Source of the DNA: Candidatus Nanoarchaeia archaeon
GTDB taxonomy: Archaea; Nanobdellota; Nanobdellia; Pacearchaeales; GW2011-AR1
NCBI GenBank assembly: GCA_041501125.1
Contig: JBGQNO010000005.1
Coordinates: forward strand, 1 to 42,425
Length of the DNA: 42,425 nucleotides
Direction: 5' to 3'
In this document: positions 1 through 42,425 of the stretch, in pieces
Position numbering within the stretch: the stretch's first letter is position 1
How the letters are laid out: every line of letters starts with the position of its first letter
Notes under the pieces: generated by a model
The model's database searches: none
Told to the model about the DNA's origin: nothing
The model's input: the letters and a program-made list of their open reading frames with translations, nothing else
Position numbers and translations under genes: made by a program

Positions 1-124
1 TCGCTGATGCTCGCCTTCTTTGTCATTAATATAAAAAACGCTCTTGCATGCTTGATGAATATTGCTTTAACAAAACATGCTGCCCCTGTAACCTCGCAAG
101 GTGAAGCGTTTCAACATTAATTCT
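1..124. repeat. Dispersed structured intergenic repeat, family A, copy 1 (may extend beyond window start)
   Basis: 1-80 identical to 8795-8874; core TGCCCCTGTA-ACCTCGCAAGGT; overlaps the dys stop codon. Confidence 0.9.
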
Positions 125-1088
125 TTTCAGCAAACGCCTTCGCAACAACAAGCGGGAAAAGTATTGTCGCATCTCCGTAAACCTTTACACTTTCGCCCTT
201 GCCAGTAATTTTTCCCCATGATTTTGCTTCTTCTGGACTTGCTCCAGAGTCGCTGCCATCAAACTCTGGATTTGAATTAATATAAACTGCATAGTCGGCA
301 CCATTTCTGTAAAGATTTGCATTGCAAATAGAATGCTTGACAACTCCTCCGCCAAGAATTATCATTCCTGTCTTTTCCTTGCCAAGCGAACTGTTGTTCA
401 GCTCGCATGCATCATCTGTAATATCAAGTTTAAACCCTGGATTTTTGCTCTTGAAAAAATAAATCATGTCTCCCAAGCTTCCATCCATAATTGCAGGACA
501 ATAAACTGGAATTTCGTTTTTCTGGCACCAGTAATAAACAGAATCCTTGCTGTTTATCTCGCTTGCAAGCAATTTTATAAGTTTAACAGGAGTTAACATC
601 TCGTTTTTGTGTTTTTCCAGTATCGGAAGAACAAACTGCTCAAACCTAACATATCTCGAGTTTGGAACAAAAATATTTCCAATTCTATTGATGCCTTTTT
701 CTCTTAACATAACACCATCAGCATTAAAACTTCCAAGCTTAAAATCTCCAAGGCATTTTATGAAATCCTCTTCAATCCCGCCAGCAGTTGTTACAATCAC
801 ATCAACAAGTTTATGTTCAGCAAGATATCTGAAAATCTCTCTCAAGCCAGAACTCATAAGATTTGAAGTAAATCCAAGGTAAATAAATGCCTTTTCCTGG
901 CGCATTTTCTTCACAATCTCAATAGCTCTTGCAAGATTGCTTGCCTGAAATCCAGTAGAACTATAAGAATCGATAAGCTTATCGTAGCTAACACCAGAAT
1001 TGAAATCATAACCTTTAATGGTAATTCCATCTATCTCATCGCTTTCCTTCAATATAGCATCCTCGGGTGTTGTAGTTTTCTTATCCAT
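117..1088 (-). CDS. dys: Deoxyhypusine synthase
   Basis: Motifs TTAGGIEED, NRIGN, GGGVVKH, DGSDSGA and active-site SWGK. Confidence 0.96.
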   Translation of the reverse strand: MDKKTTTPEDAILKESDEIDGITIKGYDFNSGVSYDKLIDSYSSTGFQASNLARAIEIVKKMRQEKAFIYLGFTSNLMSSGLREIFRYLAEHKLVDVIVTTAGGIEEDFIKCLGDFKLGSFNADGVMLREKGINRIGNIFVPNSRYVRFEQFVLPILEKHKNEMLTPVKLIKLLASEINSKDSVYYWCQKNEIPVYCPAIMDGSLGDMIYFFKSKNPGFKLDITDDACELNNSSLGKEKTGMIILGGGVVKHSICNANLYRNGADYAVYINSNPEFDGSDSGASPEEAKSWGKITGKGESVKVYGDATILFPLVVAKAFAEKN

Positions 1089-1211
1089 TTTATCTGTTAA
1101 AATTTGATAATTTAATTAAAACTGATAGTAGAACTAATAAATCGGAATTGCAATCGCATTCAAAATCCTAGCTGTTTCCATGAATATGACAGAAATAAGG
1201 TGTTTTTAAAT

Positions 1212-2252
1212 TTACTGATAAGCCTCGCCAAGCAGCTTCTCAATCCTCTCCCTGAAAATCGGCAGTTGCTCAACAGTCATCTTTGCTCCAGTTGCTTCTT
1301 TATGCCCACCGCCTGTTGCACCCTCAAGCCCTTCAAGCGCTTTCAGTGTAAGCTCTCGTGCATGTTTGCCCCTTACAGAAACATTAACTCTTGAACCTTT
1401 GATGTAAGCTACTATAATTGTCTTATCAGGATACAAATAGCATAACTCGTTTGAAATATCAGCTGACAAACTCAAGTCTCCGCCGTACTGGAAAAACAAA
1501 AATTTATCTTTTGCGAATTGCTTTGCCTTTTCAACCAGTTGCTTATATTTTTTATCAACTTTCTCAAATCTTGCAAGCATTGGATTTCCAGACTCTTGCA
1601 GAATTTCATGAGGAGACTGAACTTTCAGCAGAAGCTTCATCATTCTTACAACATTGCTTGTCCTGTCTTTTAATGAAAAACCCATAATCCTTGTGATTTT
1701 GCCTATCTCAGTTTCATAAACACCCTGGAAAGCACTCTTTACACCTTGTTTCCACAATTCCGGATATTTTTTCTCAAAATCTTTGGCAAAATCAGGCAGG
1801 AAACTGTCTGCAATGCAGCCTGCCATTGCAATCCACATGTCCTCTTTTCTCTTTGTTATCTGATATGCCCAGTAAGTAGTTGGCTCTGAACTTGGTTTTT
1901 CGCTTCGCATGGAATTAAAGTAATAAATTCCTTCTGTTTCAGGATTAACATCATGATGGTCCAGCCATACTAAAGGTATATTTAATTTCTGCATCTCTGT
2001 AATGAAGTCCTGGGAAATAACAGGCTTGTCAAGAACAAAAACATAATCCGGCTTTAGCTCATTGACCTTGCTGACATAGCTGGCATCCAACTCAGGAAAA
2101 CTCTTTATTGCTACTCCGTATCCTCGGTCAATAAACTTCCTGAGCAGAAGAAAGCTGCAAAGCCCATCAGCATCATTATCAAACAAAAATAGAGGGTTCT
2201 GGCTCTTCTCAAGCAAATTTCTAAACTCCTTAATCTGGCTTTCTGTTAACAT
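1212..2252 (-). CDS. DHH/DHHA1 family phosphoesterase (RecJ/NrnA-like)
   Basis: DNDADG, DHH and C-terminal SVR..GGGH motifs. Confidence 0.88.
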   Translation of the reverse strand: MLTESQIKEFRNLLEKSQNPLFLFDNDADGLCSFLLLRKFIDRGYGVAIKSFPELDASYVSKVNELKPDYVFVLDKPVISQDFITEMQKLNIPLVWLDHHDVNPETEGIYYFNSMRSEKPSSEPTTYWAYQITKRKEDMWIAMAGCIADSFLPDFAKDFEKKYPELWKQGVKSAFQGVYETEIGKITRIMGFSLKDRTSNVVRMMKLLLKVQSPHEILQESGNPMLARFEKVDKKYKQLVEKAKQFAKDKFLFFQYGGDLSLSADISNELCYLYPDKTIIVAYIKGSRVNVSVRGKHARELTLKALEGLEGATGGGHKEATGAKMTVEQLPIFRERIEKLLGEAYQ

Positions 2253-2369
2253 ATTATTAACAATTTGCAGGTATTTTTAAACCTTGATTAAAATCCTCTC
2301 TGGTGCTTTAAATTACAAAGCTAGTTAAGAATTGACTATTTAAAATAGCTAACAGATAGCTTGAATTGA

Positions 2370-2738
2370 TTAATCTTTCCAACCATAATAATACAAAGGA
2401 ACAAGTGTAATTACAAGTAACAAATAATAAGTTACATTCTCATAATTATTTGTGAGAATGTCATAAATAACAATTAAGGGAATTACAACTGTTATTATTT
2501 TAGCCCAAATCTTCATGCCCTTGCTTTTCTTACTTATGCTCCAAGCAAAATAAAATAATGGAATGTAAAATATTGAAATACTAATCAGCATAATAATGGC
2601 AAGAAATGTCATAACGGGTGCATTAACACTAAAAAACTGGCTAAATAATCCATTCTGATTGTATAACAATATAAAAATTATACCTAAAACAATAACCAAG
2701 GAACCTATTTTTGCCCAAACATCCATTACCTTGTTCAT
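2370..2738 (-). CDS. Hypothetical 4-TM membrane protein
   Basis: 122-aa ORF with four hydrophobic segments; TATA-like box ~22 bp upstream. Confidence 0.7.
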   Translation of the reverse strand: MNKVMDVWAKIGSLVIVLGIIFILLYNQNGLFSQFFSVNAPVMTFLAIIMLISISIFYIPLFYFAWSISKKSKGMKIWAKIITVVIPLIVIYDILTNNYENVTYYLLLVITLVPLYYYGWKD

Positions 2739-2826
2739 AATATGACTATCATTTTAATCTTTAAATATCTGCTGATTATTTAAGCCCACTTAATGCACCA
2801 GAAAACATCTTATCCTCTTTTTCTTG

Positions 2827-3048
2827 CTAGGAATAAATTTTCTTAACTCCGAGTTCCAGAGCAATGTACATAACTAAAAGAACCAAACCCAGCACAAGTA
2901 AGACTATGGGGTAACCTACAATATCCCCAATACCCTTTCCAATTAAAATTGCCGCAAATATTAAGCAGAATTCCTTTATAATAGCAATGGACATTTTATT
3001 AAATTTGACATTGTTGCATTTATTATTTTTTCTCATTTTTAGAGTCAT
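2827..3048 (-). CDS. Small hypothetical membrane protein (start uncertain)
   Basis: Two hydrophobic segments; directly downstream of tRNA-Lys. Confidence 0.5.
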   Translation of the reverse strand: MTLKMRKNNKCNNVKFNKMSIAIIKEFCLIFAAILIGKGIGDIVGYPIVLLVLGLVLLVMYIALELGVKKIYS

Positions 3049-3067
3049 AATATGCCTAATAGACAGA

Positions 3068-3141
3068 TGGCCTCGATGGGATTTGAACCCACGACACCCT
3101 GATTAAGAGTCAGGTGCTCTACCAGGCTGAGCTACGAAGCC
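3068..3141 (-). tRNA. tRNA-Lys(CTT)
   Basis: Cloverleaf: acceptor GGCTTCG/CGAGGCC, anticodon arm CCTGA-CT-CTT-AA-TCAGG, T-loop GTTCAAATC. Confidence 0.96.
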
Positions 3142-3184
3142 ATAAATTTATCAGTTTTAGTCAATTTAAAAAGTTAATTAGAAG

Positions 3185-3673
3185 TTAATTCCTTCGGCTC
3201 TTTACTACAATAGCCAAAATAATAAATCCAATAATTACTGCACATGCAATGATGTAAATATTATTGCTAGAGTTATCATTGGGTATAATTTCATTATTTA
3301 ATGAACAATCTTGAGGACAAGTATTTACTGTTTCGCCATCTAAAGAGGTACAAGTGCCGTCGCCACAATAATAAGGTTTTGTCTGTGTGATACATTTTCC
3401 AAAATTATTTATACTCAAATCACAAACATATCCATTACCATATTTGGCGACACACATTTCATTGTTTGTGCAATCAGTTGTGATAGGAGCAGATTCTATA
3501 CATTGTCCGGCTGTGCATACATACTGGACAGAATGAGTCCCATCTATTGCAATGGGATTTCCTCCATTTGGACACTCGGTTGAATAAGAACACTGACGAG
3601 CAGATGTTTCAGTTAATGCAATAGTTAACGATAGTAAAAACACTCCAAGAAAGATTATCCATAATTTTTTCAT
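3185..3673 (-). CDS. Cys-rich secreted protein with C-terminal membrane anchor
   Basis: N-terminal signal-like segment, 12 Cys in ectodomain including CGDGTC..E...CPQDC, C-terminal TM plus basic tail. Confidence 0.75.
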   Translation of the reverse strand: MKKLWIIFLGVFLLSLTIALTETSARQCSYSTECPNGGNPIAIDGTHSVQYVCTAGQCIESAPITTDCTNNEMCVAKYGNGYVCDLSINNFGKCITQTKPYYCGDGTCTSLDGETVNTCPQDCSLNNEIIPNDNSSNNIYIIACAVIIGFIILAIVVKSRRN

Positions 3674-3676
3674 TTT

Positions 3677-3985
3677 TCAGCGATATTCTCTCCAGGTATA
3701 ATTGCACTTCTTGCACCTGAAGAATCTTGTTTCAGCTTCGTCTGCAGCCCGTGTCTGGCTGCTCCAGAAATATGCCTCATTATGCCCGCATTTCTTGCAG
3801 ATTGCAGACGTCACTGGCAGAAGCTCAATATCTTTTTCCTTAACTACTCCCAGACTTGCCTTTTTCTCAATCTTCTCAGAACTCTCAATCTTTATTTTTC
3901 CACTTGAACGATAACTGCATTTCTGGCATTTAACACGCTTACCATCCATAATCAGTATTGTACCACACTTAGGGCAAAATTCCAT
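3677..3985 (-). CDS. tfs: Transcription factor S (TFS/RpoM family)
   Basis: Two Zn ribbons and QTRAADE acidic hairpin. Confidence 0.93.
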   Translation of the reverse strand: MEFCPKCGTILIMDGKRVKCQKCSYRSSGKIKIESSEKIEKKASLGVVKEKDIELLPVTSAICKKCGHNEAYFWSSQTRAADEAETRFFRCKKCNYTWREYR

Positions 3986-4062
3986 TTTGTCTTTCTATCC
4001 TCGTTTATATTTAAATGTTTCGTATAAAATCCGCAGAAAGAACCAGCCAGCAAAAACATGAT

Positions 4063-4329
4063 TTACGAAATTCTGTCTCTTATCTCTTCAATATTTCCGG
4101 CAATCTCAGTGCCCTTTTCAGTCAGCTTAATCAGCTTGATTCTGCCTTTCTTCTCAAAACTTACAAGATTAAGCTTTTCAAGGTTTTGAAGAATCTTTAC
4201 AGCATGACTATATGTGCAATCAATCTCTTTTGCCAGAATGCTTCCATACCTTGCCTTTGCCAGCCTCTTTAATGCTATCAGCATCAACGCTGGTTTTTTT
4301 CTGAAAAATATATCAAGGTTGTCTTTCAT
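4063..4329 (-). CDS. Small winged-helix DNA-binding protein
   Basis: LAKEIDCTYSHAVKILQNLEKLNLV helix-turn-helix and GR..I.LTEKG wing. Confidence 0.85.
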   Translation of the reverse strand: MKDNLDIFFRKKPALMLIALKRLAKARYGSILAKEIDCTYSHAVKILQNLEKLNLVSFEKKGRIKLIKLTEKGTEIAGNIEEIRDRIS

Positions 4330-4387
4330 TTTATCATGTATATTCTGGATTATATATATTTTACCACCTTTAAAAATATTGCGATTT

Positions 4388-4406
4388 GTAACTATTTTAA
4401 AGTTTC
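4388..4406 (-). promoter_or_regulatory. 19-bp pseudo-palindromic site 11 bp upstream of TATA (4369-4376) of the wHTH gene
   Basis: Minus strand GAAACT-TTAAAAT-AGTTAC-aaatcgcaata-TTTTTAAA. Confidence 0.6.
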
Positions 4407-4412
4407 TACACT

Positions 4413-5150
4413 TTACTCGGGCTTCTGGTTAAGCAGCGGCACGAAAACATACTCTTCCTTGGTTGTATATTCCTGCAACTTGCCATCTTTCTTGTAAATC
4501 ACCATCGGTCCGGAAGTTCTCGGACAGATAAGAATTCCTTTCTGCTTCAGCAGCTTCTCAGCTATTTCCTTGATTTTGTGCTCAGTTTTCTCATTCTTGT
4601 CTATTCCTGCTGTAATTATGATTTTGTCATATTTTTTCTTCCATATCTTTCCTTTTTCAAATATGTTCTCAGCAAAAAGGTTTAATTTGCTTATCTTTTC
4701 CACATCATGCGGGTATTTTTGTTTCAAAAATCCGCGCAATCCAGCCACATTTTTCTCTGCCTTTTCAACCAGCTTGAAAATTCTCTCTATGCTTGAAGCA
4801 TTTCCAGGATATGTTAAATATGCCAGCAAAGAAACATTCCATCCGCTTCCAGTGCCAACTTCGAGCACATCATCGCCGTCGTGCAGGTCTGCAAGAACCA
4901 GCATCCTTGCAACAGTACTTGGCTGGCTTATGGTCTGTCCGTGTCCAATTGGAAGTGCAGCATCGACATAAGCTTCATCCTCGCTATAAAAGAACTTTCT
5001 GTCTACCCGGGACATTGCAAAAAGAACTTTGTTAAGCAATTCTTCCTCATGGTCAGTCAGCAAAAACCTCAGATTATATTCATAGACAGATTTCAGCATC
5101 TGCTCCATCGGACCAGGAGCATTTTTTATAATTTTTTCAGCATCTGCCAT
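4413..5150 (-). CDS. pcm: Protein-L-isoaspartate O-methyltransferase
   Basis: AYVDAALPIGHGQTISQP and VLEVGTGSGW motifs. Confidence 0.9.
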   Translation of the reverse strand: MADAEKIIKNAPGPMEQMLKSVYEYNLRFLLTDHEEELLNKVLFAMSRVDRKFFYSEDEAYVDAALPIGHGQTISQPSTVARMLVLADLHDGDDVLEVGTGSGWNVSLLAYLTYPGNASSIERIFKLVEKAEKNVAGLRGFLKQKYPHDVEKISKLNLFAENIFEKGKIWKKKYDKIIITAGIDKNEKTEHKIKEIAEKLLKQKGILICPRTSGPMVIYKKDGKLQEYTTKEEYVFVPLLNQKPE

Positions 5151-5233
5151 AATCTTTTACCATCCTGCGAGTTAATAAATATTGCTTGTCATTGAAAAGA
5201 AAAGAATAAAAACCAGCCAATATTCTAAGGGTT

Positions 5234-6922
5234 ATGCAATATTCCGAGCTTGTAGAGGTGTACCAGCAACTTGAGGCAACATCCAAGCGTCTTGAAAAAA
5301 CCAGTATTCTCGCTGCGTTTTTAAAAAAACTGAAGCATGAAGGAAATAAAGAGATAGTTTATTTGGTGCAGGGAAGAATTTTTCCTGACTATGACCAAAG
5401 AGAAATTGGAATAAGCACCCAACTCATCATTAAAGCCCTTGCCAAATCTGTAGGCATGCCTGAGCATAATATTGTAAATGAATGGAAGCTAATTGGAGAT
5501 CTTGGCAAGGTTGCTGAAAAGCTTGTAGAAAAAAAGAAACAGCATACTTTGTATTCAAAAAGGCTTACAGCTGAAAAAGTTCTTGACAATTTAAGAAAAC
5601 TCACAGAATTCATAGGCAAAGGCACAGTAGAAAAAAAGATGGGCCTTATAGCAGAACTTTTGACTTCAGCTTCTCCATCAGAAGCAAAATATATTGTAAG
5701 AACCATACTTAATGACTTAAGGATTGGCGTCGGTACAGGAGTATTGCGAGATGCAATAACAGAGGCATGCTACAATGACAAGGAAATGACAGAAAAAGTC
5801 CAGGCAGCATATGACATGACAACAGACTTTGCCCTCGTGTTCGAACTTGCATGCAAAGGCAAAAAAGACATAGAAGAAGTTGAGATTTATCCTGGCCGTC
5901 CCCTAAAAGTTATGTTATTCTTAAAAGTAAAAGACATAAAAGAAGGATTTGAAGCAGTCGGAAAGCCTGCAGCCATAGAATACAAGTATGATGGCTTCAG
6001 GATGATGATTCATAAAACAAAGAAACACGAGATTAAAATTTTCACAAGGCGACTAGATGAAGTTACAAGCCAGTTTCCAGAAGTTAAGGGCTATGTTGAA
6101 AAATACGTCAAAGGCGACACATACATTTTAGACTCGGAAGCAGTCGGATATGATTCTAAAACTATGAAATACCGTCCATTCCAGGACATAAGCCAGAGAA
6201 TCAAGCGCAAATATAATATTGAAAAACTGCAGAAAGAACTTCCTATCGAAGTCAATGTCTTTGACATTCTCTATTACAATGGGAAAAATCTTTTGAAAAT
6301 GCCATTCATAGAAAGACGCAAGATTATTGAAAAAGCAGTTACTGAAAAGCGCGGTAAAATCAAATTAGCCGAGGAAATCATAACAGACAATGAAACAAAA
6401 GCACAGGATTTCTACAAACAAGCCCTCAAAATCGGGGAAGAAGGTGTTATGATTAAAAAACTTGAAGCACCATACAAACCGGGTGCAAGAGTGGGCTCTG
6501 GCGTAAAGCTGAAGCCAGAAGAAAATGAATTTGATCTTGTTATAGTCAAGGCAGAATACGGCACTGGCAAACGCGCTGGCTGGTTAACAAGCTATACTGT
6601 TGCATGCCGCCAAGGCTCAAAGTTGCTAGAAATCGGCAAATTCTCAACAGGCTTGAAAGAGAAAGAAGAGGAAGGTTCTAGTTTTATAGAACTCACAAAG
6701 CTGCTCAAGCCACTAATCATAGAAGAACACGGACGCGAAGTAAGTGTAAAACCAAAAATAGTTGTCACAGTCAGATATCAAAATATACAACAATCGCCAA
6801 CCTATGGAAGCGGCTACGCCATGAGATTCCCAAGGTTTGTCATGCTGCGTCCAGACAGAAGTGTTAATGACATTGCAACACTTGCTGAAGTCGAGAGAGA
6901 TGCAAGAAAACAGCAAAGATAA
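5234..6922 (+). CDS. lig: ATP-dependent DNA ligase
   Basis: EYKYDG motif I, EGVMIK, MRFPRF. Confidence 0.97.
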   Translation: MQYSELVEVYQQLEATSKRLEKTSILAAFLKKLKHEGNKEIVYLVQGRIFPDYDQREIGISTQLIIKALAKSVGMPEHNIVNEWKLIGDLGKVAEKLVEKKKQHTLYSKRLTAEKVLDNLRKLTEFIGKGTVEKKMGLIAELLTSASPSEAKYIVRTILNDLRIGVGTGVLRDAITEACYNDKEMTEKVQAAYDMTTDFALVFELACKGKKDIEEVEIYPGRPLKVMLFLKVKDIKEGFEAVGKPAAIEYKYDGFRMMIHKTKKHEIKIFTRRLDEVTSQFPEVKGYVEKYVKGDTYILDSEAVGYDSKTMKYRPFQDISQRIKRKYNIEKLQKELPIEVNVFDILYYNGKNLLKMPFIERRKIIEKAVTEKRGKIKLAEEIITDNETKAQDFYKQALKIGEEGVMIKKLEAPYKPGARVGSGVKLKPEENEFDLVIVKAEYGTGKRAGWLTSYTVACRQGSKLLEIGKFSTGLKEKEEEGSSFIELTKLLKPLIIEEHGREVSVKPKIVVTVRYQNIQQSPTYGSGYAMRFPRFVMLRPDRSVNDIATLAEVERDARKQQR

Positions 6923-6952
6923 CTTTTTATAACATATTCTCCTCAAAAGTTT

Positions 6953-8227
6953 ATGCAGGAAAAAGAGTTTAATCCCGGAGATTTTGTCAAAGTTATAACA
7001 CTAAAAGAAGAGCTAGAAGGAACAATTCTAGAGTCATCTGAACAAAGCATAGTTCTCATAAAGTTAAAATCAGGATACAATATAGGAATAAAGAAAGAAG
7101 ACATCAAAGACATCAAGATTATCAAAGAAAAGGAACAAGAGCTGGAAAAGATTGAATTAAAAGAAAAGAAAAATCTTCCAAGCGTTGATATAATAATAAC
7201 AGGCGGAACAATCTCTTCTCGTGTAGACTATAAAACAGGCGCTGTAAAATGGCTGACCCAGCCTCAAGAACTTTTCAAATACTACCCTGAGATTTTTGAA
7301 ATTGTGAATGTCAGGAAAATTAAAACACCCTTCATGAAAGCAAGCGAGAACATGTCTTCTGAAGACTGGCAAGTAATTGCAAAGGAATGCGAAGCAAGCT
7401 TGAATGATTCAGATGTCAAAGGAGTTATAATAACTCACGGAACAGACTTTCTGCACTATACAGCTTCTGCATTGTCCTTTTTCCTGAGAGACTTGAATAA
7501 GCCAGTAGTTTTAACGTACGCCCAGAGAAGCTCAGACCGAGCATCTAGTGATGCGGCTCTAAATTTAAAATGCGCAGCATATGCAGCAATATCAGAGATA
7601 GCAGAAGTCATGCTTGTCGGACACGGAACAATTAATGATGATTTCTGTTATGCAATGCCAGGCACAAAAGTAAGAAAAATGCATGCGTCGCGAAGAGATG
7701 CATTCAAGACAATAAATGCAAAACCTTTTGCCAAGATTTTTCCATCTGGAAAAATTGAAAAGATTTCAGCATACAATCAAAGAAATGATGAAAAGAAAGT
7801 CAAGTTAGACAGCATTTTCAATGACAAAGTTTCTGTATTAAAAATAACACCTGGAGAAAATCCTGATATTCTCGACTGTTACTTGAAAGAAAATGAAGGC
7901 ATTATCATTGAGGCCAGCGGGCTTGGGCATGTTCCAATGTCAGAAGAATCAAAGTTCACGTGGCTTCCCAAGATAAAAAAAGCCATCGACCACGGAGTAA
8001 CAATATGCGCAACTCCCCAGACAATCTACGGAAGATTAAACCCTTTAGTCTATTCTCCAGGCAGAAGTCTGCTGAAATCCGGAGTAATTTTCCTTGAAGA
8101 CACGCTCACTGAAACAGCATTTGTAAAGCTTGGCTGGGTTCTCGCCCACAAGCAGTGGAAATCGCAGATAAAAGAAAAAATGCTCCAAAATTTCTCGCAT
8201 GAGATTAATGACAGGCTGGAAGAGTGA
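6953..8227 (+). CDS. gatD: Glu-tRNA(Gln) amidotransferase subunit D
   Basis: KLKSGYNIG N-domain, TGGTISSRVDY, HGTD, QRSSDR, RKMH. Confidence 0.95.
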   Translation: MQEKEFNPGDFVKVITLKEELEGTILESSEQSIVLIKLKSGYNIGIKKEDIKDIKIIKEKEQELEKIELKEKKNLPSVDIIITGGTISSRVDYKTGAVKWLTQPQELFKYYPEIFEIVNVRKIKTPFMKASENMSSEDWQVIAKECEASLNDSDVKGVIITHGTDFLHYTASALSFFLRDLNKPVVLTYAQRSSDRASSDAALNLKCAAYAAISEIAEVMLVGHGTINDDFCYAMPGTKVRKMHASRRDAFKTINAKPFAKIFPSGKIEKISAYNQRNDEKKVKLDSIFNDKVSVLKITPGENPDILDCYLKENEGIIIEASGLGHVPMSEESKFTWLPKIKKAIDHGVTICATPQTIYGRLNPLVYSPGRSLLKSGVIFLEDTLTETAFVKLGWVLAHKQWKSQIKEKMLQNFSHEINDRLEE

Positions 8228-8228
8228 A

Positions 8229-8579
8229 ATGACAGATACAGATTTAGCCAAGAAAATTGAGCATGAACACGATTATTACAAATTAACTGAGGAAGATAAC
8301 GAATGCACTAAAAGATTAAGAGAAATGTTTAAAGAGTGGCAATGTGATACGTGTAAAAAAAATGGTCCTGGTGCATGCAGTGCCACTGAAGCAAACGCAC
8401 GGGCTTATATTGAGATGCCAGATGGAAGTAGGAAATACTTCTGCCAGATTGGTTGTCTTTTAATGCAGCTTAGCGACCACGATATGCATGCATTCATACT
8501 ATCACAATTTGACAACGTAGGAGATTATTTAAGAAATGCACAAATACCTTATTTAACCGGCCCAGTCAATATAAAATGA
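8229..8579 (+). CDS. Hypothetical protein with Cys cluster (possible Zn binding)
   Basis: ATG 1 bp after gatD stop; CDTC...C...FCQIGC. Confidence 0.6.
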   Translation: MTDTDLAKKIEHEHDYYKLTEEDNECTKRLREMFKEWQCDTCKKNGPGACSATEANARAYIEMPDGSRKYFCQIGCLLMQLSDHDMHAFILSQFDNVGDYLRNAQIPYLTGPVNIK

Positions 8580-8788
8580 AAAATCTTTTCTGGATTATTG
8601 GCATTATTCTGTTAGTTCTCATTTTACTTTTAATTCTCAGAAGTCCAGAAGATTCCTGGATAAAAGATGAAAGAGGTTGCTGGATAAAACACGGCATGCC
8701 TTCAACAACTCCTGATTATGTCCTGGAACAGCAGAATCTGACTAATTGCAGTGAAAATGTTGTTGCAGCTATTCAGCCTGAAGAATAA
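8576..8788 (+). CDS. Small N-terminally anchored protein
   Basis: ATGA overlap with previous ORF; TM segment then EDSW...G.WIKHG.P. Confidence 0.65.
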   Translation: MKNLFWIIGIILLVLILLLILRSPEDSWIKDERGCWIKHGMPSTTPDYVLEQQNLTNCSENVVAAIQPEE

Positions 8789-8794
8789 CTCGGC

Positions 8795-8918
8795 TCGCTG
8801 ATGCTCGCCTTCTTTGTCATTAATATAAAAAACGCTCTTGCATGCTTGATGAATATTGCTTTAACAAAACATGCCGCCCTGTAACCCATCAGGGTAAATC
8901 GTTTCGACATTAATTCTT
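8795..8918. repeat. Family A repeat, copy 2
   Basis: 80 bp identical to copy 1, then GCCCTGTA-ACCCATCAGGGT-AAATCGTTTCGACATTAATTCTT; between convergent genes. Confidence 0.9.
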
Positions 8919-8946
8919 AAAATTATATAAAATGAACAATAAAGAA

Positions 8947-9258
8947 TTATTTCAGCTCAATCTTCAATCCGCCGGTTTTTGCAATTATATTGTAAAACCA
9001 TGCGAACAAAAGTCCGATTAAGCCAAACATTATCATATATATCAAAGCGAATATAAAAGGTGTGGATATTAGTTGTGCTATACTCAATGATGAAGTTGAA
9101 GGTTCAAAACCAAGTGTCTGTTGAAGGTTAGAACTTTGACTGATTAATACTCCGAAGATGCCAAGTAAAAATCCTCCAAATGCGCCCAGAAGAGCCGCTA
9201 TCTTGCCTGTGCTCAATACACCAAGCCTCTTGACTTCCATCTCTTTTCCTTTGTCCAT
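8947..9258 (-). CDS. Hypothetical 2-TM membrane protein (DUF3566-like)
   Basis: EVKRLGVLSTGKI start, two TM, YNIIAKTGGLKIEL end. Confidence 0.7.
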   Translation of the reverse strand: MDKGKEMEVKRLGVLSTGKIAALLGAFGGFLLGIFGVLISQSSNLQQTLGFEPSTSSLSIAQLISTPFIFALIYMIMFGLIGLLFAWFYNIIAKTGGLKIELK

Positions 9259-9304
9259 AAATTACTCATGGCTTTCTTGTTTTTAAAACTTCTTCAGGTA
9301 TAGT

Positions 9305-9323
9305 GTAACTGAGTGGTAGTGAC
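9305..9323 (+). promoter_or_regulatory. 19-bp pseudo-palindromic site 11 bp upstream of TATA (9335-9342)
   Basis: GTAACT-GAGTGGT-AGTGAC-atgtagtaagg-TTTATAAA. Confidence 0.65.
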
Positions 9324-9363
9324 ATGTAGTAAGGTTTATAAACAGGTAAACCCCTATTTTTGC

Positions 9364-10173
9364 ATGAATGAAGTTAAAAAGATGGTAATTAAGCCCAAAA
9401 CACTCGGAGACGGGTTAGTGGGCATTTGCCTAGCTGAAGTTAGGATGCTGCCAGCCAGTTATTGTGTTGTTGGAGGCATAGCAACCCAGTCATATATTCC
9501 GTGGAATTATAGAAGGCCTACTTCAGACATTGATTTGCTTGTGCCAAAAGCTCTGAATTATGAAGAATTCAGAAAAATGATTTCACCTATAGCATCATAC
9601 TTTCAGGATAATGGATATGCTGTAGCTACAAAGAAAATGTCAAGAGCATATGCAATGGAATTAACAGATAAAAATGGTGAATCAATTATTGTAGAAGTTG
9701 CAAGAAGAAATGAAAAGAACTTTGAAAAGCATCAAAAAAGACTTGAAAGAGAACTGAAAAATGCAAGAAAAAAAATTATAGAAGGAAAAAATTTGACATA
9801 CTTTGTTGCAGCTCCGGAAGATATTATTCTTCCTAAACTTGTAAGATGCATTGGCTCACTCAAAAGAGATAGTGGCTTAAGCAAGCTTGTTCCGATGGAA
9901 TTAAAAGGAGTTTCTGCAGAAGATGCAGAAAGAAGGCTCAGGTATATTAATTCATTAAGGGAGGAAGCAACATACTCTCCTGCAGATGCTGTTTTGGCAG
10001 AAAGATTAAGATTTGTATCGGATTTGTATGACATGAGAGTTCTCTCTGAAATTGCAGGGCTTAATCCAGATTATTTTAAAACTGCAAGTGAAGATTGGGA
10101 TACTATTAAGGACAATACTAAGGAAAGAGAAACAATTTTTTCACATATACTGCCTGACATGGGAGGCTTGTAA
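9364..10173 (+). CDS. Pol-beta superfamily nucleotidyltransferase (AbiEii-like)
   Basis: VVGGIA...R.TSDIDL, EDIILPKL, DLYD; start moved to ATG 21 bp after TATA. Confidence 0.7.
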   Translation: MNEVKKMVIKPKTLGDGLVGICLAEVRMLPASYCVVGGIATQSYIPWNYRRPTSDIDLLVPKALNYEEFRKMISPIASYFQDNGYAVATKKMSRAYAMELTDKNGESIIVEVARRNEKNFEKHQKRLERELKNARKKIIEGKNLTYFVAAPEDIILPKLVRCIGSLKRDSGLSKLVPMELKGVSAEDAERRLRYINSLREEATYSPADAVLAERLRFVSDLYDMRVLSEIAGLNPDYFKTASEDWDTIKDNTKERETIFSHILPDMGGL

Positions 10174-10175
10174 AA

Positions 10176-10581
10176 ATGGCACTCGAAAAAAATAATTGTT
10201 CATATTGAAGATAACTCTGATTTAAGAGAGTTGGTCAAAGACTATCTTAAACTGCCTGATGTCAAATTAGTTCAATTCTCAAACCTTAGAGATTTTAGGC
10301 TTTGGCATGTGTCAAATCATGGTGGAGATTTATACATTTGTGATGGAAGTTTCCCTGAAAAGCCAGGACAAGAAGGTAAAGTACTTTGGCCAAGAGTTGC
10401 CAGCATTGTTTCTTTGATAAACAAACTCAGTTTATACACTACAAAAGGTATAATTCTTACGAGTGGTAAACCACAAGCCACAAAAAATTATGAGCCCTTT
10501 CCGATTGTTCAGGTAATACAAAAGCCATTCCAGTGCAGCGAACTAGTTTCAGCAGTAGAAAAATATCTTTGCGATAAGTAA
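10176..10581 (+). CDS. Stand-alone CheY-like receiver domain; apparent frameshift in A7 run near start
   Basis: IIVHIEDN acidic pocket, DLYICD, IILTSG, KPF; ATG at 10176 is out of frame by one base. Confidence 0.7.
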
Positions 10582-10638
10582 TTCTATGAGTCTATTCAAA
10601 TTCTGAAGTTTTAAATATCTCAATTCTTTATCAATTCA

Positions 10639-12078
10639 ATGGAAAACGAGGTCAAATTAAAGTCCGGACTTGAGATACATCAGCAGCTTGACACTAAGAA
10701 ATTATTCTGCGCATGTCCTAGCATTTTGAGGCAGGAAGAGCCTGACTACACTGTAAAAAGAAAACTGCATCCAGTCGCTGGAGAAACCGGCGAGATTGAC
10801 ATTGCAGCCAAGTTTGAAGCAATAAAGAATCTTGAATTTGAATACCAAGCTTACAATGATAACACTTGCCTTGTTGAACTTGATGAAGAGCCTCCACATC
10901 AGATTAACTCTGATGCGCTTAAAATCGCGTTGCAGATTTCTCTTTTGTTAAATGCAGAAATAATTCCATACACTCAAGTCATGCGCAAGACTGTAATTGA
11001 TGGTAGCAATGTTTCTGGATTTCAAAGGACTGTACTAATTGCAAGAAATGGCTATCTAGACACAGAAGAAGGTAAAGTCGGCATTGCAACAATCGCGCTT
11101 GAAGAAGATGCAGCAAGAATAATAAGCAGGCACGAAAACAAAATAATATACCGGCTGGACAGGTTAGGAATTCCGCTTGTTGAAATCGCGACAAACCCTG
11201 ATATTAAAACACCACAACAGGCAAAAGCCACTGCATTAAAGCTTGGTGAGATTCTCAGGGCTTGCAAAGTTAAACGCGGAATAGGAACAATACGCCAGGA
11301 CGTTAATATGTCGATCTCAATCGGAAAAGAGCAGGGCTCAAGAATAGAAATCAAAGGCGTCCAAGAGCCTGACTTAATTGAGAAAACAATTCTTACAGAG
11401 ATTGAAAGGCAAAAGCCTCTTGTTAATGAAAACAAAAGCATTCCAGAAGTCCGAAAAGCTCTTGAAACCGGACATACCGAGTTTCTCAGGCCATTGCCAG
11501 GAGCATCACGAATGTATCCTGAAACTGACATCCCTTTGCTGCATATCTCCAGAGAAATGATTAATGAAGCCAAAGCAACTCTGCCAAGATTAAAATCAGA
11601 GCTAAAGAGCGAATTAAAGGCAGGCGGCTTGAGCGAAGAAATGACAAAACTTATTCTTCAGGAGAATAAACTGGAAGACTTCAAGGAACTCATGGTGATT
11701 ACTAAGAATGCAAATCTCATTGCAAAAGTTTTAGTCTTGTGGCCGCGCGAATTACAGACAAAGTTGAATCTCAAACCAGAGAAAATAAATGAAAAGCTTT
11801 CCTTGGATGTCTTGGAAACAATCCTCCAGGTATACAATGAAGGAAGCATGCAAGAATCCGAAATCAAGCACATTCTTGAGAAAATACTTCTTGGAACTTC
11901 TGTAAGCGAAGCATTAAAGAAGGAAAAGGTCTCTAACTTAGAAGAGGATATCCTAAAACTTATAAAAGAGAAGCCAGGCTTGTCAATTAATGCATACATG
12001 GGCTTGGCAATGGCAAAATTCAAAGGCAGAGTCTCAGGAAAAGAAATCATGGATATCCTCAAGAGGATAGTAAAATGA
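10639..12078 (+). CDS. gatE: Glu-tRNA(Gln) amidotransferase subunit E (short form)
   Basis: GLEIHQQL, RKTVIDGSNVSGFQRT, KRGIGTIRQDVN, RPLPGASRMYPETD. Confidence 0.93.
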   Translation: MENEVKLKSGLEIHQQLDTKKLFCACPSILRQEEPDYTVKRKLHPVAGETGEIDIAAKFEAIKNLEFEYQAYNDNTCLVELDEEPPHQINSDALKIALQISLLLNAEIIPYTQVMRKTVIDGSNVSGFQRTVLIARNGYLDTEEGKVGIATIALEEDAARIISRHENKIIYRLDRLGIPLVEIATNPDIKTPQQAKATALKLGEILRACKVKRGIGTIRQDVNMSISIGKEQGSRIEIKGVQEPDLIEKTILTEIERQKPLVNENKSIPEVRKALETGHTEFLRPLPGASRMYPETDIPLLHISREMINEAKATLPRLKSELKSELKAGGLSEEMTKLILQENKLEDFKELMVITKNANLIAKVLVLWPRELQTKLNLKPEKINEKLSLDVLETILQVYNEGSMQESEIKHILEKILLGTSVSEALKKEKVSNLEEDILKLIKEKPGLSINAYMGLAMAKFKGRVSGKEIMDILKRIVK

Positions 12079-12548
12079 AAAAAGAGAATATCACAAAACT
12101 TTTCATCTCAATAATGCTATGCCAACTGGCAGGACTCGTCGGTTTAATCTATACGCAGAAATCAATTTCAACATGGTATCCAACTCTTATCAAGCCGGCA
12201 TTCATGCCAGCAAGTTGGTTGTTCGCACCTGTCTGGATTGCCTTGTTCTTGTTGATGGCAATCGCACTTTATCTAGTTTGGAAAAAAGACAAGAAAATGA
12301 ATATCAATTCAGCAATGGTCCTGTTCAGCATACAACTCTTGTTAAATGTGATGTGGTCTGTATTTTTCTTTGGCATGCGAAATCCACTTTACGGATTCAT
12401 CGATATTATACTGCTAGGGCTGGCAATCCTGGCAACAATCCTGAGTTTCTGGAAAATCTCAAAACCCGCAAGCTACTTGATGGTTCCATACATTTTATGG
12501 GTAATATTTGCAGCTGTGCTTAACTTCTATATTCTAAAGCTCAATTGA
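12075..12548 (+). CDS. tspO: TspO/MBR family tryptophan-rich sensory protein
   Basis: WYPTLIKP.F.P..WLFAPVW, PYILWV.FA..LN. Confidence 0.92.
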   Translation: MKKENITKLFISIMLCQLAGLVGLIYTQKSISTWYPTLIKPAFMPASWLFAPVWIALFLLMAIALYLVWKKDKKMNINSAMVLFSIQLLLNVMWSVFFFGMRNPLYGFIDIILLGLAILATILSFWKISKPASYLMVPYILWVIFAAVLNFYILKLN

Positions 12549-12554
12549 TTTAAT

Positions 12555-12632
12555 TAAGTTTAGAACACATTATGCCTGTCTTAAAGATGATTGCCCCTGT
12601 TCACCCCGACGGGTAAAACGTTTTTAATTTTA
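12555..12632. repeat. Family A repeat, copy 3 (short)
   Basis: GATTGCCCCTGTTC-ACCCCGACGGGT-AAAACGTTT; between convergent genes. Confidence 0.7.
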
Positions 12633-12670
12633 ATTTAAGTTAATAAAAAAATAAGAAAAAGAAAAAAGAT

Positions 12671-12862
12671 TTACTCTTTTACTGCCATGTATATCATCCA
12701 CAAAGCAGACAATCCTACTAAGACATAAACTATTTTTGCAAGTATACCTGCACCGAAAATTGAAGCTACTAAATCCAAGCCGAACAATCCGACAAGTCCC
12801 CAGTTCAAGCCGCCAATAATCACGAGTATCAAAGCAATCCAGTCTAGAACACTTTTCTCCAT
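12671..12862 (-). CDS. DUF378 family small membrane protein
   Basis: LVIIGGLNWGLVG...Y.LVGLSA; AGGAGGT Shine-Dalgarno upstream. Confidence 0.9.
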   Translation of the reverse strand: MEKSVLDWIALILVIIGGLNWGLVGLFGLDLVASIFGAGILAKIVYVLVGLSALWMIYMAVKE

Positions 12863-12969
12863 TTTAAACCTCCTTTTTGCATTTAATTATACTAATCCTA
12901 CTAGTCATCGAGAATATATAAGCTTTCCTCCAAGGTTAATTTTATAAATGCCCGAGGTTTTAGAGGAAA

Positions 12970-14250
12970 ATGGAACGAAGCTATATCAGCCATATTCTCG
13001 AAAATAAGAAAGAACAACCAGTTTTAATAAAAGGATGGGTCCACGACACCCGGGATTTAGGAAAGGTAAAATTCCTTGTTCTAAAAGATATTACAGGCAG
13101 AATCCAGGTAACAGCATTAAAAGATAAGGCTAACAAGAAGATATTTGAGCAGATAGACAAAATTCCACGAGAAAGCGTTGTAGCAATAGAAGGCAAAGCA
13201 GTAAAATCAAAGCAAGCACCAGGTGGAATTGAAATTGCTCCAGAGAAGATAGAAGTTCTTGGAACAGCAGAACAGCCATTGCCGATTGATGTTTCTGATT
13301 TCTCCAAAACCGAGCTTCCAAAAAGGCTTGATTATAGATTCCTTGATTTCCACAGAAGAAGAACCCAGGCAATATTCAAAATCCAGTCAGAAATCGCAAG
13401 CTCGTTCAGAGAGCACTTCAAAAACAAGGGTTATATTGAGATGCAGCCACCATGCATCATATCAGCAGCAAGCGAAGGTGGCACTGAACTTTTTCCAGTG
13501 CAGTATTTTGAGCAGAAAGCATATCTTGCACAATCTCCTCAGCTTTACAAGCAGATGCTTGCCTGCAGTATGGAAAAAACATTTATGACTACTCCTGTCT
13601 GGCGCGCAGAAAAACACAATACTCCAAGACATATTAACGAGATAAGACAAATGGACATTGAAGCAGCTTTCATGAACCAGACATCTGTCATGAAAGAGAT
13701 TGAGTATGTAGTTCAGCATATTGTAAAGAATGTTATGGCAAATTGCAAAGCAGAACTTGAAGAGCTCGGAATAAAATTAAAAGTTCCGAATGCAGTTTAT
13801 CTTGCGTATGAAGATGCTATTAAAAAAGTTGGAGGCAAGCCAGGAGACGACTTCACACCAGAAGAAGAAAAGAAGTTAGGTATAATGTATCCTGGAGACA
13901 TTGTTTTTACGCATTCGTGGCCTGCTTCAATCAAGCCATTCTACATAATGCCAAAAGGAGAAGACCCAAAAGCAAAATACAGCGAGGGTTTTGATGCATT
14001 GTATGGGGGCATGGAAATATCATCAGGTGGGCAAAGAATACACTTGCCAAAACTTTTGATTGAAAGAATAAAAGCCAAAGGACTTAATCCAAAAAATTTC
14101 AAAGCTTATATTGATTCATTCAGATATGGCGCGCCACCACACGCGGGCTGGTCAATTGGTTTGGAAAGATTAACACAAGTCATCTGCGGACTTGACAACA
14201 TCAAGGAAGCCACAATGTTTCCAAGAGACAGAGACAGGCTTACGCCATAA
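12970..14250 (+). CDS. aspS: Aspartyl-tRNA synthetase, archaeal type, probably non-discriminating
   Basis: GWVH..RDLG and QAPGG anticodon-domain residues, AQSPQLYKQ, GAPPHAG..IGLER. Confidence 0.93.
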   Translation: MERSYISHILENKKEQPVLIKGWVHDTRDLGKVKFLVLKDITGRIQVTALKDKANKKIFEQIDKIPRESVVAIEGKAVKSKQAPGGIEIAPEKIEVLGTAEQPLPIDVSDFSKTELPKRLDYRFLDFHRRRTQAIFKIQSEIASSFREHFKNKGYIEMQPPCIISAASEGGTELFPVQYFEQKAYLAQSPQLYKQMLACSMEKTFMTTPVWRAEKHNTPRHINEIRQMDIEAAFMNQTSVMKEIEYVVQHIVKNVMANCKAELEELGIKLKVPNAVYLAYEDAIKKVGGKPGDDFTPEEEKKLGIMYPGDIVFTHSWPASIKPFYIMPKGEDPKAKYSEGFDALYGGMEISSGGQRIHLPKLLIERIKAKGLNPKNFKAYIDSFRYGAPPHAGWSIGLERLTQVICGLDNIKEATMFPRDRDRLTP

Positions 14251-14257
14251 TATTAAA

Positions 14258-15052
14258 ATGAGAATTCTTGCGATAGGCGACCCTCACGGAAATTTAGATA
14301 AGATAAAACAAATTCCAGTTAAAGAAGCTGACTTGATTCTTTTGACAGGTAATTTAGGGAAATCAGATTTGATGCGCAGGATTGCATTTGAAAATGCTGA
14401 AAGGAAAAAGCGCGGGCTTCAAGAAAAAGAATATTCTCCTGCCCAAGAAAAAAGAGCTTTCATGGAAGCATACACCTCAACTATGCGAATTGTAAAATAT
14501 CTTGCAAGGTTTGCTCCTGTTTTTACTATTTTTGGAAATGTTGAGTCTTCAAATTATGAAACAAGGCAGTATTCTAAAAAAATTGGTTTATCTCTGCCTC
14601 TCCTTTATAATGATTTAAGTTCAATGCATAATGTTCGTATTATAAATAACAAGGTTGCAAATTTTGAAGGAATAAGAATAGGTGGTTTAGAATATTTCAT
14701 TGATACCAGCTGGATAAGAGAGTTCAAGCCGTCTGATTTTAAAGAAAGAATGGCTAAAGCCAAAAAAGAAACAGGAAAAGCAAGAAGAATTCTTAGCCAT
14801 TTCGGAAAAGTAGATATCCTGCTATGCCATCAGCCACCATATCATGTTCTTGATGAAGTAACATTTAAGGGAGCTCCAAAACATTGGCTTGGTAAGCATG
14901 CAGGAAGCAAGACAATTTATGACTATATTAAAAAATATCAGCCAAGATATGTCTTTTGCGGACATATGCACGAGGATGAAGGAATGAAAAAAGTCGGCGA
15001 AACAGAAGTTTATAATCTTGGTGTTGCAGGCTATAAAGTTATTAGTTTGTGA
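14258..15052 (+). CDS. Calcineurin-like metallophosphoesterase
   Basis: GDPHG, HQPP, CGHMHE; start moved to MRILAIGD. Confidence 0.85.
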   Translation: MRILAIGDPHGNLDKIKQIPVKEADLILLTGNLGKSDLMRRIAFENAERKKRGLQEKEYSPAQEKRAFMEAYTSTMRIVKYLARFAPVFTIFGNVESSNYETRQYSKKIGLSLPLLYNDLSSMHNVRIINNKVANFEGIRIGGLEYFIDTSWIREFKPSDFKERMAKAKKETGKARRILSHFGKVDILLCHQPPYHVLDEVTFKGAPKHWLGKHAGSKTIYDYIKKYQPRYVFCGHMHEDEGMKKVGETEVYNLGVAGYKVISL

Positions 15053-15086
15053 TTAACTTTATAAATTTCTTATTTCTACATCTAAC

Positions 15087-15311
15087 ATGGACACTGAACA
15101 GATCAAACAGCAAGCCAAGCAGATAATTGACAATTTTGTTTCTGCATTGGAAAAAATTGAAACCAAGGAAGAGCCTGTAGAGCGAATTAATGACAGAAGA
15201 ATGGAAAACACTCCGAAGGAAACAGACAAGGACTTCAGGAAAATCATGTTTGAGAACGCGCCAAACAAGAAAGGAGACTGCATAACTGCAGAAAAAGGAA
15301 AATGGATTTAG
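15087..15311 (+). CDS. gatC: Amidotransferase subunit C-like protein
   Basis: 74 aa, overlaps gatA start, C-terminal MFENAP. Confidence 0.7.
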   Translation: MDTEQIKQQAKQIIDNFVSALEKIETKEEPVERINDRRMENTPKETDKDFRKIMFENAPNKKGDCITAEKGKWI

Positions 15312-16588
15312 TTGAAAAAGTAAAACAACAGCTTGAACTTATTAAGAAAAAGAACAAAGAAATAAACTCAGTTCTTCAAGTAAATCCTGACGCCTTGGAA
15401 CAGGCAAAAGAAATTGAGAAAAAAATCAAGGCAGGAAAAGCAGGCAAACTCGCAGGCAAGACTATAATCATAAAATCGAACATAAATGTCAAAGGTCTTA
15501 ATGCTTCATGTGCAAGCAAAACACTTGAGAATTATAAAGCACCCTATGATGCAACAGTTATCGCAAGAATAAAGGAAGAAGATGGCTTGATTCTTGGAAT
15601 GGCTAATATGGATGAATTTGCATGCGGCTCAAGTGGCGAAACAAGTGCTTTTAATCCAACAAAAAATCCTGCAGATACAAGTTTGATTCCAGGAGGCTCG
15701 TCAAGTGGCTCAGCAGCAAGTGTTGCTGCAGGTTTCTGTGACATTGCCCTTGGAAGCGACACAGGCGGCAGCATTAGAAATCCAGCAAGCCATTGTGGAG
15801 TTGTAGGCGTAAAGCCAAGCTATGGATTAGTTTCAAGATATGGCTTGATAGACTTGTCAATGTCCCTTGACCAAATCGGCCCGATTGCACAAAATATTGA
15901 TGATGCTCTTTTAATGCTAAATGTAATAAGCGGAAAAGATGAAAATGATGCTACAACCTATGAAAGTGATGAGATAAAGCTTGAAAAGCTGAAAGAAATC
16001 AGAGTTGGCATACCAAAAATCTCAGCAGACAAGCAAATCTGGGATATTGTGCTTGCAAAGTTAAAAGAGCACAAGAATATCAAGACAAAAGAGATTGAAC
16101 TTCCTCATATTAATCTTGCTGTCCAGACTTATTATCCTTTAGTTTACGTAGAGTTTTTTTCAGGCACAAGAAAATTTGATGGTAGAAGATATGGCAAGAA
16201 AATAGAAGAATCCTGTGGAGAAGAAGTTCTAAGAAGAATTCTTGGCGGAAAAGAAATCAGCAGAGCAGAGTATCATGGAAGATATTATCACAAAGCATTA
16301 ATGGCAAAGCAAGTCATAAAAAAAGAATTTGAAAAAGCATTCCAGCAGGTAGATTTGATAGTCCTGCCGACAGTTCCAAGGCTTCCTCACAAGATTGGAG
16401 AAAAAATCTCAGTCGAAGAGATGTACAGCTATGATACTCTGACAATTCCTGCAAATCTTGCTGAAATCCCAGCAATGTCAATTCCAGTAGGTACAATCAG
16501 CAATGTTCCAGTCGGCTTGCAGATAATGGCTCCGCAATTCCAAGAAGGCAGAATGTTCTCACTGGCAAAACTTCTTGAAAACAAATAG
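15302..16588 (+). CDS. gatA: Asp/Glu-tRNA amidotransferase subunit A (amidase signature)
   Basis: NMDEFACG, PGGSSSGS, GSDTGGSIRNPA, EEVLRRIL.G. Confidence 0.92.
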   Translation: MDLVEKVKQQLELIKKKNKEINSVLQVNPDALEQAKEIEKKIKAGKAGKLAGKTIIIKSNINVKGLNASCASKTLENYKAPYDATVIARIKEEDGLILGMANMDEFACGSSGETSAFNPTKNPADTSLIPGGSSSGSAASVAAGFCDIALGSDTGGSIRNPASHCGVVGVKPSYGLVSRYGLIDLSMSLDQIGPIAQNIDDALLMLNVISGKDENDATTYESDEIKLEKLKEIRVGIPKISADKQIWDIVLAKLKEHKNIKTKEIELPHINLAVQTYYPLVYVEFFSGTRKFDGRRYGKKIEESCGEEVLRRILGGKEISRAEYHGRYYHKALMAKQVIKKEFEKAFQQVDLIVLPTVPRLPHKIGEKISVEEMYSYDTLTIPANLAEIPAMSIPVGTISNVPVGLQIMAPQFQEGRMFSLAKLLENK

Positions 16589-16622
16589 AAAGCCTTAAAA
16601 GCCCGGCATTCAAATTTCTGGC

Positions 16623-17084
16623 ATGGTTAATAAGATTAAAGCAAAACGACTCAAACTAGACATTTTTGGCTTAAACATGGATTTAGCCCATAAAAAACTG
16701 CTGGAATTCCTTAGAAAAAAAAATCTTTTGAACCCAAGATACTTATTCAGAGGCAGCGATATCCAAGAGATTCTTGTATCACGCAATGTTCCATTAAATG
16801 TAAGCAGAAATATTGAAGCTTCTTTTGAAGGTCTTGGTTACGACGACGCACCAAAAAATTCTATAGATTGTTTTACAGCAGAACAGATGAGAGCAATAGA
16901 CAGAGGCGAGTTAGACAAATTAAGCCCTATAGAATATACTTCAGAAACCGGAGAGTATGCAATTATTGTCTACAAGGCAAAATACCTTAAGTATCTTGGT
17001 GAAAGAACTGACTTTGAATACGAATTCAGAAATCCAGATAACAAATTCAATGCAGTGCAAAACTTTATTGTTCTAAGACCCTGA
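16623..17084 (+). CDS. Hypothetical protein
   Basis: 153-aa ORF with TATA-like CTTAAAA upstream. Confidence 0.65.
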   Translation: MVNKIKAKRLKLDIFGLNMDLAHKKLLEFLRKKNLLNPRYLFRGSDIQEILVSRNVPLNVSRNIEASFEGLGYDDAPKNSIDCFTAEQMRAIDRGELDKLSPIEYTSETGEYAIIVYKAKYLKYLGERTDFEYEFRNPDNKFNAVQNFIVLRP

Positions 17085-17463
17085 ATGCCAAATAAGAAAC
17101 AGATAAAAGTATCAAAAAGTGTATTACCAAGAACAAAAGAACAAAGTCAAGTGAATAACCAAGCAGATAGTATCTTATCTGCAGCAAAATACTTGTTACA
17201 GCCGAGATGACTAATGCTTTTACCCCAGGACTTTTAGTTTTTACAAAAAGCCACGTGATAAACGCGATTATTGTGCCAAATATTATCTTGTTCCTGAAAT
17301 ACCAGCTTGGCACAGCATACTCAGCTCTAAGCTGATGAATAAAGTAGTCAACCAGCGTAAATAAAAGAATAACAGCTAAAATAACAACAAATCCTGCTAA
17401 TAGTTTTTTAACATTCCAGCCAGATTTTATTTTAGTCTTGTTTGCCTTCATTTTACTCGACAA
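17065..17463 (-). CDS. Hypothetical 4-TM membrane protein
   Basis: Four hydrophobic segments; overlaps cupredoxin stop. Confidence 0.75.
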   Translation of the reverse strand: MSSKMKANKTKIKSGWNVKKLLAGFVVILAVILLFTLVDYFIHQLRAEYAVPSWYFRNKIIFGTIIAFITWLFVKTKSPGVKALVISAVTSILLQIRYYLLGYSLDFVLLFLVIHFLILLSVSYLAFRVLEQ

Positions 17464-17821
17464 TTATCTTTCCACTCATATAAGGATGTATCGCGCAGTG
17501 ATAAGAATATTTTCCTGCAGTTTTAAAGGTATGAGAATATACTTCTGCCCTATGAAGCACTGAAGAAGATATTTCATTTCCTGAATCAGATATTATCTGA
17601 TGAGGCCCATAATCAAGATTCATCCATATAACTGTCTCGCCCTTTTGTATTGTATAATTTTCAGGAACAAACGTAAAATTTATAATTCTGATGTCAGGCA
17701 CTGGCGGTACATAAGTTGCAGGAGCAGTTGACAAATTGCCTGGATATACATAAAGAAAGTAGTATAAACCTGCCACAATAACCAGCGCAGCAGCAATCCA
17801 TACCATCACCTGCCTTTTCAT
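17453..17821 (-). CDS. Membrane-anchored cupredoxin (plastocyanin/amicyanin-like)
   Basis: W.N.D..PH and YHCAIHPYM type-1 copper ligands. Confidence 0.9.
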   Translation of the reverse strand: MKRQVMVWIAAALVIVAGLYYFLYVYPGNLSTAPATYVPPVPDIRIINFTFVPENYTIQKGETVIWMNLDYGPHQIISDSGNEISSSVLHRAEVYSHTFKTAGKYSYHCAIHPYMSGKIIVE

Positions 17822-17881
17822 TTTTATCTAAGCCAAAATCTCTTTATAAATATTTTTAAACTTCCTTCTACATAATTAAAC

Positions 17882-18514
17882 ATGAAATATAAAAACATCT
17901 CAGTAGAATTACTGGAACAATCCGGGTTTCTTATTAAAAATAGTGCTGTAGTTTACATTGACCCATTTCAGCTCAAAACAGCAGAAAAAGCAGACATCAT
18001 TTTCATAACCCACGGGCATTATGATCATTGCTCATTGCCTGATATTGAAAAGATTGCAAGAAAAGGTACTATAATAGTAATTCCAGCAGCATGTCAGAGC
18101 AAAGTAATGAAACTGAAAGAAGATGTTGACATAAAAATAGTCAATCCTGGCGAGCAGGCAATAATCAAGGGAGTAAAAGTCAAGGCAGTTCCTGCATACA
18201 ACACAAATAAGTCAGCGCATCCAAAAGAAGACGGCTGGAATGGCTATGTCATTGATATTGATAATGTCAGGATTTACCATGCCGGAGATACTGACATAAT
18301 TCCAGAAATGTCTCCTTTAAGGGAAATAGACATTGCGCTTTTGCCTGTTGATGGCAAATTTGCGATGTCAGCAGAAGAAGCAGCCCAGGCTGCAGACATA
18401 ATCAAGCCAAGGATAGCAATTCCAATGCATTATGCCATTGCAGGCACAAAACAGGATGCTGAACTTTTTGTAAAGCTCTGCATGCAAAAAGGAATAAAGG
18501 CAGAGGTAATATAA
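17882..18514 (+). CDS. MBL-fold metallo-hydrolase (UlaG-like)
   Basis: THGHYDH, YHAGDT, IPMHY. Confidence 0.9.
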   Translation: MKYKNISVELLEQSGFLIKNSAVVYIDPFQLKTAEKADIIFITHGHYDHCSLPDIEKIARKGTIIVIPAACQSKVMKLKEDVDIKIVNPGEQAIIKGVKVKAVPAYNTNKSAHPKEDGWNGYVIDIDNVRIYHAGDTDIIPEMSPLREIDIALLPVDGKFAMSAEEAAQAADIIKPRIAIPMHYAIAGTKQDAELFVKLCMQKGIKAEVI

Positions 18515-19554
18515 TGGAATTTCTAGCAGGCAGCGAGAAAAGATTTTTTGATTTTATATCAACTTTAAATGAGAAAGACAAGATCGCTTTGCTCTGCCAT
18601 AATGACGGCGACGGCATTGTCAGCGCAGTTATTGCCTCAAAAGTTCTTGGCAAAATAGATTATGTTAATATTGTAAATTATCAGCCAGGAATGCTGGCAC
18701 AATTGGCAAAATGGCTTGAAATCAAGAAAATAAACAAGATTATTGCTGTTGATTTGGCATTATTCGAAGATAAAGAATCAACAAAAATGTTTGAAAAATT
18801 TGCCCAAATCCTTGTCATAGACCACCATCCATTTAAAGAGGACTTGAACTCTGACAAAACAATTTTCCTTAAAGCAAAAACAGAATTTCCTGCTTCTTAC
18901 ATGTGCTATTATCTTTTTTCAAGAATCCAGAAAATTCCAGAGTGGCTTGCAGTCTTAGGAATTTTGTCAGATACCACACCATTCAGATACAACAAGACAA
19001 ATGCAGAAAAAATTTACCAGGACTTCAGCATTCCTGCAGAAAAACAAAACTTATATGACTTGTCAGTAAATCTAAATCTTGCACTCATTTATTTTAAAGA
19101 CAAGGAGAAAAAAGTTTATGACATTCTGCAGAATGCAAAATCACCAAACGAGCTTAAGACACTTGAAAGATACAGCAGTATAATAAACAAGGAAGTTGAA
19201 AAATATCAAAAAGATTTTGAAAATAATCATGAAGATTTCGAAGGGCTTTCATTTTATTTCTACAAGCCAAAATACTCAATAAACTCTATGCTGTCTACTT
19301 TGATAAGCACAAAACAGCAAAACAAAACACTTGTGTTTGTTACAACAGATATAAACAATGAACTTCATATCTCTGCAAGAAGGCAGGACAAAACAATAGA
19401 TTGCGGTAAATTGCTTAAAGAAGCAACAAAAGACATTCCAAATTCGACAGCAGGCGGGCATGTGCCTGCAGCAGCCGCAAGAGTTCCTTCCATTTACCTT
19501 GACAAGTTCAAGGAAAATTTGATAAGAACTTACAGCAAGATGCAGCATCGCTGA
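18514..19554 (+). CDS. Second DHH/DHHA1 family phosphoesterase
   Basis: HNDGDG, IDHH, ISAR, AGGH. Confidence 0.88.
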   Translation: MEFLAGSEKRFFDFISTLNEKDKIALLCHNDGDGIVSAVIASKVLGKIDYVNIVNYQPGMLAQLAKWLEIKKINKIIAVDLALFEDKESTKMFEKFAQILVIDHHPFKEDLNSDKTIFLKAKTEFPASYMCYYLFSRIQKIPEWLAVLGILSDTTPFRYNKTNAEKIYQDFSIPAEKQNLYDLSVNLNLALIYFKDKEKKVYDILQNAKSPNELKTLERYSSIINKEVEKYQKDFENNHEDFEGLSFYFYKPKYSINSMLSTLISTKQQNKTLVFVTTDINNELHISARRQDKTIDCGKLLKEATKDIPNSTAGGHVPAAAARVPSIYLDKFKENLIRTYSKMQHR

Positions 19555-19668
19555 TGTAAACCTTTTTTGTTATTAATTCTTAAAATCCTGAGACGCTTAA
19601 GCAACAATTCATTTGCTTGGTGTGGATTGCCCCTGTAACCTCACAAGATAAATCATTTAATTATTAAT
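19548..19668. repeat. Family A repeat, copy 4
   Basis: TCGCTGATG..CCTT..TTGTTATTAAT start, GATTGCCCCTGTAACCTCACAAG core; supplies the TGA of the DHH gene. Confidence 0.75.
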
Positions 19669-19685
19669 AAAATACCTTAAGAAAA

Positions 19686-22600
19686 CTATTTTTTCTTTCC
19701 AAACTTGCATTTCACGCCATCTTTCAAGCAGCCTTTAATGTCCTCGTTAGTCCATCCCTTGTCCAAAAGCATCTGTTCAATTGCCTGCTCGCTGTATCCT
19801 TTGTTTCTCGCTTCTTTGATGAATTGCTTTGCCTTTCCAGTCAGTATCTCTTCTTTGACTTCTTTCTTTTTCTTCTGTCCTTTGAGCGAGAACCATACAA
19901 TAAGGAATATTGCTGCAGCTATGACAAGAGCAATTATTACAATAATCAAAGTTCTCAAGACAGTAGTTTTGCAAGTGCCAATGCAACAATCACCTTCTGG
20001 ACTATTCTCGATAACACCGCTGCAAACTGCATTGTTGCTGCAAATTTGCCCGCCCAGTTCAAAGCAACTAGGTACTGGAGGTACAGGTGCAGGCAGTTCT
20101 TGCTGTGGTGGCAATACCACTGGAACATAAACCGGGTCGTGTACAGTCTGCAAATATAATTCAGGCCTGTTATATAATATGCTCACAAGTCTTATCAAAA
20201 TATCATAATATCCGTCTGCATTCACGTCAAACTTCTTTGTTGCGCCAATTAATAAGTCAAAAGTTATTGGATTAGAAGATATTGTCAATATAACCTTGTC
20301 TGTAAATACTCTGTTAATTGTCAAAAAATGTGTCGTAAAATTTACTTGAAATTTTATCCTGTCATCATCAGTAAAGAATCTTTGCCATCCTTGCCTGAGT
20401 TGAGCATCGCTTGGAGTATAGAGGTTTGAACCGCCTCCTCCACCCCCTCCCGAAGGAGGCTGTTGTCCAGTAACAGCTGTAAGAGGCAGATAGTCTCCGC
20501 CAGCTTTTATGTTCCCGCTTGAATTATAAGGCACAAGAGTATTTCCAATTCCATCAAGGTTCGTGTCTTCTCCTGAATAATCGCTCCACCAGTTTCCTCC
20601 CATGCAGCTTCCACCAATCATATTTGTTCCATCAGAACAATCATAAGTAGTATTCCAGAAGTTATATTCAACAGGAAGTTCAGAAAATGCATTTAGTGTA
20701 TTGCTGAAGTAATTGTTATATATCAGATTAAATCCTGCAATATCTTCTATGCTTACTCCCAAGTCATTTCCAATAATATTATTTGAATACACAGACACAC
20801 TATCAGCAATGTAAAGCTGTATGGCTTTGCCATTTCTTGAAAGATAATTGTTAAAGACGCTGTTGTTGCTTCCCTGATAGAATTCTATTCCAGAGGTAAA
20901 GTTCTGGATTCCACAGTTCCTGATATTAACACCGTGTCTTAAACTGAGATAAATTCCCTTGCCAGTTCCATCACCAGTAATATTATGCCCTTGGCAGTCA
21001 ATTATAATCGAATCAGAGCCTACTGTAATCGCGTTTCCGCTGCCAGTGCATGTCATGTCTGCAGCAAGTTTTATGCTTGACTTTACTGTCGAGCCGCATG
21101 TCAATATTTCCCCAGCAGGATTTGCATAAACCAGAGGTGCGTAATCTCCATTGTCAAAAATCGCGCCACCTGAATTGTAAGGCAGAAGCGTATTTCCAAT
21201 GCCATCTGCATTATTATCAATTCCAGTATAATCACTCCAGTAATTTCCAGCGATGCAGTCTCTTCCTATTATGTTGACTCCGCTCGCACAATTCTGTGTA
21301 ACATTCCAATAATTTATAGAGTCTTGTTCAGAAAATGCATTGTTAGTATTGTTGAAAAAATTGTTATAAATGGTATTATTGCTTGCGAATTGAAGGCTTC
21401 CGCTTAAAATGTAAATTCCATATCCTGTATTCTGTGTTATGATATTTGATGTGATTGTATTGTTTGTAGAGCCAAGCGAATCAGGTCCGACAATTCTGGC
21501 ACTAAGGGTAATTCCATTAAGATTAGAATTCATATTGTTTGAGTTCAGCAGGTTTTTGTGAGAATCTTTTATTTCTACGCCATTTGTGTTATTGCTTAAA
21601 GTATTAGACAAAACGAAACTGCCAGAAATTTCAAAGAAATAAATTCCAGTATTGAAGTTGTTAATATTGCAGTTTTGTATTGTGACATTTGTCAGGTAGT
21701 TTGAAACATTGATTCCATGTCCGTTTCCATTTCCAGTTATATTATGCCCTTGGCAGTCAATTATAATCGAATCAGAGTCTACTATAATAGCATCTCCGCT
21801 GCCAGTGCATGTCATGTCTGCAGCAAGTTTTATGCTTGACTTTACTGTCGAGCCGCATGCCAATATCTCTCCAGCAGGATTTGCATAGACAAGAGGTGCG
21901 TAATCTCCGCCATTTGTAATCTTACTGTTTGAGTTGTAAGGCAGAAGTGTATTTCCAATGCCGTCTGCATTATTGTCAATTCCAACGTAATCACTCCAGA
22001 AGTTTCCGCCAATATAATTCCCGCCAATAATGTTTGAACCAGTTATCTCTGTAACATTCCAGTAATTTCCAACTGCAGACTCGTCAAATACATTATTTGC
22101 ATTGTCAAAATAATTGTTATATATTTCATTTCCGCCAGAGGCAACACTTGCCACTAGCCCATAACCGCTGTTTCCTTCTGCCCTGTTCAGTGTTACTATG
22201 CTGTTTTCAGTGTTTATTGAAAAACCATAATAATTATTTTCAGCACTGTTGCCAGTTAATGTATTGTTAAAGCCGCCAGTCACTCCTATCCCAAAGTTTG
22301 GGTTATTGTTTGCAGTATTGTCCGACAAGATATTGTTAGAGCCATACGCTACATAAATTCCAAGATTGTTTTGGCTGTTGCTTGCTGTATTGCTCGTTAT
22401 TGTGTTGTAATAGCCTCTCTCGACACGGATTCCTATAGAATTATTGTCAGCAGTGTTTGACATTATTGTTGTAAAATTTGAAGCATAAAAATAAATTCCA
22501 TTTGCGAACATGCTTACATAACAATTCTTTACTGTTACATTTTTCACATACTGGGCATAAATTCCATTTCCGCTTCCATTGCCTGTTATATTGTGTCCCT

Positions 22601-23180
22601 GACAATCAAGTATTAAATTGTCTGTCATAATATTTAATGCTGTTACATTGCAAGACAAATCCTGAGTCAATGAGTATTCGCCAGAAGTAGTTATATTAGT
22701 ACATGAGGTTACATTTTCAGGAGGAAATTGGAATACTGTTATAATTCCAGTAGAAGTGCAAGCTCCTGTAAAATTAGTGCAAGTTTCTCTTGCAAGATTT
22801 CTCAGAGGGTCGCTTGCACAGCCAGTCATTACAGTTCCCAAAGGACAATTACTCTGGCTGCATGAGCCAACATGATCTGTTTCAGAGACTATAATGACTT
22901 TGCTCTGGTTCCATAGACAGCATCCAGAACTGATGCATTGCGTCTGGTTTGTCTGACTAGAAACACAATCAATAGTTGAACAATCGATTCCAGCAGTTGA
23001 CAAAGGCAAAGGCGGTGGTGACTCAGCTGTTGGTGCAGGCACTGATGTCGTGAACAAGTTCTTGAAAATTGTTATCTTGCCGAATGTCGCATAACCTGAC
23101 ATCTGTGAGAATGCAATCAGTCCAAATACGCTGACAGCAATAATAGCCACAATAAGTATAAATTTCACCTGCTTTTCCAT
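19686..23180 (-). CDS. Large cell-surface protein with three NosD/parallel beta-helix modules
   Basis: N-terminal TM, repeated DCQGHNITG and GNxWSDYxGxD..DGIG modules, GGGGGGG linker, C-terminal TM; start moved to MEKQVK. Confidence 0.88.
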   Translation of the reverse strand: MEKQVKFILIVAIIAVSVFGLIAFSQMSGYATFGKITIFKNLFTTSVPAPTAESPPPLPLSTAGIDCSTIDCVSSQTNQTQCISSGCCLWNQSKVIIVSETDHVGSCSQSNCPLGTVMTGCASDPLRNLARETCTNFTGACTSTGIITVFQFPPENVTSCTNITTSGEYSLTQDLSCNVTALNIMTDNLILDCQGHNITGNGSGNGIYAQYVKNVTVKNCYVSMFANGIYFYASNFTTIMSNTADNNSIGIRVERGYYNTITSNTASNSQNNLGIYVAYGSNNILSDNTANNNPNFGIGVTGGFNNTLTGNSAENNYYGFSINTENSIVTLNRAEGNSGYGLVASVASGGNEIYNNYFDNANNVFDESAVGNYWNVTEITGSNIIGGNYIGGNFWSDYVGIDNNADGIGNTLLPYNSNSKITNGGDYAPLVYANPAGEILACGSTVKSSIKLAADMTCTGSGDAIIVDSDSIIIDCQGHNITGNGNGHGINVSNYLTNVTIQNCNINNFNTGIYFFEISGSFVLSNTLSNNTNGVEIKDSHKNLLNSNNMNSNLNGITLSARIVGPDSLGSTNNTITSNIITQNTGYGIYILSGSLQFASNNTIYNNFFNNTNNAFSEQDSINYWNVTQNCASGVNIIGRDCIAGNYWSDYTGIDNNADGIGNTLLPYNSGGAIFDNGDYAPLVYANPAGEILTCGSTVKSSIKLAADMTCTGSGNAITVGSDSIIIDCQGHNITGDGTGKGIYLSLRHGVNIRNCGIQNFTSGIEFYQGSNNSVFNNYLSRNGKAIQLYIADSVSVYSNNIIGNDLGVSIEDIAGFNLIYNNYFSNTLNAFSELPVEYNFWNTTYDCSDGTNMIGGSCMGGNWWSDYSGEDTNLDGIGNTLVPYNSSGNIKAGGDYLPLTAVTGQQPPSGGGGGGGSNLYTPSDAQLRQGWQRFFTDDDRIKFQVNFTTHFLTINRVFTDKVILTISSNPITFDLLIGATKKFDVNADGYYDILIRLVSILYNRPELYLQTVHDPVYVPVVLPPQQELPAPVPPVPSCFELGGQICSNNAVCSGVIENSPEGDCCIGTCKTTVLRTLIIVIIALVIAAAIFLIVWFSLKGQKKKKEVKEEILTGKAKQFIKEARNKGYSEQAIEQMLLDKGWTNEDIKGCLKDGVKCKFGKKK
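20980..21999. repeat. Intragenic direct repeat (~260 bp units at 20980-21240 and 21739-21999)
   Basis: Offset 759 bp; 65-nt identical block 21036-21100 = 21795-21859. Confidence 0.9.
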
Positions 23181-23244
23181 TGGTAAAGTCAGATAGGCAT
23201 TATTTATAAATTCTTTGATTATTGAATATATAATATAGGACAAA

Positions 23245-23799
23245 ATGACTTTCCAGCAACAAAAGCAAAAGCAGCTTGCAAAGATGGATATATCTCATGT
23301 CGGCAGCTGGGACAGGAAAATCCTAGGTTTATGTAATAAGCTAAACAGAAATCCGAATTACTACACAACCTCGTCATGCGCAGGACGCATAATCCTTATA
23401 ATAGCTGATGAGAAGAAAAAACCTGGCTTGTTTGTTTTCAGGACTCACAATAAAATTTCTTTGCCGCAATTAAAGCATGCTCTTGCAAAAGCCAGGAAAT
23501 CAGTAAATGTTGAGTTTAGGCAGGAGCCATGCATTCTTCACGTAGCCTGCAAATCCCTGGAGGATGCCCAATCACTATTTGACAAGGCAAAATTCGCAGG
23601 CTGGAAGCGCTCTGGCATAATAGCAACCCGCAAGCGTTTCATCTGCGAGTTAATGTCAACTGAGCATCTCTCGCTGCCAATAATTAAAAACCAAAAAATT
23701 CTTGTCGACAATGAATTCCAAAAAATTCTTATCAAGGAAGCGAATAAAAAGCTTGAAAGAACATGGAAAAAGATAAAAAATCTGGAAAATTTGTTTTAA
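23245..23799 (+). CDS. taw3: tRNA wyosine-pathway methyltransferase Taw3/TYW3
   Basis: YYTTSSCAGRI, EPCILHV, AGWKRSGI. Confidence 0.88.
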   Translation: MTFQQQKQKQLAKMDISHVGSWDRKILGLCNKLNRNPNYYTTSSCAGRIILIIADEKKKPGLFVFRTHNKISLPQLKHALAKARKSVNVEFRQEPCILHVACKSLEDAQSLFDKAKFAGWKRSGIIATRKRFICELMSTEHLSLPIIKNQKILVDNEFQKILIKEANKKLERTWKKIKNLENLF

Positions 23800-23920
23800 T
23801 ATCAAAAACAAACCATACATTTTTCTGCAAAAAAGTTTATAAATAAGATTGCTCTTGAATGAGAAGCAAAAGTAAGTAATTTTTGCTAATTGATTGAAAG
23901 GAGGTTTAAAAAAGAGAAAC

Positions 23921-24994
23921 ATGGTACTGGATTTTGCAAAAGAAGCAATAGAGAATGCAGCGACACACAGTATAAACTTTGACGAATTGAAAGCTGGAAA
24001 AGCTAACATCAAGGTTTTTGGAGTTGGCGGTGCTGGATGCAATGCAGTCACCTGGTTGTTCAATAAGGGAATAAATGGCGCAACCATCTATGCCTTGAAC
24101 ACAGACGCATTACACCTGAGCATTTCAAAAGCTGATGAAAAAATCTTGATTGGAAAAGAGTTGACTCGTGGCTTAGGATGCGGCGGTTACCCAAACAGAG
24201 GTAAAGAGGCTGCAAAAGAAGCTATCTCTGAAATCAAGAAATCTGTAGCTAATGCAGATATGGTTTTCGTGATTGCAGGAGAAGGCGGCGGAACAGGCAC
24301 AGGAGCAGCACCAGAAGTTGCGCAGCTAGCTAAAGAAACTGGCGCAATTGTCATCGGAGTTGTAACAATGCCTTTTGAGTGCGAGAAAGCTAGAATAGAC
24401 AAAGCTGAATTCGGACTTCAAGAGTTAAGGGAAAATGCACACACTGTCGTTGTAATCGATAATAACAGACTTGTCGACATTGCAGGGAACTTGCCTATTG
24501 AGCAGGCTTTTGCCGTAGCCAATGAACTGGTTAGTACAATGATTAAAGGAATCGTGGAAACAATTACCTTGCCGTCATTAATTAACCTAGACTATGCAGA
24601 TGTCTCCACAATTATGAGAAATGGAGATGTTGCAGTCATTGGTATAGGAGAGGCTGATACACAAGCAAGAGTCCAAGAAGCAGTAAGACAGGCGCTGACA
24701 CATCCATTGCTAGAAGTTGATTGTCGCGGAGCGACAGGCGCTTTAGTCCATGTAACAGGAGGGCCAGATTTGAAGTTGGAGGAATTTGCCAACATTGGAA
24801 AACTTGTTACAGAAAACATAAGCCCTGATGCCCAGGTAATCATTGGAGCAAGGATTAGCAAAGAATTTGCAGGAAAAGTCAGAGTCATAACAATTATGAC
24901 TGGTGTAAAAAGCCCGTATGTCCTTGGCAAGCCAAGAGAAGCCCAGCATCTTAGATCTGAAATATCAGATTTAGGAATTGAGGTTTATCGATAA
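23921..24994 (+). CDS. ftsZ: Cell division protein FtsZ
   Basis: GVGGAGCNA, GGGTGTG, INLDYADV; start at MVLDF with AAGGAGGT upstream. Confidence 0.96.
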   Translation: MVLDFAKEAIENAATHSINFDELKAGKANIKVFGVGGAGCNAVTWLFNKGINGATIYALNTDALHLSISKADEKILIGKELTRGLGCGGYPNRGKEAAKEAISEIKKSVANADMVFVIAGEGGGTGTGAAPEVAQLAKETGAIVIGVVTMPFECEKARIDKAEFGLQELRENAHTVVVIDNNRLVDIAGNLPIEQAFAVANELVSTMIKGIVETITLPSLINLDYADVSTIMRNGDVAVIGIGEADTQARVQEAVRQALTHPLLEVDCRGATGALVHVTGGPDLKLEEFANIGKLVTENISPDAQVIIGARISKEFAGKVRVITIMTGVKSPYVLGKPREAQHLRSEISDLGIEVYR

Positions 24995-25016
24995 ATAAAT
25001 TTATTTTTAATTAACA

Positions 25017-25051
25017 GCCAGCCCTTCGGGGCTGGTCTCATTTTCTTTTTT
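25017..25051 (+). terminator. GC hairpin with UUCG loop followed by T-rich tract after ftsZ
   Basis: GCCAGCCC-TTCG-GGGCTGGT then CTCATTTTCTTTTTT. Confidence 0.65.
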
Positions 25052-25070
25052 AATTTCTAAGCATTAAGAA

Positions 25071-25400
25071 CTATCTGTAGAACGGGCTTTTTCTTAATTT
25101 TCTGTAAGAATACCATACATAGCCAGTCATTGTAATTGCTCCGAGTCCGAATATATTTCCTATAAGCAGATCATTAGAGTTTGATGATTGATATGCAAAT
25201 GAAGAGAATAAAGTTATAATTGGTGCAGCAACCACACAAGAAGTTAAATTGTTTAAATCATGCAAGAATTGCCATTGTTGTTCACTCCAGTTTTTTCTTT
25301 CAGGATGCCGTTTAATTTCATGTTCTCTTATTTCTTTTCTAGAATCTTGGATTCCTTCTCTGATTCCTTGTTTTAATATTGCCAACAAACTTTCTGCCAT
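25071..25400 (-). CDS. Hypothetical 2-TM membrane protein
   Basis: 109-aa ORF, TATA-like box ~22 bp upstream. Confidence 0.65.
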   Translation of the reverse strand: MAESLLAILKQGIREGIQDSRKEIREHEIKRHPERKNWSEQQWQFLHDLNNLTSCVVAAPIITLFSSFAYQSSNSNDLLIGNIFGLGAITMTGYVWYSYRKLRKSPFYR

Positions 25401-25444
25401 AACAAAGAGATATAAAGAATATTATTAAACATTACGATTACTTG

Positions 25445-25565
25445 GTTATTAATAAAAAATACTTCATACGCTTAATCAATAATTCAATTGCTTGATAAAT
25501 ATTGTTTTAACAAATCATGCTGCTACTTACACCCATCAGGGTAAAATCGTTTCACCATTAATTCT
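25445..25565. repeat. Family A repeat, copy 5
   Basis: GCTTGATAAATATTGTTTTAACAAATCATGC and ACCCATCAGGGTAAAATCGTTTCACCATTAATTCT. Confidence 0.8.
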
Positions 25566-25575
25566 AATTCAGAAT

Positions 25576-26130
25576 TTAAACTTCCTGTTTCTTCTCGCGA
25601 TACATATACTTATTTTCCCATCTATCCCAGTAAATCATGCCAGAAAGCTCCGGCTTGGGTTTTTGCTTTGTCTTTTCGCCAGCAAATCCGACAGGAAGAA
25701 TTGCTTCAACAACAACGTCTTCAGGAATCCTGAATATTCTTTTAACCTCGGGCTCATGGAAAGCTCCAACCCAGCATGCAGCCAAGCCCGCTTCTTCAAT
25801 CTTAAGAAGGAAATTTTCAATTGCAGCTCCTGCCTGCTGTCTTACATAAACCCTTGCTCTCTCGCCATATCCAGTCACAGCTCTTTCTTCTTTTGAGCAT
25901 ACAACAACAACAAACTTTGCCTGAGAAATAAAATCCTGTCCAGCAGCATCAGCAACCTTGCCGATAGTATCTGGCTCGCCAGTAATCAGGAATTTTAATG
26001 TTTCAACATTGCCTGCAAGCGGTGCGAGATGCGCTGCATTTATTGCCTCAACAACCTGCCTCCAGTCTGGCTTTTTCTTCGAGAATTTTCTGACACAATG
26101 TCGTGCTTTAATGGCTTTGTCAAGTTCCAT
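25576..26130 (-). CDS. Nitroreductase family protein
   Basis: AIKARHCVRKF, APLAGN, GLAACWVGAF. Confidence 0.9.
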   Translation of the reverse strand: MELDKAIKARHCVRKFSKKKPDWRQVVEAINAAHLAPLAGNVETLKFLITGEPDTIGKVADAAGQDFISQAKFVVVVCSKEERAVTGYGERARVYVRQQAGAAIENFLLKIEEAGLAACWVGAFHEPEVKRIFRIPEDVVVEAILPVGFAGEKTKQKPKPELSGMIYWDRWENKYMYREKKQEV

Positions 26131-26160
26131 TCTCTACATAAGAAATCAATATATAAAAAC

Positions 26161-26490
26161 TTAATGTCCAGGTAAAGTCTGCGCTGTCATTTTTTCATAT
26201 ACTCTCTGCAAAACAGCGACTAAATCTCTTCTGGCAATGTCTAATTGTACTTCTGAAAGAGAAAATAATGATCCCCTGGAAAATAACGATCCCATGTAAT
26301 ACTCACATACCTGAAACTGTTTGGCATATTCTAAGCAGCTTTCAAATTGTTTATGAATCACTTTTACAGCTTTTTCAATATGTTCAGCACGCATTTGACT
26401 TACAGGAATTTCGTATGCAACCTTGTCAGGTGATGGAGTAATTACAAAAGGTACTAAGCTTCTATTCTCAGGCTTTTCATTATTACTCAT
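26161..26490 (-). CDS. Hypothetical protein
   Basis: Start moved to ATG 26490 because the longer ORF overlaps tRNA-Asn; TTTTTAAA upstream. Confidence 0.6.
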   Translation of the reverse strand: MSNNEKPENRSLVPFVITPSPDKVAYEIPVSQMRAEHIEKAVKVIHKQFESCLEYAKQFQVCEYYMGSLFSRGSLFSLSEVQLDIARRDLVAVLQRVYEKMTAQTLPGH

Positions 26491-26536
26491 GTCAGCCCTA
26501 TAAACTTCCCGTTTAAAAATGTTATGAAAAACAAAA

Positions 26537-26670
26537 CGTCCCGAGCTGGACTCGAACCAGCGACCCTCTGATTTCAGTGAGTCTACCATAAGTAGATTGA
26601 CTTGTAACAGTCAGATGCTCTACCTGTTGCTCCTCTCAGTTTTTAGCCTGAAAGTCTGAGCTATCGGGAC
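26537..26670 (-). tRNA. tRNA-Asn(GTT) with two introns (26627-26655 in D-loop; 26573-26604 at 37/38)
   Basis: Acceptor GTCCCGA/TCGGGAC-G, T arm GCTGG-TTCGAGT-CCAGC; removing both inserts restores a standard cloverleaf. Confidence 0.88.
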
Positions 26671-26710
26671 TTAAGTTTAGATAGATATGGTTTATTTTTA
26701 AAGTTATTCT

Positions 26711-27223
26711 TTAACCTTTTTCCCACTTTAATCCGAGATCTTCTGGAAAAACCCGTCTTCTTGATTTCTCCAGATAAGCATAAATCTTGGATTGCTTTGC
26801 TCCGGCAATCAGACTTTTAACAGCATTTTCAGCGAAGATTATTCTGTCAGCAGGCCCAATTATGCAAACAGTATTTTCTGACAGCGTAAGATAGCATTCA
26901 GATAATTCTCCAATCAATTCAATTGTCCTGCCCTGCGCTCCAACGATTCTTGCCTTGACACCTGCAAGACTTTTCTTTCTTGTAAAATCCTTGATTGGAA
27001 TTTCTTCAAGAACATAATTTTCCTCTAAAAGAATCAAAGCAATCTCAATAGGAAAAGCCTTGTCAATCGCTTCAAATACTTTTTCTGCAATGAAAACATC
27101 ATAACTTTCTCCAAAAGCCTCAATCTTCTTTCCAGAAATGTCAATGCTAACTTTTAATTTTTTCTCCAGGAGATTCCTGCTAGCCTGGATTTTCCGTATT
27201 GTTTTATATTCTAAAATCTGCAT
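26711..27223 (-). CDS. KH-domain ribosome biogenesis protein (Dim2/Pno1-like)
   Basis: KARIVGAQGRT KH motif, GAKQSKIYAYLE; follows aIF-1A. Confidence 0.85.
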   Translation of the reverse strand: MQILEYKTIRKIQASRNLLEKKLKVSIDISGKKIEAFGESYDVFIAEKVFEAIDKAFPIEIALILLEENYVLEEIPIKDFTRKKSLAGVKARIVGAQGRTIELIGELSECYLTLSENTVCIIGPADRIIFAENAVKSLIAGAKQSKIYAYLEKSRRRVFPEDLGLKWEKG

Positions 27224-27224
27224 T

Positions 27225-27560
27225 TTACAGCTCTTCAATATTTTTCAAATAACCCCTTCTTTTCATCCAGTCAACCTGGCTTGGATTGTATTTGAACAAG
27301 ATATCGCCCTTCTCATTGTCAAACTCCCACGGCTCAACAATTATCAAATCTCCTTCTCTCAGCCATAAACTTCTCCTAAGTCTTCCAGGAACCCTGCAAT
27401 TTCTTGATATGCCATCAAAGCACCTGACTATCATCCTGCTTCCGCCAACTCTCTGTTCCACTATTCCCATTACCTCGCGCCCCTGCGGAAGCCTTACTCT
27501 TGTGATAACCTGCGGCAGTTCGTTATTGCTGCTGTTACGCTTGCGGTTTCGATTTTGCAT
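27225..27560 (-). CDS. eif1a: Translation initiation factor aIF-1A
   Basis: RVRLP, C.DG.SRNCRVPGRL, W..EGD..VEPW, KGDI. Confidence 0.95.
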   Translation of the reverse strand: MQNRNRKRNSSNNELPQVITRVRLPQGREVMGIVEQRVGGSRMIVRCFDGISRNCRVPGRLRRSLWLREGDLIIVEPWEFDNEKGDILFKYNPSQVDWMKRRGYLKNIEEL

Positions 27561-27619
27561 GTTTAAAATTCGGTATTTGAGTTTATAAACCTAATTTTAC
27601 CGAAGATGCGACGGATAAT

Positions 27620-27780
27620 GAATTAATGTTAAAAACCAGCGATGTTTAAGCAGCCATTCATTTACTTGATGAAGATTGCCCCTGTAACCTCGCAAGGTCT
27701 TTGTTTGCTGCAGTGAGCAAGTCCGCAATCACATGAGGAACTGCACAACAAGAGCAAATCAAAGATAGTTAATCATTAAC
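27620..27780. repeat. Family A repeat, copy 6, with nested family B hairpin
   Basis: CTTGATGAAGATTGCCCCTGTAACCTCGCAAGGT then 67-bp insert. Confidence 0.78.
27698..27765. repeat. Family B structured repeat, copy 1
   Basis: Outer stem TCTTTGTTTGCT/AGCAAATCAAAGA; CCGCA..GAGGA helix; CAAGA; resembles 41964-42033. Confidence 0.7.
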
Positions 27781-27790
27781 CCTTAGAACT

Positions 27791-28090
27791 CTACAAAAGA
27801 ATCAGTGCAAACGGAATTCCCTTGACACTCCTTACTCCTGTCTCGTCAACTATTCCTGCCTTCAATGCAGCATCTATGGATTTCTTGCCTACAATGTTAA
27901 AAGTAGCATCGCACTCGCTTGAAAATTCTCTCAGTGTCTCTATCAGCTTTGCTTCAGAAATTTCCTCTCCCTTGAAAAAACTCTCGCGCACATCAAGAAG
28001 CTTATTTCCCTCTTCAAATGTTTTTCCAAGAAGATTCTTGTCGCACACAGCAACAATTTCCCTGTATGCCTTGTGAATTTTAATCAACAT
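27791..28090 (-). CDS. DUF424 family protein
   Basis: IVAVCD..LLGK.F.EG, FFKG, NIVG. Confidence 0.88.
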   Translation of the reverse strand: MLIKIHKAYREIVAVCDKNLLGKTFEEGNKLLDVRESFFKGEEISEAKLIETLREFSSECDATFNIVGKKSIDAALKAGIVDETGVRSVKGIPFALILL

Positions 28091-28126
28091 AAAATGCCAA
28101 ATCCAAAACCCTTTTTAAATTTAACT

Positions 28127-28597
28127 TTAATCCACACTGTCTGCCGATATTGAAGCACATTCAGGACAGCTTGTCCAAACTTGCCTGTCCTTTATTGCCA
28201 TTTCTCTGGACTGCATGCAGTATTTGCAAAATCCGTTAAATCTAAGCGCCTCGTTCTCGGAAGCAAAGACTGCATAAAAATCTGCTTTGCTAATTAATTC
28301 ACTCGCCTTGTCAGAAATTTCCGATAATTCAAGATATGACAATAATTTAGCAGGTGGAAGATTTTGTATAAATCCCTGCATCTCAACCTCGAGTCTCTTG
28401 ACATCCTGCTCAGAAGTCTTAAATCCAATTGTATACATTACTGGAGCATCATGCAAAAGACAATTATGAATCAGCAAGTCATGATTTATTCTGTAATTTC
28501 CAGGATTGCAGAATACACTCTCATCACATCCTTGGCACTCTTCATTCAAAACCCTAAAAGCATCATCAATTGAATTTAATGTCTTTATCTCCCCCAT
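28127..28597 (-). CDS. Hypothetical protein with CxxC pairs
   Basis: CQGC, CKYC, CPEC; own TATA-like box. Confidence 0.65.
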   Translation of the reverse strand: MGEIKTLNSIDDAFRVLNEECQGCDESVFCNPGNYRINHDLLIHNCLLHDAPVMYTIGFKTSEQDVKRLEVEMQGFIQNLPPAKLLSYLELSEISDKASELISKADFYAVFASENEALRFNGFCKYCMQSREMAIKDRQVWTSCPECASISADSVD

Positions 28598-28649
28598 TTT
28601 CAATCTAAAGAAAAACTATTTTTAAAATTACTTATATTAAAGAACACAT

Positions 28650-29207
28650 TTACTTTCCTTGTCTTCCCCATGCTCTGAGGCTTGGCCTGACTTTCATCTC
28701 AGGACTTTTGTACATCAATCCTCTGGATTTCTTGGCAGCACTTGTAAGTCCTCTGAATGCTCTTCCCCTGTTTGTAGATTCAGCTATCCATTTCATTCCA
28801 GGATCATTTGTTATCTCTGGTCTTGAAGGATCTACCATTATTACCTCAAAGAAATAATGCTTGCCATCCTTTCCGACTTTGTAAGAATTTAACACTTCAA
28901 GGTTTGTGAATTTTCTTGCAGCTCGTTGTTCTGCAACCCACTGATAATTCATCTTAAGCACTTTTCTTGTTGATTGCCTAGCTGTTCTCCTGCCTTTGTT
29001 GATTTTTGGTCCCCATCTTCCACCTCTGTTCAATCGAATTCTGACAATAACAAATCCTTTCTTGTCCTTATAGCCAAGATTTCTTGCTCTTCCAATGTCA
29101 GTCGGCTTGTCAACCTTGAACGCGACTGTCTGGGTTCTCCACTCAATCAGCCTGCTCCTGAGATTATTCCTTATATTTTCCTTGATATACTGGTAAGCAT
29201 TTGTCAT
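28650..29207 (-). CDS. rpl15e: 50S ribosomal protein L15e
   Basis: AR.LGYK.K.G, LEVLNSY, RGRAFRGLTSA. Confidence 0.96.
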   Translation of the reverse strand: MTNAYQYIKENIRNNLRSRLIEWRTQTVAFKVDKPTDIGRARNLGYKDKKGFVIVRIRLNRGGRWGPKINKGRRTARQSTRKVLKMNYQWVAEQRAARKFTNLEVLNSYKVGKDGKHYFFEVIMVDPSRPEITNDPGMKWIAESTNRGRAFRGLTSAAKKSRGLMYKSPEMKVRPSLRAWGRQGK

Positions 29208-29248
29208 AGAAAACACTACAAAACTGGTTTTTTAAATGTTTTTAATAC

Positions 29249-30931
29249 TTAGAACTTGCATCCAGCACAGACTGCAACAGCATGTCCAACTTCACCAGAG
29301 TTAAAAAAGTGTATATATCTGACTCCAAACTCAGCATTTCTTGTATTTATGCCCGCACCAACACCAAACCCTGCTGTCACACTTGAATCAGGCTCATTTA
29401 CATTATATTCATCGCCGACTATGAATCTGGACTTAGAAAATAGGCCTTCTAAATCAGTTTCCACATATGTCCCTTGTTTTGGGAAATTTCTTCTTGCACC
29501 TACTCTTACAAGAAAATTTTTACTTTCTGCACTCCAGTCTGTACCATTCTCATTTCCATTTGCACTTGTCTTGAAAATTTCTGCACCAATATTTAATTCT
29601 GTATCTCTTTCATTAGTTACACCAGCACTTAATCCTGCTGTAATCGCTCCCTGACGATAAATATCTGAGCGAATAGGCATAATTACACCAACATTAGCTG
29701 AAACATACGCTTTTGATTTGTTTCTTGCAGTATTCTCTCTGCTTGGTTTATGGACATAAACAAAATTGTCTTTTTGTACTTGTTTTGATATTTGAGCGGG
29801 TATTTCAGGAATTATTTGCGCTGGAGTTTGAGTATGCTGAAAGAACTGGTTCCATAATCCTGCATAATTGCTTATTTTCTCCTGAATTTTTGTCTTTGCC
29901 AGAACATACATTGCTTCAAAAGTTTCTTTAGAAATTTCCTTGCGCATTTCTTTAGGAACAGCAGGGGCAGGTGCATAAATCTCCGGCAGAGGCATCTCTT
30001 GATTTACTGGCTGGTCAGCCTGTGCTGCTGGCATTGCAGGCTCTGGTTTTACTTCTGCAGGAACAGGAAGGACATTTTTATTATAATCTTCTACTGCCTC
30101 ATTAACAGGATTCTGTGCAGTAATATTTTCAGGAACAATTGTCTTTTCAACATAATGAGTTTCAGTCTCTGAAACTTTTTTTTCAAGTCCAGGCTCTCTT
30201 GTAAGGAGCCAGATACCGCCCGCCAATAACAAAGCACCAAGTCCTCCGATAGCTGCCTTTTCGGCTGTTTTTTTATTCAGATATTTTCTTACAACAGGTC
30301 CTTCTTTCCTTGTTGCCTCAACAGTGACTTTTGGAGATTCTGTTAATGCAATATACTGGCTTAATTCATTTTCTGTTACACCTTTAACAATTTTTCTGCC
30401 GTTTTCTTCTGTCTGTGGCTTTCTCAATTCAATCTCTCTAACTGCCTTGGAAACAATCTGTTCCCTGACTAGGAGCCATTCATCTTCAGGTAAATTATAT
30501 TGCTTTAACCATAAAGATGCATTATATGTTTGGTCTACTTCTCCTGCAACACCAACATAGTCTAATACAGGCAAATATCCTACCACTGGAACCTCGGGAA
30601 TATCTTTTATCTCTATATTTGGTTCTGCAGAACCTAATCCTAATTCAGACGCTCTTATAATAAACCTGTCACAGAAAAATTTCATATAATCGTCTTTGCT
30701 ACGGAGATCAAGTGATTTATGACAAGTAAAATCTTCAATAATTGCTTGATGTATCTTCTTTTCTAATGAAGGATCAATATTTACAGACATATCCTCCAAC
30801 TGTTGCAGAAGTTTTAATAGCTCTACTTTTTCCGGCGGAATTTGCTCTCCGCTTATCATTGCTGCCTTAATTTCCTTTAGGTTTTCTTCAATATCCGCCT
30901 TACTAAAAGGTAATTGTAGTTCTTCTCTCAT
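29249..30931 (-). CDS. Single-pass membrane protein with C-terminal outer-membrane-type beta-barrel-like domain
   Basis: TM AAIGGLGALLLAGGIWLL, Pro/Glu-rich linker, eight alternating beta strands ending AGCKF. Confidence 0.65.
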   Translation of the reverse strand: MREELQLPFSKADIEENLKEIKAAMISGEQIPPEKVELLKLLQQLEDMSVNIDPSLEKKIHQAIIEDFTCHKSLDLRSKDDYMKFFCDRFIIRASELGLGSAEPNIEIKDIPEVPVVGYLPVLDYVGVAGEVDQTYNASLWLKQYNLPEDEWLLVREQIVSKAVREIELRKPQTEENGRKIVKGVTENELSQYIALTESPKVTVEATRKEGPVVRKYLNKKTAEKAAIGGLGALLLAGGIWLLTREPGLEKKVSETETHYVEKTIVPENITAQNPVNEAVEDYNKNVLPVPAEVKPEPAMPAAQADQPVNQEMPLPEIYAPAPAVPKEMRKEISKETFEAMYVLAKTKIQEKISNYAGLWNQFFQHTQTPAQIIPEIPAQISKQVQKDNFVYVHKPSRENTARNKSKAYVSANVGVIMPIRSDIYRQGAITAGLSAGVTNERDTELNIGAEIFKTSANGNENGTDWSAESKNFLVRVGARRNFPKQGTYVETDLEGLFSKSRFIVGDEYNVNEPDSSVTAGFGVGAGINTRNAEFGVRYIHFFNSGEVGHAVAVCAGCKF

Positions 30932-30975
30932 CTTACATTTCAAACAGCTAAAACACTATTTAAAGTTTTCTAATA

Positions 30976-30994
30976 GTAACTACTTAATAGTTAT
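30976..30994 (-). promoter_or_regulatory. 19-bp pseudo-palindromic site 11 bp upstream of TATA (30957-30964)
   Basis: Minus strand ATAACT-ATTAAGT-AGTTAC-tattagaaaac-TTTAAATA. Confidence 0.65.
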
Positions 30995-31045
30995 ATCAGA
31001 ATAGATAGATTAAAAACTGCTGGCATTGAAAGACTCAATTCAAAA

Positions 31046-31996
31046 TTATGCTTCTACTTCTTTTGCCTTTATTTCGCAAACCGAACCATCTTCTGCAATC
31101 ACGTAAGGCTTGGCAGAAATATTCTCAGCATTTTTGTAGTCTATTTCAACAAAACTTCCTTTAGAAGGCGAATCTGGATATTCTCCCAGGTTTCCTGCAT
31201 TTACAACAAGTGTTCTCAAGCCATTTGGTCTAATTGCTCCGGCAGCTCCATGAACATGCCCGCATAACAATAAATCAGATGATTCGTCAGGATTTCTTAT
31301 ATAAGCAAAATTTGCCCAGCTTCCATAATGCTTCCTGCTCTCGCCCTTGTCCAGTATTCCAATAGGAGGCACATGAGTAACCGCTACTTCAGGAACTTGA
31401 TCAACTAAAGTATTGTACATTTCAATGTCTGAATAAGGAATCTTTTTTGTAGGAGGCAAAGTTGTAGGAATATCTAAACCACTGCCATAACCTATAAACT
31501 CAATCCCATCTATTTCCCTCGGAACTTCATGAATATTATACTTTCCAAAATAATCAAAATACGCCTTTGAATCCCAGTTTCCTGGTATTGTAAAAATAGT
31601 TTGTGGGAATTGTGAGAATACATTTGCTAAAGCTCTATATTGTGCCTCTGCATTCTTATTAAATTCTTGCTCAGAACCGGTATAATCCTCGATCGCTTTT
31701 TTAATACTTTCTGGAGTATTGATACCTTCTGGAGTATTATAAGATGCTTTAATTTTTTCTAAAACTTCTTTAAATTCTGTGACATTTTGCATTTTTCTTC
31801 CATCTGCCGTAACATTGTCTGTTATAAGATTAAAAGAATATCTCATTACCTTAGCTTGTTTTTCTGCCAGACACTGTCCCAATAAATCACCAGAACATAC
31901 AAGCACTTCCAGGTCTTTTCTTTCCTCACAAAATTTTCTTACAGTATTCAGCGCATTCAAGTCGCCATGAATATCAGAAATATGCAGTATTTTCAT
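31046..31996 (-). CDS. Calcineurin-like metallophosphoesterase
   Basis: SDIHG, SGDL, PGNWD, THVPP, CGHVH; GAGGTGA Shine-Dalgarno. Confidence 0.88.
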   Translation of the reverse strand: MKILHISDIHGDLNALNTVRKFCEERKDLEVLVCSGDLLGQCLAEKQAKVMRYSFNLITDNVTADGRKMQNVTEFKEVLEKIKASYNTPEGINTPESIKKAIEDYTGSEQEFNKNAEAQYRALANVFSQFPQTIFTIPGNWDSKAYFDYFGKYNIHEVPREIDGIEFIGYGSGLDIPTTLPPTKKIPYSDIEMYNTLVDQVPEVAVTHVPPIGILDKGESRKHYGSWANFAYIRNPDESSDLLLCGHVHGAAGAIRPNGLRTLVVNAGNLGEYPDSPSKGSFVEIDYKNAENISAKPYVIAEDGSVCEIKAKEVEA

Positions 31997-32004
31997 TTGT
32001 CACC

Positions 32005-32208
32005 TCATTCAGCAGAACTCTCCGCATCTGCTAGTCTGGCATCTCTATCTCTTTCAGGAACTTGTGTTATCTGTTCATAAAGGGCAATTACTTGTGTGTC
32101 AGTATTAAGCAATTTTCCAAGAGTTGTTAATTTATTCCTCTGTACTGACATCTCTTCGAATGGTGCTGTTCTACTCCTGTTTCTTGGCAGGTATGTTTGG
32201 TTTGTCAT
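32005..32208 (-). CDS. Small hypothetical protein, first gene of a two-gene operon
   Basis: ATG 21 bp after TTTATAAA; its stop overlaps the SD of the next gene. Confidence 0.6.
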   Translation of the reverse strand: MTNQTYLPRNRSRTAPFEEMSVQRNKLTTLGKLLNTDTQVIALYEQITQVPERDRDARLADAESSAE

Positions 32209-32248
32209 ACCTTGCCTAGAATTTTAAGCTTTATAAACCTTGCTATTT

Positions 32249-32267
32249 GTACCTACTTGTAAGTGAC
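32249..32267 (-). promoter_or_regulatory. 19-bp pseudo-palindromic site 11 bp upstream of TATA (32230-32237)
   Basis: Minus strand GTCACT-TACAAGT-AGGTAC-aaatagcaagg-TTTATAAA. Confidence 0.65.
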
Positions 32268-32350
32268 ACAGAACAGGTTGTTTTTGCAGTATTTACAAGA
32301 AAGGAAAGTTGTAGGTAATTTTATAAACAATTTCTTTGTTGCTTAGTTAC

Positions 32351-32424
32351 GAGCCTGTAGCGCAGCCCGGTAGCGCACTGCTCTGATAAGGCAGGGGTCC
32401 CAAGTTCAAATCTTGGCAGGCTCA
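32351..32424 (+). tRNA. tRNA-Ile(GAT)
   Basis: Acceptor GAGCCTG/CAGGCTC, anticodon arm CTGCT-CT-GAT-AA-GGCAG; TTTATAAA upstream. Confidence 0.95.
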
Positions 32425-32514
32425 TTTTAAGTTTTGATGTCAGAATAGTCACACAACAATTGCCCTAGCGTCAGAAATAGTTTTTCTATTAATGCTTCTT
32501 AAGTTCTCGTAGTT

Positions 32515-33138
32515 TTACGCCTTAAACTCAAGAACTAGTTTCTCTTTTGCAAGCTTGTAATTCAAAAGCTGCATGCCAAGGCTGATTGTTTTAAAATATG
32601 CTGTCTTGCTTGCAATTGCGCGGATTTCAATTCCAGTCTCAAGCTTATTTATCATCACATCTTTTGAATTTTTTACTCCTGGCATATCCAGTTCATAAAG
32701 TATTTTCTGGCTCAATCTCCTGACATTTGTCTTGGGCTCTTTTTTTGAAAGCTTGGAAAACTTTGCAAACTGCTCTTCTGAAAAAACAGGCAGCATCTTC
32801 TTCAAAGGCTCAACTTTTGAATTGCCTGAATTCGAAGAATTCATCTTAATCATTGGCTTGCCATCTCCAGAGATGCTTATGTTGATAGAACCCATGTCCT
32901 GAGGATTCATGTCTTTCATCTCCTTTGACATCTGTTTCATAAGATTATTTATTATGCCTGAAAAATTAAATGGCAAGCCTGCTCCCGCTCCCATTGCAGG
33001 TTCTGAGTTGTCATCTACCCCAAGCATCCCAAAATCCCGCGTTTCATTTTCCTTTACAATGTTGCATCCGCACCACGGACAGAATGTAAAATCTTTTTCA
33101 ACATTCTTGCCACATCTCGGACATTTCTTGTTAAACAT
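32515..33138 (-). CDS. Zinc-ribbon + Hsp20-like domain protein
   Basis: CPRC...FCPWC at N-terminus; EP.T.V...YELDMPGV...DV.I alpha-crystallin-like C-terminus. Confidence 0.75.
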   Translation of the reverse strand: MFNKKCPRCGKNVEKDFTFCPWCGCNIVKENETRDFGMLGVDDNSEPAMGAGAGLPFNFSGIINNLMKQMSKEMKDMNPQDMGSINISISGDGKPMIKMNSSNSGNSKVEPLKKMLPVFSEEQFAKFSKLSKKEPKTNVRRLSQKILYELDMPGVKNSKDVMINKLETGIEIRAIASKTAYFKTISLGMQLLNYKLAKEKLVLEFKA

Positions 33139-33219
33139 ACATCTGCCTAGAAAACCAATTTTAAAAATTCTCCTATAAGCAGAATTTTTAAGCCACAAAA
33201 ATCTGCAGATTTTTGATGT

Positions 33220-34647
33220 TTAAAAACTTATTTCTTTTCGCAATTTCCTGAAACCCTTGGAAATAAACCTGTTGCTGATAAAAAGAAGGTTGTGCGTCCT
33301 TTCTATTGGATTAATGTATCTCAAGAACATCTTTGAGATATCCGCATTCTTTACCTTTTTCACCTCATCAATATGCGGAAGGAATATTAATGCAACAGCT
33401 AATCTCAAGACTCCTGTGATTGCAAATAGTATCAAAAGTTTGCTGAACTGGAATTCAGGAAGATATTGCGCAAGCAGGCCTCCAATTATAGCACCTATAA
33501 AACTCAAAGCGCCAACAAGAATATTATGGTATGAAAGGCATAAAGCTCTTTTTGGCTTTGAAACAACATCATAGATAAAATTACTTGAAGCAAGTCCAAG
33601 TGCAGCCCAGCCTGCTCCTGACAGCATCTGTGGAACAAGGGCAAGATAAATAGGAGAATTATGGAAAATCCAGAAGAATGGCATTGCTGAAACCATAATT
33701 GCACCAATAGCCATCAATTTCTTATTTCCGCATATATCAGAAATCTTGCCCCAGAGCGGCCACGAAAGCAACGAAAATACCGAGGTTGAAAGAACAACAA
33801 CCATGTAGCTTATGTAACTAAAACCAAGATATCTCAGCATATAAACATCAAAGAACGAGCCTCCAATTGAAACAGCAAAATAAAACATTGAGTAGAACAA
33901 AGAAAACCTTGAGAAATTATGCTGCCATATCTCTCTCAAGAATGATCCAAAGCTGAAGTAATAGTCCTTTGTAGTTTTGAATTTAGGATCATAGTATTTT
34001 GAAAGCATTGAAGCTGATATCAGCCTGAAAATTCCTGCAATGAAGAATATAAGCGAGAATCCAATCAAAACCATTCCATGAGTTTTGAAATAATCAAGCA
34101 TGAATGCGCTTGCGACAAATGTCACAAGAACTATAAAGTCTGTAACTCTGTTTCTTTTTCCAAAATATCTTCCTCTGTGGTCATCAGGCACAATGTCGCC
34201 CATCATCGAGAACCATGCCGGACCTGCGACAGCTCCAAAAGTAGCAAGCAAAGTATAGAAAACAATCAAAAGATAAGGCAAGTAAGAAACAAAAAGATTT
34301 CTCCAGAAAAGCCATGCAAGTAATAACATTGGAAACCACATCAAAGCCTGCAACGTGACAAAAGTAGTGATAAGCTTTTTGCGGTTCCAGGTTTCCATCA
34401 TCCTTGAGCCCTTATACTGAAAAATTGGTGGAAGAAGGCTCGCGATGCTGTTGAAAATTCCTATCTGAAGATTATTGAAGCCAAGAGCAATCGCGTAAGG
34501 AGTTATAAAATAAGAGCCTGTTCCTGTCATGACGCTTGATACAGCGCCCTCTTTGATTGACAAAGACATTGTTTTCTTCTTGTTCAGGATATCAAGCTGC
34601 TCCTCTTCATCCTCGTCATCACTAGTCTTCTTTCCTCTTTTCACCAT
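33220..34647 (-). CDS. MFS transporter
   Basis: ~12 TM, MGDIVP...RGRYFG, WGKISD..G.K. Confidence 0.9.
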   Translation of the reverse strand: MVKRGKKTSDDEDEEEQLDILNKKKTMSLSIKEGAVSSVMTGTGSYFITPYAIALGFNNLQIGIFNSIASLLPPIFQYKGSRMMETWNRKKLITTFVTLQALMWFPMLLLAWLFWRNLFVSYLPYLLIVFYTLLATFGAVAGPAWFSMMGDIVPDDHRGRYFGKRNRVTDFIVLVTFVASAFMLDYFKTHGMVLIGFSLIFFIAGIFRLISASMLSKYYDPKFKTTKDYYFSFGSFLREIWQHNFSRFSLFYSMFYFAVSIGGSFFDVYMLRYLGFSYISYMVVVLSTSVFSLLSWPLWGKISDICGNKKLMAIGAIMVSAMPFFWIFHNSPIYLALVPQMLSGAGWAALGLASSNFIYDVVSKPKRALCLSYHNILVGALSFIGAIIGGLLAQYLPEFQFSKLLILFAITGVLRLAVALIFLPHIDEVKKVKNADISKMFLRYINPIERTHNLLFISNRFISKGFRKLRKEISF

Positions 34648-34683
34648 TGATAAGCCAAGGCAGAACCAGTTTAAAAATCTTGA

Positions 34684-35628
34684 TTAGCCGGTTGCATCCA
34701 TCTGTCCTATTTGAGAAAACTCGTTCCATAAATCAAGTATATGCATTTTAATTTCCTTGACTTTGCGGTTAGGCAAGTTATGTATCTCAAATTCTATATT
34801 ATACTGTACTTTTGAACTGTCTATCGAAAGCTCATACAGTTTTGTGTCCTGATTTTGCAGATAAAACTTAAATGGATTGTAGTTTAATGCTTCTTTAAAA
34901 TCAGAATTATATGGCAAAAACTCATCAGCACCCATTATCCTTGGCAATACCCCAAGAAGCCTGACAAAATCGGTATCGGCACTTACTAAACTTGCCCTTT
35001 TTCCAGAATATAAAGAAAGGCAGTATAATGCGGTTACAAGTCTTTCATCAGTATCTGACATGTTTGACCTATCAATTTGTTTATTCTTGTTCAACTTCCT
35101 GTACTTTAGTGGCTTAAGTCCGATTGAAGAACTGATTTCTTTAGCCATTGTCAATAAAATATCTCTGCCCCTTAAATCAATACCAAGTCTATTGTTATCA
35201 TATAAATTTCTTAATTTTAACATACGGGAAGCTTCATAAGCTGTATCTTGCAGGTCAGTCAGATTACTTCTGACATTGTTTCTTACATCAATTTTTTTCC
35301 TTGGTTCAAACTTGCCTTTTGATTTCATCCAGGTTGGTTTGTTTGTACCTGCATCTGAAATATAAGATAGTTTATTGCCAAGAATCTCTGAGAATGTCTT
35401 AATTTCGTTGGCAACTTCCTCAATTGTCCAGACATTATCTCTGTTTAATAAACCCAAAGAACATTTGAAAGTAGCAAGCACATCATCAATCATTCCGTTG
35501 TTAATTTCAGAAAAATCTTTTGAGTCATACATATACTCGCAAAAACTGTGTTCGCATGTGCCTTCAACTATATTGCTATCTACTAAAACAATTTCTTCAT
35601 TGGCTATGATTTCATTCAAACTTGGCAT
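34684..35628 (-). CDS. PIN-like domain protein
   Basis: IVLVDSNIV, EV..E, SDTDERLV, LVSADTDF acidic motifs. Confidence 0.6.
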   Translation of the reverse strand: MPSLNEIIANEEIVLVDSNIVEGTCEHSFCEYMYDSKDFSEINNGMIDDVLATFKCSLGLLNRDNVWTIEEVANEIKTFSEILGNKLSYISDAGTNKPTWMKSKGKFEPRKKIDVRNNVRSNLTDLQDTAYEASRMLKLRNLYDNNRLGIDLRGRDILLTMAKEISSSIGLKPLKYRKLNKNKQIDRSNMSDTDERLVTALYCLSLYSGKRASLVSADTDFVRLLGVLPRIMGADEFLPYNSDFKEALNYNPFKFYLQNQDTKLYELSIDSSKVQYNIEFEIHNLPNRKVKEIKMHILDLWNEFSQIGQMDATG

Positions 35629-35659
35629 TTTATCAAGAATTCACGCTGTTTATAAATTA

Positions 35660-35730
35660 TGCGGCTTGCGGGAATTGAACCCGCACAGCCACCTTGGGAA
35701 GGTGGAATCATGCCATTAGACCAAAGCCGC
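35660..35730 (-). tRNA. tRNA-Gly(CCC)
   Basis: Acceptor GCGGCTT/AAGCCGC, anticodon arm CCACC-TT-CCC-AA-GGTGG. Confidence 0.95.
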
Positions 35731-35761
35731 TTCATAATCACAAAAATAAGAATTATTTAAA

Positions 35762-36469
35762 TCATTTCTTTGCGATTTTCCATGTCAGCTCAAAATACTT
35801 CTTGTAAGAATCTGCAATTTCAATATTCTTGATAACAATAGCAAGCGGTTCTTTTTTCCAGAGAATTATTGCAACCTTATCCTTGTAAATGTTTATTGCA
35901 AGCGGACTTGCATATTTCTGAGACAGATATCTTATCTCAGCAAGCGGGATTTTCTTTCCAAGCTTCTCTGATGCAATTATTCTTACCTTTATTCGTTTCT
36001 TTACCCTGTCAGTATCATACCACTTGAAATAAAAAGGCAGAACATCAAAAGCAGCATGTGAAGCTCCAAGAATAAGCACTTCTTTATTATCCTCAAGCTG
36101 GTCCTGAAAAACTGTCTTCAATCCCTCTCTTCCTTTGTAAAAATTTGTTTCCTGCTTTTCCTTTGTCTTTGTATAAAGCTGCTTCAATTCAGGCAAAGCC
36201 TCCTGGAATTCTATTTCCTTTTCTTTCATTGCATCAAGAAATCTTTCAGGATTCGCAGCTTCAAACAATCTTCTGTTGTTTTTCAGAATATATCCTATCA
36301 ATCCTTTTTTAATCAGCCTTTCAGTTATGTCATACACATTTCTTCGATGTATTCCTGTCTCTCTTGAAATCCTGCCAGCAAGGCTCGGCCCAAGTTTCAG
36401 CAAAGCCAAGTAAACTCGTGTTTCACTGTCAGTCAAGCCCATCTCCTTCAGCATGTCATGAACTGCCAT
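35762..36469 (-). CDS. TrmB family transcriptional regulator
   Basis: GLT..E.RVYLALL..G, GIHR.NVYD...RL..KGLI. Confidence 0.9.
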   Translation of the reverse strand: MAVHDMLKEMGLTDSETRVYLALLKLGPSLAGRISRETGIHRRNVYDITERLIKKGLIGYILKNNRRLFEAANPERFLDAMKEKEIEFQEALPELKQLYTKTKEKQETNFYKGREGLKTVFQDQLEDNKEVLILGASHAAFDVLPFYFKWYDTDRVKKRIKVRIIASEKLGKKIPLAEIRYLSQKYASPLAINIYKDKVAIILWKKEPLAIVIKNIEIADSYKKYFELTWKIAKK

Positions 36470-36592
36470 AAGATACAAAACAAGGCTGTATATTTAAGCT
36501 TTATCGTGGTAACCTTCATCACCTCATAAGTTAATTTACACACTCTGGCTAATATAATTAAGAAAATCAAATAAACAACGGAGTAAAACAAA

Positions 36593-37102
36593 ATGGAAGA
36601 AGAACTTGAAAGAAGGATAATAAGGCTGATAGCAACAGACAGGATAGAAGTTCCTATCTCAAGCATGTCAGGCAAGCTAAAAAGAAGAAAGCCAAAGGCG
36701 GCCAAGGACATACAATTGCCTGAAAGCAAGAAATATGTCGGAGAGCGAGTATATGCAAGAATTAGTCAGGAAGACGAGATGAAAGCAAGGACAATGTCAG
36801 ACGCTATATCTTGCTTTGCTGAAAAATATCCCACCCACGGAAAGATTCTAAACGGCATTATAGCTGAAAAACGTCTGCAGAAAGAGATGCATCTCTACTT
36901 TGGTATAAATGAAGGCTGCAGGCTTACAGCAGAAGACTATCTGGAAGTTATGAAAGACCTTGGCTTCGGCGAAGTAACAGCAAGAAGTCTTTACACCGAG
37001 TTAATAGAGGTCAGCAGAAACTTGTCAAAGAAGAGAGGAACGCCTGAAAGAAGCATCCTTATTGGCAAAGAATATGACGACTCAAAGGACAAGGACGAGT
37101 AA
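36593..37102 (+). CDS. Hypothetical protein
   Basis: 169-aa ORF with GGAG upstream. Confidence 0.7.
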   Translation: MEEELERRIIRLIATDRIEVPISSMSGKLKRRKPKAAKDIQLPESKKYVGERVYARISQEDEMKARTMSDAISCFAEKYPTHGKILNGIIAEKRLQKEMHLYFGINEGCRLTAEDYLEVMKDLGFGEVTARSLYTELIEVSRNLSKKRGTPERSILIGKEYDDSKDKDE

Positions 37103-37171
37103 GCCAAAACCAAACGATTATTTTTATTTTGTTTTAGTTAGTTTTTTATATTGATTTCTTTACATGTATGT

Positions 37172-38608
37172 ATGGCAAAGAAGTTTTACATCACAACAGC
37201 AATTGACTATGTGAATGCCGAGCCCCACATAGGACATGCATATCAGAAAATCATAGCTGATGCTCTCGCAAGATATCACAAATTAAAAGGCGAGCAAGTT
37301 TTCTTGCTGACTGGAACAGACGAGCACGGCCAGAAAATAGCAAGAAGCGCAGAGCAAGCCAAGCTCCCTCCAAAAGAATTCTGTGACAAGATGTCTATTA
37401 AATTCAAGAGAGCGTGGCAGGCGCTTGATATTGAATATGACAGGTTCATCAGAACAACTGATCCTGACCATGAAGCCTTTGTCCAGGAATTCATCAAAAA
37501 AGTCAATGATAACGGAGATATTTACAAAGGCGAGTATGAAGGATTGTATTGTGTTGGTTGCGAAACATTCTACACTGAAAAAGATGTTGTAAACGGATGT
37601 TGTCCTGTTCATAAAAAACCTCTTGAAAAATTAAAAGAAGACACTTACTTCTTTAAGCTCTCAAAATATCAATCTCAGTTACTTGAGCACTACAAAAAAT
37701 ATCCAAGATTTATTATGCCAGAATCACGAAAACGTGAAATAATCAACAGGATAGAAGAAGGCTTGAAGGATTTGAGCATAACACGAACAAATATCGCATG
37801 GGGTATTCCATTTCCACTGAATCCGAGCCATGTTGTCTATGTCTGGTTCGATGCACTCCTCAGTTATCTCAGCGGCGCAGGCAATAAGCAGGAATTCTGG
37901 CCAGCACAAGCTCATCTTCTTGGAAAAGATAATGGATGGTTCCATGCAGTAATTTGGCCAGCAATGCTCTTGTCAGCAGGTTACAAAATTCCAGAAACAG
38001 TTTTCATTCACGGCTTCCTTAAAGTAAATGGAGAAAAAATCAGCAAAAGTTTGGGCAATGCAATCTCTCCATTAACACTTGCAGAAAAATATGGCGCTGA
38101 TAGTGTTAGATATTTTCTTACAAGGCAGATTCCATTTGGAGAAGACGGCGATTTCTCAGAAAAATCCTTAGTTGAAAGGCATAATAATGAGCTTGCAAAC
38201 AAGTTAGGCAATCTTGTTTCCCGAGTTACAACACTTGCAGAAAAATACGGTATTAAAAAATGCAAGAATAAACTTTTGGACAAGCTGCGGTTTGAAGAAA
38301 TTAAGGAATTGATTGAGAACTACGAATTAGATAAAGCGCTTGGCTTAATTTTTGAGTTCATAGACGCATGCAATGAATACATACAAAGGGAAAAACCATG
38401 GGAAGCAAGTTACACAAATAAAGGACAGACTCTCTACGAGCTTGTCAACAGCATAAAAGCAATATCATACTTGTTATGGCCATTTATGCCTGAAACATGC
38501 GAGAAAATTGCCCAGACACTTGGCTATAAAATAAAATCTTTCAAAGATATAACAAAGCCAGTTGAAGGAAAGATTAAAAAATCAGATATTTTATTCCAGA
38601 AGATATAA
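37172..38608 (+). CDS. metG: Methionyl-tRNA synthetase catalytic part
   Basis: HIGH, TGTDEHG, YVWFDAL, KISKS. Confidence 0.96.
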   Translation: MAKKFYITTAIDYVNAEPHIGHAYQKIIADALARYHKLKGEQVFLLTGTDEHGQKIARSAEQAKLPPKEFCDKMSIKFKRAWQALDIEYDRFIRTTDPDHEAFVQEFIKKVNDNGDIYKGEYEGLYCVGCETFYTEKDVVNGCCPVHKKPLEKLKEDTYFFKLSKYQSQLLEHYKKYPRFIMPESRKREIINRIEEGLKDLSITRTNIAWGIPFPLNPSHVVYVWFDALLSYLSGAGNKQEFWPAQAHLLGKDNGWFHAVIWPAMLLSAGYKIPETVFIHGFLKVNGEKISKSLGNAISPLTLAEKYGADSVRYFLTRQIPFGEDGDFSEKSLVERHNNELANKLGNLVSRVTTLAEKYGIKKCKNKLLDKLRFEEIKELIENYELDKALGLIFEFIDACNEYIQREKPWEASYTNKGQTLYELVNSIKAISYLLWPFMPETCEKIAQTLGYKIKSFKDITKPVEGKIKKSDILFQKI

Positions 38609-38609
38609 A

Positions 38610-38945
38610 ATGGAAACCATAACCTACGACGATTTTGCAAAACTTGACCTGCGTGTAGCAAAAATCCTTGATGCAGATGACATTCCGGGTGCTGACAAGC
38701 TTTACAAACTGACAATTGACCTGGGAGAACTTGGCAAAAGAACAATCTGCGCAGGAATCAAGCAGCACTACAAAAAAGAGGATTTGATTGGAAAAGAAAT
38801 TGTTGTTGTAGCCAACCTTGAAGCAAGAAAAATGAAAGCCGTGGAAAGCCAGGGCATGCTTCTTGCAGCATCAACAGAAAATCATGAAAAAGTCATTCTT
38901 CTAAAGCCAGAAAAGGTAATCGAGCCGGGTTCTAAGGTTCAGTGA
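38610..38945 (+). CDS. Stand-alone tRNA-binding OB domain (MetRS C-terminal/Trbp111-like)
   Basis: DDFAKLDLRV, VANL..RKM, SQGMLLA; starts 1 bp after metG stop. Confidence 0.9.
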   Translation: METITYDDFAKLDLRVAKILDADDIPGADKLYKLTIDLGELGKRTICAGIKQHYKKEDLIGKEIVVVANLEARKMKAVESQGMLLAASTENHEKVILLKPEKVIEPGSKVQ

Positions 38946-38955
38946 TATTTCTTAT

Positions 38956-39348
38956 TTAACGAGACAAATTTTTTTGAAGGTCTTCTTCAGTTACTGAGTC
39001 AATAATTTTCATATAATTCTTTGTTTTGTAAACATCACCCTCCGTCCCCATAACTTTGTCAGAAACATGATCCCCTTTTAGCATCTCAGCCAGCTCATAT
39101 TTTCTAAGCTTTTTTGCAATTCTTGCAGCATCCTCTTCAAAAGAAAATGCCTGAAGATAATAGCCAAATGCATCAGCATAAAATCTCAAAGCATAAAATA
39201 AATCGCTGATGTCTCTTTCATTTGTCTTTACATCCTGGACTATCTTGTCTGCTATATCCTCGAGTTTTCTTCCTTCTTCCAGTTTTTCAACTAACGAATC
39301 TGCGATATCCCATAATTTTATTTCTTCATACTCTTCATCAGACATCAT
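38956..39348 (-). CDS. Hypothetical acidic protein
   Basis: ORF with TATA-like box ~23 bp upstream of ATG 39348. Confidence 0.65.
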   Translation of the reverse strand: MMSDEEYEEIKLWDIADSLVEKLEEGRKLEDIADKIVQDVKTNERDISDLFYALRFYADAFGYYLQAFSFEEDAARIAKKLRKYELAEMLKGDHVSDKVMGTEGDVYKTKNYMKIIDSVTEEDLQKNLSR

Positions 39349-39393
39349 GGCATAATGACGCACAACATGCCTATAAAAACTTTTGCTTCAGAA

Positions 39394-40110
39394 TTAAGGT
39401 TTAATAAAATAAAATACTTCGTTGCCTTTCAATTCTTTTGTAAATTTCAGTTTAAGCTCTGAAAGCATCTTTTCAAACCATGTCCTTTCTTTCAATTGTC
39501 CTCTGCCGCTCAAGCTTATATTAGAAAAACTTGCAATTATCAGTTTAGTTTTCAAAGAAATTCTTTGAAGCAAGCTTTTTGTAATATTTCGTTCAACATC
39601 TTCCAGAGCATCAAACACTTTCAGGCATAGGTAAACGTCTGCTGATTCAGGCTCAATATTAATAGCATCTTCACTTTCAACTTCTGCATTTAATTTCTTT
39701 TCCTTGGCAAACCTGTTTACAAAATTGACAACAGCTTCATCAATTTCATACCCTTTGTACTCCATAGGCAAGTATTCATTGTAATAAAAGGCAAGTAGGT
39801 TAAAGCCACAGCCCAAATCAACAATTTTTTTACTGCATGCAATTCTCTCAAGCAGCCATGGATAGATATCTGCCCGTTCTCTTGTAGAACGGTGCATCTC
39901 CAAGAGTTCTTTAGAAAACTCCAAAGTCTTGAATTTCTTGTAAAATTTCAGAGGCAGGGCAGAAACTGATATTTTCCTAAGCTTAGCCCTGACAAGTTTT
40001 ACTTTATCTTCATCAATATCAGCTTTAATCAATCCCGCAAGTTTTCTGACAAACTTTGCATTAACATGCTTGTACGGAGATTTTTCCATTATTTTTTCAA
40101 CTATATCCAT
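39394..40110 (-). CDS. ArmA/Rmt (FmrO family)-like 16S rRNA methyltransferase
   Basis: HRSTRER, DLGCGFN, YEID, D..L.LK.FDALE, ASF...SLSGR. Confidence 0.75.
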   Translation of the reverse strand: MDIVEKIMEKSPYKHVNAKFVRKLAGLIKADIDEDKVKLVRAKLRKISVSALPLKFYKKFKTLEFSKELLEMHRSTRERADIYPWLLERIACSKKIVDLGCGFNLLAFYYNEYLPMEYKGYEIDEAVVNFVNRFAKEKKLNAEVESEDAINIEPESADVYLCLKVFDALEDVERNITKSLLQRISLKTKLIIASFSNISLSGRGQLKERTWFEKMLSELKLKFTKELKGNEVFYFIKP

Positions 40111-40148
40111 GAAAACTTTAATAAAACAAGAGATTTAAAGTTTAGTAA

Positions 40149-40273
40149 GGGGCTGTGGTCTAGCCTAGTATGATCCGAGCTTCGGGTGAGGAATCTCGCG
40201 AGACATAGAATATTTGTATTCCGAGAGAGATTCGGAACAGTTCGTGACCCGGGTGCGAATCTGGACAGTCCCA
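40149..40273 (+). tRNA. tRNA-Pro(CGG) with 52-nt intron (40187-40238)
   Basis: Acceptor GGGGCTG/CAGTCCC, anticodon stem CGAGC/GTTCG, TTCG/CGGA central BHB helix; T arm atypical. Confidence 0.8.
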
Positions 40274-40384
40274 CTTCACATTCCACAGCTGAGAAAACCC
40301 TTGGTTTTCGAGGTGCTCAGAAATTCTTTTGGAATTTCTGACATGAGGAATGCCTTCAGGCATCCGCAACAAGAGAATGTGAAG
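40274..40384. repeat. Multibranch inverted-repeat element directly after tRNA-Pro (family B related)
   Basis: CTTCACATTC/GAATGTGAAG outer stem enclosing three hairpins; ACATGAGGAA, TCCGCA and CAACAAGAG shared with 27698-27765. Confidence 0.75.
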
Positions 40385-40589
40385 TTAGATTAGAATTAAG
40401 GCAAGAGCAAGTCAGAATTAGTGATTATGAGTATTTGCCAGTTTTAAGGCGTATTAGTCCTTTAAACGAGGGTTTTAGACCCTAGTTTTGGCTAAAATTA
40501 GACAAAAACCAAAAACAAACACAAGATATAAATACCTCGAATTGTTAGTAAAGTTCTCTCTCTTTTTATGTTTCAAAGGAGTGAGAAAC

Positions 40590-41024
40590 ATGGAAAAAAT
40601 TATTCAACAGAAGATTAGTGCTGACCACCTCTTGTATTCAAGCTTAAAGTATACTAAGACTACAGATGTAATTCTCAATTTACTCTTTAGATGGCGAAAC
40701 CTGATTGATGAAGGTGTGGAAAAGATGCTTGAAAAAGCCAAGAAAATGAAAAAGCTCAAGTCTATTCCAACAGCGCCAAAGCTAAGGATAGAAAAGATTC
40801 AGGAACTTGCTATCAGAAATGATATTGTGCTTAAAACAATCGATTTATACAAGTTCCTGAGGCAGGCAGAAACCGCTGAAAAAGTCCGTGAGAATGAATT
40901 CAGGAAAAACGTTGCCTTAAGAATCATGTACATGGGCAATTGGCAGGTCGTTGACCTGGAAAAGCTAAAAGAATTCAATGTTATCATCGAAAATTTTGTC
41001 AATTACCTGAGAACACTCAGCTGA
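40590..41024 (+). CDS. Hypothetical protein
   Basis: ADHLLY.SLKYTKTTDVI, RENEFRKNV; AAGGAGTG upstream of ATG 40590. Confidence 0.75.
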   Translation: MEKIIQQKISADHLLYSSLKYTKTTDVILNLLFRWRNLIDEGVEKMLEKAKKMKKLKSIPTAPKLRIEKIQELAIRNDIVLKTIDLYKFLRQAETAEKVRENEFRKNVALRIMYMGNWQVVDLEKLKEFNVIIENFVNYLRTLS

Positions 41025-41083
41025 TTCTTGTTTATCATCGAAGGAGCATAAGATTTATATATCAAATTCTAATACCTTTGCTT

Positions 41084-41845
41084 ATGGCAAAAGTTTGCGC
41101 AGTCATTTCAGGAAAAGGCGGTGTAGGAAAAACAACTACAGTAGTTAATTTAGGAGCTGCGTTAAATAAGTTCAATGAAGATGTAGTCATTGTTGATACT
41201 AATCTTACAACGCCAAATATTGGGCTGCATTTCGGTGCTCCAATAGTCCCAGTTTCATTAAACCATGTCTTGCAGGGAAAAGCAGATATCGAAGAAGCAG
41301 TCTATGAACACGAATCCGGAACAAAAATCATTCCAGCCTCATTGTCATTGAAAGACCTGAAAAAAATCAAGCTTGATAACTTATACGATGTTGCAAAAGA
41401 ATTAAAGAAAACTTACAGTTATGTGATTCTTGATTCAGCAGCCGGGCTTGGTGATGAAGTTAAAGCTGCAATAGAAGCATGCGACGAAGTTTTTGTTGTA
41501 ACAAATCCAAATATTCTTGCGGTTACAGATGCTTTGAAAGCGATAAAGCTTGCAGAAGACTTAGACAGGCCTGTTAAAGGTATAATTATAACAAGGGTCA
41601 AGGATGATGAGACAGAAATGTCCGTTGATGGTGTTTTAGAAATGCTTGAAAAGCCTCTTCTTGGCATAATTCCAGAAGATAAGCAGGTTCCATTGTCTTT
41701 AAACAAAAAAAATGCAGTAGTTAATACCAAGCCAAGAAGCAAGGCCTCAAGAGCCTATATTGACATTGCAGCAAGAATGCTTGGTAGAAAGAAGAAAGAA
41801 GCCGGATTTTTTGGAAGGATTCTCGATATTTTCAGCTTCAGATAA
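41084..41845 (+). CDS. minD: MinD family ATPase
   Basis: SGKGGVGKTT, DSAAGLG, C-terminal amphipathic GFFGRILDIF. Confidence 0.93.
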   Translation: MAKVCAVISGKGGVGKTTTVVNLGAALNKFNEDVVIVDTNLTTPNIGLHFGAPIVPVSLNHVLQGKADIEEAVYEHESGTKIIPASLSLKDLKKIKLDNLYDVAKELKKTYSYVILDSAAGLGDEVKAAIEACDEVFVVTNPNILAVTDALKAIKLAEDLDRPVKGIIITRVKDDETEMSVDGVLEMLEKPLLGIIPEDKQVPLSLNKKNAVVNTKPRSKASRAYIDIAARMLGRKKKEAGFFGRILDIFSFR

Positions 41846-41891
41846 AGCATAAGAACACATAAAAACCATTTCTTATTTAATATCATAGCAA

Positions 41892-41963
41892 GATCCCGTG
41901 GTCTAGCGGCACGACGTCTCCCTCACACGGAGAAGATTCGAGGTTCAACTCCTCGCGGGATCA
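41892..41963 (+). tRNA. tRNA-Val(CAC)
   Basis: Acceptor GATCCCG/CGGGATC, anticodon arm TCTCC-CT-CAC-AC-GGAGA. Confidence 0.94.
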
Positions 41964-42087
41964 TGTTTGTTCATCGCAGAATTGAAGCCCGCAGTAGCAA
42001 CGAGGAGCTTCAAGACAAGAATGAATCAAACATAGTCTATCCGCAGTAAGCAATGTCGAACATCGTAAGCAAGAGCGAATCAAACAT
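41964..42087. repeat. Family B structured repeat plus degenerate tandem partial copy, directly after tRNA-Val
   Basis: TGTTTGTTCAT/ATGAATCAAACA and TTGAAGC/GCTTCAA stems; CCGCAGTA and CAAGA..GAATCAAACAT each occur twice. Confidence 0.7.
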
Positions 42088-42090
42088 TCG

Positions 42091-42425
42091 TCAGCCCGTC
42101 GAATTCCACTTGCATCCAATCTTGTTCTCAATCGCGTATGCCTCAGCCTGTCTTACTTCGTCATCATACTTGCCTGAGTTTGCTGTGGAAAGCCTTGCAA
42201 CAGCCAGTCCCTCTCGCACCATCTGAATATCAACATTCACGCCATCTAAAATAATATATCTTAGATATCTTCCATACATGTCCTTGTTTTCATCTGTCTG
42301 TTCCAAGATTACTTGCTTATCAAGAACAAGTGCTTCAAGTCTTTTCTTTGCGACATTGTAGCACGGATACCCTTTTTCATCACTATCCATTCCCAAAAGT
42401 CTTATAGTGTCTCCGCCACTTACCA
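42091..42425 (-). CDS. Thermonuclease (SNase) family protein, 5' truncated by window end
   Basis: IRLLGMD..E, DMYGRYLRY, MVREGLA, A......GCKW. Confidence 0.88.
   Translation of the reverse strand, partial: VSGGDTIRLLGMDSDEKGYPCYNVAKKRLEALVLDKQVILEQTDENKDMYGRYLRYIILDGVNVDIQMVREGLAVARLSTANSGKYDDEVRQAEAYAIENKIGCKWNSTG

Follow-up and report, generated by a model that had tools for sequence, protein, structure and literature searches.

A composite 38-bp promoter with a palindromic upstream element in Nanoarchaeota, and the TrmB-type regulator that probably binds it

Introduction

Four promoters in a 42,425-nucleotide stretch of DNA from a Candidatus Nanoarchaeia archaeon (the window, meaning the whole stretch that was analysed) carry an imperfect 19-bp palindrome close to the TATA box. 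A preliminary description of this DNA took them for the regulon of an undescribed, dimeric activator. This raises the questions of whether the palindrome is a genuine promoter element, which genes stand behind it, which factor would bind it and to what effect.

According to passages of a review of the TrmB family (PMC4158304), known operators include TACT-N3-AGTA, TATCAC-N5-GTGATA and TACT-N7-8-GAGTA; an operator upstream of BRE/TATA goes with activation and one downstream with repression, with Ptr2 and TFB-RF1 cited as the model for activation by the family. TrmBL2 is described in parts of another paper (PMC3031468) as a chromatin protein that is abundant, represses globally and binds both coding and intergenic DNA; no consensus site for it is reported there.

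A positional element upstream of BRE and TATA

Within the window, the pattern GTAACT-N7-AGTTAC with at most two mismatches was matched six times against 0.94 expected, and none of 100 shuffles reached six. The window sequence bears out the four promoter palindromes of the preliminary description, each separated from a TATA-like box by 11 bp (table 1); the two further matches, at 2417 and 33814, lie within genes and have no adjacent TATA. The whole 625-kb genome holds 25 matches at the same stringency, and four of the five one-mismatch matches are on the contig of the window.

The register was examined in 290 promoters of the genome aligned on the TATA box. The palindrome (at most two mismatches) begins 30 bp before TATA in five promoters and 29 bp before it in two, and at every other offset from -60 to -6 it occurs in none or one. 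The proximal half AGTNAC alone ends 10, 11 or 12 bp before TATA in four, five and three promoters, respectively, and at the other spacings from 0 to 44 never in more than two. It had been proposed that the idea would fail if the motif showed no positional bias relative to TATA or were as frequent in shuffled DNA; we found a sharp peak of offsets and a count above that of the shuffles. In the logo of all 290 promoters, positions -30 to -12 are uninformative, in keeping with the reported absence of the motif from housekeeping promoters. About 12–17 promoters of the genome carry the element; a regulon of several promoters is upheld. The palindrome is thus confirmed as a genuine positional cis-element directly upstream of BRE/TATA. 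Most sites, in this genome and in relatives, have this position, and one palindrome in the genome (C10:13040) sits over its TATA.

Sites 2 and 4 place the start of TATA 29 nt from the ATG (at 9364 and 32208), the canonical distance, found in 161 of the 290 promoters. At site 3 the distance is 33 nt, measured to the true start codon at 30931. The geometry of site 1 is atypical: 47 nt separate its TATA from the ATG at 4329, against a genome norm of 29 nt, a second TATA-like box occupies the canonical position, and the motif is not kept upstream of the orthologues of its gene in relatives. A 38-bp position weight matrix built from relatives scored sites 1, 3 and 4 at 30.3, 36.2 and 38.1; site 2 has no mismatch to the composite pattern described below.

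Table 1. Composite sites, the genes behind them and candidate regulators. Positions are those of the window unless a contig is named.
Feature	Position	Strand	Details
Composite site 1	4369..4406	-	palindrome GAAACT-N7-AGTTAC 4388-4406; spacer aaatcgcaata 4377-4387; TATA-like TTTTTAAA 4369-4376
Composite site 2	9305..9342	+	palindrome GTAACT-N7-AGTGAC 9305-9323; spacer atgtagtaagg; TATA TTTATAAA 9335-9342
Composite site 3	30957..30994	-	palindrome ATAACT-N7-AGTTAC 30976-30994; spacer tattagaaaac; TATA TTTAAATA 30957-30964
Composite site 4	32230..32267	-	palindrome GTCACT-N7-AGGTAC 32249-32267; spacer aaatagcaagg; TATA TTTATAAA 32230-32237
Second TATA-like box	4351-4358	-	TATATATA; exactly at the canonical 29 nt (-29) from the wHTH start codon
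88-aa winged-helix (wHTH) protein	4063..4329	-	behind site 1; Pfam HTH_27, E 1.3e-4; highly conserved in the order
AbiEii/DUF6036-like nucleotidyltransferase, 269 aa	9364..10173	+	target of site 2; Pfam DUF6036 and NTP_transf_5, both weak
116-aa ORF	10231..10581	+	after the nucleotidyltransferase, possibly co-transcribed
560-aa orphan protein	29249..30931	-	target of site 3; no Pfam match; in 1 of 31 genomes
Target operon of site 4	31046..32208	-	67-aa ORF 32005-32208 and metallophosphoesterase 31046-31996
TrmB-family paralogue of the window, 235 aa	35762..36469	-	PF01978, E 4.6e-16
Paralogue A, TrmBL2-like TrmB, about 259 aa	contig C16:2-721		clipped by the contig end in this genome

A composite 38-bp promoter

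The element is a composite promoter of 38 bp, consisting of an imperfect palindrome RTWACT-N7-AGTWAC, a spacer AAATAGAAAGR that contains the BRE, and a TATA box TTTAWAWA. The TATA-proximal half is extended to ARTAGTWAC and the spacer measures 11 bp, sometimes 10 or 12. For an unbiased view of the distal half, only AGTWAC, N11 and TATA were fixed, and 58 sites were collected in relatives. The free distal positions came out as T in 43, A in 41, C in 34 or T in 22, and T in 48 of the 58; the proximal half reads AGTA in 32 and AGTT in 26, and AAATAGAAAGR is the spacer consensus across the same sites. The palindrome is asymmetric, its distal half being far weaker than its proximal half, so binding by a symmetric dimer might not apply.

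The BRE regions of motif promoters score above average (mean 3.84 versus 1.65, p 1.5e-4). Around ten sites in the genome, flank identity is 0.29 and 0.34, compared with 0.61 in both palindrome and spacer. The flanks are thus at random level outside the 38 bp, and the element is not a repeat.

Distribution among relatives

The composite pattern occurs in 28 of the 31 genomes of the order, with 121 matches against 15 for a reversed control. It is also present in part of the class, where the metagenome-assembled genomes (MAGs) are labelled Woesearchaeota, Pacearchaeota or Nanoarchaeota, and hundreds of promoters carry the element across this large clade of Woesearchaeota/Pacearchaeota-type Nanoarchaeota. 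Among the listed results of full-text literature searches, no paper describing the element was found, which agrees, within that scope, with its having been called undescribed.

Target genes

The genes controlled by the element are mostly lineage-specific accessory genes: across genomes, those behind it are mostly orphans rather than orthologues. They are heterogeneous, with a hydrophobic N-terminal segment in only 9 of 66, and include toxin-like genes (AbiEii-like, Fic). The host-contact or life-stage program first suggested for the window's targets stays a conjecture. The wHTH gene behind site 1 has orthologues in 28 of the 31 genomes of the order (62–79% identity).

The labels first given to the window's targets fared unequally. 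The phosphoesterase behind site 4 keeps its label, with a Pfam match (Metallophos, E 8.7e-12), and the 67-aa ORF preceding it matches no Pfam family at E <= 0.01. For the pair behind site 2, the nucleotidyltransferase label stands in an AbiEii/DUF6036-like form, with weak Pfam matches and AbiEii-type clusters in Atlas (first hit 0.98); the accompanying 116-aa 'receiver' loses its name, with no Pfam family at E <= 0.01. Nor does the orphan behind site 3 look like the β-barrel-like surface protein it was taken for, having neither a Pfam match nor a hydrophobic N-terminus, with Atlas giving only a sub-threshold lead. A paralogue of its C-terminal 172 aa, 45% identical, is encoded in a further operon driven by the motif (G000 C1:31385-31906). 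Sites 3 and 4 adjoin a tRNA gene.

A TrmBL2-like paralogue as the most likely binder

The binder of the palindrome is probably a TrmB-type regulator governing lineage-specific accessory genes. The genome encodes four PF01978 proteins over the Pfam cut-off and two other wHTH proteins. The preliminary description had put forward the 88-aa wHTH and TrmB proteins for binding tests; the wHTH is a poor candidate, and the window's own TrmB is not linked to the motif. None of 28 wHTH loci from relatives is preceded by the motif, which is found there only in this genome, and for the window's TrmB the count is 0 of 30 loci. The evidence points instead to paralogue A, encoded on another contig (table 1).

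Paralogue A is found in all 31 genomes of the order, and in an alignment of 16 sequences all 16 have the same recognition helix, VPRSRxYDVL. The 259-aa protein matches PF01978 (E 4.7e-18), its winged helix carrying the Tyr-Asp pair that the passages available of PMC4158304 give as DNA-binding residues, and it matches PF11495 in part (profile positions 6-125 of 233, E 1.1e-5). Its best solved match and closest solved relative is TrmBL2 (TK0471/P. furiosus TrmBL2; PDB 5bpd, 5box, 5bqt; E 1.9e-17 over residues 4-158). Length and domain layout are the same: paralogue A has the roughly 260 aa of the TrmBL2 subfamily, with a TrmB wHTH and a shortened effector domain that lacks the sugar-binding part.

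In this genome paralogue A's own promoter has the motif. Among relatives, the 520 nt preceding paralogue A contain the motif with BRE/TATA at 14 of 29 loci; at six more it is moderate and at nine absent. In further MAGs it is present in 43 of 76 loci and absent in 33, compared with 0 of 80 control regions. Between TATA and the start, 11 of 41 paralogue-A promoters have a second half-site, as does 1 of 57 other motif promoters. Paralogue B, the other TrmBL2-like copy, has the motif upstream in 1 of 21 loci, and in a quick tree with many open forks the motif lies upstream of five of ten A-type paralogues and none of ten in the B clade.

Motif abundance co-occurs with the presence of a second TrmBL2-like paralogue. 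Among 101 genomes of the class, in a statistic that takes no account of shared ancestry, the 29 genomes with at least two such paralogues hold 108 motif matches (control 17), and the 67 with one hold 40 (control 46). In two single-paralogue genomes (G067, G094) the motif lies upstream of the sole copy.

Other known types of factor were also sought. PF01037 (Lrp/AsnC) had no match in this 88%-complete genome, whereas 11 of 14 control genomes gave matches, so a factor of the Ptr2 type is not indicated. The assembly holds one TFB frame, whose 374 aa contain both cyclin repeats, and a single TBP frame, and no second copy of either was found in it.

Mode of action and comparison with known systems

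The site resembles the TGM (TATCAC-N5-GTGATA) of TrmBL1/Tgr in Thermococcales and the TACT-N7-8-GAGTA operator of TrmB (VNG1451C) in Halobacterium salinarum, being an inverted repeat with ACT/AGT-type half-sites, and as in those regulons most sites lie upstream of BRE/TATA and few over TATA or the start. Half-site sequence and spacing differ, however (GTWACT-N7-AGTWAC), the half-site resembling the published motifs without being identical to them. In addition, the register to TATA is fixed here (11 ± 1 bp) with a co-conserved BRE spacer, the targets are orphan accessory genes rather than genes of sugar or central metabolism, and paralogue A is without a full sugar-binding domain. From TrmBL2, a chromatin protein without a consensus site in the sections seen of PMC3031468, paralogue A would differ by recognising a specific 19-bp site whose place in the promoter is fixed. 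Another difference is that these archaea encode two paralogues of this kind, one alone tied to the motif. With Ptr2 (Lrp family, M. jannaschii) and TFB-RF1 (P. furiosus) the element shares a site directly upstream of BRE/TATA, within reach of TBP/TFB; Ptr2 itself belongs to a family absent from the matches in this genome.

Taking these observations together, we consider the chances evenly balanced that the palindromes are operators of one sequence-specific factor, likeliest paralogue A, that would activate from upstream. A dimer of paralogue A would sit on the palindrome, one helical turn upstream of BRE and in a register fixed relative to TFB/TBP, and may activate by aiding TFB/TBP assembly. 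Where a site overlaps TATA or the transcription start it may repress instead, as suggested by the one genome promoter with a site over TATA and by the half-site near the start of some paralogue-A promoters. Of the dimeric activator first proposed, the position just upstream of BRE/TATA stands; activation is suggested by that position, and the BRE is better than average. Promoters rescued by activators of the Ptr2/TFB-RF1 type have a weak TATA or BRE. The strong BRE of the motif promoters is therefore an argument, albeit a mild one, against simple activation.

The same site and factor could work with the opposite sign, a TrmBL2-like repressor or silencer docked on the palindrome beside the BRE and blocking TFB, or spreading over the strong core promoter; the accessory genes and the factor's own gene would then be silent until a signal dislodged the factor. 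This is rather unlikely. Thermococcus TrmBL2 is a global repressor that coats DNA, as parts of PMC3031468 describe it. The near-consensus BRE/TATA of motif promoters should make them strong when free, tight repression is plausible for toxin-like targets, and both the palindrome over TATA at C10:13040 and the downstream half-site of paralogue-A promoters suit a repressor. However, a steric block needs no exact spacing, yet 11 (or 10 or 12) bp is kept at nearly all sites, and TrmB-family sites upstream of BRE/TATA are associated with activation in the relevant passages of PMC4158304.

Less probable again is a genuine operator with a different binder, be it the 88-aa wHTH, a 235-aa TrmB paralogue, paralogue B or an unrecognised factor. 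In that case paralogue A, with the motif upstream of it, would be just one more target. Paralogue A is linked to the site by sequence context, in this genome the wHTH gene has site 1 in front of it, several other TrmB-family and wHTH proteins are available, and a factor may be missing from an assembly that is 88% complete. Against this, the motif is absent or nearly so upstream of the three named candidates in relatives, and its abundance follows the second TrmBL2-like paralogue.

It is improbable that no dedicated factor exists and that the 38-bp block is an extended, UP-element-like core promoter of great strength, read by TFB, TBP, TFE or RNA polymerase. Such a block would account for the co-conservation of spacer and BRE with the palindrome, the high BRE scores and the much stronger proximal half. 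But with single TFB and TBP genes found and generic promoters free of the element, the basal machinery can do without it; moreover, single-paralogue lineages that share this machinery lack the element, the distal half-site appears in the unbiased test, and the targets are accessory rather than highly expressed housekeeping genes. That the block marks where a mobile gene cassette or other promoter-bearing repeat ends, spread by transposition or recombination rather than by selection for a regulator, is most improbable: non-orthologous targets, unrelated small ORFs before paralogue A and a tRNA gene beside two sites would suit it, but similarity stops at 38 bp, neither a second boundary nor a recombinase was seen, and the block is kept at the orthologous paralogue-A promoter across families.

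A wider reading, which we offer tentatively and think rather doubtful, is that duplication of a TrmBL2-like chromatin protein gave rise to a sequence-specific master regulator which, paired with a portable 38-bp promoter, provides an expression channel reserved for a fast-turnover accessory genome of orphans, AbiEii-/Fic-type toxin-like genes, GGDEF proteins, wall-lytic enzymes and surface proteins. If so, the regulon would be defined by promoter capture rather than gene orthology, and DPANN archaea of the Woesearchaeota/Pacearchaeota type would possess one switch for host-interaction or defence functions. The same reading holds that translational coupling may, in many genomes, tie the regulator to a small ORF that is unrelated and hypervariable; at 21 loci, unrelated small ORFs lie between the motif promoter and paralogue A.

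A palindrome in fixed register with the TATA box

The four palindromes on which the preliminary description built an activator regulon lie at the coordinates it claimed (see table). Read in the direction of transcription, each is a 6-N7-6 inverted repeat close to GTAACT-N7-AGTTAC (one mismatch in three sites, two in site 4), followed by 11 bp and then a TATA-like octamer. With up to two mismatches allowed, the palindrome occurs six times in the 42-kb window against 0.94 expected, a count reached by none of 100 dinucleotide-preserving shuffles, and the housekeeping genes of the window lack it, again as described. The whole assembly (625 kb in 16 contigs, 37.5% G+C, 88% complete; the window is contig C5) holds 25 such matches, and four of the five one-mismatch matches fall in C5. 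The window matches at 2417 and 33814 are intragenic with no TATA box near and are probably due to chance; that at 2417, resembling GTAACA-N7-AAGTTAC, is itself among only five one-mismatch matches genome-wide. The site 1 gene may have two promoters, as a second TATA box lies at the canonical distance from its ATG, or site 1 may be recent or weak. The units of sites 4 and 3 are adjacent, between a tRNA gene and the gene for ribosomal protein L15e. On the question of whether target genes were inserted near rpl15e, no flanking ORF in five relatives matched a window gene, the order being too scrambled for synteny.

Coordinates of the motif sites and associated features (C, contig of this genome; L, fetched locus; positions without a prefix are in the window, C5)
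Feature	Position	Strand	Associated gene or remark
Site 1 palindrome	4388-4406	-	88-aa winged-helix (wHTH) protein, 4063-4329
Site 1 TATA box, TTTTTAAA	4369-4376		47 nt from ATG at 4329
Second TATA box, TATATATA	4351-4358		29 nt from ATG at 4329
Site 2 palindrome	9305-9323	+	AbiEii/DUF6036-like nucleotidyltransferase, then 116-aa ORF without family
Site 3 palindrome	30976-30994	-	560-aa protein without family, 29249-30931; in-frame start codon at 30931
Site 4 palindrome	32249-32267	-	67-aa ORF, then metallophosphoesterase
tRNA gene	32351-32427		about 85 nt upstream of site 4
Intragenic palindrome match	2417-2435		within 122-aa ORF, 2370-2738
Intragenic palindrome match	33814		
235-aa TrmB protein	35762-36469		
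Paralogue A, TrmBL2-like candidate factor	C16:2-721		cut by contig end
Site upstream of paralogue A	C16:743	-	29 nt upstream of paralogue A
Repressor-type palindrome	C10:13040-13058 (L006)		20 nt ahead of 160-aa orphan gene with weak FHA match
Best-scoring site and hairpin	C9:13243-13400 (L005:3044-3200)		
Frame of about 220 aa	C1:31385-31906		second gene of the fn3 operon

Promoters were then compared across the genome, with genes called crudely as the longest non-overlapping ORFs (707 genes, covering 88% of the genome). Intergenic DNA of 35 nt or more was present in 447 upstream regions, and the 290 of these with a TATA score of 7 or 8 of 8 were aligned as promoters on their best TATA box. 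The distance to the gene is very rigid: in 161 of the 290 the octamer begins precisely 29 nt ahead of the start codon, an arrangement that suggests leaderless transcription of most genes. The logo of these promoters has an A-rich BRE at -7 to -3; the span from -30 to -12, which the palindrome occupies relative to the TATA start, carries no information. The palindrome (up to two mismatches) begins at 30 bp before TATA in five promoters and at 29 bp in two; no other offset from -60 to -6 is represented by more than one. Its proximal (TATA-side) half alone, AGTNAC, ends 10, 11 and 12 bp before TATA in four, five and three promoters, and never in more than two at any other spacing from 0 to 44. 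Both peak at a fixed TATA offset, so the positional bias by which the preliminary description proposed to judge the regulon is present. The centre of the palindrome lies approximately 47-50 bp before the transcription start, with its proximal edge four bases from the BRE.

Sites of the same geometry were found on C1, C3 (two), C4 (two), C9, C16, C2 and C14, that on C14 being a half-site only. Compared in pairs, 10 sites are 0.61 identical in both palindrome and spacer, and 0.29 and 0.34 in the two 40-nt flanks. Because similarity stops at 38 bp and the flanks are at random identity, the element is not a dispersed repeat, and an origin from a repeat or mobile element is rejected as very unlikely.

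Conservation among relatives

A composite of palindrome, spacer and TATA box, GTNACT-N7-AGTNAC-N11-TTTAWAWA with up to two mismatches, is present in 28 of 31 genomes of the order Pacearchaeales; over the order it matched 121 times and its reversed control 15 times (totals summed by us). Since this search selects for the palindrome, it was redone with only the proximal half and TATA fixed. Of the 62 matches obtained (reversed control, 22), 58 come from other genomes. In the 58 sites from relatives, the distal half, left free, is dominated by T at position 2 (43 sites), A at position 4 (41), C or T at position 5 (34 and 22) and T at position 6 (48); the distal half-site is real, and weaker than the proximal one. 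Positions 11-13 are A (55), G or A (36 and 22) and T (44), extending the proximal half to ARTAGTWAC, while the BRE-containing spacer, AAATAGAAAGR, is co-conserved with the palindrome (38-54 of 58 per base).

In a sample of the class, 49 of 101 genomes had a match, with some families enriched and others at control level. Related MAGs carry the titles Candidatus Woesearchaeota, Pacearchaeota, Nanoarchaeota and Nanoarchaeia. Full-text searches of the openly accessible literature, judged by titles and abstracts, gave nothing on the element for DPANN promoter motifs or for TrmB in Woesearchaeota, Pacearchaeota or Nanoarchaeota. To our knowledge, gene regulation in uncultivated DPANN archaea has been little studied.

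A TrmBL2-like protein is the candidate factor

Two regulators encoded in the window had been put forward as the factor, and neither fared well. The motif is upstream of the 88-aa wHTH gene in none of 28 loci of relatives, which rules against an autoregulated factor. The degree of conservation of this protein stands out among these genomes (62-79% identity; 28 of 31 genomes encode it, 27 of them in a single copy). It may serve in core chromatin or in general DNA binding rather than as a specific regulator. The 235-aa TrmB protein likewise gained no support, with the motif upstream in 0 of 30 loci; the number of matches to its type, from 0 to 13 per genome among relatives (E ≤ 1e-5), suggests a lineage-specific expansion.

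A 38-bp matrix derived from the sites of relatives, applied to the whole genome, picked out a new site directly ahead of a different TrmB-family gene, paralogue A. In three other genera, too, the orthologue of this gene is immediately preceded by the motif. Paralogue A is a protein of approximately 259 aa with a PF01978 winged helix and a partial PF11495 domain, whose closest solved relative is TrmBL2 (E 1.9e-17). The type is found in all 31 genomes, nearly all with exactly two paralogues, A and a second TrmBL2-like copy, B. The recognition helix of paralogue A, VPRSRxYDVL, is invariant in 16 aligned sequences, and its Tyr-Asp pair is among the DNA-binding residues named in a TrmB review (PMC4158304).

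Upstream regions of 520 nt were scanned with a palindrome matrix and a BRE/TATA matrix separated by a spacer of 10-13. For paralogue A, 14 of 29 loci in the order gave a good match and six more a moderate one; in named MAGs, 43 of 76 loci had the motif at a score of at least 15, and control gene-body regions gave 0 of 80. Paralogue B was rejected as the factor: the motif preceded it at 1 of 21 loci, where the palindrome scored -0.1. In the 75 nt upstream of paralogue B (loci L276-L295) the palindrome is absent; many of these promoters have a conserved TTCACTC-like box approximately 15-25 nt upstream of a TTTAAA-type TATA, possibly a separate operator or an isolated half-site. At 21 MAG loci (in L198-L273) and at L015:1560-1829, an ORF of 53-137 aa sits between the motif promoter and paralogue A, usually ending 1 nt before the start of A or overlapping it. 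These small ORFs are mutually unlike (two similar pairs only) and have no match in this genome.

Motif abundance follows paralogue number. Among the 101 genomes of the class, with TrmBL2-like matches counted at E ≤ 1e-20, the 29 with two or more had 108 motif matches (3.7 per genome; reversed control 17), the 67 with one had 40 (0.6 per genome; reversed control 46) and the five with none had 0 (reversed control 10). At least two motif matches were found in 21 of the 29 genomes with two or more paralogues versus 9 of the 72 others (Fisher p 9e-9, overstated because the test ignores kinship and counts related genomes as independent). We also fetched both paralogues from 10 two-paralogue genomes of other families, along with 20 single copies. 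The motif (score ≥ 19) was upstream of 5 of 10 non-B paralogues, 0 of 10 B-clade members and 2 of 20 single copies. A quick tree gave SH-aLRT 95 for both the B clade and the main A clade and 88 for a second group of motif-bearing paralogues, with many deeper forks open.

Target genes are mostly orphans

The labels given earlier to two window targets, a nucleotidyltransferase and a small ORF with a phosphoesterase, agree with our searches; the supposed receiver is an ORF without a family. Elsewhere in the genome the targets are an fn3 protein, a PHP-associated protein and proteins of 166, 192 and 155 aa without family, while weaker sites precede a C25 peptidase with Ig domains (three mismatches) and a cell-wall hydrolase (half-site only). 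At 53 of the 58 sites in relatives, the TATA start is followed after 18-99 nt, mostly 29 nt, by the start of an ORF of 30 aa or more; 36 of these 53 ORFs have no Pfam family at E ≤ 0.001. Others include peptidase M23, SLT, AbiEii, Fic, two M78 peptidases, two GGDEF-GAF proteins, a histidine phosphatase, an APH-type kinase, CARDB/DUF11/PEP-CTERM proteins and one TrmB regulator.

Only two pairs among 66 targets are similar (E ≤ 1e-4), which rules out a conserved orthologous regulon, and a hydrophobic N-terminal segment in just 9 of the 66 rules out a secretome or surface regulon as a general reading. With targets mostly orphan and dissimilar, the regulon is defined by its promoter, not by orthologous genes, and its content is accessory. 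The orphans of 560 aa and, on C10, of 160 aa each occur in 1 of 31 genomes, and an Atlas search with the 560-aa protein (0.88; recognition 2246, under 2300) stayed below the meaningful level. Its C-terminal 172 residues are 45% identical to the frame in the motif-driven fn3 operon on C1, so two regulon units share a domain.

Mode of regulation

The element is an archaeal wHTH operator placed upstream of BRE/TATA, probably of the TrmB family. Operators given for this family in the review are TACT-N3-AGTA, TATCAC-N5-GTGATA and TACT-N7-8-GAGTA (PMC4158304). Compared with archaeal wHTH operators in that position, the fixed TATA register, the co-conserved BRE, the orphan targets and the TrmBL2-like candidate factor are unusual.

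The review associates TrmB-family sites upstream of BRE/TATA with activation and those at or after it with repression, and cites Ptr2, contacting TBP, and TFB-RF1, contacting TFB, as models (PMC4158304). The near-invariant spacing points to a putative stereospecific contact between the bound factor and TFB or TBP, and so we favour activation from the upstream position as the likely sign. A serious rival is that the factor represses the motif promoters. These match the generic BRE better than average (mean score 3.84 for ten motif promoters versus 1.65 for 280 others, p 1.5e-4), which speaks against simple activation, and Thermococcus TrmBL2 is described as a global repressor for which a consensus site was not found (PMC3031468); for paralogue A, by contrast, a specific site is predicted. 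It is the near-invariant spacing that tells against repression. That an alternative basal factor reads the element is unlikely because the 88%-complete assembly has one TFB and one TBP frame only, no second copy of either being found. A factor of the Ptr2 type is excluded by family membership, as the same assembly yielded no Lrp/AsnC domain.

Besides activation, a dual role would fit the TrmB family's use of both modes. Of 41 paralogue-A promoters, 11 have a second half-site 13-26 nt past the TATA start, compared with 1 of 57 other motif promoters, and the C10 site is also consistent with such a regulator. In that site, GTCACT-ATTTAAA-AGTAAC, the TATA-like sequence is the palindrome's own spacer, a repressor-type position.

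What emerges is a cis-element shared widely among relatives, together with a named candidate for its factor and a set of target promoters; each can be tested without cultivation. If the link between factor and motif is true, a TrmBL2-type protein would be capable of sequence specificity, orphan genes of tiny genomes would share a common control, and the motif could serve as a practical marker for conditionally expressed accessory genes across hundreds of MAGs.

A possible RNA target

The genome's best-scoring motif site (38-bp matrix score 42.6) lies on C9 and has no ORF of at least 30 aa downstream. The stretch after it has no Rfam match at E ≤ 1 and is unique in the genome. The 103 nt past its TATA box form a long hairpin (-34.3 kcal/mol, z -5.7; none of 200 shuffles as good), possibly a small RNA subject to the same regulation.
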